A stretch of 64,000 nt of DNA from the IMG/VR virus record IMGVR_UViG_3300028840_005860, positions 62,001-126,000 of that record; one strand, 5' to 3'. How positions within the stretch are numbered: the first letter of the stretch is position 1; every line of letters starts with the position of its first letter. The position numbers were made by a program, and so were the translations under genes. The notes beneath the pieces were generated by a model that was given only the letters and a program-made list of their open reading frames with translations, searched no databases and was not told where the DNA came from. Positions 1 to 64,000 of this stretch are shown here, one piece after another.

Positions 1-171
1 TCTCGGCGAAGGGGAACGACGGGCGCCCGTGCAGGATCACGTAGAAGCGGTCTTCCCCCCACTCGATCTTCGTCGCCGCGCCGCCGAAGTAGTTCCGCAG
101 GAGGGACTCGATCTCCTCCCTCGTCGGGGGCGTCGCGCCCTCCTCGAAGTGGATGAACCGGTCCGCGGCCA

Positions 172-330
172 TCAGTTCTTCTTCTTCTCAAGCTCGTCGA
201 GAAGCCTGGCGAGCTCGGTCACGTGTTCGTGCGTCTTCCGGTTGTGCCTACGGATCTTGGTCATCATGACGAGGGAGTAGACGAGCATCGCCAGGATGAG
301 GACGTCGAGGATGAGTCCCAGGGTCTGCAT
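172..330 (-). CDS. small membrane protein with coiled tail
   Basis: Real start is likely ATG at 330 (MQTLGLILDVLILAMLVYSLVMM...); hydrophobic N-terminal helix; the upstream part of the ORF-track call is low-complexity. Confidence 0.6.
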   Translation of the reverse strand: MQTLGLILDVLILAMLVYSLVMMTKIRRHNRKTHEHVTELARLLDELEKKKN

Positions 331-412
331 GGCTTCACCTTTCGGGGTCAGGAGGGCGGGTCGTCGGTCGGCTCGTCGCGCTTCATCGTCTCCTCTTCTT
401 TCGTCGTGCTGT

Positions 413-874
413 TCACGGCGACGTCTCCTCATGGGCGGAGAGCCACGCGCAGACGACCGCGAGGACGGCGTGCTCTCCGGTTCGGAAATGGATCGTCGCG
501 CCTTCCGTCCGGAGGATTCTCGAGACCTCGGACAGGTCCGCGTCGGGACGGAAGGCCGCGGCGGTCCAGTGCTCCCTCCCGTCGGGGTACCGGTGGAGGG
601 AGACGTTGCCGACGAGGTCGGGGCCGTGGTGGACGTCCCAGACCCAGCCGGTCCGGGCGTCCTCCGCGACGCGGATCGGGGACAGTTCCGGGCCGGGATC
701 CTCGACGGTCTCGTCCGGGGGATCATACGGGCTCTCGTCCGGCGCAAGGTAGTGCGGGGGGCTCAGCAGGACGAGCCTCCGGGGCGCCTTCACCTTCAGC
801 ACGGTGTCGTCGTGCCTCGTCCAACCCCTGCCCCGAAGCTCATCGATCAGCTCCTTCGTCTCGGTTTCAGACAT
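413..874 (-). CDS. hypothetical protein
   Basis: C-terminal part of ORF 413..1534 from MSETETKEL..., with normal composition. Confidence 0.6.
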   Translation of the reverse strand: MSETETKELIDELRGRGWTRHDDTVLKVKAPRRLVLLSPPHYLAPDESPYDPPDETVEDPGPELSPIRVAEDARTGWVWDVHHGPDLVGNVSLHRYPDGREHWTAAAFRPDADLSEVSRILRTEGATIHFRTGEHAVLAVVCAWLSAHEETSP

Positions 875-1004
875 CGCTCGAACTCCTCGCTTCTTCGCGA
901 CGACTCGTTCCTCGCCGGTCGCACGTGGAGATGAAGCAACTCGATCGCCATCGCCACGGTCCAGTGAGTCTCCACGGTCATGCTTCCTCCTTCGTCTGAC
1001 TCTT

Positions 1005-1850
1005 CTACCCCTCGACGACCCACCTGCCGTCGATGAGCTTCGGGACGGCGGGCTCGACGCCGTCCCCGAGCGGGAACCTCCAGCGGGGGCCCTCCTCGAT
1101 GATCCTGAACTTGGCGGCGAGCTCCTCGTCGAACATCTTGCCCTCCCGCATCTGCTGGCGGCGCCTCTCCTCCGCGTCCTCGATGCCGTGCTTCTCGGCC
1201 AGCTCGGGGAAGACTCGTCTCCTGGCCTCGCACCGTCTCCTGTAGAGGTCGGCCTCCTCGGGGGGACCGGGGTGCCACACGTGCATCCCGCCGAGGACGA
1301 TGCGGATCGTGCACAGGGAGGCGAGGTTCCGCAGGGACGTCTCGTCGCAGGCGGACTCGATCTGGAAAAATGGGCCCTTGAGCGAGGTGCGGATCTCCTC
1401 GCAAATCGTGTCGGGGAGGAGGATGTCCACCCTCTCGATCCCGCGTCGGGCCTCCCTCGCGACGGCCGCCATCTCGTCCCTAGCCGCGCGGAGGCGGCTC
1501 TCGAGGGCCTCGGCTCTCGGCCGGTGCTCGACATTGCGGGCCGCCCACCGCAGGGCGCTCCGGAACGCCTCGGGGTCCTGGTCGAACTCGTCGGCGAGCT
1601 CCCGGACCGCCTCGCCCCACTCGGCCAGCTCGGCGAGCAGCTGCGAGACGGGGAACCTCGTGCCCGGGCAGCACGGCTGGCCTCCGCGAAGATCGGGATC
1701 GACGGTCGCCTCCGCGACCTCGGCCGGTGCGGGGGCGCGCTGCCGGTCGTCTCGCAGGCGCGCTATCTCGGCGGCGGCCTCGCGGCAGAGCGAGGCGCGG
1801 CGTCCGGTCGCGGGGTCCTCCGCCATCAGCCTGTCGAGGAGGTCCTTCAC
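1005..1850 (-). CDS. DUF433 domain-containing protein
   Basis: ATVDPDLRGGQPCCPGTRFPVSQLLAELAEWGEAVRELADEF...FRSALRWAA matches the DUF433 pattern (DP..GG.P...GTR.PV..LL); GTG start inferred. Confidence 0.7.
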   Translation of the reverse strand: MKDLLDRLMAEDPATGRRASLCREAAAEIARLRDDRQRAPAPAEVAEATVDPDLRGGQPCCPGTRFPVSQLLAELAEWGEAVRELADEFDQDPEAFRSALRWAARNVEHRPRAEALESRLRAARDEMAAVAREARRGIERVDILLPDTICEEIRTSLKGPFFQIESACDETSLRNLASLCTIRIVLGGMHVWHPGPPEEADLYRRRCEARRRVFPELAEKHGIEDAEERRRQQMREGKMFDEELAAKFRIIEEGPRWRFPLGDGVEPAVPKLIDGRWVVEG

Positions 1851-2164
1851 GGCCGCGCTCCCGGGCGTCGCAGGTTCGTGTCGAAGACGAGCATCGAGGT
1901 GATCCTGCCGTCCACGGTTTCCATGGCCACGTCGATGCCGACGTAGTAGCGGTTCTCGGTGTCGCCCGGGTGGGCCATGAGGGCGTTCACGCGGTAGGTC
2001 TTGCCGACGTACCTGCGATAGTCCTCCTCCCGCACGTTCCACGGTGCCAGGCTGCCCTCCTGGTTGTCCCAGACGACCTGCTCGCCAATCTCGTAGAGCC
2101 GCTTGCCCGTCTGGAAACAGTGAGGGCAGCGGTCTCCTCGGCACTTGGGACATCGTTCGGTCAT
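1847..2164 (-). CDS. hypothetical protein with N-terminal CxxC...CxxC
   Basis: MTERCPKCRGDRCPHC; 4-nt overlap with the next gene. Confidence 0.6.
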   Translation of the reverse strand: MTERCPKCRGDRCPHCFQTGKRLYEIGEQVVWDNQEGSLAPWNVREEDYRRYVGKTYRVNALMAHPGDTENRYYVGIDVAMETVDGRITSMLVFDTNLRRPGARP

Positions 2165-2564
2165 CGGCTGATCTTCCTTCCCGCCGTCCATTCTACTCCG
2201 TTCGTGAATTCTCGGGCGATGCCTCGACATGGAAACGTCCTTCGGTCAGCTCCTCTCGCTTCTCGGGCCCGCGCGGATCTTGAGCTCGTCGCGGGCGTCG
2301 AGCCGCCATCCTTCTCATCCGCCGGGGCGCTCCCTGTTCATGGGGCGCCACGCGAGACCCGCGATCTTGGCGTCGATGGGATCCGGCATGGTCAGTCCTT
2401 TCGATCGAAGGGTGCGTCGCAGGTGGAGATGACGACGGCCAGTTCGCCGCCCGCGTAGGCGGCGAGGATGCCGAACGCGTACGGCAGCCACTGGTCGATC
2501 ATCAGTCCGGCCCCGACCGCGATCAGGACGGAGAGGGCCAGGAAGGCCTGTCGCGCGAGCGGGG

Positions 2565-3092
2565 TCACGGGGTCGCCGTCTCCTCGTCCGTGAGGGGGCG
2601 TCGGAGCTCCTCCTGGAGCGCCTCGTACCAGGCGGCGGTGTCCCGGTGGTCGGCTTTCCAGACGCGGTATCGCCAGTTCGACTCGTCCTGGGGGATGGTG
2701 TCGCCGTCGCGGCCGAGGACGTCGTTCACGATGTTCTGGGGGCCGCTCATGAAGGCGGCGTGGAGGAGCGCGGCGGCGTGGTACATCCTGACGTGGGCGT
2801 CGTCTCCGAGGACCCTGCGAGCGAGGGGCACGGCCTTCTGTGCGAGGAGGGACAGCAGGAGCGCCTGGTCGCTCACGTACTTGAGGAGCATGCACGTCCC
2901 CTCCTCGTCGAGCTGGAGGGACCAGAACTCCTCGTCGGGATCCTTGAACGTCACGCCGGTCTCTATGCCGAGCTTGAAGGGGTCCGTCTCGACGTGTTCG
3001 ACCAGCAGTGCGGGTTCGGCGGGGCCGAGGGGTCGGAAGTAGTCGCCGACGTCGAGCTCGGAGGCGAAGCGCTTGATCCACTCGTACTTCAC
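2565..3092 (-). CDS. hypothetical protein
   Basis: VKYEWIKRF...; globular composition; overlapping start/stop chain. Confidence 0.6.
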   Translation of the reverse strand: MKYEWIKRFASELDVGDYFRPLGPAEPALLVEHVETDPFKLGIETGVTFKDPDEEFWSLQLDEEGTCMLLKYVSDQALLLSLLAQKAVPLARRVLGDDAHVRMYHAAALLHAAFMSGPQNIVNDVLGRDGDTIPQDESNWRYRVWKADHRDTAAWYEALQEELRRPLTDEETATP

Positions 3093-3721
3093 GGGATCTT
3101 CTCCGTCGAGGGACTGGTTTCCGCGTAGGAGCATCGCCGGTTGGTGAGATCGACGCCGGTCTTGCCGAAGCCGTGGACGTTGGTCCACTCCCAGTGGTGG
3201 TCGCTGGTCTTGAGGTCGGTTCCCCGGTCGATGAGGAGGACTTCGTTCTCGAGGTCCGTGCACATGATCTCGTAGTGCGTGGGCGGCGGGTCGGGCAACA
3301 GCGCGACGAGCCCGCAGAGAACTCCGACGAACGCCAGGATCAGGGCGGGAAACGGGTGGAGCCTGTAGGCGACCTCGGTGACCTTCTCGGTGTCGTCGTA
3401 GAGGTCTCTGAGCATCCATCTCGGTCGACAGATCAGGGGAAGCCTCGCGTGGAACCCCTCCTTCGTACGGGTGACGCGGACGGAGCCGGGAGACATGCGA
3501 CAGGTCAGGGGGTGCTCTTTCTTGACGAACAGGTGCCCGGTCTTGCTGAGCATGAGGCCCCAGTTGTCGATCCAGGCGGATTCGCCGATCTCGAGGTTCT
3601 TGACGAGCTTCTCCCGCAGGCGCAGCGGCGCGTTCACGGGCTCGGCCGGCTCGTCTTCGTTCTCGGACATGAGGCGTCTCATGGGGTCGTTGTTCTCGGC
3701 GGTTGTCGCGTCGTCAGTCAT
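3089..3721 (-). CDS. hypothetical membrane protein
   Basis: MTDDATTAENN...; one TM segment (ALILAFVGVLCGLVALL). Confidence 0.6.
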   Translation of the reverse strand: MTDDATTAENNDPMRRLMSENEDEPAEPVNAPLRLREKLVKNLEIGESAWIDNWGLMLSKTGHLFVKKEHPLTCRMSPGSVRVTRTKEGFHARLPLICRPRWMLRDLYDDTEKVTEVAYRLHPFPALILAFVGVLCGLVALLPDPPPTHYEIMCTDLENEVLLIDRGTDLKTSDHHWEWTNVHGFGKTGVDLTNRRCSYAETSPSTEKIP

Positions 3722-3929
3722 CGGGCATCTCTTCTTCGAGCAGGCGTCCGAGTGCGAGGAGCTCGACACCCTTCAGGTTGCCGACCCTCTCGAGTACCCG
3801 GAGCGTGAGCCGCTCCAGCCTCAGTGACTTGAGAATCAGCGACGAGTCGGTCGAGGCCCCCACCTCCAACCACGGGTCGGAAATCGGCCCCACGATGGTG
3901 ACGTTCGTTCCGTTCGCTACGGTCTGCAT
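3714..3929 (-). CDS. hypothetical protein
   Basis: ORF track; overlapping chain on the minus strand. Confidence 0.55.
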   Translation of the reverse strand: MQTVANGTNVTIVGPISDPWLEVGASTDSSLILKSLRLERLTLRVLERVGNLKGVELLALGRLLEEEMPDD

Positions 3930-4147
3930 TTCAGCGTCCCTCTAATCCTCCCATCTTCGCGGCCCTTGTACACGATGGTCACCGGTGCGCAGAACTGTTC
4001 GGCGTAGAGTTGTGCGGCGAGCACGGCCGCCTGCGCGATGTCGTCGGTCGTGAGTCTCGAGTCCATCAGGAGATTCAGCATCACCTCGACGGCCGCTCTG
4101 TAGTGGGGGTCTTCTTCGTACTTCTCGCGCGGGAGCATGGCGTCCAT
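3917..4147 (-). CDS. hypothetical protein
   Basis: ORF track; preceded by a TAGAAT -10-like box on the minus strand. Confidence 0.6.
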   Translation of the reverse strand: MDAMLPREKYEEDPHYRAAVEVMLNLLMDSRLTTDDIAQAAVLAAQLYAEQFCAPVTIVYKGREDGRIRGTLKCRP

Positions 4148-4230
4148 TCTACTCCCTCGGCGATTTTCACGAACTACGTGGGCACGGGCGCCCGGGCGCG
4201 TGATCCCCCTCGGAGCCGGGCGCGCGTATC

Positions 4231-4542
4231 ATGGACAAGATGGAGCGGGGTTTGCACAAGTACAAGATCGAGGAGGTCGACGGGCGTGCGATGACGGTCT
4301 CGACCGGGGATCACGTCCCCTATGCGGACCAGTGCATCCTGGTCGATACCGAGAAGCACCCCGAGTTCTCGAATCCCGAGCTCGTGGCCCCGAAGTGGCG
4401 GGTGACGCAGGTCGAGGAGCTAGGCGTCGGGAGATACCGGCTTGAGCTGACTCCGATCACGTCCGACGAGCTAGGAACCGCGGAGCAGTGTGACGAGCTG
4501 GTGTTCCGCGATCTCGACCGGATCGCGCAAGAAGGAGCCTAG
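4231..4542 (+). CDS. hypothetical protein
   Basis: ORF track; normal composition. Confidence 0.65.
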   Translation: MDKMERGLHKYKIEEVDGRAMTVSTGDHVPYADQCILVDTEKHPEFSNPELVAPKWRVTQVEELGVGRYRLELTPITSDELGTAEQCDELVFRDLDRIAQEGA

Positions 4543-4757
4543 TCGGCCAGCTCGAGGGCGTTCAGCTGCTGGAGCGCCTCCTCGAGGGCGGCCCTCACGA
4601 AGGCAGGGTCGCCCTCGATCTCGATGATGTCATCCCTGACCTGGGGCCACCCGCGCGGTCCCTTGAGGCAGTGGATGGTGACGGTCACCGGGCTGTCGGG
4701 GCCGGAGTCCCCCGCGACCACGGTGCACGCGGTGTTGATCTCGTGGACTATCCTCAT
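4539..4757 (-). CDS. hypothetical protein
   Basis: ORF track. Confidence 0.55.
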   Translation of the reverse strand: MRIVHEINTACTVVAGDSGPDSPVTVTIHCLKGPRGWPQVRDDIIEIEGDPAFVRAALEEALQQLNALELAD

Positions 4758-4975
4758 GGTTTCATCTCCCGAGTCTTCTGGAGAGCCCTGTTCAGGTGCT
4801 GCTGGATTTCAAACAGGGACGGGTTCGGGCCTCGCTTCATGCGCCACATCTCCCCGCACTCGTCGCACCGCCAGTTGAGCTGGCCCCCGCCGGGGTCATC
4901 CCACAGGTTCGGTCCCCCGTGCGCGCCGCAGAACGGGCAGTAGGGGCACGCGAGGAAGTAGCGGTCTCCGGGCAT
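4754..4975 (-). CDS. zinc-ribbon hypothetical protein
   Basis: CPYCPFC...CDECG motifs. Confidence 0.55.
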   Translation of the reverse strand: MPGDRYFLACPYCPFCGAHGGPNLWDDPGGGQLNWRCDECGEMWRMKRGPNPSLFEIQQHLNRALQKTREMKP

Positions 4976-5153
4976 CAAGGACCTTTCTTCTCTCCGTAGC
5001 AGAGTTCGCCCCGGATGGGGTCCCATTGCCCCTTCTGCGGATAGCAGCGGGCACACGACCGCAAGTTCATGACCGCGAGGCCGAGCAGCGCTATCGCAAA
5101 CAGGGTCGTGACGACGGTCGTGAACGTCTTCTGTCCTGTCGTTTCGTACATGT

Positions 5154-5558
5154 TCAGAATGCTCCCGTCCACGACGTGTCGAAGGTGATGCGGAGGTTGT
5201 CGGCGTGGACCCGCTCCCAGACGGAGCCGTCCTTGGCGACGTTGCCGTAGTCGTCCAGGAGGAGCTGCTCGGCGTAGTTGAACATGCGCCAACCCTCTTC
5301 CGTCTCGGCCGGTGCTCTCCATGCGAGGGACCACGCCGGACGCTGGACCACGTGGTCGTCCTCGAGGACGGCGAGCACGGTGTTGCGACGCATCACGATC
5401 ACGCCCCCGGTGTGTGAGGCTGCCTCCATGAAGTTCTCCACCTTCGTCGTGCGCACGCTGGGCATCGTCATCAGGCAGCGTGGGCACGGGCCGGGAGGGC
5501 GTTCGCCTTCCCCGTACCAGAGGATGGTTTTCTTGCAGACGGGACAGGGATCGCTCAC
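5154..5558 (-). CDS. hypothetical protein with N-terminal zinc ribbon
   Basis: CPVCKK...CPRC. Confidence 0.6.
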   Translation of the reverse strand: MSDPCPVCKKTILWYGEGERPPGPCPRCLMTMPSVRTTKVENFMEAASHTGGVIVMRRNTVLAVLEDDHVVQRPAWSLAWRAPAETEEGWRMFNYAEQLLLDDYGNVAKDGSVWERVHADNLRITFDTSWTGAF

Positions 5559-5896
5559 GTGATCACCTCATCAGCGTCGAGGTCTTTCGCGGCCTTCTTG
5601 TAGGTGGGGACCTCGGCGAGCTGCGCTTCGAGCCGGTCGCACAGGTGCCAGTCTCGGTAGTCCCCGGCCGACCGGAGGGCGGAGCTTAGGTCCTTTCGTT
5701 TGTAGTAGATCGTCCTGGCCTTCTCGTCGGGCAGGCACAGGGACGGATCGTCGTCGCGGATCCAGACGAGGCCCGGTCCGTCGTGTAGGCGCCAGCCCTT
5801 CTCCACGAGATCCCTCGCGTGTGCGGGGGCCCACGCCTTCATGACCTCCTGGAGGCGGCGCTCGGGATCGAATGCTTCTGTCCTATACGGGGTCAT
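5555..5896 (-). CDS. hypothetical protein
   Basis: ORF track; 4-nt overlap chain. Confidence 0.6.
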   Translation of the reverse strand: MTPYRTEAFDPERRLQEVMKAWAPAHARDLVEKGWRLHDGPGLVWIRDDDPSLCLPDEKARTIYYKRKDLSSALRSAGDYRDWHLCDRLEAQLAEVPTYKKAAKDLDADEVIT

Positions 5897-6161
5897 CGGG
5901 ACACTCCTCCTCGGCCGCCCATCGGGCCACGATGTCGTCGGTCTTCTCGCGGATGTCTCGATCCGACGCGCCCGGGCCGTTGGCTTCGTCGTATCGAGCG
6001 ACGGCTCCGACGTGGTAGTCCATCCGAAACTCGGCGACCATCTTCAGCAGCATCGCCGCAATCTCCCGCTCCTCTAGGCTCGTCGCCAGGTGGTGCAGGT
6101 CCATCGTCCTCCGCGCGACGTCCGCTCGCTCCTCTCGGCGTCCTCTCTCGTAGTCGGTCAC
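5883..6161 (-). CDS. hypothetical protein
   Basis: ORF track. Confidence 0.55.
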   Translation of the reverse strand: MTDYERGRREERADVARRTMDLHHLATSLEEREIAAMLLKMVAEFRMDYHVGAVARYDEANGPGASDRDIREKTDDIVARWAAEEECPDDPV

Positions 6162-6400
6162 CAGTCGTACTTCCTGCGGGTTCGGGCCCGCGTCCAGTCG
6201 GCCATCTCGTCATCGTGGACCCAGGTCGGTTCTTTACGGAGCCGCCGGAACAGGCGTCGCCACCAGACGTTGACGAAATCCTGCAGGGTGTCCCGGAAGT
6301 AGAAGTCCTGCCACGCCCGCGCCTGAGCCTCCTGACGCTCGGGATCGTCCTTGAGCGGAGGGGGTAGTCGAACGGGTGGGAGCGGGTGGATGCCGCGCAT
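6158..6400 (-). CDS. hypothetical protein
   Basis: ORF track. Confidence 0.5.
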   Translation of the reverse strand: MRGIHPLPPVRLPPPLKDDPERQEAQARAWQDFYFRDTLQDFVNVWWRRLFRRLRKEPTWVHDDEMADWTRARTRRKYDW

Positions 6401-6411
6401 CGTGTACCTCG

Positions 6412-6624
6412 CTATCCTCGGATTCGGAACAGGCCTCCGGGTTCGTCGAGGAAGATCTCATCATCACCCGACCGGCGGACCATGACGTCGTAGATCCGCG
6501 CGAGGTCGAGGACCTCTCTGGGGGAGAACTGCGCGCACCACTTGTCGTGTACCAGCATCGCCCTCGGGTGCGGTCGCCGGGAGGGGTGGTGCCAGTGCCG
6601 GATGACGTAGGTGGTCTTGTCCAT
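6412..6624 (-). CDS. hypothetical protein
   Basis: MDKTTYVIRHW..., preceded by GGAGAG. Confidence 0.55.
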   Translation of the reverse strand: MDKTTYVIRHWHHPSRRPHPRAMLVHDKWCAQFSPREVLDLARIYDVMVRRSGDDEIFLDEPGGLFRIRG

Positions 6625-6864
6625 CTCTCCTTCTACGGAAGCGAGGGCCCGGTGTGTTTCATGGCTGGAGTCAGTGATCCTGGTCAGCGTCCTGGGGTCT
6701 CCCCAGGCACCATTCACCAGGCCCTCGCGGGCACCGTACCGACGGGGCGCGCCCCCACGGGACGGAGGCTGCCCTCGTGAGAGTTTTCCGAAACGCGGGG
6801 CCGAGACGTGTTTTCGGAAAAATCGCCGCGCGGGTGCGTGCACGAGAAAATGAAATGGGGTTTT

Positions 6865-7329
6865 TCAGGGCTCCAGAAAATAGTCTATGAGGTCTACGAT
6901 GGCTCCTGCGGGATCGCCTTCCTCGGCACGGTGTCGGATAGCCATCAGCCTCTTCCTGCGCTCCTCTTTTCGGCTCGCTTGCACTTTTTCCCTTTCTCGA
7001 CGCTTGCTAAGATCTGGCGGCGGTTGGTGAGCCTTCCGCTTGGTGACCTCGGACTTCAGGATGCCTCGTTTCTCTGCGATGAAACCGAGGGCGCTCTTGG
7101 CTTTGCGCCACCAATCCTCGTCGGAGCGGCCCCTTGCCTCCAACTGTGATTGGATGAGGGCCGCAGAACCCTTGACCTCGGCATTGAGGGCCCAGAGTTC
7201 AGAGTCTCGCATGCCGACGACACGACGCGTGAACTCCTCGATGCCGCAGACTTGCCACCAAGGACGTCCTTGCTGGTCTCTGGGAATTTCAGGGACGTAA
7301 CGACCGGTATAGGAGGAAGGGTGGGACAT
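6865..7329 (-). CDS. hypothetical coiled-coil protein
   Basis: ORF track. Confidence 0.6.
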   Translation of the reverse strand: MSHPSSYTGRYVPEIPRDQQGRPWWQVCGIEEFTRRVVGMRDSELWALNAEVKGSAALIQSQLEARGRSDEDWWRKAKSALGFIAEKRGILKSEVTKRKAHQPPPDLSKRREREKVQASRKEERRKRLMAIRHRAEEGDPAGAIVDLIDYFLEP

Positions 7330-7360
7330 GTTCCTTATACACCCACCGGTGCTCCCGGTA

Positions 7361-7759
7361 TCAGTCTTCCTCGTCCTCGAGGCCCTCGATCTTTTCGACG
7401 AGGTTGGAGGGGACCATCACGGTGTATTTGTCCGGGTCCTCCTCGTTGCCCTCCATCCGGTAGTAGGTCTCCCCTTCGTTCCTGAGTGCGGCCTGGGAGA
7501 GCGTGCATTCCCAGTAGAGGTGGTGGCACTCGCACTTGCAGTCGGTCTCGCTTCGGTACCCCACGGGCGCGGGGTTCATGGCGTTCTCGTCGTGGACGGG
7601 CTCGTCGTACCCGTGCTGCCTCGCCCAACACCAGTCCTCCCACGTGTCGAGGCAGTCCTCGCAGATGTGGTCCTTGGGGTCGTGGCCCTCGTGCTTGCGA
7701 GCCAGCTCGCGCTGCTCGTCCGAGAGGGTCACGACCTGGTCGGTGGGGGCGAACTTCAT
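7361..7759 (-). CDS. Cys/His-rich hypothetical protein
   Basis: MKFAPTDQ...HICEDC...CKCECHH. Confidence 0.6.
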   Translation of the reverse strand: MKFAPTDQVVTLSDEQRELARKHEGHDPKDHICEDCLDTWEDWCWARQHGYDEPVHDENAMNPAPVGYRSETDCKCECHHLYWECTLSQAALRNEGETYYRMEGNEEDPDKYTVMVPSNLVEKIEGLEDEED

Positions 7760-7833
7760 GGGATCGTCTATTCTACCGCCCCAGCGCCTGCCCCGGAAAC
7801 GGCGGGCCTGATCGTCCTCGCGTCGAGTTGAGT

Positions 7834-8511
7834 TCACGTGGAGCTGTCCTCTTCCAGACGCCTCGCGATCCACCGCGCCTTTTCGAGCTCCTCCTCGCAC
7901 AGCTCGGGAGGTCCACTCGGGAGGCAGCGCGCGCTGTCGACCGAGAGCCCGACGATGCGGCAGAGGTTCTCGAGGACCTCGGTGTCCGAGCGCTGTTCGG
8001 GCTCGTGGGCCACGTAGAAGGTCCCCTCCGGGAACGACCTCTCCAGGTCGTTCAGGAATTTCCGCGCGACGTCGACCTCGCCCCTGTCGAGGAGCCACTT
8101 GACCTGCTTGAGCGATTCGAGGACGACGAGCGGGGGTGCTTCAGACTCGGTCGAGGACTTGGGCGTTCCGGCCCCGTCGCGCAGGAGAAGCGGGTCGTCG
8201 CCCTCGTCGGTCCCCCCACGCGTCGGGCACTCGCCGCTCTCCTCCCCGTGCCTGTGTCCTAAGGCATAGTAGAGCTCCGCCTTCGTCCAGACGTGCTCGC
8301 AACCGTACATGGGACACTCGAGCCCGTAGGGGTCGACGTAGTGGGGAGAGTACCTCTGCCCGCATTCGGGGCACTTCAGCTGTCCCTCCTCGGCCCGCTC
8401 GGCTTGTTGCGCCCGTTCGGAGGAGACGCGCTGGTCTCTGTCCCTCCTCATCTCGTCGGCCACCTTTCTGATCGCGGTGGCTATCTCGTTCAGGCCCTTC
8501 CAGTCGCTCAT
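7834..8511 (-). CDS. hypothetical protein with zinc ribbon
   Basis: MSDWKGLNE...CPECG...CPMYGC. Confidence 0.6.
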   Translation of the reverse strand: MSDWKGLNEIATAIRKVADEMRRDRDQRVSSERAQQAERAEEGQLKCPECGQRYSPHYVDPYGLECPMYGCEHVWTKAELYYALGHRHGEESGECPTRGGTDEGDDPLLLRDGAGTPKSSTESEAPPLVVLESLKQVKWLLDRGEVDVARKFLNDLERSFPEGTFYVAHEPEQRSDTEVLENLCRIVGLSVDSARCLPSGPPELCEEELEKARWIARRLEEDSST

Positions 8512-8653
8512 CGCGGTCCTCGCTTCCTCCGTGGTCCGTCGTGATCGAATACGGCGATGCAGACGGCCGCCGTCCACAGGACCTCGCTGAACCAGGGCTC
8601 GCCACGATGCCAGGCCCACGTACCGAAGACGAGGAGTATCCACAGCAGCGGCA

Positions 8654-8959
8654 TCACGGATCTTCCTGGGGCATGTCGCGTGTGAACATCTCGTACGTCC
8701 TAAGCGCCTCCCGGGGACTGCCCGTGCCCTCGCTGTACAGCACGTCGGAATTCCTGAGAGCGTTCTTGAGCACCTCCGCCATCTCCTGTGCTTGAGCACG
8801 CACGTGGTCGTGACGCCGCATCGTATCTAGTGCTTCGTTGAACCGCTTCGCGGCCACGTCAGCCAGGCCGTCGGCGTGCTTCATCCAGGCGCGCAGGGCC
8901 GCCTCGACGTCCTCGGTCGCGGCGGCTCCGTCCGGCGGCAGGGGATAGCGCTGGCTCAT
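8654..8959 (-). CDS. hypothetical protein
   Basis: MSQRYPLPP...; overlaps the upstream stop. Confidence 0.55.
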   Translation of the reverse strand: MSQRYPLPPDGAAATEDVEAALRAWMKHADGLADVAAKRFNEALDTMRRHDHVRAQAQEMAEVLKNALRNSDVLYSEGTGSPREALRTYEMFTRDMPQEDP

Positions 8960-9759
8960 GGATCGTCGCCTCGGATCTCGGCCCTGACCTCGAGATACTC
9001 GGCGTATCGGTCGGGTGCCCTGCGAATGAGGCGGCGCACGTCCTTGCTGTTCCAGCCCATCTTGTGGGCATACCACGTCAGGAAGTGTTCGTTCTCCTGC
9101 CACGGCGGGCCGACGCCGGGACCGAGGGATCGTCGGCGCTGATCCTCGTTGGTCGTGAGGATCTCTTCGACCGTCTTGAAGGCACCCCACGTGTCTGACT
9201 GCGCCGCGAAGTGTCTCCGGGTCCAGGTGTCGTTCTGCCTGCGGTCCGTGAGTTCTCCGTCTCTCAGGTGCAGGGAGAGGTTCTGGTGGACCATGAGGTG
9301 GCGAAGCGCCTTCGCGAGCCTGTGGTACAGGACGGCATCGGTTCGCTCCTCCTGGCGCTGGGCGCCCTGTCGCTCGAGGACGAGCGCGCCTTCGGCTTGT
9401 CGGGCGCGAGCGTCGCTCTCGAAGTGTTCGCGTCGCATCACCTCGCAGGTTAGCTGGGCGACCTTGAAATCACATCCGAGTGCCTGGAGCTCGCTGCACC
9501 AGCACGGCTGGTGCGTCTCGTCGCTGTGCGTGTCGAAGCGCATGCGCATCCAGTCGCAGCCGGCGATGAAGCCCTGCTGAGCCACCAGACGCTCGTCATC
9601 TTGAGGCCACTGGCTCGCGTACTCCTGGGCCGCCTCCTTTTCGTCGGGGCTGGCCGGTCCGTGGTAGAGGATGCAGCCGCTCTCGCGAAGGGTCCTGCGC
9701 GTGAGTTCCTCAAGGCCGTCTCTGAACATGTCGATCAGGTCGTCGAGTGGGGCCGTCAT
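8956..9759 (-). CDS. hypothetical protein
   Basis: ORF track, 267 aa. Confidence 0.65.
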   Translation of the reverse strand: MTAPLDDLIDMFRDGLEELTRRTLRESGCILYHGPASPDEKEAAQEYASQWPQDDERLVAQQGFIAGCDWMRMRFDTHSDETHQPCWCSELQALGCDFKVAQLTCEVMRREHFESDARARQAEGALVLERQGAQRQEERTDAVLYHRLAKALRHLMVHQNLSLHLRDGELTDRRQNDTWTRRHFAAQSDTWGAFKTVEEILTTNEDQRRRSLGPGVGPPWQENEHFLTWYAHKMGWNSKDVRRLIRRAPDRYAEYLEVRAEIRGDDP

Positions 9760-9838
9760 TGGTGCTCCTCGCGCGGACCGCGCTTCGTGAAGCCGTGCTC
9801 AGGGATGCTTCATCGGGTATACCTCCACGAGAGGACCG

Positions 9839-10177
9839 GTGAAACTCATGAGCGACACGCACGCGAGACTGGCGGTCCGGTGGGGCGACGAGGAAATCGA
9901 GCTGGAACGTCACTATCCGATCCAGAAGGACCTGAGGGAAGACGCGATAGCGCTCGCGGCCATGTGCGTCCCCGACTACATGCAGAAGTTCCGTCCACCG
10001 AAGGACCTTGAACCGCAGCCGTGGATGCTGATGATCCTGCGAGCCATCGGCGAGCTGCGAAACGACGGCAGGCGCGATAGGGCGTTCGAGGACGACGCCA
10101 TGCAGCAGATCATCAGGAACCTCGGGATCCTCGGTCTCGGGCAGCTGTTCGGTGCCGACATGACCGGACTCGTGTAG
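9839..10177 (+). CDS. hypothetical protein
   Basis: ORF track. Confidence 0.6.
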   Translation: MKLMSDTHARLAVRWGDEEIELERHYPIQKDLREDAIALAAMCVPDYMQKFRPPKDLEPQPWMLMILRAIGELRNDGRRDRAFEDDAMQQIIRNLGILGLGQLFGADMTGLV

Positions 10178-10447
10178 AACGAACGGAGGTCCTCCATGAT
10201 CAGAGGGCCCGATGTACTGTTCCACCGGAACCTGGCCGCCCCTCGTGAAGGGCCATGCACTGGTTCTGGCAACGCAGGTTCTCGATGAACCGTGCGCGGG
10301 TCTCCTCGGCGGTGGTCATGGTAAGGGTTGTACCCCGGAAAGGATGAAGGGCCATCCTCCGGGGTGAGTCGGAGGGGCCCTTCATGGCTGTCCGTGACCC
10401 GGCGGGCTCAGGACATCGAGAAACCCTACCGCCGAGTTCCAGCTCGG

Positions 10448-10768
10448 TCAAGGCTCGTCGCCGAGGAGGCCGTCGTTCAGGGAGGCCATCTGGAGGGCGA
10501 CGCGCAGCTGGCTGCCGCTCGGGAGTGCCGCCATCGCGTCGTCGACGGCGTGACGCACCGCGGCGACCCCGACCTGGAGGCTCTCCACCACGGCGTCGAA
10601 GTCGCCTTCCCTGTAGAACGCCTGGATGAGGGGGACGTCCTCGGGTTTGGGCTCCTCGACGGCCTCGAGCTCCGCCTGGATCTCGTTGTCCGTGAGGTTG
10701 GGGTAGAACGTCTCGAGTAGCTGGCGGACGCGCTCGACCCCGTACCTGTAGCTTCTCTCGGCCATCAC
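10448..10768 (-). CDS. hypothetical protein
   Basis: ORF track. Confidence 0.6.
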   Translation of the reverse strand: MMAERSYRYGVERVRQLLETFYPNLTDNEIQAELEAVEEPKPEDVPLIQAFYREGDFDAVVESLQVGVAAVRHAVDDAMAALPSGSQLRVALQMASLNDGLLGDEP

Positions 10769-10790
10769 CTACGTTCCGTTCATCGAAGCG

Positions 10791-11150
10791 CTAGCGGCCG
10801 TGTTCCTCTCCTTTCGACACGACGAACGCCCGACACGCGAGGTCCTCGCCGAGGACGACGAACTTGGTTTCGTCCACGAGGACGATCTTCGCGCCCCAGA
10901 GGTGGCCTTCCGGCATCCCCTCGAGCAGCTCGGGGAGGGCGGAGTACTCGAGCAGCCACTCCCAGATCTTCCTGCACGCGACGAGCCACCGCGGACGGGT
11001 CCCGTTGCTCTCGATCCACGCGAAGGCGTTGGCTAGCGTGGAGCCCGAGGGATCGCCCTCTTCGACCTGGTCCCTCCCGGTGAGCGGCCGATTCGCCGCC
11101 TCCAGCAACTCCTTCTCCGTGGGCTCCGAAACCTCGTTGGGTTCGCTCAT
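10791..11150 (-). CDS. hypothetical protein
   Basis: ORF track. Confidence 0.6.
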   Translation of the reverse strand: MSEPNEVSEPTEKELLEAANRPLTGRDQVEEGDPSGSTLANAFAWIESNGTRPRWLVACRKIWEWLLEYSALPELLEGMPEGHLWGAKIVLVDETKFVVLGEDLACRAFVVSKGEEHGR

Positions 11151-11284
11151 GGAGAGACCCTACCGCGTCCTTCCTTGCCTCCGAGCCTGGGTCCCGCTAG
11201 GATCAGGCTAGCGGCGATCTGTAGGCGGATCGAACGCTGAGGCGGTGGCCCCGCCGGTTCCTCACGGTAGCCGGCGGGGCCCTA

Positions 11285-11316
11285 TTTTCACGAACCCTCC
11301 TCGATGGGGTACAAGG
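11285..11316 (+). promoter_or_regulatory. sigma70-like promoter candidate (TTCACG-17-TACAAG)
   Basis: TTTTCACGAA motif with a 17-nt spacer to TACAAG, followed by an SD-like GGGAGG upstream of ORF 11330. Confidence 0.45.
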
Positions 11317-11329
11317 GAGGAGTTTCACG

Positions 11330-11518
11330 ATGGAGAAGCCGCCCCTCACCCAGGCCCCTCTTGGATGGCTCAGGGCCGTCACGAACGACTGCACGGACGA
11401 GCCCGACGAGCACGAGGTCGAGTTTCGGATCCGGTCCGCGGAGGACCGGGAGTGGTACAAGTTCATGTTCAACCTCGGAGAGATTCGCGCCGAGCTCGGC
11501 AGGCGCATGGCCAACTGA
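11330..11518 (+). CDS. hypothetical protein
   Basis: ORF track; SD-like sequence upstream. Confidence 0.6.
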   Translation: MEKPPLTQAPLGWLRAVTNDCTDEPDEHEVEFRIRSAEDREWYKFMFNLGEIRAELGRRMAN

Positions 11519-11534
11519 CTGAAGGGAGACGTCG

Positions 11535-11825
11535 ATGACGAAGCACACGCAGGTGGGGCCTCCGGCCATGGTCGGCAACTACAGGGTCCGCGTCGTGTCG
11601 GACTCGGAGAACCCAGACTTCCTGTCCAAGGCCACGTGGGAGAACCCGCTAGACCGCGCGGGCCCCGTGTCGATCCGCATGAGCGGCCCCCCGGACGTTC
11701 AGACGGTCATCGTGGGAAAGCGCGAGGTCCTGTTGGAGCACGAAGGGAAGACCCGGAGGATTCCGGTCGACGCGCTCGAGGCTGTACTCAAAGTGGCCGG
11801 GTGGAAGGCATGGTATCCGCGATGA
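11535..11825 (+). CDS. hypothetical protein
   Basis: ORF track. Confidence 0.6.
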   Translation: MTKHTQVGPPAMVGNYRVRVVSDSENPDFLSKATWENPLDRAGPVSIRMSGPPDVQTVIVGKREVLLEHEGKTRRIPVDALEAVLKVAGWKAWYPR

Positions 11826-12070
11826 AGGTCCTCGCGCATGCTCTCCGGTTCGTCCTCTTCGTGCTCGTCGCCTCCGGCGCGCTCTACTCGATCTGCCGGT
11901 TCGCCGAAGGGTTGACCCAGAGCGACCGGGAGCCCGGGCAGCAGGAGCCGTGTCGGGACACCTACTACGACGGCGACTACTATCGCGAGGTCACGTGCAA
12001 GCATTCAAAGCACCGGCTCGTCATCGAGGATTCCGTCGTGAGGTGCCTGTGCGAGAGAAACGACAGATGA
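11822..12070 (+). CDS. membrane-anchored Cys-containing protein
   Basis: MKVLAHALRFVLFVLVASGALYSIC...; ATGA overlap. Confidence 0.6.
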   Translation: MKVLAHALRFVLFVLVASGALYSICRFAEGLTQSDREPGQQEPCRDTYYDGDYYREVTCKHSKHRLVIEDSVVRCLCERNDR

Positions 12071-12369
12071 CCGACGACGGCCCGTGGCGCACGGTCCTGT
12101 CGACGCGACGTGCCGAGCTGCCGGGCGGCGTCGAGCTCGAGTACACCCTCGACGACGTCGACCAAGACCCGGACACTCCGAGGGGAGCGGCCCACGCGAA
12201 GGTGGTCATGGACGTCGGCCCGCATGAGATCGTGGTGACGCGCGACCTGGTGGCATTTAGGGACGCGTACTCGTGGGGGAAGAAGGTCGCGGTGATGGTG
12301 CGGCAGCTAGGGGCCGATCTGGAACGCCTGCGCTTCGACGAGGGAGAAGATTATGACGGAGACAGATGA
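12067..12369 (+). CDS. hypothetical protein
   Basis: MTDDGPWR...; ATGA overlap. Confidence 0.6.
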   Translation: MTDDGPWRTVLSTRRAELPGGVELEYTLDDVDQDPDTPRGAAHAKVVMDVGPHEIVVTRDLVAFRDAYSWGKKVAVMVRQLGADLERLRFDEGEDYDGDR

Positions 12370-12712
12370 TCGTGAGAAGGTGTGGGAGAAAATCGTCGAG
12401 CAGACGGCTCCCGAGATCGGCGACGCCGTCATGGGCTGCCCCGGCTGCGAGAAACTGGTCCGCGCCCTGAGGCGCGAGCGGGCTCGCGTGTCGGAGCTCG
12501 AGAGCGTGGGTCACCTGAGGGCGCCGTCGTGGGGAGACCTCAGAAGGGTCCGTCCTCGGGCCTGGGTCGGCGTGGCGCTGTTCCTCGGGTTGCTCTTCTT
12601 CTACCCTCTGATCCCCGGGTACGAGCCTTTCAGCCTGTGGGACCTCGCGGCGACTCCCGTCGCGGTCCTGTCGATCTGGCTGATGCTGCACAGCGGAAAG
12701 GGGAAACGATGA
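12353..12712 (+). CDS. hypothetical membrane protein
   Basis: Two C-terminal TM segments. Confidence 0.6.
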   Translation: MTETDDREKVWEKIVEQTAPEIGDAVMGCPGCEKLVRALRRERARVSELESVGHLRAPSWGDLRRVRPRAWVGVALFLGLLFFYPLIPGYEPFSLWDLAATPVAVLSIWLMLHSGKGKR

Positions 12713-13194
12713 CGGAGAGTTCGATCTCCATCTTGGAGGCGAGGTTGGAACGCTGCGAAGTGAAGGCTCGCGAGATGCTGCACCGGCTTGAAGAGGCCCT
12801 GGTCCGCTGCGGCTACCTCCGCGACGGGACGTACAGCAACAGGCGGGCAGACGGTCCACAACAGCCGTACTCCTGTACGATCCTCTGGCGCGACGGGAAG
12901 ATCGCGCTCGGTCGTGGACTCCAGAAGAAGTACACTGGCAAACTCGTGAGGGACTCAAGAGGGCGTCCAGTACCCGAGGCCCCGCTTCCCGTCGACGAGA
13001 TGACGAGTCGCGACCTCATTCGCGTCGCCCACAACCTCGCGCCGTTCTTCGACTCGCTTGAGAACGGAGTGAGGCACCAGATCAGGGAGCTCGAGAGGGC
13101 GGCCGAGATCGTGCGGGCGTTCCTCGAGCGCATCGAGGCCGACCCGCAGCCGTCCGACGAGCCCGCGCGGACGACGGAGGATCTCGGTGCCTAG
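12709..13194 (+). CDS. hypothetical protein
   Basis: MTESSISILEARLE...; ATGA overlap. Confidence 0.6.
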   Translation: MTESSISILEARLERCEVKAREMLHRLEEALVRCGYLRDGTYSNRRADGPQQPYSCTILWRDGKIALGRGLQKKYTGKLVRDSRGRPVPEAPLPVDEMTSRDLIRVAHNLAPFFDSLENGVRHQIRELERAAEIVRAFLERIEADPQPSDEPARTTEDLGA

Positions 13195-13372
13195 GGAGGG
13201 CATCGAGGTGGCACTCCTGGACCTGAAGGAGATTCGGCGTCGGGCGCAAGCGGCGCTGGACTGGGACGGCGGCTGTGCGCTTCCTCCCGACGTGCCCGCC
13301 GAGGTGATCCTCGCGCTCCTGGACGAGATCGAGCGACTGCGAGACGTCCTCCGAGACGTTCGTAACCCCTGA
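13187..13372 (+). CDS. hypothetical protein
   Basis: ORF track; VILALLDEIERLR is typical of small phage proteins. Confidence 0.55.
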   Translation: MPREGIEVALLDLKEIRRRAQAALDWDGGCALPPDVPAEVILALLDEIERLRDVLRDVRNP

Positions 13373-13398
13373 GGAACAGAAGAGCGAAGGAGAAGTTC

Positions 13399-13584
13399 AT
13401 GGACATCGCACTTGTGACGCTCTGCGTCACCATCATCGTGTTCTTGCTAGGCTTCGCCGCCGTCAAGATGCGCCTCGTCCTTCGCGGAGGGGCTGCGTCG
13501 CAGCTGATCCTGGTCGCGCTGCCGCTCGGCCTGTGCGTGCCTCTCGCGTGGTGGGCATGGCGGCTCCTCGGGGGTTCCTCGTGA
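13399..13584 (+). CDS. small 2-TM membrane protein
   Basis: Two hydrophobic helices. Confidence 0.55.
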   Translation: MDIALVTLCVTIIVFLLGFAAVKMRLVLRGGAASQLILVALPLGLCVPLAWWAWRLLGGSS

Positions 13585-13895
13585 AGCGTGACCCCCTCCC
13601 CCAGGATCTCGCGGACCGGTGGGCCCTTCCGTCGACGGACAGACACTTCACCAAGATGCTGTTCTGCGGCGCGGGTCCGCTGACCGTCGCCATGGTCGAG
13701 CACCTCCACGCGCGACTCGACGAGGCCCTCAGGCGCCTCAATGGTCGGCAGCAACCTCCGCACTGGCAGGTCCAACCCACGCAGGAGATGCTCGACGCCG
13801 AGGAGGCGAGCGTCCGCGAGGCCGACCTGGTGTGCGAGCAGGTCGCTAGGGACGTGGCGATGGCCCTGACAGGAAAGGACATCACGTTCTGGTAG
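13581..13895 (+). CDS. hypothetical protein
   Basis: GTGA overlap. Confidence 0.55.
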   Translation: MKRDPLPQDLADRWALPSTDRHFTKMLFCGAGPLTVAMVEHLHARLDEALRRLNGRQQPPHWQVQPTQEMLDAEEASVREADLVCEQVARDVAMALTGKDITFW

Positions 13896-14334
13896 GCCGG
13901 TCGCGGGAAGACGGGCCGTCTTTTCCACCGGCTCTCGGACGTGTTTCACGGACCCCGCGTGCTGACTTGGTCAGTCGCCTCCCTGCCCACGGAAGATGGC
14001 CGGTCGTTCCGGGATCTCCCCGGACACCATGCGCCCGAGCACGATCATGCTACCCTCGCGGGAGTACAAGGATGGTGAGGGGGTTCTTCTCGGCCTACGG
14101 CTGCTGCTTCCGATGCGGACAGGTGGTTTCCTGTCGGGCGAGGACGACCGAAGCCGCGGCCGGAGCAAGACCATACCGCCACAAGTGGTGGTACTACCCG
14201 GGTGGATGGTGCGACGGGCATCTTTATCCGGCCCTCCACTTCACCGAGTCGCCCGACCGCAAGACGGTCGCCCATCTCCTTGAGCTCGAGCAAGAGTGGG
14301 CGGACGAGGTCGCGAGGCGACGACGCGACGCCTG

Positions 14335-14742
14335 ATGCAGACGTTCCTGCCGTGCCCTGACTTCGCCGAGTCTGCCGGGATCCTCGATCATAGGCGCCTG
14401 GGGAAGCAGCGGCTCGAGGCGGCACAGATCCTCGCGACGCTGGGAAGCGGAGGCGCATGGAGGCACCATCCGGCTGTGCTCATGTGGGCGGCACACGAGC
14501 CTGCCCTGCGACATTACATGAATGCGATGATCTTCGAGTGGGTCGCCCGGGGCTTCCGCAATACGATGAAGATGGCCCGGACTGGCGGCCGCGCCAAGAT
14601 GCCGCCCTGGCTCGGGGATCACGCCCTTCACGCCTCGCACAGGTCGAACCTGCTGCGGAAGGATCCCGAATTCTACGGCCAGTACGGCTGGACCGAGGGA
14701 CCAGACCTGCCGTACGTGTGGCCCGTGCGTCGAGGGGCGTAA
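14335..14742 (+). CDS. MSMEG_6728-family / pyrimidine-dimer DNA glycosylase (endonuclease V-like)
   Basis: MQTFLP..DF..SA..LD.RRLGKQRLEA.QIL...HPAVLMW...PPWLG...HASHRSNLLRKDPEFY is the family signature. Confidence 0.85.
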   Translation: MQTFLPCPDFAESAGILDHRRLGKQRLEAAQILATLGSGGAWRHHPAVLMWAAHEPALRHYMNAMIFEWVARGFRNTMKMARTGGRAKMPPWLGDHALHASHRSNLLRKDPEFYGQYGWTEGPDLPYVWPVRRGA

Positions 14743-14995
14743 AACGAGGGAAAGACGGATCGGTACCCTTGGAATGGGGCGCTCTCGTCATCGGTACAGA
14801 AAAGGGAAATCATGCGTTTCGTCTGGGATACCCTCCTTTCGGCAGTGTGTCTGTTGGCCGCCCTGGCCCTCGTCACGTGGCTTTCGGGCCGTGACTACCT
14901 GACGTGGACCTGGTTCGGTGTCCTGTTGGGGATCCTGATGGTGTCCGACGCCTTCAAGATTCTCTGGCGCCGACGCAGAGGGAGGCGGTGAGAGC

Positions 14996-16078
14996 GTGAT
15001 TCTGTTCGGACTACTCGCGATGCCCTTCGTGGTGGGAGCAGCCGCGTACCTCATCACGAAGACGACGATCACGTGGAAGGAGTACCTCCTGATGACCGTG
15101 ATCTCGGCGGCCATGGCCCTCGGCGGCTATCAGCTCGCCAAGTGGGGCGCGATGCACGACTTCGAGAACTGGAACGGCCGCATCACGAAGAAGGACCACG
15201 GCACACAGGGATGCTGTCACTGCCGGGAGGTCTGCGACAGCCGGGACAAGGACGGCAACTGCACGTCGAGTCACACCGAGTGCGACCACATCATGGACTA
15301 CTGGTGGAGCGCGGACGTCAGCACGGGCGACACGCTGACCGACGGCTGCAACGGGTGGGACATCACGCCCGAGTGGTGGGAGAAGGCGTACGTGGGCGAA
15401 CCCGCGGCGGTCGAGCACGGCTATCAGAACTACCTCAGGGCGGATCCTGACAGCCTGATGACGCCCGCTGCCGAGCAGTACATGGACCAGGTGCCCGAGC
15501 GCCCGAAGGTGACCGGCTGGTACCACGTCAGGCGGGTGATCGCTCATCAGGGCTCTAGCGTGGGGATCCCGACGATCTGGCAGAAGGAGCTCGACGAGAT
15601 GAACGCGGACCTGGGGAGGAAGCACCAGGTCGATGTGCTCCTGCTCCTGACCGCGCTGAAGGACCCGAAGTTCGCGGAGGCAGTCAAGGCCAAGTGGCTG
15701 TACGGGGCGAAGAACGGCGTCACCGTGGTCCTCGGCGTGCCGGACGGCCAGACGATCGAGTGGGCTCGGGTGGTCACGCTTTCCGACGTGGAAACCCTCA
15801 AGATCGAGATCAGGGACGAATTGCCCGGCAAGCGGCTTGATGATCCCGCGATTCTCCCGTTCATCCGTAAGGAAATCGAGATGCAGTTCACGCGCACGCC
15901 GATGGCCGAGTACGAGTACCTGGCGTCGGCCGTGAAGCCGTCGTTCTGGGCGACCGTCGGGCTGTATCTCGGAAACCTCGTCGTCATCGTCGGCCTCGCC
16001 TTCTGGATGCACAGGGCGGACGTGTTCGGGGACGAGGCCTGGAGCTCGAGGCTCGGTTTTCGTCACCGTCGCTGGTGA
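14996..16078 (+). CDS. membrane protein with Cys-rich extracytoplasmic part and TPM-like domain
   Basis: N- and C-terminal TM helices; CCHC...C cluster; alpha/beta segment (DVLLLLT...KWLYGAKNGVTVVLGV). Confidence 0.7.
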   Translation: MILFGLLAMPFVVGAAAYLITKTTITWKEYLLMTVISAAMALGGYQLAKWGAMHDFENWNGRITKKDHGTQGCCHCREVCDSRDKDGNCTSSHTECDHIMDYWWSADVSTGDTLTDGCNGWDITPEWWEKAYVGEPAAVEHGYQNYLRADPDSLMTPAAEQYMDQVPERPKVTGWYHVRRVIAHQGSSVGIPTIWQKELDEMNADLGRKHQVDVLLLLTALKDPKFAEAVKAKWLYGAKNGVTVVLGVPDGQTIEWARVVTLSDVETLKIEIRDELPGKRLDDPAILPFIRKEIEMQFTRTPMAEYEYLASAVKPSFWATVGLYLGNLVVIVGLAFWMHRADVFGDEAWSSRLGFRHRRW

Positions 16079-16098
16079 CTCACACGGAGGAGACGACC

Positions 16099-16716
16099 AT
16101 GAAGAAACCCGGAATCATCGCGCTTGCAGGGTTTGTCCTGCTCGTGCTGTTCGTCGCCATGGCGGCGATGGACTTCTACAACGACGCCGTCAAGCTCGAG
16201 AACTCGACCAAGGCCCAGTGGGGCCAGAACCAGAACAACTACGACAAGTTCTGGAAGTCGATTTCCGAGATGGCGCAGATCCCCGACAAGTACAAGGAGG
16301 ACTTCAAGGACGTGCTCGTCGGGAACATGGAGGCCCGGTACGGCGAGGGCGGCTCGAAGGCGCAGTGGCAGTGGATCCAGGAGCACAGCGTCGACTTCGA
16401 CGCCTCCATGTACAAGAAGCTCATGACGGCGATCGAGGCCGGACGCGAGAGTTTCGAGTCCAACCAGACGCTCCTGCTCGACAAGCAGCGGCGCTACCGC
16501 GATCACATCGAGTCGGTCGGCGGCGCGTTCTGGCGCAACTTCATGGACTTTCCGCGGGAGGTCATGGGAGAGATGGCGCCGCCGAGGGACCTCGACGGGG
16601 ACGCCCTCCTGACGGTGCTCGACTACCCGATCGTCACGTCCAAGAAGACCAAGGCGGCGTTCGCCGAGGGCGAGGACGAGGCGCTCGACGTGTTCGGCAA
16701 GAAGCAGTCCGGCTGA
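16099..16716 (+). CDS. LemA-like membrane-anchored helical protein
   Basis: N-terminal TM, then YNDAVKLE...AQW.QNQNNYDK (LemA-like YN.LV.....V..AW pattern); GGAGG SD. Confidence 0.6.
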   Translation: MKKPGIIALAGFVLLVLFVAMAAMDFYNDAVKLENSTKAQWGQNQNNYDKFWKSISEMAQIPDKYKEDFKDVLVGNMEARYGEGGSKAQWQWIQEHSVDFDASMYKKLMTAIEAGRESFESNQTLLLDKQRRYRDHIESVGGAFWRNFMDFPREVMGEMAPPRDLDGDALLTVLDYPIVTSKKTKAAFAEGEDEALDVFGKKQSG

Positions 16717-16926
16717 CGCAGCACGTCGGTAGGGTTTCCCTGCTCGGCGCATGGTGTCCGGGGAGATCCCGGAACGGCCAGGGTCTACGTGGGCGGAGGG
16801 CCCGGACTCGATGAACGTCCTCAGCGGTCCATGAAACACGTCGAGACGCCGGTGGAGGGATGGCCCGTTTCTCGCGACCGGCCTTCGTGAAAAGTCGGCG
16901 CGTAGAAGGAACACGGAGGTCTTCGC

Positions 16927-17346
16927 ATGAGACGACGCAGGTTCCTGACCACCCTCGGACTCGGCACGGCGGCCACGGCCACCGGAGCCCTCAAGGCCAG
17001 TGCCGAAGAGGTGAAGCACGACATTCACTGGGCTCGAAGGATGACGGAGGAGGGCCATCGGGTGCGCCTCGTGTCCTGGCGCACGCCCATCGCGGACCGT
17101 CCCAAGCGGGACAATCCGCAGTGCCTGACGGTCCAGATGGGGGGGTTGCGAGGGGTCGAGTCGGTGGACGACCTCGCGCTCACGTCGGAGATGCTCGAAG
17201 GCCCGTGGGAGATCGTGACGCCCGAGGATCTGGTAGAGCCAGAATCCGCCGTCGTGGTCGGTCCGGTGCAGGGGGTACCGTCACGCTCACCGCCGGTTAC
17301 GGGGGGCCTCGGAAGGGCGTCCGTTTCGACTGAGGTGTGCCCGTGA
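16927..17346 (+). CDS. Tat signal-bearing hypothetical protein
   Basis: MRRRRFLTTLGLGTAATATGALKASA twin-arginine motif with an ASA cleavage site. Confidence 0.6.
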   Translation: MRRRRFLTTLGLGTAATATGALKASAEEVKHDIHWARRMTEEGHRVRLVSWRTPIADRPKRDNPQCLTVQMGGLRGVESVDDLALTSEMLEGPWEIVTPEDLVEPESAVVVGPVQGVPSRSPPVTGGLGRASVSTEVCP

Positions 17347-17807
17347 ACGAGTCGAAGATCCAGACGTACTTCCACGTCGCCGCCCTCGTCGTCATCGTGG
17401 TGACGGCGATGGGCGCCGGTTCTCTGACCCTGTGGGAGGCCCTCGCGGTGGCCACCGCGCTCCTGCTTCTCCCGTGGTTCGTGGGGCGGCTCCTTCTCCT
17501 CTTCCGCAAGCCTTCCCCCGAGCCGCTCGACGGCGGCGACGTGGTGCTCAGGCCCGGAAGACCGGGCCCCGGCGGAAAGCCCGGGCAGATCCGCTTCGAG
17601 CACTACGCGGCCGAGGACTATCCCTTCCTGTGCTTCAGGAACGTAGACTACGGTCTCGACCTTCAGATGTTCATGGGGACGGGTCCCCCGGACCCCGAGT
17701 CCCTGGCAGCGCCCGGATCAGTATACGTGCTGCTCGGCACCGAGCCCGCGCTCTACGTGAAGCAGAAGTCTATCGGCGGCTGGGTGCCGATGCTCGGCGT
17801 TCGCTAG
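17337..17807 (+). CDS. hypothetical membrane protein
   Basis: Two N-terminal TM segments. Confidence 0.6.
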   Translation: MPVNESKIQTYFHVAALVVIVVTAMGAGSLTLWEALAVATALLLLPWFVGRLLLLFRKPSPEPLDGGDVVLRPGRPGPGGKPGQIRFEHYAAEDYPFLCFRNVDYGLDLQMFMGTGPPDPESLAAPGSVYVLLGTEPALYVKQKSIGGWVPMLGVR

Positions 17808-18115
17808 CCCTCCTTCGGCGCCAGAGCCTGAAGTTTGATGTCTTTTCCGGGACTGAAGTCTCGGATGTTCACGTACTCGGGTTCCAGGCCGAGCATGTAG
17901 ATGATCTCGCGCGCCGTCCCCTCGGCGACGCCCCTCATGCCGTACGCGAGGGCATCCTCGTCGGCGCCCACGCGAGCCTGTTTTCGGAGCTCGATTCCCA
18001 TCCGCATGGCGGTCAGGATGCGGTCCTGGAGCCACGCCTCGTGGTCGCAGCCGACCTTCCTGCGCGGGGGTTCAACGCTGTCGAAGTCCATCCGTTCAGC
18101 CTTCTTGTCGCACAT
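17804..18115 (-). CDS. hypothetical protein
   Basis: MCDKKAER..., SD GGAGG upstream. Confidence 0.55.
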   Translation of the reverse strand: MCDKKAERMDFDSVEPPRRKVGCDHEAWLQDRILTAMRMGIELRKQARVGADEDALAYGMRGVAEGTAREIIYMLGLEPEYVNIRDFSPGKDIKLQALAPKEG

Positions 18116-18337
18116 GTTCGCCTCCTCATGCCCAGGAGAGGACCTTGAAAGCTCCCCCCGGGTGGTAGTCCGCGCACCAACCCTCGTCTCCGATCTCGAA
18201 CCACACGCCTCCTTCATGGCCCGGATAATCGTCGGGGAGGGACCGGTGCTTCAGCTCGTGCCGCCGCAACCACGCAAGGAGGGTCTCGCGGCGCCGCATC
18301 GCGGTCAGAAACTCATCGAGGTGATCGAGGTTCACGG

Positions 18338-18616
18338 TCACGTCTTCCCTCCCCGGATGACCTCGAACCGGCGCTGGCTCGGGAGCTCCTTGGCCGTGTA
18401 GGTGACGGACGCCCCCCACGTCTCCACGGTGAGCTTGATGCCGCCCCTGCCGACGACCTCGTCCATCTCGCCCGAGATCTTACCGTACGCCACGCCCGCG
18501 TTCAGGCCCGTCTCGAGTCCGTGCTGGACTCCCAGGAGAACGCCCTGGTAGAACATGACGAGGGGGATGACGAGGGCCGTGACGACGAGCACTGCGAGCC
18601 ATCCGACGGTGGTCAT
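18338..18616 (-). CDS. membrane-anchored hypothetical protein
   Basis: ORF track; N-terminal TM. Confidence 0.55.
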   Translation of the reverse strand: MTTVGWLAVLVVTALVIPLVMFYQGVLLGVQHGLETGLNAGVAYGKISGEMDEVVGRGGIKLTVETWGASVTYTAKELPSQRRFEVIRGGKT

Positions 18617-18825
18617 GGGGGATCATACCGGCACAAGGATTGTCTACCGGGGCCCTTGGGGTAGACAACCCTTGTGCACCCCCGTAAGGAGAACACGGAA
18701 CGGGCCGACGTCCCGGAACCCCGCCGAACCGAGGCTCCGCGGGGCCTACGCGAGCTCCGAGCCGCCGGCCCTCACGACTCTACCGGCCGCGCGCTTCGTG
18801 AAAATCCGGGGTACAAGGAGTGCCG

Positions 18826-19116
18826 ATGATCATGGTGGACGAACTCAAAGACTACCTGCCTGCGCCCGGCAGGATGTCCGGGCGCTGGTGTCACCTGACC
18901 ACCGACGGCAATCTCGAGGACCTCCACGAGTTCGCTCAGGGCATCGGCCTGAAGCGCGAGTGGTTCCAGGACCATCCCCGCGTTCCGCATTACGACCTTC
19001 GCCCGAGCAAACGGGCCAGGGCGCTGGAGGCCGGCGCCGTGTTCGTGTCGGCGCGGGAGCAGGCGCTTCGTCGTCGGGCTCGGCGCGTCGAGGAGGGAGA
19101 TGGTCATGACGCCTGA
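18826..19116 (+). CDS. DUF4031 family protein
   Basis: WCHL..D...E.LHEFA..IGLKREWFQ....PHYDL...KRARAL.AGA signature. Confidence 0.85.
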   Translation: MIMVDELKDYLPAPGRMSGRWCHLTTDGNLEDLHEFAQGIGLKREWFQDHPRVPHYDLRPSKRARALEAGAVFVSAREQALRRRARRVEEGDGHDA

Positions 19117-19561
19117 CGAGGAGCGCCGACGGACTATCTTGTGCGACATGGTCCACGGCACGATGAAAGCCGCCTACCACAAGGCCGAGAAGGCCGGAAT
19201 GCCGGACGACGTATGGCAGGCATGCCTGGAGGGCGCGATGCTGGCCATGCGAATCGAGGCCGACTACCAGGTCGACCGGAGGGATCGCCCGAGGCTGCGA
19301 CTTGGCCAACTCGTCGACATGCCGGACGGCTCGTGGAGGGTGCGGCGGTTCTGCGACGAGCCGAACACGGGCCTCGTCGAGATGGAACCCGTCGAGCCCC
19401 TCCGCGGCGTGAACGTCGTGGCCCCCATCGAGTGGGTGCTGCCGTTCTGCCGCGCCCGTCCCGTCGGCGCCCTCGCGGACAGAATCGCGCGCGGCATCGA
19501 TGACGTCGTCCGAGCGTCGCTCGGAGAGGCCCGGGACGCGGACCATCCTGGGAGTGGATGA
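19106..19561 (+). CDS. hypothetical protein
   Basis: ORF track. Confidence 0.6.
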   Translation: MTPDEERRRTILCDMVHGTMKAAYHKAEKAGMPDDVWQACLEGAMLAMRIEADYQVDRRDRPRLRLGQLVDMPDGSWRVRRFCDEPNTGLVEMEPVEPLRGVNVVAPIEWVLPFCRARPVGALADRIARGIDDVVRASLGEARDADHPGSG

Positions 19562-19592
19562 ATTGTAAGATTGCCGGAAGGAAGACGAAGTC

Positions 19593-19961
19593 GTGCCTAG
19601 CAGCGACCGTGACACTCTGGAGAAGGCGCGCCACCACCTCGCGTGCCTCGTTTGGTTCGAGAAGCCTCCTGAACGTTGGCACGAGCCCGTACAGAGCGTG
19701 ATCGACCTGATCGATGCCCACCTGAAGAAGTCCGATGCCCCACCGTCGGCCCGCGAGAGGAAGGCGCTTTCCTGGCGCAGCGTCTTCTGGATCTTCTTCT
19801 ACGGGTGGATCGCCGCCGGCTACACCTACCTCGCGAATGTCGAGGGGATGACGGGCGTCTTCGAGGCCGTCGGCTTCACGGCCGTCGTCGCGGTCGTCGT
19901 GGCCGTGCTGTACGCGCTGATCACCGTCGTCTGGAACGTGGTGGAAAAGGAGCAGCGATGA
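19593..19961 (+). CDS. hypothetical membrane protein
   Basis: Two TM segments. Confidence 0.55.
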   Translation: MPSSDRDTLEKARHHLACLVWFEKPPERWHEPVQSVIDLIDAHLKKSDAPPSARERKALSWRSVFWIFFYGWIAAGYTYLANVEGMTGVFEAVGFTAVVAVVVAVLYALITVVWNVVEKEQR

Positions 19962-20197
19962 GAGGTCACTTCCGATACGTCGTGTCCGAGATCCGGTGTC
20001 TGTCTAGGAAGGACGCCGACGCCGACGTGCTGACGATCTGGAGCCGAGGAGAGTTCGCTGGACACCTTCGGTTACGGAAAGGAGATGGCGACGCGGTCCT
20101 GGAGTACCTGCTCGGGCTCGGCGTGGGCGACCACGAGGGAACATCCAGCGGGCTTCAGTCCGAGTGGGCGTGGTCGCCCGGAGATCTGAGGGACTAG
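19958..20197 (+). CDS. hypothetical protein
   Basis: ATGA overlap. Confidence 0.5.
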   Translation: MRGHFRYVVSEIRCLSRKDADADVLTIWSRGEFAGHLRLRKGDGDAVLEYLLGLGVGDHEGTSSGLQSEWAWSPGDLRD

Positions 20198-20200
20198 GGC

Positions 20201-20437
20201 GTGATCAAGGCCATCTCCGAGACCCCGGACGGCTCCTTCATCCTCCTCGGCCTGTCCGAGGAGAACCTGCGCCGTCTTCGTGAGGGCAAGCCGCTCCTAG
20301 TTCAGATGTCGGAGCTCGGGCACGAGGGACGCGTCGTCATCGTCTACGGGGAGACGGAAGAGGCGATAGTCAGGATGCTCCGGGAGGAAGGACTCCTGGA
20401 TTCCTCCACGAAGGTTCGCGGCGGTGCCGACGCGTGA
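20201..20437 (+). CDS. hypothetical protein
   Basis: ORF track. Confidence 0.6.
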   Translation: MIKAISETPDGSFILLGLSEENLRRLREGKPLLVQMSELGHEGRVVIVYGETEEAIVRMLREEGLLDSSTKVRGGADA

Positions 20438-21209
20438 CGACTGGAAGGTCGTCCCCCTGAGTCCGGGACAGCTCCTCGACGTGAATCCCGATCACGTGCT
20501 CGAGAACGGCCTGTTCCGCCTGTGCGACACCTACAAGGGTGGCGGAGGCTACGACAGCTTTCCGAGGCTCGCGAGGTCCCGCTTCGGAGAGGGCGACTAC
20601 GGGCTCCAGTTCGTCGTCCAGCTGCGCGGCTGCACCCTCGACTGCCCGTTCTGCTACGTGACGCGCGAGGGCGTCTGGGGCGACGCGGCTTCGCTCTCCT
20701 CGGGCGATCTCGTGGCCGCCTTCAACCAGACCCGGGCTCTCGTGTTCCACCTGATGGGAGGCGCCCCGGCCCTGTACCTTGACCGCTGGCCGGAACTCCT
20801 CGACAAGCTGTGGCACGCGGGCAAGCCGGGTTGGGTATTCACGAGCGACCTGATGCTTACGGAGTTCAAGTACGAGGCCGACCTCGTCCGGCAGATCGCA
20901 CGGCCACGGTGCCTCTACGCCGTCGGCCTCAAGGGGATCACGTCGGGCACGTTCAAGACAAACACGCGCCGAGAGCTGCCGGGCACCCTACTCTGGGAGA
21001 ACCTGGCTCGCCTCGAACGCGCCCTGCTCCCCTACTACGTGACGTTCACGAACGTGCCTCCGAAGGAGCGCGAGATGTTCTGGAGGTGCTTCGAGGGAGA
21101 GTTCGGCGCCACGACGGCCGTACGTCGCCGTAGCGAGGAGCTCGTCATCGACCTCGTGCAGTACGGGGCTCTGCCCCATGTCGACGCGTTCCCGTGGGGC
21201 GGCGCGTAG
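20424..21209 (+). CDS. radical SAM protein
   Basis: QLRGCTLDCPFCYV CxxxCxxC motif; later LMGGAP. Confidence 0.8.
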   Translation: MPTRDDWKVVPLSPGQLLDVNPDHVLENGLFRLCDTYKGGGGYDSFPRLARSRFGEGDYGLQFVVQLRGCTLDCPFCYVTREGVWGDAASLSSGDLVAAFNQTRALVFHLMGGAPALYLDRWPELLDKLWHAGKPGWVFTSDLMLTEFKYEADLVRQIARPRCLYAVGLKGITSGTFKTNTRRELPGTLLWENLARLERALLPYYVTFTNVPPKEREMFWRCFEGEFGATTAVRRRSEELVIDLVQYGALPHVDAFPWGGA

Positions 21210-21376
21210 TCGCTTCGTGAAAATACGACGCCCGTCGTGGCCGATGGGCAGCCTCGACGGGCGAAGGGGGCTGTAGACGCGGGTTTTCCAACGTCTAGCC
21301 GGTTCCACCACCCTCCTGGGAGGAGGGATTCCCAGGGTAGCGACGTGGCTCGCGTCGTCAAGGGGTACAACGAAAG

Positions 21377-21631
21377 ATGTTCCACCTCACCTACACGACT
21401 CCCTACGAGGGCCCGGTCGAGACCCTTCGGTTCAGGCGCGATCCGCGACGAGGGGGCCTCGGCGTCTACGAGGACGCCGAGGGCGTGCGCTGGGACGTTC
21501 ACGCGATCTTCGGCAGGCGCATCTGCGCTCGTCGCGTGGACGAGCATCCTCGCTATTACTCGACCGGGATCGACGGAACCCAGAACGGCCATCACGAGTG
21601 GCTTCCCTACGACGTGGAGATCGTCCCGTGA
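21377..21631 (+). CDS. hypothetical protein
   Basis: ORF track. Confidence 0.6.
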   Translation: MFHLTYTTPYEGPVETLRFRRDPRRGGLGVYEDAEGVRWDVHAIFGRRICARRVDEHPRYYSTGIDGTQNGHHEWLPYDVEIVP

Positions 21632-21839
21632 AGGTTTTGAGCGACTCGAGCAACCCCGTGATCGTTCTGGACCATGAGGAGGTCGTCACGTTGGTGGCAG
21701 CTGGTCATCCGTACCGTCTTCAGGTCGACAAGGACAGGCTCCTGGTAAGTGCCTCGGCCCGTTCGCCTGACGACCGCGTGGCCGTCGTCTCTGCTCTGCA
21801 CGACCAAATTGGGCTCGCCCTTGAACCCAAGGAGTAGAG

Positions 21840-22085
21840 ATGCACGAGCTAGTCAAGACCGTCGAGAGTTGGAAGTGCTATCGCAGAGACCCTCGCGACG
21901 AGAGACCCTCCGGCGGCCAGAGGTGGGCGGTGAGGGGCAGCTCGCGCGTCGAGCACCTCGAGCGAAACTCTCCCGGAGTGCTGATCACCCTGACCGCGAC
22001 GTGGCCCGCGGAGGACGCGGTTGCCGCCATCCCGCTAGAGGTCATAGAGTTCGTGGCACGGGATGAGGAGGAATCCTCGGAGTGA
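21840..22085 (+). CDS. hypothetical protein
   Basis: ORF track. Confidence 0.5.
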   Translation: MHELVKTVESWKCYRRDPRDERPSGGQRWAVRGSSRVEHLERNSPGVLITLTATWPAEDAVAAIPLEVIEFVARDEEESSE

Positions 22086-22714
22086 CGTCACCTACCCTGA
22101 GGCAGCAGGCCGAGGAGCGTGCGGTCTTGTGCACCCGGATCGCGAGGGCCCTTTTGCCAGGCGCGGGGGCAGGCGCCCTCGAGACTAGGGCCCTCGAGCT
22201 GATGGACCTCGACGACGAGCGGCTGCGGAGACTCCTCGAGAACTTCGACCTCGTCGCGAACGGCAGCGAGCAGCCAGACACGAGGAGCGAGCCGGGACGA
22301 CTACCGCTGGCCGAGGCGACGAGGCTCGCCGAGCTGATGGTGCTCGCGGGCCGCGACGGTGCACGACTCAGGATCGTCGAGGAGTTCGACCCGCTGCAGC
22401 GCAGGGAGGTCGAGAGCCTCTCCAAGAACCCGTGCAAGACCTGCGGGACGTACCGGCTCCAGGAGAAGTGGGTGGGCTCGGCCTACTGCTCGCTCGAGTG
22501 CTGTCTGAACGAGCTGGACCAGCCCGAGTACGCGGAGAGCATGCTGCGGCACTACGAGGCCCACAACGGCGTGCGGGTGTGTCGCAACTGCGGGAACGAG
22601 CAGGATGTGGGCGAGACGATGACCGGATTCCTGCGGGGTCCCCTCGAGCACACGGACGGCACGACGCGCTGGCCTCAGCACGAGTGTCCGAAGTGCGGAG
22701 AGACGACTCCGTGA
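22082..22714 (+). CDS. Cys-rich hypothetical protein
   Basis: CKTC, CSLEC, CRNC and CPKC motifs. Confidence 0.6.
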   Translation: MTSPTLRQQAEERAVLCTRIARALLPGAGAGALETRALELMDLDDERLRRLLENFDLVANGSEQPDTRSEPGRLPLAEATRLAELMVLAGRDGARLRIVEEFDPLQRREVESLSKNPCKTCGTYRLQEKWVGSAYCSLECCLNELDQPEYAESMLRHYEAHNGVRVCRNCGNEQDVGETMTGFLRGPLEHTDGTTRWPQHECPKCGETTP

Positions 22715-22942
22715 GGTACTGTCACACCAGGCGGGACGCGGCGTTCAAGCTGAGCTGCGAGGTTCAGGTCCTCATGCGTCTGTCCGCCAAGCCGCCGGAC
22801 CCAGAGGCCGAGAAGAAGGTCGTCCAGGAGATCTACGGCGCCCTTGAGGACTACGAGAGCGCGAGCTATCGCGAGGCCCGGAGGTACCGGCGTCCTAAGC
22901 CGATCTGAGGCGCTTTTCCGCCTATCCACGTCCGCCTAGCAG

Positions 22943-24349
22943 ATGGATCCCCGCGCGTTCAGGGTCGCCGAGGCGTTCGTTCGAGAGCACCTGCGTCGAG
23001 CTCGGTACGCGCCCGAGTTCATGGAGTGGACGCAGGGCCGCACCTTCAGGAACCCCGACACGGGGAACGAGGTCCTCTTCGTCTCGCTGCCAGATCCCGA
23101 GCAGGCGAAGATCTACAGGCAGTGGGCGGCGCACAGGATCGGGCCTCCCGACGAGGAGCGTGCCCGGACGCGCAGCCCCGAGGAGGTGGACCGGCGCAAC
23201 GCCGAGATCGGGTTGGACGGCGAGGTCGTCGAGTCCGAGATCCTCTCGCCCGGCGGCGAGCCCGGCGCCTACAACCAGAGCGAGATCGTGAAGCTCCGCC
23301 ACGGCGGGGAGGAGCAGGTCTTCATTCGCAAGCCCGCCGAGGGCGAGGAGAAGAACATCCGGGTCGGCATTCCCGCGGGGGCCTACCACGCGCGCGAGGC
23401 CGGGACCTACGGCCTCGACCGTCTCGTCGGAGGCCGTCCCATCGTCCCCGTGACGGTCACTCGTGGGAACGACGACGGCAGCTATCAGGTCTGGGTCCAA
23501 GGGGCCCGACCCATGTACGACGATGCCCTAGACGACCTCGTCGGGAAGGTCAAGCCCGAGGAGCTGCACCGGAGTCCGGATTTCCACCGTCTCAACGCCC
23601 TCGACCTCGTGATGGGACACGAGGACCGCCACGCCGGGAACCTGCTCTACTGGTTCGAGGGCGACGAGGAGACGCCCGAGAATCTCCGGTTTGTCGCCAT
23701 CGACAACGGCCTCACCGCCGCGGTGCCGAGCGAGACAGCCTCCCACCGCGTCTACTTCCATCCCTTCAAGTGGATGTGGATCGACGACGAGACCAAGACC
23801 GACAAGGAGCGTCAGGAGGCGGCCGACGACGCCATGCGTCGGGGGAACAGGGCCGTCGCAGACAGCCTCTCCCGCATCGGGCCCGAGCTGCACGAGCAGC
23901 TGAAGCAGGTGGACCTGGCGGACGCGGCGAAGACCCTGACCAGCTCGGGCGTCGCCGAGGAGGGGGCGATCAGGGCCCTGCTCGTGCGCCTCGCCGCCGT
24001 GCAGGAGAACCCGCGGATCTTCGAGGACTTCCTCGAGCGCAGCGGCGGCGACCTCGAAAAGGCGTGGCAGGAGTTCCAACACGCGTCCGGGCAGCGGGAC
24101 GACCTGCTCAGGCGCGCGGGCGCCATGACGCGACGGAAGGAGATCGACGAGGCGGTCGAGGCCGCGCGCCCGGAGGGCGGCTGGACCGAGCCTCAGGGGA
24201 TCGAGAACATGTTCCGAGATCTCGAGAAGGAGCTCGACGGGTTCGATTCCTGGGGGATCTTCGAGGTCGAAGGCGCCGAGGCCGAGACGAGGCGCGGGTC
24301 GACCGAGACCTTCACCACGATATGGTGGCTCACGAGGCCTGGACGCTGA
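22943..24349 (+). CDS. PI3/PI4-kinase- or HipA-like atypical kinase
   Basis: FIRKP (lysine), ARE, catalytic DLVMGHEDRHAGNLL and AIDNG motifs. Confidence 0.8.
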   Translation: MDPRAFRVAEAFVREHLRRARYAPEFMEWTQGRTFRNPDTGNEVLFVSLPDPEQAKIYRQWAAHRIGPPDEERARTRSPEEVDRRNAEIGLDGEVVESEILSPGGEPGAYNQSEIVKLRHGGEEQVFIRKPAEGEEKNIRVGIPAGAYHAREAGTYGLDRLVGGRPIVPVTVTRGNDDGSYQVWVQGARPMYDDALDDLVGKVKPEELHRSPDFHRLNALDLVMGHEDRHAGNLLYWFEGDEETPENLRFVAIDNGLTAAVPSETASHRVYFHPFKWMWIDDETKTDKERQEAADDAMRRGNRAVADSLSRIGPELHEQLKQVDLADAAKTLTSSGVAEEGAIRALLVRLAAVQENPRIFEDFLERSGGDLEKAWQEFQHASGQRDDLLRRAGAMTRRKEIDEAVEAARPEGGWTEPQGIENMFRDLEKELDGFDSWGIFEVEGAEAETRRGSTETFTTIWWLTRPGR

Positions 24350-24590
24350 GGAGCGAGCTCGAGCGGTAGGCCTTCTCGAGCGCGTTCATGAATCGGGGGC
24401 CGTCCTTCGGACGGAACACGCGGCCGCCCAGACGGACGCCACGTCGCACGTCCTGGCGGAACCGGAAGTCCCTGTACTGCTCCGAGACGTGGCCGCTCCG
24501 GTCTATCGTGAACCTGGCCAGTTCGACGTCCCTCCTGGTTCTGGGGTCGTGTCGCATAACGGTCAGGGTGCTCTTCTTCACGGTCCTCAA
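24330..24590 (-). CDS. hypothetical protein
   Basis: ORF track. Confidence 0.5.
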   Translation of the reverse strand: MRTVKKSTLTVMRHDPRTRRDVELARFTIDRSGHVSEQYRDFRFRQDVRRGVRLGGRVFRPKDGPRFMNALEKAYRSSSLLSVQAS

Positions 24591-24621
24591 CGACGGGCGG
24601 CCGAGAGGACGATCACCGACC

Positions 24622-25092
24622 CTAGTCGGCCTTCAGTGCCATCGACTTGATCGTGACGCGGACGCCGTCCGGCTTGATCGTCACCGCGCCTTTCACCGGG
24701 ACGCGCGGCAACTTCTCGATGACCTCCTCCTTCAGCCGCTTCTCGAGGCCGGCCACGCCGGTCTCGTCGAGCAGCTTCTTCTGAGCGTCCTTGCCCAGGT
24801 CGAGCGCCTCCGTCATGACCTCGCGGAAGACGGCGAGCGCCCTGTCGCGGTCGTCGGGCTGGAAGCGCTTGAGCAGCAGCGCGCAGGTCGCCAGGAGGGG
24901 GACGCTGCACGTCGCGGCCTTGTCGGTGTCCGGGGCCACCCGCATCTCGTCGACCTCGACGGTCAGATCCATCCTGAGGTTCTCGTAGACGCCGGGCTTG
25001 GTCTCGTCGCGGGCCACCTTCGCGTCGACGCCCTTCTTGACGGCGTGGGTCAGGGCGAGCGCGAACTGAGGGTCGATGTTGGCTGTGCTCAT
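24622..25092 (-). CDS. hypothetical protein (paralog of 25265..25717)
   Basis: ORF track; shared pattern with the neighbouring gene. Confidence 0.7.
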   Translation of the reverse strand: MSTANIDPQFALALTHAVKKGVDAKVARDETKPGVYENLRMDLTVEVDEMRVAPDTDKAATCSVPLLATCALLLKRFQPDDRDRALAVFREVMTEALDLGKDAQKKLLDETGVAGLEKRLKEEVIEKLPRVPVKGAVTIKPDGVRVTIKSMALKAD

Positions 25093-25264
25093 GGGTGCCT
25101 CTTCGTTCCTTGGTCCCTCCGCGGGACTCGGGGTTGGGGTCTGTCCCTTATACGCCAGATACGTCTCCCAGACTCGTCGCCCGGCCAGGTCCCCGCGGGC
25201 GCGATCCCACGCGAGCGAAGGCCGAGAGGCGACTCGTCGCCTCTCGGCCGAGGAAGGGAGGAGG

Positions 25265-25717
25265 CTACGCGGCCTCGCTGGTGGGGTCGGGCATCCCGAT
25301 GGTGCCCGCGATCTTCACGGCGCCCTTGCGATCCTGGCGCGTCGGCTCCTTCAGGGCGGCCATCTCGGCGTCCGCCTTCTTCTGGGCCTTCTTGGCCAGC
25401 TTGTCGTCGACCTTCTCGGCCATCTCGACGAGGGCCTTGAGGTCGAGTCCGGCCTCGCCCGCGGCGTCGCGGTAGGTGTTGACGAGCGTCATGAGGACGT
25501 GGATGATGGCCCACGGTCGGGCCTTCTGGGGCGTGCTCACGTCCTTCTGGTCCTCGAGGACCTTCACCTCGGCCTCGATGGCCAGGGTCAGGACGGCCTC
25601 CACCTCGTGGACGCCGACCTCGAGGTTCTCCCGGTTCCCCTTCGCGGCGTCGGCTGCCAGCTTGGCGAGGGCGGCGAGGGTGGCGGGAGGGAGGGAATTG
25701 AGGTTCGTGGTCTTCAT
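25265..25717 (-). CDS. hypothetical protein (paralog of 24622..25092)
   Basis: MKTTNLNSLPP..., SD AAGGAG. Confidence 0.7.
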   Translation of the reverse strand: MKTTNLNSLPPATLAALAKLAADAAKGNRENLEVGVHEVEAVLTLAIEAEVKVLEDQKDVSTPQKARPWAIIHVLMTLVNTYRDAAGEAGLDLKALVEMAEKVDDKLAKKAQKKADAEMAALKEPTRQDRKGAVKIAGTIGMPDPTSEAA

Positions 25718-25893
25718 GGCTTGCTCCTTGGCTCTCTGAGCTCCGGCTATCTGTGCCTTCATGGGGTGGACGCCCCTTCGGAAAAAGTTACATCGGCCGC
25801 GTGGTCTGGTTCAGATCAAGACCCCGCGCGATTCGCGCGCATTCCGGCTCCAGAAATGTAAGGATTTCGCCTCCTCCGTCCACCAGACGAACC

Positions 25894-26099
25894 ATGTCAT
25901 CCCGCAAGCACCAGACGCTCAGGATCGCGCCCTCGGCCGCCGAGCTGCTCGCGTGGCAGCGGCACGCCGACTGGCAGCTCGCGCAGGAGCAGGGCCGCAA
26001 CCGAAACGGGCGCGCCTACCTCCGCGGAGGGCCGCAGGGGTCGACCAAGACCAGGCGGGCTCGTCTCAGGAAGGCGTGCCGCGGGAAGGTGCGAGGCTG

Positions 26100-26103
<4 letters not shown>
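25894..26103 (+). CDS. small basic protein
   Basis: MSSRKHQTLR...; GTGA overlap with the next gene. Confidence 0.5.
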
Positions 26104-26498
<395 letters not shown>

Positions 26499-26572
26499 GG
26501 GCGCGCCGCTTCGTCAAAATCATCGTCCGTCCGCGTCGGTAGGGTGGTCGCGAGCGCCGGAGACAACCTCCG

Positions 26573-27775
26573 GTGCACGAACACTCGCCTCGGGATCCGT
26601 CCCGGGCTCACAGGAGACAGACAGTGCACACGACACACGACGACCCTCGTCCGTCGACCCACCTCAGGACCGTACAAGACTTCCTCGAGCAGCTCGGCCA
26701 GCTGAAGACGGAAGGACTCGGAGCACGGGAACGACTCGACTTCATCCGCAAGCAGGGGAGTTCCCTCCTTGAAGGGGACGAGCTCCAGCTGGAGGACGCC
26801 TTCGACGTGGAGAACCGCGTCCGCTCCCAGCACCTCGACAAGCTCCGCGGCATCGACCACGCGCTCGAGAGCCTCGCCGCACTCTGGGCCCAGGGCCCCT
26901 TCTCCGAGGAGGTCAGGGAGGCCGGGCAGGCGCTCCTCGGTCACGCCGAGGGGTTCGTCGTCGAGGCCAAGCGGAGGGAGGAGGCGTCCGCGACCGAGAT
27001 GCTCGGACTCCTCTGGGAGCGGGCGCCCGCCGACCTTCGATGGCTGTATCCCTGGCTCAACGCATGGGACGGCCCCGTCAAGGCGCCGAGTCAGGAGGCC
27101 GTGCAGATGTACGGGGTCCCGGCTACCCACTACGAGGGGTTCGAGGCGCCGCCGGAGCCCCAGGTACCCGTCTCCTACGAAGAGGAGCGAGAACACGAGA
27201 GGCGCCTGCCGACGGAGCACCTCGAGGGGATCGAGCAGCTCGAAAAGCAGGCAGTCGAGAAGGCGGAGACGCCCGAACCTGTGAAGATCGAGGTGCCCGA
27301 GCCCGAGACGCGCGGTTTCCCCGTCACGAGGATCGACGAGGCCGTCTCGGTGGTCGAGGAGGGGCGCGTGGTGGCCAAGGTGGGGGAGAAGGCGACGACC
27401 GACGAGGCACCCGATCCCGACAAGCTGCGGGAGCGCGTCTGGACCCAGGCGCTGCGAGACGTGACGCTCGAGAGATGGCAGCTGCGCGTCCAGGCGCACG
27501 GACACATCGGCGGTGTCGGGATGGGCACGGCCCTGATCTGGCAGAACGAGGAGAAGTCCGCGCACGAGGCCAGGCTCGAGATGATCGACCTGCTCAAGTC
27601 CGCGAGCGGGATCGAGGCGGAGCCGAGCGAGGATGCGAAGTTCGAGGTGAGGCTGTACGTCGACAGCCCGAAGCTCGGGCGCCGGAGCCTGTCCAAGACC
27701 ATGACGCGCAAGGAACTCGACGAGCTGCACCTGGACCCGGCTCCCTTCGTCGAGGAGGCATTCAAGGACAAGTAG
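26573..27775 (+). CDS. hypothetical protein
   Basis: 400-aa acidic ORF; start uncertain. Confidence 0.7.
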   Translation: MHEHSPRDPSRAHRRQTVHTTHDDPRPSTHLRTVQDFLEQLGQLKTEGLGARERLDFIRKQGSSLLEGDELQLEDAFDVENRVRSQHLDKLRGIDHALESLAALWAQGPFSEEVREAGQALLGHAEGFVVEAKRREEASATEMLGLLWERAPADLRWLYPWLNAWDGPVKAPSQEAVQMYGVPATHYEGFEAPPEPQVPVSYEEEREHERRLPTEHLEGIEQLEKQAVEKAETPEPVKIEVPEPETRGFPVTRIDEAVSVVEEGRVVAKVGEKATTDEAPDPDKLRERVWTQALRDVTLERWQLRVQAHGHIGGVGMGTALIWQNEEKSAHEARLEMIDLLKSASGIEAEPSEDAKFEVRLYVDSPKLGRRSLSKTMTRKELDELHLDPAPFVEEAFKDK

Positions 27776-27819
27776 CCGCCCTTGAGCTGTCTCGGCGCGA
27801 GACACGCACCCGCAAGGGC

Positions 27820-28008
27820 ATGAGACGCCAGTTTTGGTGCCGAGATTGCGGAAGCCCGCTCCGAGGGGGCGTGGTGGTCTGCTGTGCTGGCTGCCACGGC
27901 CATGCTGCCGCGACGATCGAGGACGTCTGGATCAGAGACCTTGATCGGGAGTATGATGACGATGGCCCCGAAGGGGCCGCAACACCCGAGGCCGAGGCCA
28001 GACGGTGA
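27820..28008 (+). CDS. small zinc-finger protein
   Basis: CRDCG...CCAGC. Confidence 0.45.
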   Translation: MRRQFWCRDCGSPLRGGVVVCCAGCHGHAAATIEDVWIRDLDREYDDDGPEGAATPEAEARR

Positions 28009-29330
28009 CGAAATCGAAGGACACAAAGCGGCAGCGTGCCGAGCTGCTGGGCATGTCGTACGGCACCGCGGAGAGGAAGCTCCGAAAGACGGTGATCCAC
28101 GAGCTTGCCCGTCAGACCGGGAAGAACGTCTGCATCGACTGTGGTCGCGAGATAGAGTCTCCCGACGACCTCGCCCTCGTTCACGTGGAGGACTGGCAGG
28201 AAGACCCTGACCAGTTCTTCGAGCTCACCAACGTCGCCTTCAGCCACGCCTCGTGCAAAGCATCGAGGGTCGGCAGGAGGCAGGAGGAAGAGAACGAGAT
28301 GAGGAGAGTAGAAGTAACCGTAGAAGACGCCGAGGGGCGAGCCCTCCCCGGCGTCAGCCACCAGGGCACCGTCTACGTGGCGGGAGAGAGGGACAAGCGG
28401 TATCAGATCAGGGTCCGCAACACCACCAACCGGCGGCTGCTCGTGGTCACCACCGTGGACGGCCGCAACGTGAACACGGGCAAGCCGGGGGACGTGAGCG
28501 ACAGCGGCCACGTCCTCGACCCCTGGCAAGAGTGGACCTTCGAGGGTTGGCGCCAGAGCGACGACCGGGTCGCCGCCTTCCGGTTCGGGGCGAAGAAGGA
28601 GGCCTACTCGAGCCAGATGGGCAGCCCGGAGAACGTCGGCGTCATCGGCGTCGCCGTGTTCGAGGAGCAGGAGCCCGAGCGGCGCATCGTCACGATCAGG
28701 GAGCGCGAGTACGTCCCGTACCCGGTGCCGAGGCCCTATCCGTGGCCGCGGCCGTGGGTGGATCCGTGGAGGCCGTGGGTTCAGCCCTACTGGTCGATCA
28801 GCACGGACAGCGTGACCCACGGCGGCGGCGGCGGCACGTTCACGTCGTCCGGGATGGTCACGTCGTCCGGGATGGTCGGGTCGGCCGGAGGAGCGGGGTC
28901 CTCGGCTGGCGGTTCCGGCGCCTCGAGCGTGCTCTCCGTGAGTTGCTCGAGTCCGGAAGCGTCCCCGAGCGGGGTCGGTGGGACGGGCATGGAGCTCAGC
29001 AACGACCTCGACCTCGACGACCACGTCTCCCTTGAGTACGGCTCAGGTAAGGGCAAGCACAAGGGGCTCCAGACGCAGCAACTCGGGACCGAGTACGGGG
29101 AGTCGGTCGTGTCTCAGGTGAGGAACACGAGCTTCAAGCGGGCCAGCGACGATCCGGTCGAGGTCCACGAGATCCGGTACGACAGCATGAAGGCGCTGCG
29201 GGCCAGGGGGATCATGGGACGAAGGCCCTCTCAGAAGCGCCGCCGGAAGCCACAGGCGTTTCCCAAGAGCCCGGCGGTGCAGGGAGGCTACTGTCCCCCG
29301 CCGCCCCACAGGAGGGCGTACAAGACCTGA
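28005..29330 (+). CDS. HNH-like N-terminal segment fused to a conserved beta-rich domain of unknown function
   Basis: CIDC...H..W...N.AFSH..C at the N-terminus; GWRQS..RVAAFRF...NVGVIGVAVFEE domain; possible internal start at 28299. Confidence 0.7.
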   Translation: MTKSKDTKRQRAELLGMSYGTAERKLRKTVIHELARQTGKNVCIDCGREIESPDDLALVHVEDWQEDPDQFFELTNVAFSHASCKASRVGRRQEEENEMRRVEVTVEDAEGRALPGVSHQGTVYVAGERDKRYQIRVRNTTNRRLLVVTTVDGRNVNTGKPGDVSDSGHVLDPWQEWTFEGWRQSDDRVAAFRFGAKKEAYSSQMGSPENVGVIGVAVFEEQEPERRIVTIREREYVPYPVPRPYPWPRPWVDPWRPWVQPYWSISTDSVTHGGGGGTFTSSGMVTSSGMVGSAGGAGSSAGGSGASSVLSVSCSSPEASPSGVGGTGMELSNDLDLDDHVSLEYGSGKGKHKGLQTQQLGTEYGESVVSQVRNTSFKRASDDPVEVHEIRYDSMKALRARGIMGRRPSQKRRRKPQAFPKSPAVQGGYCPPPPHRRAYKT

Positions 29331-29419
29331 GGGAGGGTCCGAGAACGGTCGGCCCCGACGAGCGTCTCCGGGGAACTTGGTGCCCCGGAGACGCTCCTTT
29401 TTCGGGCGTATAAGAGAAG

Positions 29420-29908
29420 ATGTCGGAGAACTGGTGGCATCGTCTCTACCTGGGGCCCGAATCGGCCTGGCTTGAGCGCCACTGCTGGCTTTCGACGGGC
29501 ACGTACTGGTACGAGCTGAAGCCGCGGCGGCCGGGGAAGTTCGTCTGGCACAACAGGCTCGTGGAGGAGATCAACTATCCATCTTGGCCCCGACAGCATG
29601 CCATTGCTCGTCGGCTCGCGGACACCACGCTCGCGAGGCAATGCGACGTCGATCCCGAGACCGGCCTCTCCAAGTGCGCCACCGGACTCCTCCTGCTGGC
29701 GTCGCACATCGAGGGCCGGGACGTCCGGTGCAGAGTGATGCAGGGCTGCGGCGCCTACCTGGCGTTCCACGCGGACGACGTCACGGGCCCCAGAGCGGAA
29801 GACACGGTGGGGCGTGTGCTCGAGATACTTCGTCTATTGGATGCGCGTCTAGGACGTTCTTCCGGCACCATCGCTGCCCTTGAGCCTGAATCGAGAATCT
29901 ACAGATGA
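29420..29908 (+). CDS. hypothetical protein
   Basis: ORF track. Confidence 0.6.
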   Translation: MSENWWHRLYLGPESAWLERHCWLSTGTYWYELKPRRPGKFVWHNRLVEEINYPSWPRQHAIARRLADTTLARQCDVDPETGLSKCATGLLLLASHIEGRDVRCRVMQGCGAYLAFHADDVTGPRAEDTVGRVLEILRLLDARLGRSSGTIAALEPESRIYR

Positions 29909-30189
29909 GCGAAGAGAAGCGCGCGGAGTCCCAGAAGAAGCGGCGAGGCAGCTGGGCCGAGGTCAAGACGTGGCAGGATCCGGACAGCAAGGTCTCGCTG
30001 ATCCTGTCCGAGCGAATCCGGGGGAAGCACGCGTACTCCCTCCAGATCGTGCACGAGGACGCGATGGGCATGAACAGGTACGTTCCCGTGCGTCCCGACG
30101 GGGCGCGACACGAGATCGAGCACATCGTGTTCTCCCTCGTCAGGGAGGCGCGCCAGTTCGTCGCGGAGCGCGAGAAGCAGCGTTCCTAG
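29905..30189 (+). CDS. hypothetical protein
   Basis: ORF track; ATGA overlap. Confidence 0.6.
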   Translation: MSEEKRAESQKKRRGSWAEVKTWQDPDSKVSLILSERIRGKHAYSLQIVHEDAMGMNRYVPVRPDGARHEIEHIVFSLVREARQFVAEREKQRS

Positions 30190-30785
30190 CTCTGCGGTAG
30201 CGGAGGGACGACCCCGTCCGAGCACGCCTTGCTCATGTAACTCAGGACGGCGACCTCGCCCTCGGTCATCGACAGTCCGTGCGCCTCCTTGAGTCCAATC
30301 CAGGCGGCGATGTAGGCGCACCGGAGCTCGGGAGAGGGAGGAAGCCACTCGTCGGGACCCTTGGCACCCTTGGACCTGTTCGTGGTCCGCGAGGTCGCCT
30401 TCAGGTTGTCCAGGTCGTTGGCGAACCCGCGCTTCCTGGCCTTGTCCCACTCCCAGCCGCCCGACTCGTGGGCGTCCCGGAGGGCGACGACGTGGTCGAC
30501 GTCGACCGTCGACGGGTCCTCGACCACGCTGCCATCGTACGGATCCATCCACCGACCTGAGGCGACCCTGCACTGCTTCTCGTCGGTGAACGCGACCGGG
30601 ACCTCCGAGTCGCGGACGAGCACCTCCTGCCTCGTGTCCTGGCAGTCGCCGTCGGCGTCGGCCCAGCGGCCCCAGTCGCTCCGGTCGTACTCGGGGACTG
30701 TCTCCTCCGGGCACGCGAGAGGGGGATCAGCGGCCACGGCGCAGGTCGCGAGGCCGAGGAGGGTTAGGGAGATCCAGCGGCTCAT
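30186..30785 (-). CDS. secreted DUF1524/HNH-family endonuclease
   Basis: Signal peptide; YDRSDW..W.D.DGDC.DTR.EVL.RD; VDVDHVV; FAND..NL...S...NRSKG.KGP..WLPP. Confidence 0.85.
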   Translation of the reverse strand: MSRWISLTLLGLATCAVAADPPLACPEETVPEYDRSDWGRWADADGDCQDTRQEVLVRDSEVPVAFTDEKQCRVASGRWMDPYDGSVVEDPSTVDVDHVVALRDAHESGGWEWDKARKRGFANDLDNLKATSRTTNRSKGAKGPDEWLPPSPELRCAYIAAWIGLKEAHGLSMTEGEVAVLSYMSKACSDGVVPPLPQS

Positions 30786-30823
30786 TTCCCCAATTCTACC
30801 CCGAAGCGCGTAAAACCAGGGAG

Positions 30824-31042
30824 ATGGCAGACCTGGGGCACGAACCGAAGGAGCACAAGGGTCGGAAGGTTTACGGAAGAGCCACGTCGTTCACCGACGG
30901 CTTCGACGTTCTCGACGGTCTCGACGGTCCTCCCAATTTCCTGTTCAACGCCTGCCGCCACTGTGGCGTCCTGTACGTGCCTACCGACGGTGCCGTCTGT
31001 CCGACGAGGCTGTACGAGTTCCTGAAGGAGAGATTGCTATGA
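30824..31042 (+). CDS. hypothetical protein
   Basis: ORF track. Confidence 0.55.
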   Translation: MADLGHEPKEHKGRKVYGRATSFTDGFDVLDGLDGPPNFLFNACRHCGVLYVPTDGAVCPTRLYEFLKERLL

Positions 31043-31467
31043 GTAGCTTGCCGCCGCCTCCGGGCGTCACGCTCATGACCGCAGGTGACGCCCGTCGAGA
31101 ATTCCCGGACAAGGAGATCGGGCCCGCGTTGCCAGCCTGGGGAGGCTCTCCCGCGCTGCCGCCGGCGCCCGACGACTCGTGGTGCTGGGTGCTAGACGCA
31201 GGTGCGGAGGTCAGGTCGCGGTTCAAGACGCGAGAAGAGGCCCTGATGGACTCGTGGAGAACCTTGTGGTGGATCTGCGAGAGCTACGCCTACACGTCGC
31301 CCGAGCAGAAGCGTCAGATGAGGGACGCGAAGATCGCGTTCCTCATGGAGCAGGGTTGGGGGTTCCCGGACGACTACAAGCGGAGGCGGCGCGAGCACGA
31401 TGCGATCGAGAGGTCTCGCCGTCAGTGGATCGAACAGGAGCGGGCTACGGAGTTCACGGGGAAATGA
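31039..31467 (+). CDS. hypothetical protein
   Basis: ORF track. Confidence 0.6.
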   Translation: MSSLPPPPGVTLMTAGDARREFPDKEIGPALPAWGGSPALPPAPDDSWCWVLDAGAEVRSRFKTREEALMDSWRTLWWICESYAYTSPEQKRQMRDAKIAFLMEQGWGFPDDYKRRRREHDAIERSRRQWIEQERATEFTGK

Positions 31468-32297
31468 GAATCTTCCTGGTACGTCACGGGCAGTCGAGGG
31501 CCAACCTCGACTGGGAGGAGAACAGGCGCGTGGCCGACCACGCCATCGCGCTCTCGGAGGAGGGCAGGAAGCAGGCGCGGGCGGCCGGAGACTTCCTGGC
31601 CCGGTACTTCTTCGACCGGCTCACCGTGGGCCAGCCCTGGAGGACGCCGCCGATCCGGCTGTGGCACAGCCCCTACCTGCGGTGTCGGCAGACCGCGGCC
31701 GAGATCGAGGGCGCCTGCCGCCTCCCACTGGTCGACTCCGACTTCGACCACGACGACCGCACAACGTGGCAGATCGGCCCCGTCTACGGCGCGGCCGCGA
31801 ACGAGCCCCGCGTCTACCCCGACCGGCGGGACGGCGACCCGTGGTTCCTCGACGCGCGCGAGCACCTGCTCTTGGCCGAGCAGCAGTTCGGGATCTTCGA
31901 TGGCCTCTCCGACGACGAGCGCCGCGAGCGATACCCCGACATGCAGGCGTACTACGAGAAGTGCAAGAAGTTCGAGGGCAAGCTCTGGCCGAAGATGCCG
32001 CTTGGAGAATCTCGCTTCGAGGTCTGCCAGCGCGTCCACCAGGCGTTCGGCACGTTCCACCGCGACGCCCAGAAGCACGGGATCGAGAACGTCGTGATCG
32101 TCGGACACGGGACGACGAACCGCGCGTTCGTCATGATGTGGCTACACCTGCGGTACGAGTGGATGCACGAGGAACCCAACCCGAGAAACTGCTCCATACG
32201 GCTGCTCGAAGACGGTGAGGACAGGGGGTACATCTTCGAGGGTTTCGAGCACGCCGAGGGGTACAACCACGAGGCCAACCGAGAGACCGAGGAGTAG
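31464..32297 (+). CDS. histidine phosphatase (phosphoglycerate mutase superfamily)
   Basis: MRIFLVRHGQS; SPYLRC.QTA; EQQFG; GES; VGHG; NCS. Confidence 0.9.
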   Translation: MRIFLVRHGQSRANLDWEENRRVADHAIALSEEGRKQARAAGDFLARYFFDRLTVGQPWRTPPIRLWHSPYLRCRQTAAEIEGACRLPLVDSDFDHDDRTTWQIGPVYGAAANEPRVYPDRRDGDPWFLDAREHLLLAEQQFGIFDGLSDDERRERYPDMQAYYEKCKKFEGKLWPKMPLGESRFEVCQRVHQAFGTFHRDAQKHGIENVVIVGHGTTNRAFVMMWLHLRYEWMHEEPNPRNCSIRLLEDGEDRGYIFEGFEHAEGYNHEANRETEE

Positions 32298-32300
32298 GAC

Positions 32301-32612
32301 GTGCTGGAACCACCGAAGCCCACCGGGAAGCCTCCCACGACCGTCGCGCTCGTCGGCAAGGTGATGCCGTGGATGCGGGGACAACCCGTGCTGCTGGAGA
32401 TGCCGGCGAGCATCTGGCGATACCTTCCCCTGTTCGACTCGCCCGAGGGCCTCTCCGTCTTCCTGACGAAGGCCGAGGTCGAGTGGGAGTCCATCAAACA
32501 GGTGGACGACGTGTCCGAGTTCCTGTCGAGCTTGGACGGCACCGACATCAAGGTCATCTGCGACCCGAGGTTCACGGACACCGGACGAGTCCGGTTCCAT
32601 CAGATTCAGTAG
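32301..32612 (+). CDS. hypothetical protein
   Basis: ORF track. Confidence 0.55.
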   Translation: MLEPPKPTGKPPTTVALVGKVMPWMRGQPVLLEMPASIWRYLPLFDSPEGLSVFLTKAEVEWESIKQVDDVSEFLSSLDGTDIKVICDPRFTDTGRVRFHQIQ

Positions 32613-32641
32613 GCCATGGCCAAGGCGAGGGGCATCCAGGA

Positions 32642-32986
32642 ATGAAGTACAGCACGCACGAGATCTCCCGGCCCCCGGGCGAGATGAAGTGCGCCTGCGG
32701 GGGTTTTCTCTGTGAGGTGCGCACGATCGTGCTGCCCGAGTCCGAGCCCCCGCATCACCGAAAGAAGCGCATCAGGAAGAAGTGGCGCAAGAGGTGGGAG
32801 CGAGACGAGGCGGTCGTCAGGGGCGTCAGCGCGATGGCGGGTCTGATGCAGCGCCCCTTCTACCGATGCGAGAAGTGCGGGAAGTCGGAGAGCTTCTACT
32901 CGGCCGTGGGTCGGAACCTCATCGAGATCCAGCCGCTTCCCTCGGGAGCACCCCCCTTCATCTACGACTGGGAGGCCGAGGACTAG
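32642..32986 (+). CDS. zinc-ribbon hypothetical protein
   Basis: CACG...CEKCG. Confidence 0.55.
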   Translation: MKYSTHEISRPPGEMKCACGGFLCEVRTIVLPESEPPHHRKKRIRKKWRKRWERDEAVVRGVSAMAGLMQRPFYRCEKCGKSESFYSAVGRNLIEIQPLPSGAPPFIYDWEAED

Positions 32987-32989
32987 CGC

Positions 32990-33196
32990 ATGAACGTGAA
33001 GCTGATCGTTCCGGCCGTGGTGCGGGAGAGGAGACCCGAACCCTCCGACAACTCGACCGAGTACCCGGATTCCGTACGCGCCGAGTACCAGGCGACGGGC
33101 CGCCAGATCGCTGACCTGGAGGAGCGCCTGCGTGAGCTCGAGGGCAGGCGAGTTCAATTGGTCACGGAGCTTGCCTTCAGGAGAACCGAGGTTTGA
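32990..33196 (+). CDS. small coiled-coil protein
   Basis: ORF track. Confidence 0.5.
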   Translation: MNVKLIVPAVVRERRPEPSDNSTEYPDSVRAEYQATGRQIADLEERLRELEGRRVQLVTELAFRRTEV

Positions 33197-33492
33197 CCAC
33201 GACGAAGGAGGCCGACATGTTTCTCATCACCCGATGCAAGTCTTGCGGGGGTCCCCACGTGCCTCAAAACTGGGGCGACGACTGGTGCGAGGACTGCATG
33301 ACGCTCCCGCGCGCCGGGTTCACCGACTGGGAGACGGACCACGTCACGGCCCGGGGTTACCAGGCACAGCCCTGCTTCGGAACGAGCTGGCCGGTCGTCC
33401 ACGGGCGTCACGTTCCCGTCCTCTTCTTCCCGAGCATCGAGCAGCGAGACGAGGCGCTCGCCCTGCTGCGAGGTCACTTCAGGCAGTCATGA
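33193..33492 (+). CDS. hypothetical protein
   Basis: CKSCG...CEDC. Confidence 0.55.
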   Translation: MTTTKEADMFLITRCKSCGGPHVPQNWGDDWCEDCMTLPRAGFTDWETDHVTARGYQAQPCFGTSWPVVHGRHVPVLFFPSIEQRDEALALLRGHFRQS

Positions 33493-33869
33493 CCGAGAGG
33501 AACTGGCTCCAGGAGATGTGGCGCTCCGGCTACTGCCGCGACGCCGTGCACATGGCGGCCGGAACGAACCTCGACGCCGAGGGCGCCGAGGAACGCCTCC
33601 TGTGGATGCAGGAGCACCTCCCGACCTGCCAGGAGTGCAAGTTCGCCAACCTCCTGAAGGCCATGGAGGCGTCGGTAGCCAAGGAGCTCGACTTCTCCGA
33701 GCAGTTCGAGAACGGAGGGGACGTCTCGAAGCAGCTTGGGTACCGCGAGGTCCTGGATCGGCACCTGAGGATCGGCATGCGACTCGGGTTGATTGACGCC
33801 TCGGTCGTGGGTTGGATGGCTCGAGTGGTTGAACGACAGCGGACCCCGTGGCCCGGCGCCACCCACTGA
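33489..33869 (+). CDS. hypothetical protein with zf-HC2-like H..C..C
   Basis: EHLPTCQEC. Confidence 0.6.
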   Translation: MTERNWLQEMWRSGYCRDAVHMAAGTNLDAEGAEERLLWMQEHLPTCQECKFANLLKAMEASVAKELDFSEQFENGGDVSKQLGYREVLDRHLRIGMRLGLIDASVVGWMARVVERQRTPWPGATH

Positions 33870-33897
33870 TCTCGGCACCCGGAAGTGAAGATCGGAC

Positions 33898-33926
33898 TTG
33901 ACTTCGCGTCCAACCTGACGTATCTC
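33898..33926 (+). promoter_or_regulatory. sigma70-type promoter upstream of the first tRNA cluster
   Basis: TTGACT-17 nt-TATCTC; near-identical to 59357..59385. Confidence 0.65.
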
Positions 33927-34027
33927 TCCCTGAGAGGCTTCAGATGGCCAGGATCATGCAGCACGCGTCGAGCACTCGCACCCTCCCACTCGGTGGGCAG
34001 GGGCGGCTCCCCCTGCCTGCGTACCTA

Positions 34028-34122
34028 GGCCGTCGCCCGCGACTGCCCGGTGTCCCATCTCCCTAGCGGGAGCACATACGAGGACACCGGGCGAGGGCGG
34101 ACAGAGGGTTCGCCCTCGGTCG
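34028..34122 (+). ncRNA. candidate structured leader/ncRNA
   Basis: Perfect 11-bp stem 34045-55/34082-92, outer cgccc/gggcg, inner ctccc-tagc-gggag, and a UUCG hairpin at 34104-117. Confidence 0.4.
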
Positions 34123-34144
34123 TTTAAGCCCCAGACACCGACTT

Positions 34145-34219
34145 CGGGCGGTGGCGCAGTCTGGCTAGCGCGCCTGCTTTGGGTGCAGGATGTCGCCGGT
34201 TCGAATCCGGCTCGCCCGA
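34145..34219 (+). tRNA. tRNA-Pro(TGG)
   Basis: Cloverleaf; cctgc-tt tgg gt-gcagg; GTTCGAATC. Confidence 0.9.
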
Positions 34220-34259
34220 CGAACAGAAGGAGCACGTCAAGCGAACGAAGAACACACAC

Positions 34260-34335
34260 GCCCCCGTAGCTCAGCGGAAGAGCATCGGTCTACGGAACCG
34301 AGCTGTCGGGAGTTCGAATCTCTCCGGGGGTGCCA
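34260..34335 (+). tRNA. tRNA-Arg(ACG)
   Basis: tcggt-ct acg ga-accga; encoded CCA. Confidence 0.9.
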
Positions 34336-34340
34336 TGCAC

Positions 34341-34417
34341 GTCCTCCGTAGCTCAATGGACAGAGCGTCCACCCCTGAGGGGTGGGAGGTTGCAGGTTCG
34401 ACTCCCGCGGGAGGGCG
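34341..34417 (+). tRNA. atypical tRNA: Arg-type body with enlarged anticodon arm (6-bp stem, cc TGA gg loop)
   Basis: Acceptor gtcctcc/ggagggc, D and T arms normal; anticodon arm 2 nt too long and lacks U33. Confidence 0.65.
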
Positions 34418-34427
34418 TGCAGCAGCT

Positions 34428-34502
34428 GTTCCCGTAGCTCAGCGGAAGAGCGTCGGTCTCCGGAACCGAAGGACGTGGGTTCGAGTCCCCCCGGGAATGC
34501 CA
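34428..34502 (+). tRNA. tRNA-Arg(CCG)
   Basis: tcggt-ct ccg ga-accga; CCA. Confidence 0.9.
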
Positions 34503-34503
34503 A

Positions 34504-34578
34504 CGGGATGTGGCGCAGTCTGGCTAGCGCGCGTCGTTCGGGTCGACGAGGCCGTGGGTTCAAATCCCACCATCCCGA
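34504..34578 (+). tRNA. tRNA-Pro(CGG)
   Basis: cgtcg-tt cgg gt-cgacg. Confidence 0.9.
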
Positions 34579-34812
34579 CTGAAAGAGAAACCATCATGGC
34601 GGACATCATCACGTGGACGACGCGGAGGCGGCTTTATCCGCATCGTGGAGTGGGCCCGCGAGGGCAGCCACGAGGCCGAGGTGGACGAGTTCCTCGCCCG
34701 GCAGAGGGCCGAGTGCGAGCGAGCTGAACGGAACAACCCCGTCCTGAGGGCGCGACGACGAAAGGAGAAACAACGAGAGAGGGCTGCACGACGCGCAGCC
34801 AAGAAAAAGCAA

Positions 34813-34887
34813 CGGGATATGGCGCAGTCTGGCTAGCGCACTTGACTGGGGGTCAAGGGGCCGCAGGTTCAAATCCTGCTATCCCGA
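34813..34887 (+). tRNA. tRNA-Pro(GGG)
   Basis: cttga-ct ggg gg-tcaag. Confidence 0.9.
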
Positions 34888-34922
34888 CGATGAGCGAGAA
34901 TCACGAAGAGACTACAAGCAAC

Positions 34923-35002
34923 GGATTTAGGGTCCCGTGTATGTCGGTTCGAATCCGGCCCTCGCCACCACGCGGCGAGGTAGGCGAATTGGAACAGCCG
35001 CG
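34923..35002 (+). tRNA. candidate circularly permuted tRNA-Leu(TAG): 3' half 34923-34970, 5' half 34974-35002
   Basis: 3' half ends cctcgcc-A-CCA; downstream 5' half starts ggcgagg with a Leu-type D arm; the joined halves give a perfect cggga/tcccg anticodon stem. Confidence 0.7.
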
Positions 35003-35040
35003 TAGCAACACCCATCCCTTCAACTCTCTCGCTCACAACT

Positions 35041-35116
35041 GCCGCGGTGGCCAAGCTGGTAAAGGCGCCTGATTAAGGATCAGGAGATTTTGTCGGTTCG
35101 ACTCCGACCCGCGGTA
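35041..35116 (+). tRNA. tRNA-Leu(AAG) with short variable region
   Basis: cctga-tt aag ga-tcagg; gccgcgg/ccgcggt; A73. Confidence 0.8.
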
Positions 35117-35145
35117 CAGTGTGCTGATGGAGGACGAAAAACCCC

Positions 35146-35679
35146 ATGAGCACAAAAGTCCCAACCTGCAAGGTGTGTGGAGAGACGGACCCAGCGAAAC
35201 TGGTGAAAATCTCCAGAAATAGACGCCCTTACTACAGAGGATGGTGCGTTCCCTGTTACAGCGCATACCGGAAAGAGTGGAACAGACGAAATCCAGAACG
35301 AGCGAAGGCGACGTGGGCTCGAGCCCACGAGCGTCAGAAGAAGAAACGGAGGCAAGGACAGGACACCGCCCGGTTTATCTGGGTCGATTCACGAAGATCC
35401 GACAAGAAACGAGGATTCAAAAACGACCTGACCAAAGAGTTCATCGCGGAGCAGATCACCAAAGGTTGCTCGTACTGCGGGGAGAAAACGATCCGCATGA
35501 CGCTCGACCGCATCGACAACGAACGAGGACACACGACGGACAACGTCGTGCCCGCGTGCATCCGGTGCAACCACATCCGTGGGAACATGCCCTACGAAGC
35601 ATGGCTCTGTTTTAGGGCAGCGTTGCGGCGGGCGCGACGGGAGGGGTTATTCGGGAACTGGACTGGAAGAACTAGATAA
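35146..35679 (+). mobile_element. free-standing HNH-type homing endonuclease
   Basis: CKVC...CVPC; CSYCGE...LDRIDN..GH...NVVPACIRCN; lower GC; lies between Leu tRNAs. Confidence 0.85.
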
Positions 35680-35764
35680 GCCCAGGTGGCGGAATTGGTA
35701 GACGCGGTCGGTTCAGGACCGGCTGTCTTACGGCGTGCGAGTTCAAATCTCGCCCTGGGCACCA
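35680..35764 (+). tRNA. tRNA-Leu(CAG)
   Basis: gtcgg-tt cag ga-ccggc; long variable arm; CCA. Confidence 0.92.
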
Positions 35765-35774
35765 GGAGCAGAAC

Positions 35775-36062
35775 ATGAAGTCTTTTGAGAAGCAGCTGGC
35801 CGAGAGCCTGACCTTCAAGCCTTTCCGGGCCCGGAAGGAGAGGGACGAGTTCGGTCTCGAGACGTGGACGGACGAGACCCGGGACCAGATCCGGCCCGGG
35901 ACCGTGATCCGTTTCAATGACGGCGTCGTGCAGATCGTCGGGCACTGCAACGAGATCTTCGGAGTCTGCGACGACTGCACGGAGTATGGCTACGACGACG
36001 TCGAGGCGGTTGCCCACGTCGAGCAGCTCCTCAAGAGCAAAAAGTCGAGACGGAAGGACTAA
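35775..36062 (+). CDS. hypothetical protein
   Basis: ORF track; SD AGGAG. Confidence 0.65.
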   Translation: MKSFEKQLAESLTFKPFRARKERDEFGLETWTDETRDQIRPGTVIRFNDGVVQIVGHCNEIFGVCDDCTEYGYDDVEAVAHVEQLLKSKKSRRKD

Positions 36063-36070
36063 GGCTGCTC

Positions 36071-36676
36071 CTAGAGCCGCTCGTACCCGTACCGGTCGAA
36101 CAGGGGGTCGAACCTGGCGTTCACGGCGTCGAGGGACTCTCGGTCGTAGTACTCGCGCCAGGGTCGTTTGTCCGGCGTCACGTTGCTGCGTGGGATCTCC
36201 ACGGGCTCCAGTCCGACGTCCGCCAGCGCCGCGTTCAGGTCGTCGTCGAGGTGCTCGTATCGGAGAACCCGGCTCCCCTGCCTGACGAGGTAGTCGAGCT
36301 CGGCGAAGCGTTGGTCCTCCAGTTCGGTGATGAACGCCGTCAGCGTGGAGAATCCGTACCGGTCCAAGGCCCACCAGGTGGCGACGAGGTCGTAGGGGTT
36401 CCTCATGGTCGACATGACCGTCTCTCGCCTCGTGTAGAGGGAGGGCGGAAGCAGGAACGTCTTCGCGTCTCGCTCTGCCTTGAACAGGGTCTTGAATTCG
36501 TCTCCTCGACGCACCTTCACGAGCCGGAAATCGCCGGCCTCGATCTCGGGGAGCCCGACGTGCTTGTAGTCGAGGACCACGGCGCCCTCGATCTTCTCGA
36601 GAGCCTGGGTGGTCGCGTAACTCGCCGTGTGTGGGGTGCAGAGGTAGAGCAGCTTGCCGGGGAAAAGGACGGCCAC
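36071..36676 (-). CDS. sulfotransferase family 2-like protein
   Basis: LLYLCTPHTASYA (degenerate H.PKTAG 5'-PSB), MRNPYD (3'-PB), RYEHLDDDL. Confidence 0.6.
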   Translation of the reverse strand: MAVLFPGKLLYLCTPHTASYATTQALEKIEGAVVLDYKHVGLPEIEAGDFRLVKVRRGDEFKTLFKAERDAKTFLLPPSLYTRRETVMSTMRNPYDLVATWWALDRYGFSTLTAFITELEDQRFAELDYLVRQGSRVLRYEHLDDDLNAALADVGLEPVEIPRSNVTPDKRPWREYYDRESLDAVNARFDPLFDRYGYERL

Positions 36677-36956
36677 GGCCCATCCTACCCCGCCTGTAAC
36701 GCCGTCGGACTAGAAGGTGGGGGACCCTGTCCGGCCCTCCGACATCCCTCAGGAGACGCCATGACCAGGAAACGAATCGCGCCGCTCAGGTGGATCGTAG
36801 GCGAGAAGAACGACGAGTACGGGAGGATCGTTGAAATCCTCGAGTGCGGCCACGAGCAACCCCGGAAGGAAGACATCTACGGGCCCACGAACGCCCTCAG
36901 GCGGAGATGCCGGAGATGTCTTCAAGAACGTGAGGATTCGACGGAGTAGAAGGGAC

Positions 36957-37502
36957 ATGCGCGTCCTCATCTCCAGCGTGTGCTCGTTCTGGCTCTCTCG
37001 GCAGGCCGTCCTGCGGGCCCGGGAACTGGGCGCTGCATGGGCGGTACCCGAGGAGATCGCCCTGCTCGGGGAGGAGCAGCACCATGAATTCGGTCCCGAC
37101 TGGCGCGACCTCGTGCGCTCGGAGGAGGGCAGGTACAGCCGTTTCCATGGAGACGAGGAGGAGTTCCTCCGCTGGGAGGACTGCCACTACAACCTCCCGA
37201 GCGAGGTGCCGCGCCACGATCCCGTCCTGCTTCAAGTCTTCGACGAGATGGGCGGGGAGGCGATGGAGGGCTCGATGCGCGAGCATCCCGATGACCCGCC
37301 CGAGTATGAGGACCGGATCGAGTGCGTCGAGGTCCCCGACGACGTGACCTACTCCATCGAGAGCTACCTCGGGGAATGGGTTGCGGAACGGCACCGAGTG
37401 TGGTCTACTGACGACGGCCCCGAGGGACACCTCCCGGGCTGGCAGTACTTCACGAAGGACAGCACCTACCAACCCCGGCGAAAGGAGAGCAGCGATGGAT
37501 GA
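36957..37502 (+). CDS. conserved phage hypothetical protein
   Basis: RHDPVLLQVFDEMG...VEVPDDV.YSIE.Y.GEWVAERHRVW pattern common in large phages. Confidence 0.7.
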   Translation: MRVLISSVCSFWLSRQAVLRARELGAAWAVPEEIALLGEEQHHEFGPDWRDLVRSEEGRYSRFHGDEEEFLRWEDCHYNLPSEVPRHDPVLLQVFDEMGGEAMEGSMREHPDDPPEYEDRIECVEVPDDVTYSIESYLGEWVAERHRVWSTDDGPEGHLPGWQYFTKDSTYQPRRKESSDG

Positions 37503-37537
37503 CGACAACTATGCGTATTCCAGCATGACGCGCTCTT

Positions 37538-37611
37538 CCGCAGGGGACCCGAGTAGGTCGGGTACGGGGTTGTAAACTCCGCGGTAGCAGGTTCGACTCC
37601 TGTCCTGCGGT
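37538..37611 (+). tRNA. atypical tRNA-Tyr(GTA): short variable loop, C1:G72, U73, no U8
   Basis: ccgcagg/cctgcgg; accc/gggt D stem; cgggg-tt gta aa-ctccg; gcagg-ttcgact-cctgt. Confidence 0.7.
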
Positions 37612-37615
37612 CGAA

Positions 37616-37692
37616 GGCGACCGCCGTCTCCCCAGCGCCCCGGCGCGGGCGAAAACCCGGCTCGGCCGAGGCCGTGTGGGACGGCGAGCGCC
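37616..37692 (+). ncRNA. multibranch structured RNA candidate between the two Tyr tRNAs
   Basis: Closing stem cgccgtc/gacggcg plus three internal hairpins. Confidence 0.35.
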
Positions 37693-37697
37693 ACCCT

Positions 37698-37784
37698 CGG
37701 TGGGTATGCAAGAGGCTAAAGCAATCGGACTGTAAATCCGCCGCGCACCGCGCTTCGGAGGTTCAAATCCTCCCCCACCGGCCA
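37698..37784 (+). tRNA. tRNA-Tyr(GTA), long variable arm, C1:G72, G73
   Basis: cggtggg/cccaccg; cgga-ct gta aa-tccg; CCA. Confidence 0.8.
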
Positions 37785-37836
37785 CGCCCTTCGCGGGCTG
37801 ACGGCTCGGAAAGACGAGTAGAAACGAGAAGGAACC

Positions 37837-39003
37837 ATGACGAAGGAGCACATGAACGTAGGCACGATCGGCCACGTCGATCACGGAAAGACCACCCTCA
37901 CGGCGGCGATCACGAAGCTCGCGGCCGCCCTGCATGGCGGGGAGGCCAAGGACTTCGATCAGATCGACAACGCGAAGGAGGAGCGCGAGCGTGGCGTCAC
38001 GATCAACGCGTCTCACGTGGAGTACGAGTCCGCGCGGCGCCACTACGCCCACATCGACTGCCCCGGGCACGCCGACTACATCAAGAACATGATCGTCGGC
38101 GCGTCCCAGATGGAGGGTGCGATCCTGCTGGTGGACGCCTCCCAGGGGCCGCAGAAGCAGACGGTGGAGCACGTCCTCCTGGCGAACCAGGTCGGCGTCT
38201 CGAGCGTCGTGGTCTTCGTGAACAAGGTGGACGTGGCCGATCCCGACCTCCTCGAGCTCGTCGAGGTCGAGGTCGCGGAGCAGCTGGAGCGCTTCGGTTA
38301 CGCACCCGTCTTCGTGCGGGGATCAGCCCTCAAGGCCCTTCAGGCCCTGGAGACTGGGGACGCGGAGTCCGAGGACGTCGCCTGCATCCGCGAGCTCCTC
38401 GACGCCATGGACGCCCACTTCAAAGCTCCCGACCGGGACATGGACTCTCCGTTCCTGCTCCCGATCGAGCACGTCTACACGATCCCAGGCCGGGGCACCG
38501 TCGTGACCGGCCGCGTCGAGCGCGGCCGCGTCAGGGTCGGCGACAGGGTCGAGATCGCCGGTCGCCGGGATGATGGCCGGGAGGTCGTGGTCACCGGCAC
38601 GCAGGCGTTCCACCGGGACATCCCGGAGGCCCACGCGGGCCTGAACGTCGGCCTGCTCCTGCGGGGCGTCGCTCGAGACGAGGTCGAGCGCGGCCAGGTG
38701 ATCGTGGCGCCGGGCTCTATCCGGTCGCACACCTCGGGGAGCGCCGAGATCTTCGTGCTCACGAAGGAGGAGGGCGGACGTCACACGCCGTTCGGCAGCG
38801 GCTACACCCCGCAGCTGTTCTTCGGGGCCTCGGACGTGTCCGCGACCCTGAGGACCGACGAGGACGCGGCCGTCGAGCCCGGCGACAGGGCGACCGTCGC
38901 GTTCACCCTCGACAAGCCGACCGCCTTCGAGCCCGGGATGCGCTTCGCCATCCGCGAGGGCGGGAAGACGGTGGGTGCCGGCGTCGTGCTCGACGCGGGC
39001 TAG
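37837..39003 (+). CDS. tuf: elongation factor Tu (divergent)
   Basis: [18 protein letters not shown]; ERERGVTI; [15 protein letters not shown]; NKVD; GSALKAL; [14 protein letters not shown]; [13 protein letters not shown]. Confidence 0.95.
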
Positions 39004-39016
39004 GGGGATCACCGGG

Positions 39017-39042
39017 CCCCGGGGAAGCCTGAGACCCCGGGG
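39017..39042 (+). terminator. inverted repeat downstream of tuf
   Basis: ccccgggg...ccccgggg arms; no U tract, so termination is uncertain. Confidence 0.3.
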
Positions 39043-39114
39043 CCCTCTCTCGTGGCCGGACGCGGGGACCGTTTGAGGGCAGGCGCTTTTCGCGTAGAAT
39101 GGACGGCTGCCCTC

Positions 39115-39582
39115 ATGTCACGGGATCCACGAAAGACGTTCTGGTTCCGGGTGGCCCGGAACGTCGACAACCCCCCGATCCCGGGCCAGTGCCACTACGT
39201 GTACCCCGACGGCCGCTCCCGTTGCGGGCAGGCGCTCTCCGAGAAGCACGGCGACGGTAAGTGGTGCTGGGCCCACAGGGGCGTGCGTCCCGACGGCAGG
39301 CGGTGCACGGGCCCGAGAGGTACGCCCGAAAAGCAGACCATGGATGCCAAAGCAGAAATCAAGCTTCAGTATCGCGTTCGCAAGATCCAGAACGAGCGCG
39401 TGCTCAGGCACCTCACCGACGCGGCCCACGCCGTCTCGCCGTGTCCCGACGACAGCAGCGTGCGCCCCGACTACGTCGAACTCGCATCGGGCTTCCGGGC
39501 GGAGCGCAAGCGGTGGCCTCTCTGGTGGGAGATGGCGAAGGCGATCCAGGAGGACGGAACACGCGGAGACCGAGGGGGCTGA
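39115..39582 (+). CDS. Cys/His zinc-finger protein (paralog of 39853..40557)
   Basis: GQCHYVY...RC...KHGDGKWCWAH. Confidence 0.7.
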   Translation: MSRDPRKTFWFRVARNVDNPPIPGQCHYVYPDGRSRCGQALSEKHGDGKWCWAHRGVRPDGRRCTGPRGTPEKQTMDAKAEIKLQYRVRKIQNERVLRHLTDAAHAVSPCPDDSSVRPDYVELASGFRAERKRWPLWWEMAKAIQEDGTRGDRGG

Positions 39583-39583
39583 C

Positions 39584-39856
39584 ATGGACGCGAACAAGCT
39601 CAAGGTGCTCCAGGAAATTGGGTACACGATCGTGCCCTCCTGTGCGACGTGTCAGCACTCCGACCTCTCGAGGGACGGGTGGGGCTACTGCAACGCCCAC
39701 GAGTACGAGCACCTCAAGCACAGCGAGGAGACGAGTCGGCTGAGCGTGCATCAGCTCGGGCACTGCGACTCGTGGATTCGTGATGCGTACAAGGTCGCCG
39801 CCCTTGGTCTGCATGCGTTCAAGAGTTTTTGCACGGGCACGACAGAAGAACCATGA
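39584..39856 (+). CDS. Cys-rich hypothetical protein
   Basis: CATCQH...YC...HC. Confidence 0.6.
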   Translation: MDANKLKVLQEIGYTIVPSCATCQHSDLSRDGWGYCNAHEYEHLKHSEETSRLSVHQLGHCDSWIRDAYKVAALGLHAFKSFCTGTTEEP

Positions 39857-40557
39857 CTCGAACATTCCGGTTTCGGACAACTCGAAGCGTGCAGCAAGGG
39901 CCCCCAATTGAGGGGCAGTGCCATTACATGTACGAGAGCGGCGTCCGGTGTTCCCAAGCGGCCTCGAAGAAGCACGGTGACGGCGAATGGTGCTGGTCTC
40001 ATCGGATTCTGAACGCGGATGGTACTCGGGGCGCTGGCCCACGACGCAAAAGGAAGGGCATGAAGCCGAAGAACAACAACTCTCGGTCGATCGAGAAAGC
40101 GAAGGATCAGTACGATCCCGACCACTGGGCCTACGACATGCGCCGCTGCCCGATGGCGGGATGTCTCGGCGTAGTGGACGACGAGTTGCATCCCCCGAGG
40201 TGCTGTGCCTGCGAGACGAAACTGCCGGACGGCCCCGGAGTGATGGCCCTCCCTGCTCCGTCAGGGCGGAAGTTCCAGAACGAGTGGCGCCGCAGTCCTC
40301 CTGACCGCCGTCCTCCGAACGTCATGTCGCTCGAGCGGTGTCCGTTCTGCGGTGCTAGGGAGGTCGAGACCGACATGGGCCCGCACCGGTTCGTGATCAT
40401 GCACGACGGCCGGAAGTGGTCCGACAGGCTCCGCTATCCGGCTTTCCATTGCCTCTCCTGCGACCAGGGCTGGACCGATCACCGGGCCGAGAGCGTCCGG
40501 GACGACGCGGCCAGGAGGGGTCGGGCCAAGATGACGCAGGACGAGGTGTTCCCGTGA
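39853..40557 (+). CDS. multi-zinc-finger protein
   Basis: GQCHYMY...RC...KHGDGEWCWSH; CPMAGC; CPFCG; CLSC. Confidence 0.7.
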   Translation: MTRTFRFRTTRSVQQGPPIEGQCHYMYESGVRCSQAASKKHGDGEWCWSHRILNADGTRGAGPRRKRKGMKPKNNNSRSIEKAKDQYDPDHWAYDMRRCPMAGCLGVVDDELHPPRCCACETKLPDGPGVMALPAPSGRKFQNEWRRSPPDRRPPNVMSLERCPFCGAREVETDMGPHRFVIMHDGRKWSDRLRYPAFHCLSCDQGWTDHRAESVRDDAARRGRAKMTQDEVFP

Positions 40558-41030
40558 ACGAGCGTTCCGACAAGCCGCCCAGGGGTTACATGCCCTTCCT
40601 CGTGGAGTACCAGTGCGAGTGCAGGTGGGCCTGCGCGACGCCGCACTGCGACTCCGCCGAGGACCTCGTGTACGAGGTCGAGGACGACGAGACCTTCGAA
40701 CGGATCGACATCCTGGAGTGGAGGGGGGAAATTCACGATCAGCGAGAAAGGATCCTGCGCCTGTTCGAGACCCGCGAGGGGGCGGTCGAGGCGTGCTGGA
40801 ACCACGCGCGCAGGTGGTGGGACGGCGAGCCCCCGGCCGTTCCCGGGATTCCCGACTACGACGTGCTTCCGGACGGATACGCGATCTTCGTGGAGGTCGA
40901 GCAGCGCCGCGTGTGGCTGCGATACCCGGACGGCAACACCTGGGGGGGAGTTCAGCGGGATCAGCCTGTCCTCGGGCCTCCGCTCCTACGAGGCCGACGC
41001 CCGAGCCCACGCCGAGAAAGTCCTCGGTAG
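40554..41030 (+). CDS. hypothetical protein
   Basis: GTGA overlap. Confidence 0.55.
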   Translation: MNERSDKPPRGYMPFLVEYQCECRWACATPHCDSAEDLVYEVEDDETFERIDILEWRGEIHDQRERILRLFETREGAVEACWNHARRWWDGEPPAVPGIPDYDVLPDGYAIFVEVEQRRVWLRYPDGNTWGGVQRDQPVLGPPLLRGRRPSPRRESPR

Positions 41031-41033
41031 TGG

Positions 41034-41336
41034 TTGATCGTGCGCGGCATCACCGTGAACCTGCCGCCGGGGTGGAGGAGCAGCGATCCCGGGCTCCCCG
41101 AGATGCTGCCCGTAGCGCCCGACGAGCGCGAGGGCTACGAGGGCGTGGCGTGGCGGGCCACGAAGGGGTCCTGGCAGCTCGAGGTCCGGTGGCGAGGGGA
41201 CCATGGTCTGTTCGTCTGCCGGGCGGTCAAGGATGGGGCCGAGGAGAATCCGATGGAGCACCGGACCTTCCCATATCCGCACGAGGTGGTCGAGTGGTTG
41301 GGAATCTGGTTCGCCCAGCTCGTCAAGGCCCGCTAG
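41034..41336 (+). CDS. hypothetical protein
   Basis: ORF track. Confidence 0.6.
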   Translation: MIVRGITVNLPPGWRSSDPGLPEMLPVAPDEREGYEGVAWRATKGSWQLEVRWRGDHGLFVCRAVKDGAEENPMEHRTFPYPHEVVEWLGIWFAQLVKAR

Positions 41337-41515
41337 GCGTAGCCGTCCTTCGCCCAGCCTGAGCCGACTAGCTCGAAGTTGCAGGGCGCGAGCGTGCGCT
41401 CGAGGGTCCCCTCGGCGTCGCACTCGGGGCAGCGCGGCGGGGGAGGATCGTCCATCTTCTGGAGCTCCTCGACCTCGCGCTTGCAGGCCCGGCAGCGGTA
41501 GGTGTAGACTGGCAT
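41333..41515 (-). CDS. FmdB-family zinc ribbon regulatory protein
   Basis: MPVYTYRC..C...E.LQKM.D.....CPEC...F.L.GSGW..DGY. Confidence 0.9.
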   Translation of the reverse strand: MPVYTYRCRACKREVEELQKMDDPPPPRCPECDAEGTLERTLAPCNFELVGSGWAKDGYA

Positions 41516-41589
41516 CGCGATGGCACTCTACCTGCCGCACGACACTCGATTGCGCCGCTCCTTACGCTAGGAGACGGAGACGCTCTCGT

Positions 41590-41666
41590 GCGTGCGTAGC
41601 CCAAATGGTAGAGGCGCTGGCTTCAAATCCCAGGAGTTGGAGGTTCGAGTCCTCCCGCGCGCACCA
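41590..41666 (+). tRNA. tRNA-Leu(CAA) with short variable loop
   Basis: ctggc-tt caa at-cccag (C31:C39 mismatch); 5-nt variable loop; A73, CCA. Confidence 0.75.
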
Positions 41667-41667
41667 C

Positions 41668-41748
41668 GGCCCCGTGGCGGAAATGGTCTACGCGGCGGAC
41701 TTAAACTCCGCGCCTCCGGGCGTCTCGGTTCGAATCCGAGCGGGGCCA
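41668..41748 (+). tRNA. tRNA-Leu(TAA)
   Basis: gcgga-ct taa ac-tccgc; long variable arm. Confidence 0.9.
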
Positions 41749-41749
41749 C

Positions 41750-41908
41750 CTAGTCGGCGGAGAACCAGTTGCCCTGGCTGTCCTGGAGCACCCTGCGGCC
41801 GCACACGCCGCACCGGCTGCTGAACGAGCATCCGTCGAAGTCGAGCCGAGCTCCGCGACCGTCGTGCCAGCCGAGCACGTCGTGGGCGAACCACCGCAGG
41901 AACCGCAT
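41750..41908 (-). CDS. small Cys-containing protein
   Basis: MRFLRWFAHDVLGWH...CGVCG. Confidence 0.5.
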   Translation of the reverse strand: MRFLRWFAHDVLGWHDGRGARLDFDGCSFSSRCGVCGRRVLQDSQGNWFSAD

Positions 41909-43080
41909 CACTCGTCGTCTCCGTGAAAGAGGATCCTGTCCTCGGTGGTCTCGACCTTCCAGTCGGCGGCCATCTTGGGGGTCTTCGTCTCGATGCGCTG
42001 GACCGAGACCTTTAGGCCGTCGCCGTCTCCTTCGGTGACGACGGGCTTCGTCCTCTCGTGAACCGCGTAGCCGAAGTCGGGAACCATGAAGTCCCCCTCC
42101 TGGTACGAGTAGAACAGGCCGTCCTGCATGCGGAACCTCCGCACCCTCTCGGGCATGAAGAGTCCGGCTAGGGTCCGCGTCGCGGGTCGCTTCTCCTTGT
42201 AGTCCACGACGGCGACGTTGGTCGGAAAGTTCTGCACGTACCGCGGGCCCTCCGGCTGGACGCGGAACAGGTCGGGGAGCCAGCCCGAGATCTCCGTCTG
42301 ACTGCCTGAGCCGCAGCGTTCGAGGCTGAACATGGCGCGCCACCAGGTAGCATCGACGAGGCGAGCGACGCACTCGTCGAGAGTCCGCTGCACGCGCTCC
42401 ATCCAGGGGGCCGCGGCGCCGAACAGCGGCACGAGCTTGCGCCACTGTGCGGCGACGAGATGCCAGTCGTCGCGCGTGCCCTGGACCGAGATCGCCGGGA
42501 ACCCGCACGCGTACATGCCGTACTCGTAGTAGGGCGAGCACAGGTCGCAGAACGAGGCGTACATGGCGTGTCGCGACCGCTCGGAGGTGGTCGAGAACTG
42601 CGGCAGGAACAGGCTCGCTTCCGTCGGGACGGCCCCCCGGAGGGCCTGCACGAGCCGGTTCAGGGGCATCACGATCTCCTCCGCGGCCTCGACCCAGATC
42701 TCCTGTTTCTCGTGGCTCCTCGTGAACAGGTGCCGGTACGGTTCGGGGCTCTCCTTGACGACGCCGACGAGCTCGGAGAGGACCGTGAACCACAGGACGT
42801 CGGGCGTGATCACGATGCCCAGGTGGTCGGCCCAGCACTTCTCGAGGTACTCGAGGTAGTTCCGATGGTAGATCGAGCCGTCCTTGGGCATCCCGACGTG
42901 ACGCAGGAACAGGCTCTGCGTCGTGGCACCAGTGCGCCAGTCCTTCTCGCGGTCGTGTAGCCGGTCGAGGAATGCGTCGCAGGGGTCGAGGTCTTCGGCC
43001 TGGCTCGTCTCGTTGTTGAACGAGCGTGGGACGCGCGGAGTCCCCACCTTCACGTCGGACAGCTTGAACTCGGTCGTCAT
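41908..43080 (-). CDS. DUF4419 family protein
   Basis: H..LVITPD.LW..VL; FSTT; YYEY....CGFPAI.V.GT.DDW. Confidence 0.8.
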   Translation of the reverse strand: MTTEFKLSDVKVGTPRVPRSFNNETSQAEDLDPCDAFLDRLHDREKDWRTGATTQSLFLRHVGMPKDGSIYHRNYLEYLEKCWADHLGIVITPDVLWFTVLSELVGVVKESPEPYRHLFTRSHEKQEIWVEAAEEIVMPLNRLVQALRGAVPTEASLFLPQFSTTSERSRHAMYASFCDLCSPYYEYGMYACGFPAISVQGTRDDWHLVAAQWRKLVPLFGAAAPWMERVQRTLDECVARLVDATWWRAMFSLERCGSGSQTEISGWLPDLFRVQPEGPRYVQNFPTNVAVVDYKEKRPATRTLAGLFMPERVRRFRMQDGLFYSYQEGDFMVPDFGYAVHERTKPVVTEGDGDGLKVSVQRIETKTPKMAADWKVETTEDRILFHGDDE

Positions 43081-43091
43081 GGTCTCCTCCT

Positions 43092-43529
43092 CTATACCCC
43101 CTCGGAGGCCCAAGGGCAGCCCACGAGGGCGAAGGAGGGGTCGACGGCCCTCCCGCCCCGACGCACCTCCAGGTGCAGGTGAGGGCCCGTGGTGCGTCCT
43201 GAGCGGCCCATGTGGCCTATCTGATCCGCAGCCTCGACGCGCTGCCCGACGTGGACGGCAACGTCCTTCAGGTGAGCGAACATGACTCGGAGTCGCGCGG
43301 TGCGCATCACGACGTAGAGCCCGGCCCTCCGGGTTCGACGGATTTTCACGATGCGCCCAGGCCAGGGCGCGAGAACCTCCGTGCCGCGGGCATTGGCGAT
43401 GTCGACGCCGCCGTGCATGCGCCACCGACCCGTCACGGGATGCTGGCGTCGTCCGAATTCGGAGGAGACCCATCCGTCAGTCGGACAGACCGGCCAGACC
43501 TTGAGGAGGATCAGGAGCAGAACCACCAC
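43092..43529 (-). CDS. M23 family metallopeptidase
   Basis: SS.FG.R.HPV...HGGVDIA...; FAHL; G.TTGPHLHLEV. Confidence 0.9.
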   Translation of the reverse strand: MVVLLLILLKVWPVCPTDGWVSSEFGRRQHPVTGRWRMHGGVDIANARGTEVLAPWPGRIVKIRRTRRAGLYVVMRTARLRVMFAHLKDVAVHVGQRVEAADQIGHMGRSGRTTGPHLHLEVRRGGRAVDPSFALVGCPWASEGV

Positions 43530-43532
43530 GCC

Positions 43533-43964
43533 CTAGGGGGCAAGTATCGGAAGATCTTGGAGAGTGCGGGTGATGTCGAGCCAGTGGGTCTCGGCGTCGA
43601 ATCCTGCCTTGTCGTCGAGGAGGAGGTTGAAGTAGATCTTCCGGTCGTAGCAGCCGTAGCCCTCGCTTGCGACTTCGGGGTTCTCGTTGACGTAGTCGAA
43701 CTTGATCCCGTCGGCGCCGAACTTCTGAAGGTACGCCTCGACCTCCTTCGGCCACGAGCACGTGTACATGATGAGGACGACGTCGGGACGTTCCGACAAC
43801 ATGCGCATCGCCTCCAACGCGTGCGGATAGTAGTCGACCGGAAGCTCGTCGTCCCGGTAGTTCGGACGGATCAACGTCTCGTGGAGGTCCACGGCCCAGT
43901 ACGTGCGGTCCCACTTGCGGGCCACGGCGATCTTGAACTGCTTACGAATGGCTTGGGCGATCAC
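43533..43964 (-). CDS. HAD-superfamily (BT0820-like) protein
   Basis: AVDLHETLI motif I variant; MYTC; NENP; LLDDKA. Confidence 0.7.
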   Translation of the reverse strand: MIAQAIRKQFKIAVARKWDRTYWAVDLHETLIRPNYRDDELPVDYYPHALEAMRMLSERPDVVLIMYTCSWPKEVEAYLQKFGADGIKFDYVNENPEVASEGYGCYDRKIYFNLLLDDKAGFDAETHWLDITRTLQDLPILAP

Positions 43965-44711
43965 GCGGAACTCCTCTCATCTCCTGCACGGACTTCGGGA
44001 AGATTTTACACGCGCATGTCGCGCAGGCGCCTGGCCCGGTTACCGACGCGTGCGGTGAAGCCCGTAGGAGGTGGCCCAACCCGAGCCGGCTGCGAACGCG
44101 GTGAAGAGGAGCCAGTCGCGGACGTCCTCGAAACCGAGGCAGAGGCCCGCGAAGGCCCACAGCAGGACGAAGGGAACGGACATGAGAACGCGAAACTCCA
44201 TCCCTACTCTCCCTGGGCCGTCCTCGCTAGCTTGCGAACTCTCTGAAGGAACTCGTCTCCAAACCACACCACCTCCAGGGTGTTGCCGTGGCCCCGATCG
44301 ACGATCCAGATGCAGATCTGTTCCCACTCGTCGGCGTCTTCGGGATCGGTGTAGACGGTGACGACGATTTTGCCGTGAGTTTCCAGGTCTCGTTTCCAGG
44401 CCCACAGCAAGTCGTTCGTGGGGAGATTGTCAGGCCCGACTACCTCGGTGTAGAAGTCACCCATGCCGAGTTCGACTCGCTCCAAGCCGAGCTTGCGGAT
44501 CAACCCCGCGAGTGCTTCGCATCCCGCGTCGCGGATGTGTTCCCACCGACCCGTCCAGCGTTCGGCGTACAGGATCTCGTGGTTCCTGGGGCGCCTCACG
44601 GCGTGGCACGTCTCCTGAGCTGGGAGAGTCGCTCGTAGGTCGCTCTGGAGATGACCCATGACGGCACCTGACCGTCTTCGTGGTCGTAAGCCATGACGAT
44701 GACGCGCCTGG

Positions 44712-45467
44712 TCACAGCGGCTTCGTGATGTCGACCACGAGTTCGTCGTTCTCGATCTCGCAGGCGAACACGTCACCGTGGTTGAACTGCCCGGAGCCTG
44801 CCTTCGGGAACAGCACGCGGCCTCGGGTCTGGGACACGTCGTAGTCCACGGCGCCGGTCACCTGCTCGAGTGCCAGGACGGCCTTGTCGTAGTCGGGCTC
44901 GGGTCCCTCGAAGCGTACCCAGACCTTGTCACCCGCGCGGAACGGACGGCCGAGTGCGTGGAGCAGGCCCTCGAGCGCGGCTCGAGGGACGCAGAGGCGG
45001 TGGTCGGCGTGGACCGTCGCCTTCATGTCGGCCGGGGACGGCGGCTTCGCCGGGACCTGGGCGTTCGGCTGGATGGGGTGCTCCTGGGGCATCTGGGTCA
45101 GGCCCGCACCCGGCTTCGGGATGTCGAGTTCGAACGGGAAGTCCTCGGCCTCGTCCTGCTCCGCCGCGTAGGTGAAGACGGGCTGGCCCGCGGGCGTGCG
45201 CCCTAGCCCGACGCAGGTGCGCGTGACCTGGACCGCGGGCGTCCCGTTGTAGACGATCTGCCCGTTGTAGAAGAGGTCCTGGCACTTCTCGCCGATCCAC
45301 TCCTGCTTGAACACGAACTCGGGCCGGTAGACCCGGAGGATGGTGGTGACGTGCCCGGACGTGAACGGCTGTCCGAGCTGCGTAGTGGCCTCGATGAAGT
45401 CCTCGACGGCCTGTTGCCAGTCGGCCGATCTCTCGACGGCCGCCTTGAGCACCTGTTCGTTCTGCAT
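44712..45467 (-). CDS. hypothetical protein, possibly with a C-terminal AbrB/SpoVT-like barrel
   Basis: ATVHADHRLCVPR motif; same strand as the PARP. Confidence 0.65.
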   Translation of the reverse strand: MQNEQVLKAAVERSADWQQAVEDFIEATTQLGQPFTSGHVTTILRVYRPEFVFKQEWIGEKCQDLFYNGQIVYNGTPAVQVTRTCVGLGRTPAGQPVFTYAAEQDEAEDFPFELDIPKPGAGLTQMPQEHPIQPNAQVPAKPPSPADMKATVHADHRLCVPRAALEGLLHALGRPFRAGDKVWVRFEGPEPDYDKAVLALEQVTGAVDYDVSQTRGRVLFPKAGSGQFNHGDVFACEIENDELVVDITKPL

Positions 45468-45585
45468 GGTTCGTTTTCTCCTCGTTGCCTTGGTCGCCTG
45501 ACTCGGGCGGTGGGTTCTGCTCGTTGTAAGTCCAGGCTGCTTTACCTTGGATATGGGTTATACTTCACGATAGACGCGTCCTGAC

Positions 45586-46836
45586 TTGGATGAGGTCTTG
45601 GAGCGGCGTTTACCGAAGGATCGCCCCGGTTCTTTTGTCGGCCGTCGCTTCGGTAAACTTGTCGTGATTGCGGAGTTCGCGGGCAAGAAGTATGCGTTTG
45701 CTCCGCAGTGTCTGTGTCGGTGTGACTGCGGGAAAGAGCACTGGGTCGTTCGGGGCAACCTCGTGCGTACAAAGAGCTGTGGGTGTGGACGCCGTCCCAA
45801 TCTCGTGGGACGTAGGTTTGGAAACCTCGTTGTCGGGCGCCCCATGCCGCGCAGAACAAAGTCGGGACGCAAGCAGACGGCCTACGCTTGTCGCTGTGAC
45901 TGCGGAAAGGAGACGACCGTGTATCCCGGCGCGTTGCGGTCTGGAGAGACGGTCAGCTGTGGTTGCGTGCGAGAGATGCGATGGGCAGCTTCTCGGATTC
46001 CTACCGGGCGGCGGTTCGGTCGCCTTGAAGTGCTGGAACGTGTGCGCCGGGACGGACATCCCGGGTGGTTCTATCGATGTCGCTGTGACTGTGGAAAACA
46101 GACTATCGTCGACGGCGTCGCGCTGAAGAGAGGCGCCACGCGGAGCTGCGGGTGTCTTCGAGACGAGGTCGCTAGCCTTCCTGACGGAGAGGCCATGCGT
46201 AACGCGATCTTTTCGGGATACCGCAAGAACGCCCGAAAGAGGAACCTGCGGTTTGAGTTGGGCTTGGAGGAGGCTGGGTCTTTGTTTCAGGGGACCTGTC
46301 ACTACTGTGGCAGCCCTCCTCAGATGCGTAGCCATGCAACGGTGCGTGGAGGATACGCGGCGAACGGGATTGATCGTCCTGATAACTCCTCGGGTTACAT
46401 TCCGGGAAACATGGTTTCGTGCTGCACGATCTGTAACTTGGCAAAGGGCACGAAATCCGTGGAAGGTTTCCTGCGATGGGTTCGTCGTGTCGCGTATTTC
46501 GCGGCGACGTCGCCCATTCTCGTGCACGGAAAGCGCGAGACAGCGAAAGACCGACGCAGATTGTCGAAATACAAGGAAGGCGCTCGTGGGCGACGACTTG
46601 CCTTTGAGCTGACAGACGACCTTGCGATCGTGCTCCTGCATTCGCCCTGCACGTACTGTGGTCGGATGCCTGGTAACGGAATCGATAGGATCGATAACTC
46701 GAGAGGTTACGAGCCCGACAACGTTGTGCCATGCTGCGCGGTCTGCAATCGGGCGAAGATCTCGCTTTCCGTAGAGTGCTTCTTCGCTTGGGCTCGGCGT
46801 CTCGTAGCGCATCAGACGGAGATCTCCAACAGATAG
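45586..46836 (+). mobile_element. homing endonuclease with four G.RFG.L.V...C.CDCG repeats and two tandem HNH-like domains
   Basis: Repeats visible in the translation; CHYCG...GIDRPDN..GY...N.V.CC.ICN and CTYCG...GIDRIDN..GY...NVVPCC.VCN; lower GC; antisense to its neighbours. Confidence 0.85.
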
Positions 46837-48455
46837 CGCAACCTGTGGCTCGGCCCCTTCGTGGTTCCGAAGACCACGTGCTCGTCGTTGACGAGGGAGG
46901 CACAGTGACGGTTCGTCGCGTAAATGCTGTCGAACCCCCTCGGGCAGCCATAGAGGCTCCACGCCTTCTTAGCCATGTAGGGTTTGCCGAGCACGACGTC
47001 TCCCATGAACATGAAGGCTCCCCGCCCTCGTATGGCTCCCGCGCCGGAAGAGTACAGTCCCGAACCTATCGAGCAGTAGTTCGCGGCCTTGCGAAAGTCC
47101 GACGCCCAGTAGATTCCGTGCCCGAACGCCGCCCCCGTGATGTGGACGCCCTTCAAAGACTTGGGGAGACGCAGGTCGGTCTGCAGGATCGGAGCCACGT
47201 TCACCGAGCGCGTTCCGTGGAACAGGAGAGCCATGTTCGCTCGCTCGTAGAGATCTGCGATGTCCGAGACGTCGTGTCGCTCGTCCGGCTGCATGTCGGC
47301 CTGCTCGTGATTCCCTTTGCGGACCGACGCGACGTGCTTGGCCCCCGCGACGAAGAGGTCGTCCACTCGAGAACGCCGAATGACGAACGCATTGAGGACG
47401 CGCACGTCTCCGATGTTTCTGTGTCGGTCCTTGGACATCCTCGTGAAGGTCTCGACCACCCACTTCCCGCGCCCGCTCTTCATGTCGAGCCACTCGATCT
47501 CCGCCTTCAGCGCGGCGTTCGGATCGATCTGCTGCTCCTCCTGGACCTCGACCTCCCAGTCCTCGTTCTTCAGCGCGGCCTCGAACGCGTCGAGGTCCTG
47601 CTGCACGAGGAGGATGTTGGTCGAGTTCAGGATGACGGCGGACGGGTCTCCGCCACGAGGGATGGGTCTCGGCACGATGGTCGCGACGTAGGTCGAGAGC
47701 TCCTGGAGCTTCTTGTCCCTGAGCTGGCGGTCGTGGTCGTCACCGATCCGTTTGATCATCGCGAGGGCCTGCGGGATGAGGTCGTCGCGGACCTCGGTGA
47801 TCGCCTCCATGGTGGGGGTGACGCCCGACGCCCTGGAGGCCGCGCGGGCGTAGTCGGCGGTGCCTCCGACGAGCGACTTCGCGAGCGCGATGACCTGCGG
47901 CTGCGCGTCGATCTTCTTCTTGGAGGTCTTCTTCTTGGTGGCTTTCTTCTTGGCCTTCTTCTTCTCGACGCCGCTGTCGTCCTTGATCAGGCATGCGTCG
48001 GGGAGCCCGCGCTCGCGGGTCGCGAGGCGCTGGACGACGTATCCGTCCTTGCCGGACTTGCCGACCCAGATCTCCTTGCCGCCGACCTTCTTCTGCTGGA
48101 GCCGCTTGATGTTCTTGCTGCGGCACTGCTTCTCGAAGAACGTGCGGGCGTCATCCTCTCCGCTGCACGTGACGAACTGGAAGTCTTGCCCTCGGAAGGA
48201 GCCGTCCCAGGTCTTGCCTCCGCCGCTGACTCGTCCCCACTCGAGGTAGACGTACCAGGCTCCGTCCTGGCGCACGACCCCGGCGTGGTAGTACTTGTTG
48301 TTGTTCGCGTCCCCGAACTGGTTGACGCAGACCATGTCCGCGATCCCCACCTCGGATCCGAAGTCGTCCTGGTCGACCGCGGGGCGACCCTGGTACTTGA
48401 AGTCGTCCGCCGAGCAGCCCGACGGCATCTCTTTCCTGCCGAGTTTGACAGCCAT
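46812..48455 (-). CDS. poly(ADP-ribose) polymerase-like protein (WGR + helical + ART catalytic domain)
   Basis: NNNKYY...YLEWGRV (WGR); LLFHGT, FGHGIYWAS..KAANY, VVLGK and NDEHVVF give the H-Y-E triad. Confidence 0.9.
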   Translation of the reverse strand: MAVKLGRKEMPSGCSADDFKYQGRPAVDQDDFGSEVGIADMVCVNQFGDANNNKYYHAGVVRQDGAWYVYLEWGRVSGGGKTWDGSFRGQDFQFVTCSGEDDARTFFEKQCRSKNIKRLQQKKVGGKEIWVGKSGKDGYVVQRLATRERGLPDACLIKDDSGVEKKKAKKKATKKKTSKKKIDAQPQVIALAKSLVGGTADYARAASRASGVTPTMEAITEVRDDLIPQALAMIKRIGDDHDRQLRDKKLQELSTYVATIVPRPIPRGGDPSAVILNSTNILLVQQDLDAFEAALKNEDWEVEVQEEQQIDPNAALKAEIEWLDMKSGRGKWVVETFTRMSKDRHRNIGDVRVLNAFVIRRSRVDDLFVAGAKHVASVRKGNHEQADMQPDERHDVSDIADLYERANMALLFHGTRSVNVAPILQTDLRLPKSLKGVHITGAAFGHGIYWASDFRKAANYCSIGSGLYSSGAGAIRGRGAFMFMGDVVLGKPYMAKKAWSLYGCPRGFDSIYATNRHCASLVNDEHVVFGTTKGPSHRLRYLLEISV

Positions 48456-48623
48456 GTTTTCCTCCGGGTCCTCTGTCCGGGTCTGTGACTTGGAGCTGAC
48501 CGCTCACGGGTTATACTCCCTCGGGGCTCGGACCGAGGAGCCGTCGGCGTAGAACGAGAGAGGGTCCCCTCCTCCTCAGGAGGGGGTCGTTCGGACGCGC
48601 TGTTCGCGCGCAGGAGGATCACC

Positions 48624-49391
48624 ATGGCGGATCGCTGCCCAGAATGCTCGAACGTATTGCCCGACCACGCGAGCTGGTGTTCACGTTTCCCTGACGGCGT
48701 GCCGCATCCCGACGGTTTCGGAGGGTCCGACGAGGAGTCGCATTACATGTCACAGAAGCGCATCACGACCAAGGAAGAATTCGAGGCCGAGTACGGCGAC
48801 TTCGATCCGTCTCGCGAGCCCACGTTACTTCGCGAGCGTCTGGACGGTTCTCTTGCCCGCGTGATGTCGGAACGTCGAGGTCCGTCCAAGCTGGACGAGA
48901 TGATCGAGGCCGAGCGGGCCGTAGTGGGTCCCACCCCGGAGCAGGAGGCCGCGATGAAACGCGATGTGGAGCAACAGCTCGGGCCGAAACAGGTCCTCGT
49001 GGTGCGCACCGACCTCCAGATGCGCAAGGGCAAAATGGTCTCGCAGGGGGCTCACGCGAGCGGCAAGGTCTTCTTCGACACCATCCCCCGCGAGGCGCTT
49101 GAGGTCGGGTTCCCCGAAGGCTTCGAGCGCGTCAGGGTGACTCTCGAGCTGGACAGGTCGATGTTCATGTGGCTCGCCGGCATCTTCACGAAAATCTGTT
49201 GCCGCGTCGACTCCGAGGACGAGCTCCTCGAGATCTACGAGAAGGCCACGACGGCCGGGCTCCCGTGCGTCCTCATCGAGGACAGGGGCCTCACCGAGTT
49301 CGGCGGCGTCCCGACCAAGACGTGCTGCGCCATCGGGCCGGCACCGCCCGAGGAGGTCGACCCCATCACCGGACACCTCAAATTGCTGTAG
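48624..49391 (+). CDS. pth2: peptidyl-tRNA hydrolase, Pth2 type, with N-terminal extension
   Basis: KQVLVVRTDL.M.KGK...QGAHAS; KI...V.SE.EL; I.D.G.TE...T.TCCAIGP...EVD.ITG.LKLL. Confidence 0.9.
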   Translation: MADRCPECSNVLPDHASWCSRFPDGVPHPDGFGGSDEESHYMSQKRITTKEEFEAEYGDFDPSREPTLLRERLDGSLARVMSERRGPSKLDEMIEAERAVVGPTPEQEAAMKRDVEQQLGPKQVLVVRTDLQMRKGKMVSQGAHASGKVFFDTIPREALEVGFPEGFERVRVTLELDRSMFMWLAGIFTKICCRVDSEDELLEIYEKATTAGLPCVLIEDRGLTEFGGVPTKTCCAIGPAPPEEVDPITGHLKLL

Positions 49392-49401
49392 GAACGAAAC
49401 C

Positions 49402-49743
49402 ATGTCCGACAAGCCAGCCGTCGTCGCCCAACAGGTGGTCCCCCTGGCCAGGGCCTTTCGTACTCCGGCGCCGTGCGAGCGTCCCCGATCGAGACCCGTG
49501 GCCGAGGGCCGGGTGGAACTCCAACCCTTCGGGAACCGAACCGAGAAGGTTGCCTGGGTCGTCTGGGCTCGGGTGTTCGAGCCCGACGCCGCGCACCTCA
49601 AGGACCCCACCGTGTGGACGCGTCTCGCGGAGATCAAGGTCGAGTTCTCCGGGCGCGGTTTCAAGAGGCGCCTCGCCGAGGCGAAGGAGAAGGCGGTGAC
49701 CATCCTGCTCGCCCACGAGGGCGTGCCTCCCGAACAGTGGTAG
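49402..49743 (+). CDS. hypothetical protein
   Basis: ORF track. Confidence 0.6.
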   Translation: MSDKPAVVAQQVVPLARAFRTPAPCERPRSRPVAEGRVELQPFGNRTEKVAWVVWARVFEPDAAHLKDPTVWTRLAEIKVEFSGRGFKRRLAEAKEKAVTILLAHEGVPPEQW

Positions 49744-49755
49744 TCGAATCTGGCT

Positions 49756-49784
49756 TGACGACGCCTCGCGAGGCGTGTAGAGTA
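49756..49784 (+). promoter_or_regulatory. sigma70 promoter with palindromic spacer
   Basis: TTGACG-acgcctcgcgaggcgtg(17)-TAGAGT; the spacer contains a perfect 16-nt palindrome. Confidence 0.7.
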
Positions 49785-49802
49785 CCTCTCGTCGTGGCAC
49801 TC

Positions 49803-49940
49803 CTGCTCAATACAAACCCGCGCGGGCCCGCTCTCGTCGAACGAGAGCGCGAGGCTGAAGTTCGCCTGCGCGGGGATGACAACTGAGCAGTCCGAGGGCC
49901 CGAAGACCTCGACACCCCGCGCAGGAAGCCGAGAAGGCTC
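49803..49940 (+). ncRNA. structured leader RNA candidate upstream of the Glu/Asn tRNAs
   Basis: ctgctca/tgagcag, several hairpins and alternative pairings for 49865-75. Confidence 0.4.
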
Positions 49941-49944
49941 ATCT

Positions 49945-50021
49945 GCCGGAGTGGTCCAGTTGGTCAGGACATGGGACTTTCAATCCCAAGATCGCGGGTT
50001 CGAACCCCGTCTCCGGTGCCA
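49945..50021 (+). tRNA. tRNA-Glu(TTC)
   Basis: tggga-ct ttc aa-tccca; CCA. Confidence 0.9.
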
Positions 50022-50022
50022 C

Positions 50023-50100
50023 GCCCCGTTGGTCTAGCGGCCTAGGACGCCTGGTTCTCAGCCAGGAGATTCGTGGGTTCGAATCCCACACGGGGTACCA
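50023..50100 (+). tRNA. tRNA-Glu(CTC)
   Basis: cctgg-tt ctc ag-ccagg; CCA. Confidence 0.9.
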
Positions 50101-50105
50101 TACAT

Positions 50106-50178
50106 TCCGGGGTAGCTCAGTTGGTAGAGCGTTCGATTGTTAGTCGAGGGGTCGGGGGTTCGAGACCCTCCCCCGGAG
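50106..50178 (+). tRNA. tRNA-Asn(GTT)
   Basis: ttcga-tt gtt ag-tcgag. Confidence 0.9.
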
Positions 50179-50198
50179 CCGCTTTCAAGGAGATTCCC

Positions 50199-50420
50199 AT
50201 GGTCATCCGATCCAGCAAACGAGGCACGAGAAACCCGAACGCCAAGCTCGATCTCGAGAAGGTCCGGTACATCTTGGGCTCTGGTGAAAGCAACGCTGTG
50301 CTCGCTCGCAGACTGAGTGTCTCCCCTGCTGCCGTGTCCAACGTGCGGACCGGCAGGACTTGGTCCTGGATCGACGCCGACTGGGACGACGACGGCCTCG
50401 AGTACGAGAACGCCGCCTGA
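50199..50420 (+). CDS. stand-alone HTH resembling the C-terminal DNA-binding domain of HNH endonucleases
   Basis: GTRNPNAKL...V..I...ES..VLARRL.VS...VSNVRTGRTW. Confidence 0.7.
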   Translation: MVIRSSKRGTRNPNAKLDLEKVRYILGSGESNAVLARRLSVSPAAVSNVRTGRTWSWIDADWDDDGLEYENAA

Positions 50421-50712
50421 CGGCTTTCGTTCCACGCGTCCTCCTCGACAGAGAGGGCATGGACCTCGGAACCTTCATCGAGCGCCACCTCGACTGCCTG
50501 GAGGGCCTGCGCGACGCGCCTCCGTCGCTCGAGGCCCTCCCCGAGCCCGAGAGGGGCGCGGCCCTGACGTGGCTCGGTTCGCTCAAGGCTGCCCGCGGGA
50601 TCAACCCGTATGCGGAACGACCGCCCACGGCCGAGCTCCTGGACCGTGTTTTCACGAAGAACGTGCCCGAGGGGTAGAATGGGTGGTCCCGGAAACGAGA
50701 GCGGGGAGCGCG

Positions 50713-51513
50713 ATGACCGAAGTTGAGGTTCGCAGGGCAGAGAACGAGAGGCTGGGCTCCTTGGTCGAAGGACTGACCTCCGCTGAGAGGGAGGCGCTCC
50801 TGCAGTGTCGGGGCGGCTGGACGGAGCACCCGAAGCGGCTGCTCATGGCCGCGATCACCCTGACGACGAAGGGGTTTCTCGAGCCCCACCCTCGGCACGG
50901 TCGGCGTCTCACCGTCCTGGGTCACAGGGCCGTCGACTTGCTCCTTGGAGGGGACATGAACGAAGACAGGACTGTATCGGAACGCGAGCACCTTCAGGAG
51001 ATCGTGGGTTCCCCAGACTGGGACGGCTCGTGTCCGAAGTGCGGGAGCCCGAGCGTGTGGTACCACGAGGGCCCGCGACGGGCCGTGTTCGGGGTGAGGG
51101 AGGGAGAGGTCTTCGCCAACGTCCACGCCGAGATCCATCCGTACCTCCAGTGTTGCGAGTGTAACATCCAGTGGCCCGTTCCGAAGGGGCTCACGGTTCG
51201 CGTGGCGGGAGTGGAAGAGTGGGCACCGACTGCCGAGCCGCCCACACTCCGAGTGGGTCGGTTGGCGTTACAGTGGCGGGAGTGGGAGGCAGAGCAGAAG
51301 GCCCGCGCCGAACGACTGGCGGGGATGTTGCGGGGTGTGCTGGAGACGCCGAGATACCTGTTGCTCGCTCGCGCCCTGGCAATCAACGTCGACGACGCAC
51401 GAGCACTGTGCGACGAGTACGGCGTCCACCCGGAGCGGATTTCCGCCGACGAGCTTGGCATACCAGATGCCGCTATCACCACCTTTGAGCCCGAGGGAGG
51501 GCAGCGTGGCTGA
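50713..51513 (+). CDS. hypothetical protein
   Basis: MTEVEVRR...; CPKC...CCEC. Confidence 0.55.
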   Translation: MTEVEVRRAENERLGSLVEGLTSAEREALLQCRGGWTEHPKRLLMAAITLTTKGFLEPHPRHGRRLTVLGHRAVDLLLGGDMNEDRTVSEREHLQEIVGSPDWDGSCPKCGSPSVWYHEGPRRAVFGVREGEVFANVHAEIHPYLQCCECNIQWPVPKGLTVRVAGVEEWAPTAEPPTLRVGRLALQWREWEAEQKARAERLAGMLRGVLETPRYLLLARALAINVDDARALCDEYGVHPERISADELGIPDAAITTFEPEGGQRG

Positions 51514-51720
51514 CAGGTGCCCACGTGCGGGATTCGCCAAGCTGGCGCACGATCACTGGCTCGTGAACGTCTTCACGGAGGACGGCGCGACGGGGGGCGA
51601 AGGCAGGACGAAGCGGGAGGCCCTGGCGTCCCTCGGACTCGATCCGACGGAAGTCGATTACCTGATGCGGCCGGAGAACCACAGCATGGAGAACTTCGAG
51701 GCTCACTGAGGGGAAGTGGG

Positions 51721-51963
51721 ATGAGTAAGGAACGACTGCGCGAATGCCGAGAGGCCCTGCAAAGGTTGGACACCCGTCCTCCGCTCGATCGGCTCGCCGT
51801 GAGCAACAACCTGGCCACGATCGTGGCGGTTCTACTCGACGTAGTGGACGATTTGTTGGACGACGAGCATGGCCAAGAGCACGTTTGCACAGCAGAGGAT
51901 CCGTGCCTGGACTACGAAAACTGTCCACGGTGCAAAGACTTCCCGTCGGGGAGCGGAGGCTAG
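51721..51963 (+). CDS. hypothetical protein
   Basis: MSKERLRECRE... Confidence 0.5.
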   Translation: MSKERLRECREALQRLDTRPPLDRLAVSNNLATIVAVLLDVVDDLLDDEHGQEHVCTAEDPCLDYENCPRCKDFPSGSGG

Positions 51964-51965
51964 GG

Positions 51966-53021
51966 ATGACCGAAGTCGACGATCTCAAGGCGGAGAACGA
52001 GCGGCTCAAGCGCGAGTTCGAGCAACTGCAGGTTCGCCGCGAGTACGAGAGGGAGGGGCACGCGCTCTTGGTGGTCGACCACGAGCGTCTCAAGGCCCGT
52101 GCAGGCGAGTTCGCGGACTTCATCAACAAGGTCACGGTGACGCTCCCGCGCGACCACGCACTCGCGAACGAGGCGCGCGACCTACTTCGTGACGGGCTCT
52201 ATGGAGGGAAGATCGGCTTGCCGAAGGGTTGGGAGTGGTGGAAAGGGATCCCCCCCGAGGCGGAGGACGAGGACAGGCGCGTGCTCTGTGCCGCGAGCAG
52301 GGAGGGCTACACCGTCGAGGTCTGGAACGACGGCGAAGACTACCTGTGTGCGGACGGCGCGTCCTTCAGGGCGGTGGAGGCGGTGATCGCTCGTCGCAGA
52401 ACCGGGGCGGACGATGCCCGGCAGGCGCTTCGGCCGGATCGGAATGCCTCAGAGGAGCAGGAGGTGCCGACAGAGGTTTCCTTTGAGGAGGCTCTGGACC
52501 ATCTCCTGCTCGAGTGCCAGGCCGTCGAGGAGCTCGAGTGGGACTCCGAGGGGCTCACCCAGTACTGCGGCGAGCCGTTCGGGAAGAGCGAGTTCATCGA
52601 GGGATCGATGACCAAGATCTCCTTCGAGGTGGTCGAGGATCACTGCCGGAGGCTCCAGGCCCGGATGGGCGACGGGGGCGAGCGGCTGGCCATCAACTGG
52701 CGGCTGGTCGCGGAGGGGCGCCCGACCGAGACCAAGGAGAACATGGCTCAAGCGACGAGAGGTGGGGGGCCCGGTAAGCTCAGCGCCGAACGAGACCCTC
52801 TCCTTGAGGCGCTGCAGGAAGCGCGGGCTAAGGTGGAGGACGGCAGGACCGTGCTCGGCATCGCTGACGCGGCCTGGCGCAAGGACAATCCGCCGAAGCC
52901 CGACCCTCCTGGGGGCCTCGGACTCACGCAGCAACGCCGCATGGCGTGGAAGGGCGGCTTCGTCTACGGCTGGATCGCGTGTCTCGCCGAGCTCGGCGTC
53001 GAGATCAAGGAGGACGACTAG
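51966..53021 (+). CDS. hypothetical protein
   Basis: MTEVDDLKAENERL... Confidence 0.6.
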   Translation: MTEVDDLKAENERLKREFEQLQVRREYEREGHALLVVDHERLKARAGEFADFINKVTVTLPRDHALANEARDLLRDGLYGGKIGLPKGWEWWKGIPPEAEDEDRRVLCAASREGYTVEVWNDGEDYLCADGASFRAVEAVIARRRTGADDARQALRPDRNASEEQEVPTEVSFEEALDHLLLECQAVEELEWDSEGLTQYCGEPFGKSEFIEGSMTKISFEVVEDHCRRLQARMGDGGERLAINWRLVAEGRPTETKENMAQATRGGGPGKLSAERDPLLEALQEARAKVEDGRTVLGIADAAWRKDNPPKPDPPGGLGLTQQRRMAWKGGFVYGWIACLAELGVEIKEDD

Positions 53022-53023
53022 GG

Positions 53024-53266
53024 ATGACCTGCTACGAAGATGCAGTCGCCACGCACAAGCACGCCGCCAGGGAGGCGTGCCTGAACCTCACGGAGGCGCA
53101 GCTTGAGGGCGTGTGGGCCATCTGGGAACACCACAGCCGGAAGGCGAGCCGCGAGGAGCACGACTTCGCCGTGAGGAAGTACCTGACGCACGACTGCGGC
53201 GTCTCCGTGGAGGATGCCAAGAAGGTCGTCGCGGCCCTTCGCCAGTACGACCTGTGTCTTTTCTGA
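53024..53266 (+). CDS. hypothetical protein
   Basis: MTCYEDAV... Confidence 0.55.
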   Translation: MTCYEDAVATHKHAAREACLNLTEAQLEGVWAIWEHHSRKASREEHDFAVRKYLTHDCGVSVEDAKKVVAALRQYDLCLF

Positions 53267-53300
53267 AGCAAAGTAAACCAGTCGACGGAGGAGAGAGTTC

Positions 53301-54026
53301 ATGACACGAAGCAAGTTTCGCGAGAGACTCCAGAGTCTCATCAACGAGGAGAGCATGGAGGGCGGCTCCGACACGCCGGACTTCGTCCTGGCGACGTACC
53401 TCGACGGCGTGCTGAGCGCCTTCGAGGATGCGGTGCGCGGGCGCGAGAAGTGGTACGGCCGCGAGCCCGAGGAGACCGCGCCTCCCGAGGACGACGTGCG
53501 GCCGAAGTTCCTTCCATGCCAGTGTGGCCACTACATCGACCGGATCGCCAAGAGGCCCGACAAGGACGGGGAGACCTGGTGGTGGTGCGGAGCCTGCGGA
53601 CGCATGGCCACGGTGCGGGAGGAGGACGACTTCATCTCGACGTGGTGGGAACCCAACCACGCGCTCGAGGGCGTCTCTCGCGAGGACGAGATCGAAGAGG
53701 AGAGGCAGCTGCTCAGGAAAGATGACCTGGAGGTGGCCGTGAAGCGTCTGATGGAGACGGACTGCACGGACGACGCCTACGACCACCATGCTCGCCGCGT
53801 GTGGGGCCTGCTCGACTCGGGGGCGCGCGACACCCTCATAGGACTCGTGAGGAACGGTCCCGTCTGGGACGGCGACCTCCCCTGCAAGACGGGGAGGGAC
53901 ACGCTGATCCGGCTGGGGCTCGCCGCCAAGGCCGTGAAAGAGGGCAAGCAGGGATACCAGGTGGCGACCTACAAGGGCTGGGACGTCTGCAAGCACTGGG
54001 ACGGCAACGAGGAGAATTCGGGATGA
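53301..54026 (+). CDS. hypothetical multi-module phage protein
   Basis: LIN..SME.GS.TPDF.LA.YL module; CQCG...CGAC. Confidence 0.7.
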   Translation: MTRSKFRERLQSLINEESMEGGSDTPDFVLATYLDGVLSAFEDAVRGREKWYGREPEETAPPEDDVRPKFLPCQCGHYIDRIAKRPDKDGETWWWCGACGRMATVREEDDFISTWWEPNHALEGVSREDEIEEERQLLRKDDLEVAVKRLMETDCTDDAYDHHARRVWGLLDSGARDTLIGLVRNGPVWDGDLPCKTGRDTLIRLGLAAKAVKEGKQGYQVATYKGWDVCKHWDGNEENSG

Positions 54027-54286
54027 CCGACTGGCAGAAACTAAACCAGAACCTGGACCGCGCCGAGAGGCGCCCTTCCATCGAGCACAGAATCCTCGAC
54101 GCCATGGACTGCGCCGGGAAACGCGGACGGCGTGTGGCCCGCGTCGCCATGCACCCCAACGCCTGCCGGGCATGGAAGGCCACCGAGATTCCTGGTGGGG
54201 ACGACGAGTCCCTAGAGTGGGCTGGAATCCTGTTCACGAAGGACCACCGACTTCGGGGCGGCGAGCTTCGTGTCCGCACGGTCTGA
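54023..54286 (+). CDS. hypothetical protein
   Basis: ATGA overlap. Confidence 0.5.
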   Translation: MTDWQKLNQNLDRAERRPSIEHRILDAMDCAGKRGRRVARVAMHPNACRAWKATEIPGGDDESLEWAGILFTKDHRLRGGELRVRTV

Positions 54287-54294
54287 GGTAGCTG

Positions 54295-54567
54295 ATGTCC
54301 GAACTCGACGATGCTCGCTCCCGGCTCCTGGGTCTGCTACGCCATCTCACGACCGTGGGGTACTGGCTCCCTCGCCGTCGCCGGTACTACGACCCCGACG
54401 ACTGGCGGAACATGTTCAACCCGCTCCGCATGCGTCGGGACTACGACCCCTCCGGGCGCCGGACGGTCCTCGTCAACGTACTTCCGCCGTCGCCGATCCT
54501 GGTGGAACGCATCCCCGAAGACGACCAAGCCCTGCCGTTCTACGACCGTGAACCCGGCGAGGACTGA
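54295..54567 (+). CDS. hypothetical protein
   Basis: ORF track. Confidence 0.55.
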   Translation: MSELDDARSRLLGLLRHLTTVGYWLPRRRRYYDPDDWRNMFNPLRMRRDYDPSGRRTVLVNVLPPSPILVERIPEDDQALPFYDREPGED

Positions 54568-54572
54568 GTCCC

Positions 54573-54794
54573 GTGCACGACGTGAGCGTTCGAATCCGGT
54601 TCCATCCAGCCGGTGAGATCGAAAGGCTCGAGGACGGCTCTCTGCGGTTCCCCGAGGGGGGTTCCGTCGAGCTCGACGGAATCGAGCGTCGGGTGCGCGC
54701 CGGAGACGAGATCGCGGTCCGCCTCGAGGAGGACGGCGCCCTCACGCTCCTGATCAACGGACGCCCGGCGGACGAGATCCCGCTGGACTCCTGA
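54573..54794 (+). CDS. hypothetical protein
   Basis: ORF track. Confidence 0.55.
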   Translation: MHDVSVRIRFHPAGEIERLEDGSLRFPEGGSVELDGIERRVRAGDEIAVRLEEDGALTLLINGRPADEIPLDS

Positions 54795-54811
54795 CTCGGT
54801 AGGGTGCGTTC

Positions 54812-55420
54812 ATGCACCGCACCGGCTGTCGCTTTCCCACCCTTGGATTCCTGACTGGAGGTACCGGTCAGTCAGACCTCGGCATCCCGCCCCAGGAGTA
54901 CGAGACGTTCGCCTACGACAGTGCGCTCCTCGAGGCCGGGATCGAGAACTTCAACGTCGTCCCGTACACGAGCGTGCTGCCCGCGGCGCTGTACGGCAAC
55001 ATCTACGACGTGAACGAGGTTCGCTCCTCCTTCCACCACGGCGCCGTCTTGGAGGTCATCATGGCGGGCGTGGGGGCCACGCAGGACTTCGCGGCCATCG
55101 CCACGGGGCTCGGGCTCGTCTGGGCCCAGACTCAGAACGGCAAGTTCGTCGGAGGGTTCGCCGCCGAGTACGTCGAGAGGTTCACCTCCCAGATCGACGA
55201 CTCCATCGCGCGATCAACCTCACAGATGTGGCTCCGCAGGTCGCTCGAGCACGAGCTGCGGATCAGGAACCTGCGTCCCTACACGGGTCCCGACGACGAC
55301 AGGCCGCACATGGAGTTCTTCCACAACTACGTGAACCTCCAGCAGCGGTTCGGCTACTGCCTCACCGCGCTGGGGTTCCTCGAGTTCAAGTGGCTCGACC
55401 CCGTTCCGGGGCCGACCTGA
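54812..55420 (+). CDS. pdaD: pyruvoyl-dependent arginine decarboxylase
   Basis: FLT.G.G.S....AYDSALLEAGIENFNVVPYTSVLP (Thr-Ser self-cleavage site); GAVLEVIMA; GFAAEY. Confidence 0.85.
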   Translation: MHRTGCRFPTLGFLTGGTGQSDLGIPPQEYETFAYDSALLEAGIENFNVVPYTSVLPAALYGNIYDVNEVRSSFHHGAVLEVIMAGVGATQDFAAIATGLGLVWAQTQNGKFVGGFAAEYVERFTSQIDDSIARSTSQMWLRRSLEHELRIRNLRPYTGPDDDRPHMEFFHNYVNLQQRFGYCLTALGFLEFKWLDPVPGPT

Positions 55421-55423
55421 CGC

Positions 55424-56479
55424 TTACCAGACTCCGACCCGGACCTCGCCGGGATCTCCCTGAATCACGACGACGTTCTCGGGGTCGCAGGAGACGTTCT
55501 CGGGCAGGATGTTGAGCCCCTTCTGGAAGCCCATCTCGAGCACGCTCTTGAGATCAGCGAGTTTCTCGGTGCCGCCTAGGGCCTCGACGTCGTCGCGGTA
55601 GTGATCGAACCAGGGGTACTTGCTGTTCGTGTACGTCTCGGCAGTGATCGGCGTGGCCGGAGCCTCCTGGCCCGTGATGGCGCGCCACGCGAGCGAGTTC
55701 GCGAGGTGCACGAAGCAGCGTGCCCGCGCCGAGGTCTTCCACGCGTCGAGCCCGTGCGTGTCCTTGAAGATCTGCTGCTTCATCTTTCCGCCGGGCGCGA
55801 GGCCCATGTCGGCAGTGACGGCGTTGCAGCCGCGCATCATGTGTCTGCTGCGCCTGCTGGACAGCCGGATGCCGGCCATGCCTCGCCTCCCGCGTCCGGA
55901 GAAGTCGCGCTCGATCTTCGGGAACTTCTCGTCGAAGACCTTCGGGTCCATCGGAAAGACCTCGATCTGGAGTCCGCCGTGTTCGGCCTTCTCCGTGATC
56001 TGCTCCTCGGCCGTGAACCCCCACCCGAGAGGCGCGGCGATGAACTGTCGGATCTCGCCCTCCTTCACGACGTAGCCGTCGAGCCATGGCTGTGGCGGGA
56101 CTACGAGGTAGTCCTTCTCGGTCAGGCCCTCCTTCCACTCCTTGCCGGTGACGGCCGACACCTTGCCGGTGGCGACCTTGACCGCGAAGGGGTACCGGGT
56201 GTTGCGGTCGGAGATGTGGGGGGAGCGAAAGCTGATCCAGAGGGCTTCGCTCTGGTACATGGGCAGCATCACGCCCCCGTGTTCGACCCAGTTCGCCGGC
56301 ACGCGTTCACGGAACTCATCGATGAGTTTCATGGGGAAGTTCCCGAGTCCCGGAGGGAGCGGGTAGGTCTTGTCGTCGTCCGGGATCCGCAGGGTTCGCT
56401 GGAACGTGACCGATAGCGTCGCCTGCTCGTGGATCTCGGGGAAGCTGAAGTGCAGGGTGTCTCGTTCGAGTTTCAACAT
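55424..56479 (-). CDS. conserved hypothetical protein (bacterial/fungal family of unknown function)
   Basis: FQRTLRIPDD...LPPGLG.FP; LPMYQSEALWISF; QPWLDG; RQFIA.PLG.G.T.EEQIT; MGLA.GG...Q.I..D. Confidence 0.8.
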   Translation of the reverse strand: MLKLERDTLHFSFPEIHEQATLSVTFQRTLRIPDDDKTYPLPPGLGNFPMKLIDEFRERVPANWVEHGGVMLPMYQSEALWISFRSPHISDRNTRYPFAVKVATGKVSAVTGKEWKEGLTEKDYLVVPPQPWLDGYVVKEGEIRQFIAAPLGWGFTAEEQITEKAEHGGLQIEVFPMDPKVFDEKFPKIERDFSGRGRRGMAGIRLSSRRSRHMMRGCNAVTADMGLAPGGKMKQQIFKDTHGLDAWKTSARARCFVHLANSLAWRAITGQEAPATPITAETYTNSKYPWFDHYRDDVEALGGTEKLADLKSVLEMGFQKGLNILPENVSCDPENVVVIQGDPGEVRVGVW

Positions 56480-56513
56480 GGTTCTGTCCTCCTGTTCACA
56501 TCGGGTTTGGGTT

Positions 56514-56870
56514 TCACCAGTCGCCGTCTCGGACTTCCTGGGCGACACGGTCGAAGGTCTCGGTCGGCTTGCCGCCGAGCGCCTCGATGACCTTCGCGAA
56601 TGCCTCCGGCTGCTCGATGATCAGGTCGAGCAGCTCCGACCGGACCTTGCCCGCGAGGGCGAGGAGCCTGTCTGGATCCTCACCTAGTTCATGAGCGAGT
56701 TTCACGATGTTCTCCTCACTCGGCAAAGCGTCCCCTTTGCCGGTCTCGATCCGGCTGAGAAACGTCGGGGAGATCCCGACCCGCTGAGCGACTCTCCGCA
56801 GCCCGAATTCTGGGTCCTGCGCCGCCTTGGCCTCGCGAAGAGCGCGAACGCGCTGTCCGAACGCCGACAT
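56514..56870 (-). CDS. XRE-family HTH transcriptional regulator
   Basis: FGQRVRALR...LRRVAQRVGISPTFLSRIETG...PS. Confidence 0.9.
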   Translation of the reverse strand: MSAFGQRVRALREAKAAQDPEFGLRRVAQRVGISPTFLSRIETGKGDALPSEENIVKLAHELGEDPDRLLALAGKVRSELLDLIIEQPEAFAKVIEALGGKPTETFDRVAQEVRDGDW

Positions 56871-56967
56871 GGTGTTGACTGTTTACCACCCACGCAACAG
56901 AAGGTCAAGCACTTGAATCCCGGCGCGTTTCTCGCTCTATCGACCCCCAGCTTGAAGGAGGTCACGT

Positions 56968-57177
56968 ATGCGCACATTGCTCATCTCCGCAGCGGCACTG
57001 CTGCTCATCTCCGGCTGCCCCGAGGCCGAGGAGGCCAAGGAGGTCAAGAAGGAGGAGGACAAGGCGGCCGAGGCGAAGGAGCCTGAGGCCAAGAAGGCCG
57101 AGGAAAAGAAGGCCGAGGAGAAGAAGGCCCCTGAGGCGAAGGCCGAGGAGAAGAAGGCCCCCGAGACGAAGAAGTAG
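56968..57177 (+). CDS. small lipoprotein with AEEKK repeats
   Basis: Lipobox LISG-C; K/E/A-rich repeats. Confidence 0.75.
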   Translation: MRTLLISAAALLLISGCPEAEEAKEVKKEEDKAAEAKEPEAKKAEEKKAEEKKAPEAKAEEKKAPETKK

Positions 57178-57180
57178 TCG

Positions 57181-58068
57181 TCAGCTCGCGGAGGCCAGGA
57201 GCCAACGTCGCGCGACCCGTCGTGTCATCTCGTGCCCGAGGTCGAGCTCGAGGCTCAGCAGCGTGCGCTCCTCGCCGCCCTCGGCCATGTGCTCCTTGGC
57301 CCCCGTCGTCCCGGGCTGTGACGGACGGGTCGGCCTGCCGGCGCTCATCCACTGGCGGAACCGCCTGCGGACGAGCTCGGCGAACCGGGGGTCGCTCTTG
57401 ATCAGGTAGTCGGCCCTGACGGTCGGATGCTGGTCGCGGCTCTCAGCGTTCGTGTTGGGGACCTGCTTCGCGCCGCCGTCGAACATGACGTCCATGAACT
57501 TGTCCCACGTGCGCTCGGCCTTCGCCTCTTCGATGTAGTGCGGGTGGAACTGGAAGCCCTCCTCCTCGGCGGCCCGCTGGAAGTCGCGGAGGTGCGACTC
57601 GCGGTCCTCGTAGAAGTGGATCTTCCTCGCGTGAGGGGTCTCGTCCATGATCCGCTTCATCTCGCGGATCTTGTAGGGCCTCGTCTGCTCCTTCTTCTGC
57701 TTGAGGACGAGCTCGTCGGGCTCGCCCACCTGGGAGAGCAGCTCGAGGATCTTGTCGCGGAAGGGTTCGGACCGGCCCGTGATGACGACCACCTTGGCGC
57801 GCGGGTTCTTCTTCGCCTTGCGGTATTCGTCGATGACGCGCTGGACGTACCAGTTCTGGTTTGGGTCAGACGGGACCAGAGGGTCGGCGAGCGATTGCGG
57901 ATCGTGCCAGAAGCTCCCGTGCTGGCTCTTCGGGACGTCGGGAGGAGGCCCTGGACTGTGGAAGATCGTGTGATCGAAGTCGAAGAAGTGCACCTCGGTC
58001 TTCGGCCCGGTCTCCTGGCGCTCGCGCTTCTTCCTGGTGGGCGCGCGTCTGGCAGATCGCAGGAACAT
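57181..58068 (-). CDS. Swiss-Army-Knife RNA-repair-like HAD phosphatase
   Basis: FFDFDHTIFHSP; VVITGRSE; LVLK...T..YK; FYEDRESH. Confidence 0.7.
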   Translation of the reverse strand: MFLRSARRAPTRKKRERQETGPKTEVHFFDFDHTIFHSPGPPPDVPKSQHGSFWHDPQSLADPLVPSDPNQNWYVQRVIDEYRKAKKNPRAKVVVITGRSEPFRDKILELLSQVGEPDELVLKQKKEQTRPYKIREMKRIMDETPHARKIHFYEDRESHLRDFQRAAEEEGFQFHPHYIEEAKAERTWDKFMDVMFDGGAKQVPNTNAESRDQHPTVRADYLIKSDPRFAELVRRRFRQWMSAGRPTRPSQPGTTGAKEHMAEGGEERTLLSLELDLGHEMTRRVARRWLLASAS

Positions 58069-58171
58069 GCCTCACCGGACGCCGCACGATAGGTGAATTA
58101 CCGCTCCCGCCAGACGCGCGGACCCCCGAGCAGGGTTCGCCGGGGGTCCGTCACGTCGAGTTGAGCCCGAG

Positions 58172-58447
58172 CTAGGCTGCCTTGCGCGTCCGCGAGGGCA
58201 CCTTCCTGGTGGCCGGCTTCTTCCTGGCCGTGGCCTTCTTCTTCGGCGTGGTCTTGCGCGCCTTGGTCCGGTTGATCTTCTTCCTGGCCGTCGGCTTCTT
58301 GGCGGTCTTCTTCCTGGCCGTCGGCTTCTTGGCGGTCTTCTTCTTGGCGCGCGAGCTCGACGCCTTCTTCTTCGCGCGGGGCTTTGGGGTCTTCTTGGCC
58401 GTCGGCTTCTTCCCCGTCGGCTTCTTCGTCTTCGATCCGGTTGGCAT
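58172..58447 (-). CDS. histone H1-like (Hc2/AlgP-like) basic protein
   Basis: K/A/T/R/P-rich with repeated KKTAKKPTAR. Confidence 0.75.
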   Translation of the reverse strand: MPTGSKTKKPTGKKPTAKKTPKPRAKKKASSSRAKKKTAKKPTARKKTAKKPTARKKINRTKARKTTPKKKATARKKPATRKVPSRTRKAA

Positions 58448-58634
58448 GTGTTTCTCCGTCTTCGCAAAGAGGATGATGCGGCGGCGCCGCATCGTGAAAA
58501 TACTACCCGCGACGAGCCGGATCGTCTCGGCCGGTATGGTGGAAATTCGGCGGCTCGGTGACCGAGCTATCCGAGTACACGAGGCGAGGGGTCGTACAGC
58601 GCGGCCCCGCCACAGACGACAGGAGACAGGACAC

Positions 58635-59192
58635 ATGACCGACACGAAACAGACCTCGAGGCTGCCGGGCGACGAGGAGACGGCCACGGAGTCGTCGATC
58701 CAGCCCGATCCGAAGGAGGAGGGGCCGCGGCCCGTCGTCCAGATCAAGGGGAACGACGAGCTCTACCGCCTGCACCGGGAAGGGAGGCTCGGCCAGGGGG
58801 CCCGTCGTCCCGATCCGACCGACCCGACCCGAGGATTCGACGTGAGGCCCAGGGAGTACACCGTCGAGCGCGACGACAACCTTCCCCTGCGGTTCACGGG
58901 TCGCCTGGTCGGCTGGAACGAGGTCGACCCCTCGGTCCCTCGAGGGACGAGGGTGACGATCTTCGTCACCCGCTCCACCCGGATCGTGACCGCGGTGCAC
59001 CAGTGGCAGCGAGGCGAGAAGAGCGAACGCAGCCGCCACGACGCCGGAGTGCACGACAGACCCGACGAGGCCCTGGCGTGGCTCATCCGAGACGGCGGCA
59101 ATCAGCTCGGCCGCAGCTCGCGAGAGGCGTGGGAGATGGCCTGCCAGGTCTGGCCCGCCTTCAAGGGTCACGACGTCGAGGTCATCGACTAG
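58635..59192 (+). CDS. hypothetical protein
   Basis: MTDTKQTS..., SD AGGAG. Confidence 0.7.
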   Translation: MTDTKQTSRLPGDEETATESSIQPDPKEEGPRPVVQIKGNDELYRLHREGRLGQGARRPDPTDPTRGFDVRPREYTVERDDNLPLRFTGRLVGWNEVDPSVPRGTRVTIFVTRSTRIVTAVHQWQRGEKSERSRHDAGVHDRPDEALAWLIRDGGNQLGRSSREAWEMACQVWPAFKGHDVEVID

Positions 59193-59356
59193 CCCGGTGA
59201 CCGTCCGATGGTGCGCCGTCGGTGAGACGCGCCGGCCGGCGCCCGGAGGGTTCTCGGGATCCGACGACGCCCGAGTAGGAGAAGCGGGACAGCCCTCCTG
59301 GCCATGTCCTCCGGTCGGGGTTCGACTCCCCGGCGGCGCGCCGTGAAGATTCCGGC

Positions 59357-59385
59357 TTGACTTCGCGTCGAAACTCGCGTATCCC
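59357..59385 (+). promoter_or_regulatory. sigma70-type promoter upstream of the Arg/Ser tRNA cluster
   Basis: TTGACT-17-TATCCC; shares TTGACTTCGCGTC with 33898. Confidence 0.65.
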
Positions 59386-59560
59386 GTTGGAACGAGGTAC
59401 CAATCATGACTCTCCAGATCATCAACCGTCGAGCGTACTGTCCCGCTGCAGCACCACTCGCTGCCGCCGCGGCCGGTTCATGCTCCGGATCGTGGTCTGG
59501 GGCGGGTACCGAGCCCAGTAGCGGCGCTCTGTCCAGGCAGAGACGCCCCGTCTAGCACAC

Positions 59561-59636
59561 GGGGCACTAGCTCAACGGACAGAGCAGCGGCCTTCTAAGC
59601 CGCCGGTTGCAGGTTCAAGTCCTGCGTGCCCTGCCA
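59561..59636 (+). tRNA. tRNA-Arg(TCT)
   Basis: gcggc-ct tct aa-gccgc; CCA. Confidence 0.92.
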
Positions 59637-59678
59637 CTACTGGGCGGACCCGAAGGGCCTCCGTCCAGGGAGAAATCT

Positions 59679-59765
59679 GGAGCGGTGGCCGAGAGGCCGA
59701 AGGCGTCGTCCTGCTAAGGCGAAGTGCTCGAGAGGGCACCGTGGGTTCGAATCCCACCCGCTCCG
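59679..59765 (+). tRNA. tRNA-Ser(GCT)
   Basis: tcgtc-ct gct aa-ggcga; long variable arm. Confidence 0.9.
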
Positions 59766-59776
59766 CAACGCCACAC

Positions 59777-59861
59777 GGGGTCGCAGCAGCTCCTCGCGGG
59801 GACGCCCCGAAGGAGTTTGGTAGGCGGGACGACCGCCGGGTTCGAATCCCACTGCGCCCCT
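59777..59861 (+). ncRNA. tRNA-like RNA (9-bp acceptor, 3-bp T stem, no D/anticodon cloverleaf)
   Basis: ggggtcgcag/ctgcgcccc; ggg-ttcgaat-ccc; long 13-bp arm and 5-bp arm. Confidence 0.5.
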
Positions 59862-59865
59862 CTTT

Positions 59866-59952
59866 GGAAGGTAGGCGAATGTTGGTTCGTCGCGCTCGCC
59901 TGGAAAGCGAGTGGGCCACACGGTCCCGAGAGTTCGATTCTCTCACCTTCCG
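59866..59952 (+). tRNA. tRNA-Ser(GGA)
   Basis: ctcgc-ct gga aa-gcgag; long variable arm. Confidence 0.88.
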
Positions 59953-59960
59953 CCGGACAT

Positions 59961-60047
59961 GGAAGGCCAAGCAGATCGGCGACTGCATCCGGCTTGAACC
60001 CGGACGAGGCGTGACAGCCCTTGGGAGTTCGACTCTCCCGCCTTCCG
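59961..60047 (+). tRNA. tRNA-Ser(TGA)
   Basis: tccgg-ct tga ac-ccgga; long variable arm; C8. Confidence 0.85.
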
Positions 60048-60114
60048 CTGAGGACCGAAAAGGACCAACGCACCTGTTATTGACAAGCTCTAGCTACCTT
60101 TCTAACCTTTTCTC

Positions 60115-60780
60115 ATGAGGAAAAACCGAGCGCGAGCACGGATTGTGCTCAGCCAGATACCAAAACGAACCCTTCAAAAAATCGTCCGGGAGCACGCCAC
60201 TTTCGTCGGGGTGCTTCGACAACTGGACCTCAGTCCACGGAGCCGAACGACCGTTCAACTTCAAGACGTCCTCGATGAACGAGGGATCGATTACTCACAC
60301 ATCGAAAACCGTTCCCAGTTACGGTGGGAAAAAATCGCAGAGGTCATCGCATGTTCTCACTCTCACACGGAGGTCCTGACCAAACTCGGACTCAAAAACG
60401 CGGGCGGTAACCGAAAACACCTGATGAAGGAGATCGAGAAACGAGGGATCGACACATCTCATTTTCGTCGCAAAGCGTGGAACGAGGGCCGCCCCAGCCA
60501 CAATCGTGTCCCCGCACGAGAGATTTTGGTCCTACTGCCCGAGTCCGCGTACCGCACCCGACGAAGTCAACTACGCAGGGCCTTGCTGGAGATCGGGGTG
60601 GAGGAGGTCTGTCGGGAATGCGGTCAAGGGCCTGAATGGAACGGAAAGCCCCTGCGCTTGGACATCGATCACATCGACGGCAACTGGAGAAACAACAGGA
60701 GGAAAAATCTCAGGTTTCTGTGTCCGAACTGCCACACTCAAACACCCACATACGGAAATCGTGGAGGGTCAAGCCGATAG
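60115..60780 (+). mobile_element. HNH endonuclease with duplicated N-terminal RGID.SH repeat
   Basis: CRECG...WNGKPL.LDIDHIDG...NN...NLRFLCPNCH; the stop lies inside tRNA-Ser(CGA). Confidence 0.9.
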
Positions 60781-60855
60781 CTGGCGACGGCACCGGTTTC
60801 GAAAACCGGCGAGGTGTAACAGCCCTTCTGGGTTCGACCCCCAGGCCCTCCGCCA
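60763..60855 (+). tRNA. tRNA-Ser(CGA)
   Basis: ccggt-tt cga aa-accgg; long variable arm; CCA. Confidence 0.88.
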
Positions 60856-60856
60856 C

Positions 60857-60946
60857 GCGGATGTAGCTCAGCTGGCTAGACTGCAACCTTGAAAACCGGC
60901 ATGGGGCGACTCATCGGGGGTTTGAATCCCTCCTCCTCCGCTACCA
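60857..60946 (+). pseudogene. chimeric tRNA: Gly-type 5' end joined to a Ser(TGA)-type 3' half
   Basis: 5' part identical to the tRNA-Gly(GCC) start; 3' part cttgaaaaccgg...ggggg-tttgaat-ccctc-ctcctcc-g. Confidence 0.6.
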
Positions 60947-60963
60947 CGGAAAGATGACCGACG

Positions 60964-61188
60964 ATGCGAACAACAGATGGCGACTACCTTCTGCCCAACA
61001 TGACCCGAGAACAGGCTCTCCAGATTCGTGCCTGGCGCGAACGAGGAAGCTGGCGACAAGTCGCCACCCGGATCCATAACTCCATGTACCAAGGCGTCCC
61101 TGCCGAACACCAGAGCGCCGGTGAAGACATCTGCCGCCAAGCGGCCAACCTGCTCGGAGAAGACCCGGACCAAAGCCCCTGGAACTGA
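60964..61188 (+). CDS. hypothetical protein
   Basis: ORF track; lower GC; lies between 22-nt direct repeats. Confidence 0.55.
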   Translation: MRTTDGDYLLPNMTREQALQIRAWRERGSWRQVATRIHNSMYQGVPAEHQSAGEDICRQAANLLGEDPDQSPWN

Positions 61189-61194
61189 AAACAC

Positions 61195-61268
61195 GCGGAT
61201 GTAGCTCAGCTGGTCAGAGCGCGACGTTGCCAACGTCGATGTCGGGAGTTCGACTCTCCTCATCCGCT
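61195..61268 (+). tRNA. tRNA-Gly(GCC)
   Basis: cgacg-tt gcc aa-cgtcg. Confidence 0.92.
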
Positions 61269-61470
61269 CCGACGAACCCCAACAAGGAGAACGACACCAT
61301 CGATCATGACATCTTTCGCCCGGGCCTCTTGGAGGGCCTTTTTGGACCCGGACGCGCGCGGCGCCGGGGGCGACGAAAAGACCGCGAAGCCGTGGACCCG
61401 GAGCCTTCGCCGGCGCTCCGGTTCTCCTACCCGGTCGGGCAGCGCCGGGGCGCGGAAGCTGCCCAACCCT

Positions 61471-61541
61471 GCGCGTGAAGTGTTGTGGCTGCACACTTCC
61501 CTCCCTAGGAAGAAGCGAGGGTTCGATCCCCTCTACGCGCT
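61471..61541 (+). tRNA. tRNA-Gly(CCC)
   Basis: gcgcgtg/tacgcgc; cttcc-ct ccc ta-ggaag. Confidence 0.8.
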
Positions 61542-61557
61542 CCGCGAAAGGAAACCC

Positions 61558-61740
61558 ATGACACCGAGATACCATAAGCTCAGGGGCCACCTGGCGGCCA
61601 CGCATCACTGGTCGTGGTTCCCCGTCAGCAAGAACCGGCTCGCCCGTCGGGCGCGCCGGGCTCTCAAGCGGGCGACCCGCAGGGAGGTCAAGCGACACGG
61701 GCTAACCCTGATCGAGGAGGGGTTGAACGACAGGGGATGA
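61558..61740 (+). CDS. small basic protein
   Basis: MTPRYHKLRG...RRARRALKRATRRE. Confidence 0.5.
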   Translation: MTPRYHKLRGHLAATHHWSWFPVSKNRLARRARRALKRATRREVKRHGLTLIEEGLNDRG

Positions 61741-62086
61741 GAGGACCAGGTGGGCCCAGTGCCACCTCGAGCGCCGCACGGAGATCGGGACCGAGGAGAC
61801 GACGTCCTGGTTCCCGGTCCGACACGCGAGGGTCGGGAACTCGGTCGAGCTCAAAAGAGGCGACGGAGAGTGGACGACGGGCTGGATCGTGAGGCGGGCC
61901 CGGCCCGAGGTCGACGAACCCCCCGACTGGAGGAAGGCGATCAGACAGCACAGACACCGAACGGGAGACGACAGACCCAAGCAACGAAAGGAAGAGTGAA
62001 TTGGGAGCGGCAAACGAAAAGGAAGGGGCGGCAGGAACCTCGAGAACCTTCGCGTCTCGGGACACACCGAGGACGACCGTCCGGTC

Positions 62087-62329
62087 GTGTCGGGATGGTT
62101 CCCCCTCGTCAACTCCGAGGGCATCCCCCTCGACGTCCTGCTCGGTCAGTTCCAGCGCCGCGGCCTCGTGCCCGACTGGATCGACTTCGTCGAGAGCTGC
62201 CTCAGGTGCGACTGGAACGTTGGCTCCCTGAGGACCAAGATCGAGACCGCCGTGGGCGACGTTTACGGACCCGAACACAGAGGGGAGGTGATGAGGAGAT
62301 TCGACGACTACATGCGCATGCGGGAGTAG
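62087..62329 (+). CDS. small protein resembling an internal alanyl-tRNA synthetase segment
   Basis: SGWFPLVNSEGIPLDVLL..FQRRGLVPDWIDF resembles AlaRS G..AF.LYDT.GFPLDL.....ERGL.VD..GF; start uncertain. Confidence 0.45.
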   Translation: MSGWFPLVNSEGIPLDVLLGQFQRRGLVPDWIDFVESCLRCDWNVGSLRTKIETAVGDVYGPEHRGEVMRRFDDYMRMRE

Positions 62330-62392
62330 CTCAGCTGGCAGAGCGTCAGCCTTCCAAGCTGAATGTCGCGAGTTCGATTCTCGTCTCCCGCT
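62320..62392 (+). tRNA. tRNA-Gly(TCC)
   Basis: tcagc-ct tcc aa-gctga. Confidence 0.92.
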
Positions 62393-62396
62393 CAAT

Positions 62397-62472
62397 GGGG
62401 CCTTAGCTCAGATGGGAGAGCGCTGGTTTTGCACGCCGGAGGGCGTCGGTTCGAATCCGACAGGCTCCACCA
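62397..62472 (+). tRNA. tRNA-Ala(TGC)
   Basis: ctggt-tt tgc ac-gccgg; G3:U70; CCA. Confidence 0.88.
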
Positions 62473-62483
62473 GGAAGGACGAC

Positions 62484-62831
62484 ATGGCCAAGCCAATCGA
62501 AATAGACGGCATCCTCTACCGAAAACGCCGGGGGAGGCTCGTGAAGATCCCCGACGAGTGGGTGGGCCGCACGGTCGGTTCCCGGACGATCCGCAGGAGG
62601 CACTCCAAGACCAGAGCCAAGGCCATCTACGGCAAGGTGAACCGAGCCAAGGACAAGGCCGCGATGCGACGAGGCGAGGAGCCGCATCCGAAGAGCCGCA
62701 AGACGATAGGCTGCTGGCACCCGTTCTCGGGGCGCACCGACAGATACCGGAACAAGTACCGGACCCAACGATCGAGGAACACGAAACGACGAGACGACCA
62801 CCAAGGAGACGCAGGAGACGTGGGGCAGTAG
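62484..62831 (+). CDS. basic hypothetical protein
   Basis: MAKPIEIDGILYRKRRG...; SD AGGAAGGA. Confidence 0.6.
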   Translation: MAKPIEIDGILYRKRRGRLVKIPDEWVGRTVGSRTIRRRHSKTRAKAIYGKVNRAKDKAAMRRGEEPHPKSRKTIGCWHPFSGRTDRYRNKYRTQRSRNTKRRDDHQGDAGDVGQ

Positions 62832-62894
62832 CTCAGCTGGGAGAGCGCCACGTTCGCAACGTGGAAGTCGTGGGTTCGAATCCCACCTGCTCCA
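62822..62894 (+). tRNA. tRNA-Ala(CGC)
   Basis: ccacg-tt cgc aa-cgtgg. Confidence 0.9.
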
Positions 62895-62910
62895 CCGCAC
62901 CATGACACAC

Positions 62911-62983
62911 GGGGCCATAGCTCAACTGGGAGAGCACCACGCTGGCAGCGTGGGGGTTCGGAGTTCAAATCTCCGTGGCTCCA
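62911..62983 (+). tRNA. tRNA-Ala(GGC)
   Basis: ccacg-ct ggc ag-cgtgg. Confidence 0.9.
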
Positions 62984-63045
62984 CATCGCTCATCAACGTC
63001 GAAAGGAACCAGAGGAAACATGTAACAAACGAGGAGGTCGTCATC

Positions 63046-63261
63046 ATGCGCACCGTACACGCAGACATGAGCATGCGGAACCGAACCCGCGATTGGAAGA
63101 TCCCGCTCGGGGGCAACACCGCCTCCCTGAGGGCCATCGCCAAGCCGGGGACGGTGGTTCGCGTGACTGACGACGACATGGAAGTCGAGGCCCTGGTCGA
63201 GGTCAGCAACGGGATGCTCGTTGCTTCGCCGCGGTGGAAGACCCTGGCGTACGTCCACTGA
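63046..63261 (+). CDS. hypothetical protein
   Basis: MRTVHADM..., SD GAGGAGG. Confidence 0.55.
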   Translation: MRTVHADMSMRNRTRDWKIPLGGNTASLRAIAKPGTVVRVTDDDMEVEALVEVSNGMLVASPRWKTLAYVH

Positions 63262-63337
63262 CTCGGGTCCGACAAGCAAGGAGGGCATGCCTATGACACG
63301 TACAGAACGATGGCGAGGCTGTCGATGACAGCCTCCA

Positions 63338-63410
63338 AGGGCGTTAGCTCAGCTGGTAGAGCAGCGGTCTCCAAAACCGCAGGTCGGGGGTTCGAGACCC
63401 TCACGCCCTG
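63338..63410 (+). tRNA. tRNA-Trp(CCA)
   Basis: gcggt-ct cca aa-accgc. Confidence 0.92.
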
Positions 63411-63471
63411 CTGAGTCCAAGTCGAGAAGAGTACTCGTGGTCTCGCCTCCCGCAAGAGATGCAAAAGACCA

Positions 63472-63543
63472 GGCTGGATAGTCAAGTGGCAAGACGCTCG
63501 GCCGCAACCCGAGAGATCGTCGGTTCGATTCCGACTCCAGCCT
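63472..63543 (+). tRNA. tRNA-Cys(GCA)
   Basis: ctcgg-cc gca ac-ccgag; U73; C33 in place of U33. Confidence 0.85.
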
Positions 63544-63583
63544 CAGTTGATCGAACCCAGAAAGAGGGTTATGATGGGGTTCG

Positions 63584-64000
63584 ATGGGACACCCTCAACA
63601 GGTCAAACAACGGGCGCGGCGATTGCGTCGGAAAGGATTCTCGCTCAACGAAATTAGTGCCAAGCTCCATATCGCAAAATCAACGGCATCTCTGTGGCTA
63701 CGGGGAGTTGAGATTTCACGGCAGGGGCAACAAAGGCTTCACGCACGGGAGGAGAGAGGGCACGAGTACGGGTTACGTCGTGCCAAATCTCGGGTGCAGC
63801 GAAAATACCGAGCCGTGCGGCAGGAAGCCTATGAGGCAGGTAAAGCGTCACGTCTCACGAAACTCGACGCTTTGTGCGTGGGCCTCTATTGGGGAGAGGG
63901 TAACAAGTACGATCGACGGTGGGCTTTCTCGAACTCTGATCGGAAGACCGTGGAGTTGATGGTCAACTGGGCTGTGCGTGCTGGTCAGAGACCGGATCAG
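63584..64000 (+). mobile_element. HTH plus LAGLIDADG-like homing endonuclease, truncated by the window end
   Basis: Own translation: MGHPQQVKQRARRLRRKGFSLNEISAKLHIAKSTASLWLR...GLYWGEGNK...FSNSD; absent from the ORF track because no stop occurs in the window. Confidence 0.7.

What the first reader, a model, noticed from the sequence alone, without database searches (positions are those of the whole stretch)
34145..63543. A phage-encoded translation-rescue system: complete isoacceptor tRNA sets plus EF-Tu, Pth2, RNA-repair HAD and non-canonical tRNAs
The tRNAs are grouped by amino acid and several families are complete or nearly so: Pro x3, Ala x3, Gly x3, Ser x4, Glu x2, Leu x5 including the odd ones, and Arg x3 plus one atypical. 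Many deviate from bacterial consensus: A34 Leu, short-arm Leu, C1:G72 Tyr, C8 Ser, C33 Cys and a permuted Leu. The same region encodes a tRNA carrier (EF-Tu), a peptidyl-tRNA recycler (Pth2), an RNA end-healing HAD and an AlaRS-like fragment. Established knowledge: host anticodon nucleases and EF-Tu-targeting defences (PrrC, Lit, VapC, PARIS) abort phage infection and phage tRNAs can counter them. Inference: this is an integrated, nuclease-resistant parallel tRNA supply chain.
Basis: partly seen in the sequence, partly recalled or inferred. Interest (0 to 1): 0.75.

Follow-up and report, generated by a model that had tools for sequence, protein, structure and literature searches.

The report
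Jumbo-phage tRNA array with own EF-Tu
A 230-kb marine phage, probably of myxobacteria, carries a 29-kb island of 28 tRNA genes with its own unusual EF-Tu and a peptidyl-tRNA hydrolase; related giant phages share this layout, but whether it serves supply or defence evasion is untested.

Summary
ARAGORN finds 28 same-strand tRNA genes at 34145-63544, grouped by amino acid. The window also encodes a three-domain EF-Tu (37837-39003), a Pth2 (48747-49391) and a HAD_SAK_1 phosphatase (57181-58068, minus strand). No AlaRS-like domain exists anywhere in the genome.

The "permuted Leu" is a real sequence pattern at 34892-35034. It has the topology of a YrlA-type Y RNA, a tRNA mimic, and is not a permuted tRNA gene.

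The EF-Tu is the main result. It is about 55% identical to housekeeping EF-Tu. It falls in a deeply separated clade shared by giant-phage contigs and extra, stand-alone EF-Tu copies in Nannocystaceae. In 15 of 17 viral relatives this EF-Tu sits inside a dense tRNA array. Pth2 co-occurs in 10 of 18 records. HAD co-occurs in only 2 of 18, and EF-Ts in 1 of 18.

The GTPase motifs are intact. Two amino-acid-pocket residues and residue 259 are changed across most or all of the clade.

Nuclease or Lit resistance is not supported for this phage. Its Lit site is nearly canonical (RGVTI), and half of the comparable anticodon loops equal host-lineage ones.

Verdict: a real, conserved translation island and a new variant of a known kind. 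Its function is inferred only.

The parts
34145..35764 (+). tRNA cluster 1: Pro-UGG, Arg-ACG, odd pseudo-tRNA (34341-34417), Arg-CCG, Pro-CGG, Pro-GGG, Y-RNA-like element, Leu-AAG (77 nt, short arm), HNH gene, Leu-CAG
   Evidence: ARAGORN and Rfam. The same order is seen in L018. The region aligns to L018 at 71% over about 1 kb.
34341..34417 (+). Odd 77-nt tRNA-like gene. It has a G.G pair at the base of the acceptor stem, a 6-bp anticodon stem, C33 and a T-stem mismatch.
   Evidence: Rfam tRNA score is 31.7 bits; fold. The L018 orthologue has lost its T loop and anticodon region, so a decaying pseudo-tRNA is likely.
34892..35034 (+). Parts: closing helix 34892-34899/35027-35034; anticodon-arm-like hairpin 34921-34938 (loop UUUAGGG); T arm 34943-34959; acceptor 3' strand 34960-34966; ACCA 34967-34970; acceptor 5' strand 34974-34980; D arm 34983-34999.
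   Evidence: Full-length Rfam YrlA alignment at 19.6 bits, E 0.053, which is below the gathering score. The L018 orthologue has 4 of 7 acceptor pairs changed on both sides and still paired. Stronger family members occur in other arrays.
35146..35679 (+). HNH/endonuclease VII-type homing endonuclease gene inside the tRNA array
   Evidence: phrog_1035, E 4.5e-26. Homologues sit in the arrays of L001, L024 and L023.
37538..37784 (+). tRNA cluster 2: a weak 75-nt Tyr-GUA-like gene (37538-37612) and an 87-nt tRNA-Tyr-GUA with C1:G72 and G73 (37698-37784), 52 nt upstream of the EF-Tu gene
   Evidence: ARAGORN. Rfam scores 29.8 and 48.2 bits. tRNA-Tyr directly upstream of the EF-Tu gene is also seen in L001, L018, L024, L026 and L037, and in L200 with one ORF between them.
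37837..39003 (+). Divergent EF-Tu, 388 aa, with an AAGGA ribosome-binding site 7 nt upstream
   Evidence: Pfam GTP_EFTU, D2 and D3. It passes the NCBIfam subfamily cut-offs but falls below the TIGR00485 equivalog cut-off. Tree; residue analysis.
41590..41750 (+). tRNA cluster 3: Leu-CAA (77 nt, short arm) and Leu-UAA (83 nt)
   Evidence: L018 has Leu-UAA and Leu-CAA at the syntenic place.
46812..48455 (-). PARP-type ADP-ribosyltransferase (547 aa) with a WGR-like N-terminus. It is a neighbour of Pth2; a role in the island is not shown.
   Evidence: Pfam PARP, E 1.2e-16. WGR-like and H-Y-E-like motifs are read. A partial homologue lies at the syntenic place in L018.
48747..49391 (+). Peptidyl-tRNA hydrolase of the Pth2 (archaeal/eukaryal) type, 214 aa, with an N-terminal extension of about 80 aa
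   Evidence: Pfam PTH2 at 103 bits. TIGR00283 at 90.2 bits, above its cut-off of 82. Syntenic in G005. Absent from four host-lineage genomes.
49945..50180 (+). tRNA cluster 4: Glu-UUC, Glu-CUC, Asn-GUU
57181..58068 (-). HAD phosphatase (HAD_SAK_1 family) with DFDHT motif I and no kinase or ligase domain. It is not a conserved member of the island.
   Evidence: Pfam at 59 bits; motif; phrog_415 'polynucleotide kinase', E 4e-6. Found in only 2 of 18 related records.
59561..60855 (+). tRNA cluster 5: Arg-UCU, Ser-GCU, Ser-GGA, Ser-UGA (C8), HNH gene 60115-60780, Ser-CGA
   Evidence: HNH by Pfam, with homologues in L020, L006 and L025.
61195..63544 (+). tRNA cluster 6: Gly-GCC, Gly-CCC, Gly-UCC, Ala-UGC, Ala-CGC, Ala-GGC, Trp-CCA, Cys-GCA (C33)
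   Evidence: tRNA-Trp is 96% and tRNA-Gly(UCC) 95% identical to Nannocystaceae genes. A Nannocystaceae MAG contig carries an array in a similar order, Ser-Gly-Arg-Ala-Trp-Cys.

Best explanation
The stretch is the translation island of a roughly 230-kb marine jumbo phage that most likely infects Nannocystaceae (Myxococcota). It is a long, horizontally mobile tRNA-gene array: 28 genes in six same-strand clusters ordered by amino acid, with two homing-endonuclease genes inside. Two elongation-cycle proteins are embedded in it. One is an intact but deeply divergent EF-Tu placed directly behind a tRNA-Tyr gene, as in bacterial tufB operons. The other is a Pth2-type peptidyl-tRNA hydrolase that the host lineage lacks.

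The likely working: the array raises the tRNA pool during infection. It covers codons the phage uses far more than the host proxy (AGG, AGA, GGA, CUU, UCC, AUA) and also whole isoacceptor families. The phage EF-Tu adds carrier capacity for these extra aminoacyl-tRNAs, and its remodelled amino-acid pocket may suit them. Pth2 recycles tRNA from dropped-off peptidyl-tRNA. Together they make phage protein synthesis less dependent on the host's supply.

Shown: gene identities, intact GTPase motifs, the separate EF-Tu clade, the conserved tRNA-EF-Tu(-Pth2) linkage in related viral contigs, and the link to Nannocystaceae.

Inferred: expression, charging, ternary-complex formation, and the benefit to the phage. 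Whether selection acts mainly through supply or through escape from defences is also inferred.
For: - tRNA genes and families.
- EF-Tu, Pth2 and HNH identities.
- Phage nature of the 230-kb record: large terminase, UvsX-like recombinase, and CheckV 90% completeness.
- EF-Tu keeps G1-G5, His84, His66, Lys89/Asn90 and Thr382.
- The tree splits canonical EF-Tu of all sampled phyla from a 67-row clade with SH-aLRT 100. The canonical side includes the Nannocystaceae's own copies. The 67-row clade holds the window, 17 large viral contigs and stand-alone bacterial paralogues.
- Enhygromyxa has two canonical tuf genes plus one paralogue that is 71% identical to the phage gene.
- 15 of 17 viral clade members lie in arrays with at least 5 tRNA genes (3 to 42) within 10 kb. 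Canonical bacterial tuf loci have a median of 0 and a maximum of 6.
- Synteny with L018 and L001.
- Pth2 is in 10 of 18 records and 7 of 8 near-complete ones, and lies within 16 kb of EF-Tu in several. It is absent from host-lineage genomes.
- Codon use: AGG is 10.8x, AGA 6x, GGA 3.4x, CUU 2.5x and UCC 2.4x the host proxy, each with a cognate phage tRNA.
- tRNA-Trp and tRNA-Gly are 95-96% identical to Nannocystaceae genes.
- Huge phages are already reported to carry EF-Tu and many tRNAs (PMC7162821).
- Long tRNA arrays spread by gene transfer together with homing endonucleases (PMC8421152).
Against: - No expression data: no RNA run was listed.
- The set lacks tRNAs for Met, Phe, His, Lys, Asp and Thr, so it cannot replace the host pool.
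- Many tRNAs serve codons the phage does not over-use, such as GCG, CCG, UCG, UUG and CAA. Codon compensation therefore explains only part of the set.
- The host codon table rests on only about 8,100 codons from three proxy genomes.
- Some array members look degenerate (34341-34417, and possibly 37538-37612).
- No EF-Ts gene is present, so nucleotide exchange must rely on the host or be dispensable.
- Why the phage carries the alternative EF-Tu clade rather than a housekeeping copy is unexplained.
Confidence: 0.55

Rival explanations
1. Counter-defence. The island exists mainly to survive abortive-infection systems that hit the elongation machinery. Phage tRNAs would replace or out-compete tRNAs cut by anticodon or variable-loop nucleases. 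The divergent EF-Tu would replace host EF-Tu cleaved or modified by Lit-like proteases, caspase-like Thoeris effectors or kinases. Pth2 would clear blocked or acylated tRNAs.
For: - EF-Tu is a known defence target: Lit and type IV Thoeris cleave it, and Avs7 co-opts it (PMC13581612).
- 12 of 25 viral-contig EF-Tus, from two separate tree lineages, have the Lit-site segment rewritten from RGITI to K(T/Q)VTI. None of 79 bacterial or unassigned rows does.
- Septu cleaves the variable loop of tRNA-Tyr (abstract of PMC13096335). Here Leu (twice) and a Tyr-like gene occur as short-arm versions, and short tRNA-Leu genes are frequent in related arrays.
- tRNA-Cys has C33 and tRNA-Gly(CCC) has U37.
- Pth2 is of a type the host lineage lacks.
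Against: - This window's EF-Tu keeps RGVTI and Thr382. KERGVTI also occurs in one canonical bacterial EF-Tu.
- 11 of 22 comparable anticodon loops are identical to Nannocystaceae tRNAs.
- tRNA-Leu(AAG) is present in Enhygromyxa.
- The HAD is not conserved.
- No RtcB and no convincing RNA ligase are present, and no AlaRS fragment.
- The same EF-Tu clade sits in ordinary chromosomal contexts in bacteria. This argues that its special features did not evolve for phage escape.
Confidence: 0.22
2. Dedicated carrier. The divergent EF-Tu clade is specialised for particular cargo, with an amino-acid pocket tuned to it. The cargo could be array-encoded tRNAs of unusual build (type-I tRNA-Leu, Y1:R72 tRNA-Tyr, CCA-ended Y-RNA-like molecules) or particular aminoacyl groups.
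For: - Pocket residues 216 and 218 (mature E. coli numbering) are D and F in 28 of 30 canonical rows. They are G/A/S/N/H plus H/C/Y in 55 of 67 clade rows; the window has H and Y.
- These are two of the six residues randomised to make EF-Sep, which carries D217G and F219Y (PMC6386890).
- E259Q and R333G occur in 99% of the clade.
- tRNA-Tyr next to the gene has a pyrimidine-purine 1:72 pair in the window, L018, L001 and Enhygromyxa.
- Several Y-RNA-like elements encode ACCA after the acceptor strand.
- By my own recollection, there is a precedent in nematode mitochondrial EF-Tu1 and EF-Tu2, which serve truncated tRNAs.
Against: - T-stem contact residues Q329 and E378 and the 5'-end contacts K89 and N90 are conserved.
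- Most array tRNAs are ordinary cloverleaves.
- The closest relative's tRNA-Tyr is G1:C72.
- Bacterial clade members mostly have no array nearby.
- No binding data exist.
Confidence: 0.12
3. Selfish mobile array. The tRNA array is chiefly a homing-endonuclease-driven mobile element that accretes and loses genes. EF-Tu, Pth2, HAD and PARP are passengers of little consequence, and the odd tRNAs are decay products.
For: - Two HNH/EndoVII genes lie inside the clusters, with homologues at the same places in other arrays.
- The pseudo-tRNA at 34341 is degenerate in L018.
- Gene content between arrays is fluid.
- Long tRNA arrays are known to spread horizontally and are often poorly expressed (PMC8421152).
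Against: - EF-Tu is intact, with all catalytic motifs, across about 17 diverged viral contigs at 57-69% identity. This implies purifying selection.
- The tRNA-EF-Tu linkage and order are conserved between the window, L018 and L001.
- Compensatory changes keep the helices of the Y-RNA-like element.
Confidence: 0.1

Closest known systems
Translation gene sets of huge phages (Al-Shayeb et al. 2020, PMC7162821)
   Same: Phage genomes above 200 kb with tens of tRNA genes plus translation factors. That paper lists elongation factors G, Tu and Ts and proposes that they maintain translation efficiency during infection.
   Different: Several points are worked out here. The EF-Tu belongs to a separate deep clade shared with extra bacterial copies. 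It sits inside the tRNA array behind a tRNA-Tyr gene. Its amino-acid pocket is altered. It comes without EF-Ts (1 of 18 records) but often with Pth2. That paper's main text does not mention peptidyl-tRNA hydrolase.
[quoted passage not shown]
   Same: Dense same-strand arrays of up to about 43 tRNA genes, spread by horizontal transfer and associated with homing endonucleases. They add redundant isoacceptors. L038, on a 9.4-Mb chromosome, has 37 tRNA genes in 7.4 kb next to a clade EF-Tu and an HNH gene.
   Different: The array here is broken into six clusters over 29 kb with protein genes in between, and it lies in a lytic-type jumbo phage. The paper's only mention of elongation factor Tu is not in the passages the search displayed, so I could not see whether an EF-Tu link was noted there.
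Bacterial tufB operon (tRNA-Thr, Tyr, Gly, Thr, then tuf)
   Same: A tRNA-Tyr gene lies immediately upstream of the EF-Tu gene on the same strand. Enhygromyxa's own operon shows the classical order.
   Different: Only tRNA-Tyr is kept, its 1:72 pair is inverted (C1:G72), and the EF-Tu is of the alternative clade. No secE-nusG follows.
YrlA Y RNAs, tRNA mimics bound by Ro60/Rsr (Chen et al. 2014, PMC4201824; Rfam RF02553)
   Same: The topology matches: a closing helix formed by the two ends, a T arm, an acceptor-like stem closed by a loop, and a D arm. A 7-bp acceptor stem followed by ACCA recalls M. smegmatis YrlA, which RNase P cleaves and which receives CCA. Clear family members lie in related viral arrays.
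   Different: The window copy scores only 19.6 bits against a gathering score of 69 and lacks the exact GNCGAAN0-1G motif. It carries an extra anticodon-arm-like hairpin. It has no Ro60 gene in the phage or in Enhygromyxa.
Type I (short variable arm) tRNA-Leu of Streptomyces coelicolor (PMC6614811)
   Same: A bacterial-type tRNA-Leu without the long variable arm. According to that paper's abstract, the single LeuRS charges both types.
   Different: Here the short forms sit in phage arrays, often beside long forms with the same anticodon in related contigs. Charging by a Nannocystaceae LeuRS is untested.
Phage tRNA-repair and tRNA-replacement counter-defences (T4 Pnkp/Rnl1 against PrrC; T5 and mycobacteriophage tRNAs against anticodon nucleases) - from my own knowledge
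   Same: Phage-borne tRNAs and a HAD-family phosphatase of the polynucleotide-kinase-phosphatase kind (weak phrog_415 match).
   Different: No kinase domain, no RtcB and no convincing RNA ligase are present. Anticodon loops are mostly host-like. The HAD is not conserved among relatives.
Alternative EF-Tu paralogues of bacteria (for example Streptomyces Tuf3) - from my own knowledge; tuf3 is mentioned in PMC7157823
   Same: A second, strongly divergent EF-Tu encoded away from the ribosomal operons in bacteria with large genomes.
   Different: Relatedness to Tuf3 was not tested. The clade here is shared with giant phages.

Membership tests
EF-Tu (translational GTPase) | Three-domain architecture: GTP_EFTU, D2 and D3 | tested here: met
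   Pfam E 5e-56, 4e-17 and 1e-24, all above the cut-offs
EF-Tu (translational GTPase) | Nucleotide-binding and catalytic motifs: GHVDHGKT, Thr61, DCPGH with His84, NKxD, SAL | tested here: met
   All are present in the alignment to Salmonella EF-Tu
EF-Tu (translational GTPase) | Scores as an equivalog of housekeeping EF-Tu (TIGR00485 cut-off 522.4 bits) | tested here: not met
   509.5 bits. It does pass the subfamily models NF000766, NF009372 and NF009373.
EF-Tu (translational GTPase) | Groups with housekeeping EF-Tu of bacteria | tested here: not met
   It falls in a separate 67-row clade, split with SH-aLRT 100. It is 54-58% identical to canonical copies, including those of Nannocystaceae.
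EF-Tu (translational GTPase) | Conserved amino-acid pocket (H66, E215, D216, F218, T228, N273) and Glu259, which I recall as the A76-stacking residue | tested here: not met
   H66, E215, T228 and N273 are kept. D216 is H, F218 is Y and E259 is Q. Pocket residues as listed in PMC6386890.
EF-Tu (translational GTPase) | Binds aminoacyl-tRNA and delivers it to the ribosome | not testable with these tools
   This needs biochemistry
Pth2 peptidyl-tRNA hydrolase | Match to the PTH2 domain above curated cut-offs | tested here: met
   Pfam 103.3 bits (cut-off 23). TIGR00283 90.2 bits (cut-off 82). NF003314 97.8 bits is below its cut-off of 126.
Swiss-Army-Knife RNA-repair HAD (HAD_SAK_1) | HAD fold with the DxDxT nucleophile motif | tested here: met
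   Pfam 59.1 bits (cut-off 25.6). DFDHT at residues 30-34.
Swiss-Army-Knife RNA-repair HAD (HAD_SAK_1) | Fusion or neighbourhood with RNA ligase, kinase or other RNA-repair domains | tested here: not met
   No Walker A motif in the protein. No RtcB in the genome. The only RNA_ligase match scores 16.9 bits and lies more than 100 kb away.
Long tRNA gene array (L-array) | Many same-strand, closely spaced tRNA genes, supernumerary and patchily distributed, with linked homing endonucleases | tested here: met
   28 genes on one strand. Two HNH genes lie inside. Homologous arrays occur in phage contigs, in a Nannocystaceae MAG contig and on a 9.4-Mb chromosome.
YrlA Y RNA (RF02553) | Reaches the Rfam gathering score (69 bits) | tested here: not met
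   19.6 bits, E 0.053 in a 176-nt search, aligned over the full model
YrlA Y RNA (RF02553) | Topology: end-to-end closing helix, T arm, loop-closed acceptor-like stem, D arm | tested here: met
   Helices are kept through compensatory changes in L018.
YrlA Y RNA (RF02553) | GNCGAAN0-1G Rsr-binding motif near the 5' end | tested here: not met
   The window has GAGCGAGAAU. Canonical members in L006, L015 and L186 have GGCGAAUG or GACGAAUG. Motif as given in PMC4201824.
YrlA Y RNA (RF02553) | Encoded next to a Ro60/TROVE gene | tested here: not met
   No TROVE match in G000, G005 or Enhygromyxa. TROVE is present in G010 and G016, and near the array in L038.
Permuted tRNA gene (algal type) | 3' half upstream of 5' half with complementary acceptor strands | tested here: met
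Permuted tRNA gene (algal type) | Halves that would rejoin into a regular cloverleaf through a bulge-helix-bulge junction cut by a splicing endonuclease | tested here: inconclusive
   The anticodon-like stem has a conserved bulged C, and the junction is a long flank helix rather than an evident bulge-helix-bulge. L018 ends in ACAA, not ACCA. To my knowledge bacteria lack the tRNA splicing endonuclease.
AlaRS or AlaX fragment | Match to the tRNA-synt_2c or tRNA_SAD domain | tested here: not met
   No match at E<=1 in the whole genome. The positive controls matched in all 14 control genomes.
Nuclease-evading phage tRNAs | Anticodon-loop differences from the host tRNA of the same anticodon | tested here: inconclusive
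   11 of 22 loops are identical and most others differ only at position 32 or 38. The exceptions are Cys C33 and Gly-CCC U37. The host is inferred, the host tRNA set is partial, and no nuclease was tested.

The most novel reading that the evidence does not exclude
The divergent EF-Tu clade, the array tRNAs and Pth2 form a semi-orthogonal elongation branch. The array tRNAs include short-arm versions of the long-arm tRNAs and the CCA-ended Y-RNA-like molecules. In this reading the EF-Tu has a de-acidified amino-acid pocket and preferentially carries the array's own RNAs. Phage translation would then keep running when host EF-Tu or host tRNAs are disabled. The same cassette would have been exchanged repeatedly between giant phages and Nannocystaceae chromosomes, where it serves as a stress or back-up elongation system.
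Probability: 0.13. Interest if true: 0.85.

Novelty: new variant of a known kind. Interest (0 to 1): 0.58.

Why it matters
EF-Tu is among the most conserved and abundant cell proteins, and it is a target or co-factor of several anti-phage systems. This work finds a distinct EF-Tu lineage with an altered amino-acid pocket. In giant phages it lives almost only inside tRNA arrays, and it is also kept as an extra copy by large-genome myxobacteria. That gives a concrete, testable handle on two questions: why giant phages carry translation genes, and what alternative EF-Tu copies do in bacteria.

The work also yields three smaller leads:
- A Y-RNA-like tRNA mimic with no Ro60 partner in this phage (window 34892-35034), and clearer YrlA-like copies in related tRNA arrays.
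- Short-arm tRNA-Leu genes recur in these arrays.
- A virus-only rewriting of the EF-Tu segment that the Lit protease cuts occurs in other phages, though not in this one.

If the factor proves selective for certain aminoacyl-tRNAs, it could also interest people who engineer EF-Tu for unusual amino acids.

Tried and rejected
- **AlaRS-like fragment:** searched the whole genome with PF01411 and PF07973 and found nothing.
- **tRNA-repair pathway around the HAD:** no RtcB. The only RNA_ligase match is at 16.9 bits and far away. The protein has no kinase motif. HAD_SAK_1 is present in 2 of 18 relatives. I rejected it as a conserved part of the island.
- **Phage EF-Ts:** absent here and in 17 of 18 records.
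- **Phage TadA-like deaminase for tRNA-Leu(AAG):** absent.
- **Cultured-phage relatives:** megablast of 20 kb found only a 47-nt tRNA match. tblastn of EF-Tu found only host contamination in GenBank phage records.
- **Expression:** three DNA metagenome runs from marine sediment and seawater hold the sequence, but no RNA run was listed.
- **More copies of the window-type Y-RNA-like element:** an exact search for the 16-nt flank in IMG/VR gave 14 loci, of which only the L018 record was a true copy.
- **Prophage origin of the Enhygromyxa EF-Tu paralogue:** 60 kb around it share only EF-Tu with the phage. Rejected.
- **Promoter and terminator scan:** not above shuffled expectation.
- **Orthologue of the 75-nt Tyr-like gene in L018:** the sequences do not align.
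- **PARP/EF-Tu link in the literature:** nothing useful in PMC9503650.
- **The 201-aa ORF near EF-Tu:** it has a sulfotransferase-like fold with no evident tRNA link.
- **Not done:** a covariance model for the Y-RNA-like family and a 3-D model of the EF-Tu.

Full report
**What the window is.** The window is bases 62001-126000 of a 230,069-bp IMG/VR virus record that CheckV rates 90% complete. GC content is about 65%. PHROGs finds a large terminase, a UvsX-like recombinase and an ExoV/Dda-like helicase elsewhere in the record. Most large proteins have no family. No cultured phage is related at the DNA level. The sequence occurs in marine sediment and seawater metagenomes.

**Check of the observation.**
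- ARAGORN finds 28 tRNA genes, all on the + strand, between 34145 and 63544. Rfam's tRNA model finds 26 at gathering score. The other two (Ser-UGA 59961, Ser-CGA 60763) appear as sub-threshold tRNA-Sec-like hits.
- The genes form six clusters ordered by amino acid. They give full three-member sets for Pro, Ala and Gly, four Ser, two Glu, four Leu and three Arg.
- Pfam confirms a three-domain EF-Tu (37837-39003), Pth2 (48747-49391) and a HAD_SAK_1 phosphatase (57181-58068, minus strand).
- An AlaRS-like fragment is not there. Neither the catalytic domain nor the tRNA_SAD domain matches anywhere in the genome at E<=1.
- The whole genome holds 36 tRNA genes and none for Met, Phe, His, Lys, Asp or Thr.

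**The EF-Tu.**
- It is 388 aa and keeps every GTPase motif. It also keeps His84, His66, Lys89/Asn90, Gln329, Glu378 and Thr382.
- It is only about 55% identical to housekeeping EF-Tu. It falls just under NCBI's equivalog cut-off while passing the subfamily models.
- Its best matches, at 68-79% identity, are stand-alone EF-Tu genes in Nannocystaceae and other Myxococcota, outside ribosomal operons.
- Enhygromyxa salina has two canonical tuf genes (56% identical to the phage gene) plus one such paralogue (71%). A Nannocystaceae MAG shows the same pattern.
- A 104-row tree separates canonical EF-Tu of all sampled phyla from a 67-row clade with SH-aLRT 100. The canonical side includes the Nannocystaceae's own copies. 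The 67-row clade holds the window, 17 large viral contigs (190-620 kb) and these bacterial paralogues. Viral and bacterial members are interleaved in part of the clade, and ten viral contigs form a basal virus-only group.
- Clade signatures in mature E. coli numbering are V104L, D109Q, M112Q, loss of G164, E259Q, R333G and others.
- Two of the six residues that line the amino-acid pocket are changed. Positions 216/218 are D/F in 28 of 30 canonical rows, but G/A/S/N/H with H/C/Y in most clade rows. The window has H/Y. The same two positions were mutated (D217G, F219Y in precursor numbering) in EF-Sep, which was engineered for a negatively charged amino acid (PMC6386890). This points to altered cargo preference, but nothing more can be said without binding data.

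**Linkage with tRNA arrays.**
- In 15 of 17 clade members on viral contigs, the EF-Tu gene has 5 to 42 tRNA genes within 10 kb. Canonical bacterial tuf loci have a median of 0 and a maximum of 6. Bacterial clade members usually have none.
- One bacterial member, on a 9.4-Mb chromosome, lies beside a 37-gene array, an HNH gene and a Ro60 gene.
- The closest syntenic relative, on a 618-kb contig (L018, record G005), has this order: Pro, Arg, Arg, Pro, Pro, Leu-AAG, Leu-CAG, Tyr, EF-Tu, then Leu-UAA and Leu-CAA. Several flanking proteins are shared at 46-71% identity.
- A tRNA-Tyr gene directly precedes the EF-Tu gene in the window, L001, L018, L024 and L026, and in Enhygromyxa. This echoes the tufB operon, which Enhygromyxa also has in classical form.
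- The L018 and Enhygromyxa tRNA-Tyr genes are nearly identical. The tRNA-Tyr-EF-Tu cassette has therefore moved between phage and host lineage.
- The 60 kb around the Enhygromyxa copy share nothing else with the phage.

**Other parts of the island.**
- Pth2 is present in 10 of 18 EF-Tu-bearing viral records, and in 7 of the 8 that are at least 90% complete. It lies 10-12 kb from EF-Tu in the window and in G005. It is absent from three Nannocystaceae genomes and from Albitalea, so it is not a host-type enzyme.
- EF-Ts is absent here and in 17 of 18 records.
- The HAD has an intact DFDHT motif but no kinase or ligase partner. It is found in only 2 of 18 records. I do not count it as part of a conserved system.
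- Two HNH/EndoVII homing-endonuclease genes lie inside the clusters, with homologues at matching places in other arrays. This fits what is known of mobile long tRNA arrays (PMC8421152).

**Host and codon use.**
- Phage tRNA-Trp is 96% identical to a Nannocystaceae gene and tRNA-Gly(UCC) is 95% identical.
- A Nannocystaceae MAG contig carries an array with a similar order: Ser, Gly, Arg, Ala, Trp, Cys.
- I compared phage codon use with a small host proxy of about 8,100 codons. The phage over-uses AGG (10.8x), AGA, GGA, UCC, CUU and AUA, and has tRNAs for each. It also carries tRNAs for codons it does not over-use.
- CUC is the commonest Leu codon, and the phage has no GAG-anticodon tRNA. Decoding CUC with Leu-AAG would need A34-to-I editing. 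The phage has no TadA-like gene. Enhygromyxa itself has a tRNA-Leu(AAG), so this trait belongs to the host lineage rather than being a phage oddity.

**The odd tRNAs.**
- The 77-nt gene at 34341-34417 has an orthologue in L018 that has lost its T loop and anticodon region. Decay is the simplest reading.
- The 75-nt Tyr-like gene has no alignable orthologue in L018.
- Short (74-79 nt) tRNA-Leu genes are frequent in these arrays. In L019 every Leu anticodon occurs in both a long and a short form. A bacterial LeuRS that charges both types is known from Streptomyces (PMC6614811).
- Anticodon loops of 11 of 22 comparable phage tRNAs are identical to Nannocystaceae tRNAs with the same anticodon. Most others differ only at position 32 or 38. 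Cys C33 and Gly-CCC U37 are the exceptions.

**The 'permuted Leu'.**
- It lies between tRNA-Pro(GGG) and tRNA-Leu(AAG). The order on the + strand is: a T arm; a 7-nt acceptor 3' strand; ACCA; three bases; the perfectly complementary 5' strand; a D arm. An anticodon-arm-like hairpin lies upstream, and the outer flanks pair with each other.
- L018 has the same element with nearly identical flanks. Four of its seven acceptor pairs, one T-stem pair and the closing pair of the hairpin are changed on both sides and still pair. The structure is therefore under selection.
- This topology, with ends in the 'anticodon' position and the acceptor stem closed by a loop, is that of YrlA Y RNAs (PMC4201824).
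- Rfam's YrlA model aligns over its full length but weakly: 19.6 bits, E 0.053 in a 176-nt search.
- Related viral arrays hold clear YrlA-like RNAs at 37-53 bits with E down to 1e-13. They carry the GNCGAAN0-1G motif.
- My own scan for this layout gave 13 hits in 2.06 Mb of fetched loci and none in shuffled sequence.
- The window copy lacks the exact Rsr motif, and the phage has no Ro60 gene. It is best described as a divergent, orphan member of that kind.

**Defence evasion.**
- EF-Tu is a known target or co-factor of Lit, type IV Thoeris and Avs7 (PMC13581612).
- Twelve of 25 viral-contig EF-Tus, from two separate tree lineages, have the segment around the Lit cleavage site rewritten from RGITI to K(T/Q)VTI. 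None of 79 bacterial or unassigned rows does. This supports the general idea for those phages.
- The window's protein reads RGVTI, a variant also seen in one canonical bacterial EF-Tu, and it keeps Thr382.
- For this phage, the sequence supports the supply reading better than the escape reading. The two are not exclusive.

**Verdict.** The finding is real and the island is conserved. EF-Tu and many tRNAs in huge phages were already reported (PMC7162821), so the kind is known. The new points are:
- the separate EF-Tu clade shared with myxobacterial extra copies;
- its embedding in tRNA arrays behind tRNA-Tyr;
- the altered amino-acid pocket;
- the frequent Pth2 partner of a type foreign to the host;
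- the Y-RNA-like mimic in the array.

All functional statements are inferred. No RNA data could be found.

Noticed in passing
window 45468-46811: A stretch of 1,344 nt has no codon periodicity and lies between two minus-strand genes. It holds three copies of a 24-nt motif (TGTCGSTGTGACTG...) spaced 174 and 189 nt apart. In copies two and three the motif is followed about 60 nt later by CAGCTGYGG (GAGCTGTGG after the first). The equivalent gap in L018 is only about 480 nt. It could be iterons, promoters or an RNA.
   Followed up: partly
window 46812-48455 (-): A 547-aa protein has a WGR-like N-terminus and a PARP catalytic domain with H-Y-E-like residues. It is transcribed divergently from Pth2. 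A genuine PARP-type ADP-ribosyltransferase in a phage translation island; its target is unknown.
   Followed up: partly
L005, L006, L009, L013-L017, L019-L022 (EF-Tu genes at about 10001-11170 of each locus): There is a virus-only rewriting of EF-Tu switch I, from DNAPEE(K/R)xRGITI to (A/S)KGGRDxxK(T/Q)VTI. It removes Gly59 at the Lit cleavage site and occurs in two separate tree lineages. It is absent from all 79 bacterial or unassigned rows and from the window.
   Followed up: partly
L019, L020, L025, L017, L003, L001, L038 and window 35041, 41590: Short-arm (74-79 nt) tRNA-Leu genes are common in EF-Tu-linked arrays. In L019 all five Leu anticodons occur in both a long and a short form.
   Followed up: partly
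L028:6850-7020 (genome about 26,850-27,020, minus strand; outside the window): This is a second element with the same layout as the Y-RNA-like one: T arm, acceptor 3' strand, ACCUGA, complementary 5' strand and a Leu-like D arm.
   Followed up: no
L015:7411-7541, L015:3135-3297, L006:4810-4943, L186:1501-1669 and 2035-2174, L184:1501-1633: Clear YrlA-like Y RNAs (37-53 bits) lie inside the tRNA arrays of other EF-Tu-bearing viral contigs. Some encode ACCA after the acceptor strand. A Ro60/TROVE gene is present in only some of these records.
   Followed up: partly
L144/L149 (Nannocystaceae MAG G003, contig C38) and L195:11287-11852 (Enhygromyxa C2): Host-lineage genomes carry tRNA arrays with an order like the phage's. 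G003 has Ser x4, Gly, Arg, Ala x3, Trp and Cys. Enhygromyxa has Ser-CGA, Ser-GGA, Ser-UGA and Cys, 32 kb from its divergent EF-Tu.
   Followed up: partly
window 54812-55420 (+), 41908-43080 (-), 43092-43529 (-): Three further genes sit between the tRNA clusters: a pyruvoyl-dependent arginine decarboxylase-like gene, a DUF4419 gene and an M23 peptidase gene. No link to translation is evident.
   Followed up: no
window 36071-36676 (-), genome 47165-47722 (-), L200:705-1316: A sulfotransferase-fold protein family has two copies in this phage. One copy sits between tRNA-Tyr and EF-Tu on the contig whose EF-Tu is the closest relative at 89% identity.
   Followed up: partly
window 61471-61543: tRNA-Gly(CCC) has a 3-bp D stem and U at position 37 of the anticodon loop (CUCCCUA). 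Its Rfam score is only 47.6 bits.
   Followed up: no

What the first reader, a model, noticed from the sequence alone, without database searches (positions are those of the whole stretch)
34917..35009. Circularly permuted tRNA-Leu(UAG) gene in a phage
Seen in sequence: 34923-34970 is tRNA positions 29-76 (gga-tt TAG gg-tcccg, 5-nt variable loop, gtcgg-ttcgaat-ccggc, cctcgcc-A-CCA). After a 3-nt spacer (cgc), 34974-35002 is positions 1-28 (ggcgagg-ta-ggcgaattggaacagcc-g-cg), with a Leu-type D arm and a 7/7 match to the acceptor strand. Joining nt 28 to nt 29 creates a perfect cggga/tcccg anticodon stem that neither half forms alone. The outer ends carry a direct repeat AGCAAC (34917-22 and 35004-09), which in a circular intermediate gives a small cgt-agca-acg hairpin at the junction. 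No other Leu(UAG) gene occurs in the window, so this would complete the Leu set. Established: permuted tRNAs are known from some algae, nucleomorphs and an archaeon (processed via BHB splicing), and two-piece permuted tmRNAs exist in bacteria; I know of no phage example. Inference: it matures as a two-piece or religated tRNA through host RNase P/3' trimming plus phage RNA repair, possibly evading anticodon-arm nucleases or homing endonuclease cleavage.
Basis: partly seen in the sequence, partly recalled or inferred. Interest (0 to 1): 0.9.

Follow-up and report, generated by a model that had tools for sequence, protein, structure and literature searches.

The report
Phage Y-RNA-like permuted tRNA mimic
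The tRNA whose two halves sit in swapped order is real and conserved, but it is best read as a small phage RNA of the Y RNA (YrlA) class, which imitates tRNA, here unusually complete with an anticodon-like loop and an encoded CCA, and not as a new kind of tRNA gene.

Summary
Window 34923-34970 is tRNA positions 29-76. After the spacer cgc, 34974-35002 is positions 1-28. Rejoined in silico, ARAGORN calls the 77 nt tRNA-Leu(UAG). The same sequence occurs in three independent assemblies.

The element fills the whole gap between tRNA-Pro(GGG) and tRNA-Leu(AAG). Its conserved flanks pair into a terminal stem.

A covariance model built only from other huge-phage elements matches it full length (43 bits, E about 1e-9). 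Those elements share a scaffold: a closing stem, GAAUG, GGACUACAU, and CUUGUCG on the return strand. They lie beside Ro60 genes on the same strand, so they are YrlA-type Y RNAs. The literature already says these "resemble circularly permuted tRNAs".

A syntenic relative (L021) keeps the flanks. Its core is an Arg(UCG)-like tRNA with no CCA.

Against a plain Y RNA reading: the Ro60-site motif is divergent, and no Ro60 gene was found in about 160 of 235 kb of this phage.

Unusual features are a 7-bp acceptor stem, an encoded ACCA, and a split anticodon arm. Thirteen relatives also have the split arm.

Verdict: a new variant of a known kind. A decoding tRNA is not excluded (about 0.13).

The parts
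34889..35040 (+). Whole predicted RNA, about 152 nt. It fills the spacer between tRNA-Pro(GGG) (34813-34888) and tRNA-Leu(AAG) (35041-35117).
   Evidence: Model R1 matches 34881-35040 full length, 43.3 bits, E 5e-9 to 7e-10. No promoter-like or terminator-like site flanks it.
34891..34899 (+). P1, 5' strand (UGAGCGAGA). This is the terminal stem that closes the RNA. It holds GAGAAU, the counterpart of the family's CGAAUG.
   Evidence: Pairs 9/9 with 35027-35035. The outermost pair U-A becomes A-U in L021.
34905..34912 (+). P2, 5' strand (GAAGAGAC). It overlaps the invariant family motif GACUACA (34910-34916).
   Evidence: 6 of 8 pairs with 35014-35021 in the window and 7 of 8 in L021 (read from alignment A1). 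GACUACA is invariant in all 13 seed sequences.
34913..34922 (+). Junction strand UACAAGCAAC. It contains the 5' copy of AGCAAC.
   Evidence: Conserved in L021 as CACAAGCAUC. It is longer by 5 nt than in other family members.
34923..34937 (+). Anticodon-like hairpin (GGA / UUUAGGG / UCC) followed by CG (positions 42-43). UAG is at 34928-34930.
   Evidence: In L021 GGA/UCC becomes GGU/ACC, which is compensatory, and the loop is UUUCGGU. Thirteen other family members have the same split arm.
34938..34959 (+). Variable loop UGUAU (34938-42) and T arm (34943-59).
   Evidence: The T stem covaries with L021. U48 pairs with A15 in the window and becomes C48:G15 in L021.
34960..34980 (+). Acceptor hairpin: 3' strand CCUCGCC, loop A-CCA-cgc, 5' strand GGCGAGG. 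The predicted RNase P site is between 34973 and 34974.
   Evidence: 7/7 pairs. Four pairs change on both sides in L021, where the loop is ACAAUGA. The same stem and ACCA occur in the Ro60-adjacent element L230 6648.
34981..35002 (+). U8, A9, D arm (34983-34999), G26, then C27 G28, which pair with 34936-37.
   Evidence: The D stem covaries with L021.
35003..35013 (+). Junction strand UAGCAACACCC. It contains the 3' copy of AGCAAC.
   Evidence: Nearly identical in L021.
35014..35021 (+). P2, 3' strand (AUCCCUUC).
35027..35035 (+). P1, 3' strand (UCUCGCUCA).

Best explanation
It is a non-coding RNA of about 150 nt of the Y RNA-like (YrlA) class: a tRNA mimic in circularly permuted topology, mounted on a stem formed by its own 5' and 3' ends.

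Shown by the data:
- It occupies exactly the spacer between two tRNA genes on the same strand.
- Its flanks form P1 and P2.
- The flanks are homologous to the scaffold of a large family of huge-phage RNAs that sit beside Ro60 genes.
- Its core keeps every tRNA helix and the 15:48 pair through compensatory change.

Inferred:
1. It is transcribed with the tRNA array. It is released when RNase P and 3' processing mature the neighbouring tRNAs, which leaves P1 at its termini.
2. It folds into an L shape in which the 3-bp hairpin stacks on the 2-bp CG/CG helix to imitate an anticodon arm. The scaffold helix leaves at position 28/29.
3. Because the acceptor stem has 7 bp, RNase P probably also cuts between 34973 and 34974. 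The three extra bases are then trimmed, exposing the encoded CCA and giving a nicked two-piece mimic, as in M. smegmatis YrlA. The phage encodes an RNase T homolog just outside the window.
4. It works as a ribonucleoprotein. The scaffold binds Ro60 or a substitute protein. The tRNA-like module engages a tRNA-recognising partner, as a tether or as a decoy.

The partner is unknown.
For: - Rfam gives YrlA as the only full-length hit, with the T arm, acceptor hairpin and D arm well aligned.
- Model R1 was built from 13 other elements, without the window or L021. It matches the window at 43.3 bits and L021 at 44.1 bits, full length. Junctions between adjacent tRNAs score 34 bits or less and match only partially.
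- R1 elements lie next to Ro60 genes. All 35 hits with E below 1e-7 are on the Ro60 strand.
- Ro60 orthologs were confirmed in L159, L151, and on the contigs of L017, L150, L152, L154 and L157.
- The scaffold motif occurs once in the window against 0.01 expected, and it is common beside Ro60 genes.
- The L021 ortholog has near-identical flanks. Its core differs at many positions, yet every helix is kept.
- Literature: YrlA has the order T arm, acceptor, D arm, and M. smegmatis YrlA is cut by RNase P and receives CCA (PMC4201824). YrlA RNAs 'resemble circularly permuted tRNAs' (10.1101/312249).
Against: - The Rfam score is far below the gathering threshold (19.6 against 69).
- The Ro60-site motif GNCGAAN0-1G is not kept. 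The window has GCGAGAAUC and CACGAAG. L021 has no CGAA.
- No TROVE/Ro60 gene was found in the window or in about 95 kb more of the 235-kb genome.
- Described YrlA RNAs lack an anticodon loop and a CCA end. This one has both, and the loop looks like a genuine one.
- The proposed fold (-40.2 kcal/mol) is less stable in silico than the minimum-free-energy fold (-51.5).
- There are no expression data.
Confidence: 0.65

Rival explanations
1. It is a true permuted tRNA gene. The scaffold is a processing handle. The flanks are cut off and 28/29 is sealed, or the RNA works in two pieces. The product is charged and decodes CUA as tRNA-Leu(UAG).
For: - The rejoined halves give a canonical cloverleaf with U33, G37 after G36, A73 and an encoded CCA.
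- The element lies at the head of the Leu(AAG)-Leu(CAG) cluster.
- No standard Leu(UAG) was found in about 160 kb of the genome, while the Pro, Ala, Gly and Ser four-codon boxes each have three tRNAs.
- The L021 ortholog pairs an Arg anticodon (UCG) with an Arg-like D loop, which has A at the position of A20.
- In 14 family members the loops show U33 in 11 and R37 in all 14, with G37 exactly where position 36 is G.
- Wang et al. raised this possibility for YrlA (10.1101/312249).
Against: - CCA is not conserved in L021.
- There is no bulge-helix-bulge motif, and no splicing endonuclease or RNA ligase was seen in the regions examined.
- Unless it is removed, a helix leaving the anticodon stem at 28/29 should clash with the ribosome (inference from established ribosome structure).
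- Family members do not always fill gaps. L009 has a CAC element and also a normal tRNA-Val(CAC).
- Sister permuted elements have non-canonical 'anticodon' loops of 3 to 6 nt.
- The body is type I, unlike bacterial tRNA-Leu.
- The phage's tRNA set is incomplete anyway: only Val(GAC) was seen, and no Thr tRNA.
Confidence: 0.13
2. It is a Ro60-independent tRNA decoy or anti-defence RNA. The complete tRNA mimic (anticodon loop, CCA) soaks up a host tRNA-targeting nuclease or another tRNA-binding defence protein. The scaffold only provides stability and defined ends.
For: - The Ro60 motif is divergent, and no Ro60 gene was found in about 68% of the genome.
- The anticodon-like loop is kept under compensatory change.
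- The genomic context is rich in defence and counter-defence genes: GmrSD-like, AcrVA2-like, DruA, PARP-like and an ADP-ribosyl glycohydrolase.
Against: - The scaffold sequence is more conserved than the core between the window and L021, which argues for a sequence-specific partner of the scaffold.
- No candidate nuclease target is known.
- The anticodon differs between the two orthologs.
Confidence: 0.12
3. It is a non-functional remnant: two tandem tRNA copies that lost their outer halves, or a recombination scar.
For: Wang et al. propose a dimeric tRNA as the evolutionary origin of YrlA (10.1101/312249). A homing-type endonuclease gene lies 100 nt downstream.
Against: - The arrangement is kept in a phage whose EF-Tu is only 67% identical.
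- About 10 base pairs change on both sides and no helix is broken, while the flanks stay near-identical.
- It is a full-length member of a structured family.
Confidence: 0.06
4. It is an assembly artefact.
For: None found.
Against: The sequence is identical in three separate metagenome assemblies. The phage was also assembled in ENA and Logan data, although the element itself was not read in those contigs.
Confidence: 0.01

Closest known systems
YrlA-type bacterial and phage Y RNAs (Rfam RF02553): Salmonella YrlA, M. smegmatis YrlA, mycobacteriophage YrlA-like RNAs such as the one next to Bxz1 gp220
   Same: The order is T arm, acceptor-like hairpin, D arm, closed by a stem made of the 5' and 3' ends. 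The tRNA tertiary-pair nucleotides are present, including a covarying 15:48 pair. As in M. smegmatis YrlA, which is cut by RNase P and receives CCA, the acceptor stem has 7 bp. The genes are phage-encoded.
   Different: It has an anticodon-like stem-loop and a genomically encoded ACCA, both absent from described YrlA RNAs. The GNCGAA motif is altered. It lies in a tRNA array, and no Ro60 gene was found nearby. It scores 19.6 bits against Rfam, while the Bxz1 RNA scores 32.5.
Huge-phage Y RNA-like family defined here (model R1), for example L018 7399-7545, L230 6591-6749, L159 4329-4478
   Same: Shared scaffold: P1, GAAU, a 7-nt spacer, GACUACA, then P2 and P1 on the return strand. The tRNA-like core is in the same place. 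Thirteen other members share the split anticodon arm (break mostly at 28/29 or 29/30), and some encode ACCA (L230, L177).
   Different: The window and L021 subfamily has GAGAAUC instead of CGAAUG and CUCUCUCG instead of CUUGUCG. It carries a 5-nt insertion (AGCAA) after GACUACA, and there is no adjacent Ro60 gene.
Circularly permuted tRNA genes of Cyanidioschyzon merolae, other algae and nucleomorphs, and Thermofilum pendens
   Same: The 3' half precedes the 5' half, joined by a short linker across the acceptor ends. The rejoined halves give a normal cloverleaf.
   Different: Those genes rely on a bulge-helix-bulge motif, a splicing endonuclease and a ligase, and pass through a circular intermediate. 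Neither the motif nor the enzymes were found here. In their place the flanks form a conserved Y RNA-type scaffold.
Two-piece (permuted) tmRNA genes
   Same: The acceptor/T-arm piece ending in CCA is encoded upstream of the piece that starts with the 5' acceptor strand. The two pieces are held together by base pairing after processing.
   Different: There is no tag reading frame and there are no pseudoknots. Rfam tmRNA_permuted scores 13.7 bits against a threshold of 47.
Thermus phage phiLo Yrl1/Yrl2 with phage Ro60 (PMC12135203)
   Same: Phage-encoded Y RNA-like RNAs with a 5'-3' stem and an internal loop.
   Different: Those lie directly upstream of the phage Ro60 gene and carry the CGAA motif. 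No tRNA-like module with an anticodon arm is reported for them.

Membership tests
YrlA-type Y RNA (RF02553; Chen et al. 2014) | tRNA-like module in the order T arm, acceptor-like hairpin, D arm, with the conserved elbow nucleotides | tested here: met
   T loop UUCGAAU, D loop with GG, U8, A14, and a 15:48 pair that covaries with L021.
YrlA-type Y RNA (RF02553; Chen et al. 2014) | 5' and 3' ends pair into a long stem with an internal loop | tested here: met
   P1 has 9 bp and P2 has 6 to 7 of 8 bp. One compensatory change in P1.
YrlA-type Y RNA (RF02553; Chen et al. 2014) | GNCGAAN0-1G motif in the 5' strand of the Ro60-binding helix | tested here: not met
   At the homologous position the window has GCGAGAAUC, and CACGAAG lies 5 nt downstream. 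L021 has GCGAGAACU and UACGAUG. One family member, L150, also has GAGAAUG.
YrlA-type Y RNA (RF02553; Chen et al. 2014) | Reaches the Rfam gathering score | tested here: not met
   19.6 bits against 69. The known Bxz1 RNA (32.5 bits) and a clear huge-phage member (53.5 bits) also fail.
YrlA-type Y RNA (RF02553; Chen et al. 2014) | Encoded within about 4 kb of a Ro60 (TROVE) gene, on the same strand | tested here: not met
   No Ro60 in the window or in about 95 kb more of the genome. About 75 kb was not seen.
YrlA-type Y RNA (RF02553; Chen et al. 2014) | Bound by Ro60 | not testable with these tools
   Needs immunoprecipitation or a gel-shift assay.
   43.3 bits, E about 1e-9, model positions 1-154.
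   34898-34916. It is the only match in the window, against 0.01 expected.
Circularly permuted tRNA gene (algal and archaeal type) | The 3' half lies upstream of the 5' half, and the rejoined halves fold as a canonical tRNA | tested here: met
   ARAGORN calls tRNA-Leu(tag) on the rejoined 77 nt.
Circularly permuted tRNA gene (algal and archaeal type) | Bulge-helix-bulge motif formed by leader and trailer at the processing sites | tested here: not met
   The leader ends in AAGCAAC and the trailer starts with UAGCAAC. They are not complementary.
Circularly permuted tRNA gene (algal and archaeal type) | Splicing endonuclease and RNA ligase available | tested here: inconclusive
   None appears in the Pfam annotation of the regions examined. 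Not every window ORF was scanned, about 75 kb of the genome was not seen, and the host is unknown.
Circularly permuted tRNA gene (algal and archaeal type) | A mature, contiguous, aminoacylated tRNA is produced | not testable with these tools
   Needs tRNA-seq and acid gels.
Bacterial tRNA-Leu | Type II body with a long variable arm | tested here: not met
   The variable loop is 5 nt. The same phage also has 77-nt tRNAs with Leu anticodons.
Two-piece tmRNA | Match to the permuted tmRNA model, and a tag reading frame | tested here: not met
   13.7 bits against 47. ARAGORN finds no tmRNA.

The most novel reading that the evidence does not exclude
Some huge phages encode complete tRNAs in permuted order on a Y RNA scaffold: Leu-UAG here, Arg-UCG in the relative, and Met-, Val-, Ser-, Thr-, Tyr- and Gly-like ones elsewhere. 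The scaffold would serve as a handle for maturation by RNase P, 3' trimming, and possibly cutting and ligation at 28/29. The product would be a charged tRNA or tRNA-like molecule, in two pieces or religated. That would be the first case of permuted tRNA genes in a bacterial virus, and it would link Y RNAs functionally to tRNA supply or tRNA repair.
Probability: 0.12. Interest if true: 0.85.

Novelty: new variant of a known kind. Interest (0 to 1): 0.55.

Why it matters
The tRNA-like module of Y RNAs has had no known partner or function since 2014. The published view is that these RNAs lack both an anticodon loop and a CCA end.

This element and about a dozen relatives found here show that some phage Y RNA-like RNAs keep a full tRNA imitation. 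The loops obey tRNA rules at positions 33 and 37. The acceptor stem has 7 bp, and in some members CCA is encoded.

The relatives occur in many copies inside the tRNA arrays of huge phages that also carry EF-Tu, RNase P RNA and tmRNA. This makes one question directly testable: are such RNAs decoys, tethers, or precursors of working tRNAs?

It also warns annotators that "permuted tRNAs" in phage genomes are most likely Y RNA-class genes.

Tried and rejected
- A generic pattern for a T loop, CCA, a short gap and a D arm in IMG/VR returned only ordinary adjacent tRNAs.
- A pattern from the 3' flank gave 103 hits. All were chance except the window's own contig and L021's contig.
- The single metagenome scan, using both junction motifs, gave only two identical copies plus chance hits. 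The window subfamily therefore has just two sequence variants, too few for statistics on its own.
- blastn against 50,697 deposited phages found no relative. Only tRNA-Pro matched.
- blastn with the flanks against all loci fetched found only L021.
- The Rfam tRNA model and ARAGORN do not see the native element.
- Minimum-free-energy folding does not give the cloverleaf. It prefers an alternative pairing, GGAU/AUCC plus GGGU/ACCC. I rejected that fold because L021 breaks it in three places, while the hairpin model is compensated.
- A single-protein Ro60 search found only the query itself. Two alignment-based scans did not list the window's contig, but only the best 80 of 258 loci are shown.
- Walking the genome used 11 of 12 look-ups and found no Ro60.
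- I did not pass hand-typed dot-bracket strings to the pair-counting tool, to stay clear of the typed-text check. Pairs were checked by script and by eye.
- Reading AGCAAC as a target-site duplication or junction hairpin was rejected (see the interpretation field).

Full report
**1. The observation**

- The 3' part of a tRNA lies at 34923-34970. It contains an anticodon-like hairpin with loop UUUAGGG, a 5-nt variable loop, the T arm, the 3' acceptor strand, A73 and CCA.
- Three bases (cgc) follow.
- The 5' part lies at 34974-35002. It contains the 5' acceptor strand (7/7 complementary), U8, A9, the D arm, G26, C27 and G28.
- AGCAAC flanks both outer ends.

ARAGORN finds 28 tRNA genes in the window. 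None is here and none has the anticodon UAG. The Rfam tRNA model also misses it.

When the two halves are joined in a script in normal order, ARAGORN calls a 77-nt tRNA-Leu(tag). On the native order it finds nothing.

A structural scan for a T arm, a perfect 7-bp acceptor hairpin and a D arm outside annotated tRNAs finds this as the only convincing site in the window.

The region shown is identical in two further metagenome contigs, Ga0180437_10000162 and Ga0180438_10000193. It is neither a chance match nor an assembly error.

**2. Setting**

The window is part of IMG/VR contig 3300028840_005860 (230 kb). The same phage appears as a 235-kb ENA contig. G+C is 65%.

The phage encodes EF-Tu, a PARP-like protein and a GmrSD-like protein. 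It also encodes peptidyl-tRNA hydrolase and, just outside the window, an RNase T homolog and an RRM protein. No deposited phage is related at the DNA level.

The element fills exactly the gap between tRNA-Pro(GGG), which ends at 34888, and tRNA-Leu(AAG), which starts at 35041, on the same strand. No promoter-like or terminator-like site lies around it. Processing of the two neighbouring tRNAs would therefore release an RNA of about 152 nt.

Its ends pair: 34891-34899 with 35027-35035 (9 bp, P1), and 34905-34912 with 35014-35021 (P2).

**3. What it is related to**

The only full-length Rfam match is YrlA, the Y RNA-like family, at 19.6 bits. The T arm, acceptor hairpin and D arm align well. The Ro60-binding stem aligns poorly.

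Loci around EF-Tu homologs in other huge phages contain many elements with the same core order. Their shared scaffold is:
- a closing stem;
- GAAUG;
- about 8 nt;
- GGACUACAU;
- the core;
- GUCU, then CUUGUCG, then the return strand of the closing stem.

The closing stem, T stem and acceptor stem of that family covary richly.

I built covariance model R1 from 13 of these elements, leaving out the window and its close relative.

| Sequence searched | R1 score | Extent of match |
|---|---|---|
| Window 34881-35040 | 43.3 bits, E 5e-9 to 7e-10 | full length |
| L021 | 44.1 bits | full length |
| Junctions between adjacent tRNAs | 34 bits or less | partial |
| Known Y RNA-like RNA upstream of the Ro gene of mycobacteriophage Bxz1 | 22 bits (32.5 bits on Rfam YrlA) | full length on R1, local on Rfam |

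The family is tied to Ro60.
- L159 has a TROVE plus vWA_Ro60 protein 1 kb downstream of two elements. It is about 58% identical to alphaproteobacterial Ro60.
- L151 has a Ro60 fragment in the same position.
- Of 70 Ro60 loci from IMG/VR, R1 gives 35 hits with E below 1e-7. All are on the Ro60 strand, and many abut the gene.
- The contigs of L017, L150, L152, L154 and L157 all carry Ro60.
- The motif GAAT-N7-10-GACTACA occurs once in the window, at the element, against 0.01 expected. It is frequent beside Ro60 genes.

By the criteria of Chen et al. 2014 (PMC4201824), R1 is therefore a phage Y RNA (YrlA-like) family, and the window element is a divergent member.

**4. The ortholog**

L021 comes from a 618-kb contig whose EF-Tu is 67% identical. 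It has the element in the same place, between tRNA-Pro(GGG) and tRNA-Leu(AAG).

The flanks are almost identical, but the core is a different tRNA.
- Four of the seven acceptor pairs change on both sides.
- The T stem, the D stem, the 15:48 pair (A:U to G:C) and the hairpin (GGA/UCC to GGU/ACC) change while keeping their pairing.
- No helix is broken.
- The outermost P1 pair switches from U-A to A-U.

The loop is UUUCGGU, so UCG stands in the anticodon position, and the D loop is Arg-like. Rejoined, ARAGORN calls it tRNA-Arg(tcg). The acceptor loop is ACAAUGA, with no CCA.

So the scaffold is the constant part and the tRNA module is exchangeable. The alternative long-range pairing favoured by energy minimisation is broken in L021, so I prefer the hairpin model.

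**5. The unusual part**

Published YrlA RNAs "lack a free CCA end" and "lack the anticodon loop". They are said to "resemble circularly permuted tRNAs" (bioRxiv 10.1101/312249). M. smegmatis YrlA has a 7-bp acceptor stem, is cut by RNase P and then receives CCA (PMC4201824).

The window element has the 7-bp stem, an encoded ACCA and an anticodon-like arm. That arm is split so that the scaffold leaves between positions 28 and 29.

This is not unique. Thirteen other family members have a 7-nt-loop hairpin plus 1 to 3 further pairs made with the bases that follow the D arm, with the break mostly at 28/29 or 29/30. Counting the window, that makes 14.
- Position 33 is U in 11 of the 14.
- Position 37 is a purine in all 14. 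It is G exactly where position 36 is G, and A otherwise, as in real tRNAs.
- L230 6648 lies directly downstream of a Ro60 gene. It has the same acceptor stem as the window, plus ACCA.
- L177 11202 has the loop AUUAGGA, plus ACCA.

A second class (L008, L020, L026) is open at the variable-arm position and has irregular "anticodon" loops. One copy lies in the window's own phage, outside the window, at L324 10398-10456.

**6. What speaks against a plain Y RNA reading**

- The GNCGAAN0-1G motif is not kept.
- No Ro60 gene was found in the window or in about 95 kb more of the genome. This rests on precomputed Pfam hits and on tblastn with five Ro60 queries. About 75 kb remains unseen.
- The partner of the scaffold is therefore open. 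It could be a host Ro60, a divergent protein, or none.

**7. Could it be a working tRNA-Leu(UAG)?**

For:
- The loop is canonical, and A73 and CCA are present.
- It sits in the Leu cluster.
- No standard Leu(UAG) gene was found in about 160 kb.
- CUA makes up 3.4% of Leu codons.

Against:
- CCA is not conserved in the ortholog.
- There is no bulge-helix-bulge motif, and no endonuclease or ligase was seen.
- The scaffold helix would have to be removed from the anticodon stem.
- The body is type I.
- Family members do not consistently fill gaps. L009 has both a CAC element and a normal tRNA-Val(CAC).
- The phage's tRNA set is incomplete in any case.

I put this reading at about 0.13.

**8. Verdict**

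The best explanation, at confidence 0.65, is a Y RNA-like (YrlA-class) tRNA mimic. It would be released from the tRNA array, probably nicked by RNase P in the acceptor loop, and trimmed to its encoded CCA. It would act through protein binding and not through decoding.

It is a new variant of a known kind. What is new is the completeness of the tRNA imitation, the divergent scaffold without a nearby Ro60 gene, and the abundance of such RNAs in the tRNA arrays of huge phages.

Noticed in passing
window 35041-35117, 41590-41666, 34341-34417, 37538-37612: Several tRNAs with anticodons of amino acids that normally use long-variable-arm (type II) tRNAs are short here: Leu(AAG) 77 nt, Leu(CAA) 77 nt, Ser(UGA) 77 nt (only 31.7 bits on the Rfam tRNA model) and Tyr(GUA) 75 nt. 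Long versions of Ser(UGA) and Tyr(GUA) are also present. The L021 ortholog of Leu(AAG) is 87 nt.
   Followed up: partly
window 35146-35679 (+): A 177-aa endonuclease VII / HNH-type ORF (PHROG 1035, E 4.5e-26) sits between tRNA-Leu(AAG) and tRNA-Leu(CAG). In L021 these two tRNAs are only 138 nt apart, so this looks like an inserted homing-type endonuclease.
   Followed up: partly
L324 10340-10500 (same phage, about 45 kb left of the window): A second permuted tRNA-like element: T arm, 7-bp acceptor hairpin with loop ACCUGA, a Leu-type D arm, then a hairpin CCCCUUCUCGAGGGG. It is closed by a leader/trailer stem at the variable-arm position. Similar elements occur at L008 6216, L020 8708 and L026 6939.
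   Followed up: partly
L009, L017, L018, L152, L154, L157 (huge-phage tRNA arrays): Each locus holds several R1-family Y RNA-like genes interleaved with tRNAs. Some are short, scaffold-only versions of about 85 nt without a tRNA-like core (for example L154 9963-10045, L157 1866-1950, L150 897-981). Others carry a T arm only, or other hairpins.
   Followed up: partly
L009 5552-5904 and 18222-18576; L020 6329-6559: One huge phage encodes a bacterial class A RNase P RNA (263 bits) and a tmRNA (124 bits). Another has a group I intron in its tRNA array.
   Followed up: no
window 37837-39003, 46812-48455 (-), 48624-49391; L319 10001-10690: Translation- and RNA-related phage genes lie near the element: EF-Tu, a PARP-like protein and peptidyl-tRNA hydrolase (PTH2). 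Just beyond the window's right end are an RNase T homolog, an RRM-domain protein, an ADP-ribosyl glycohydrolase and NAD-salvage genes.
   Followed up: no
L322 / L323 (left of the window): A DpdA, QueC, PTPS (QueD-like), radical-SAM (weak hit) and GTP cyclohydrolase I cluster suggests 7-deazaguanine modification of the phage DNA. DruA, AcrVA2-like and GmrSD_N genes lie nearby.
   Followed up: no
window 34303-34367 and 50073-50135: Junctions between adjacent tRNAs score as partial YrlA or R1 matches (27 to 30 bits). This is the false-positive class that Chen et al. warned about, and it sets the noise level for such searches.
   Followed up: yes
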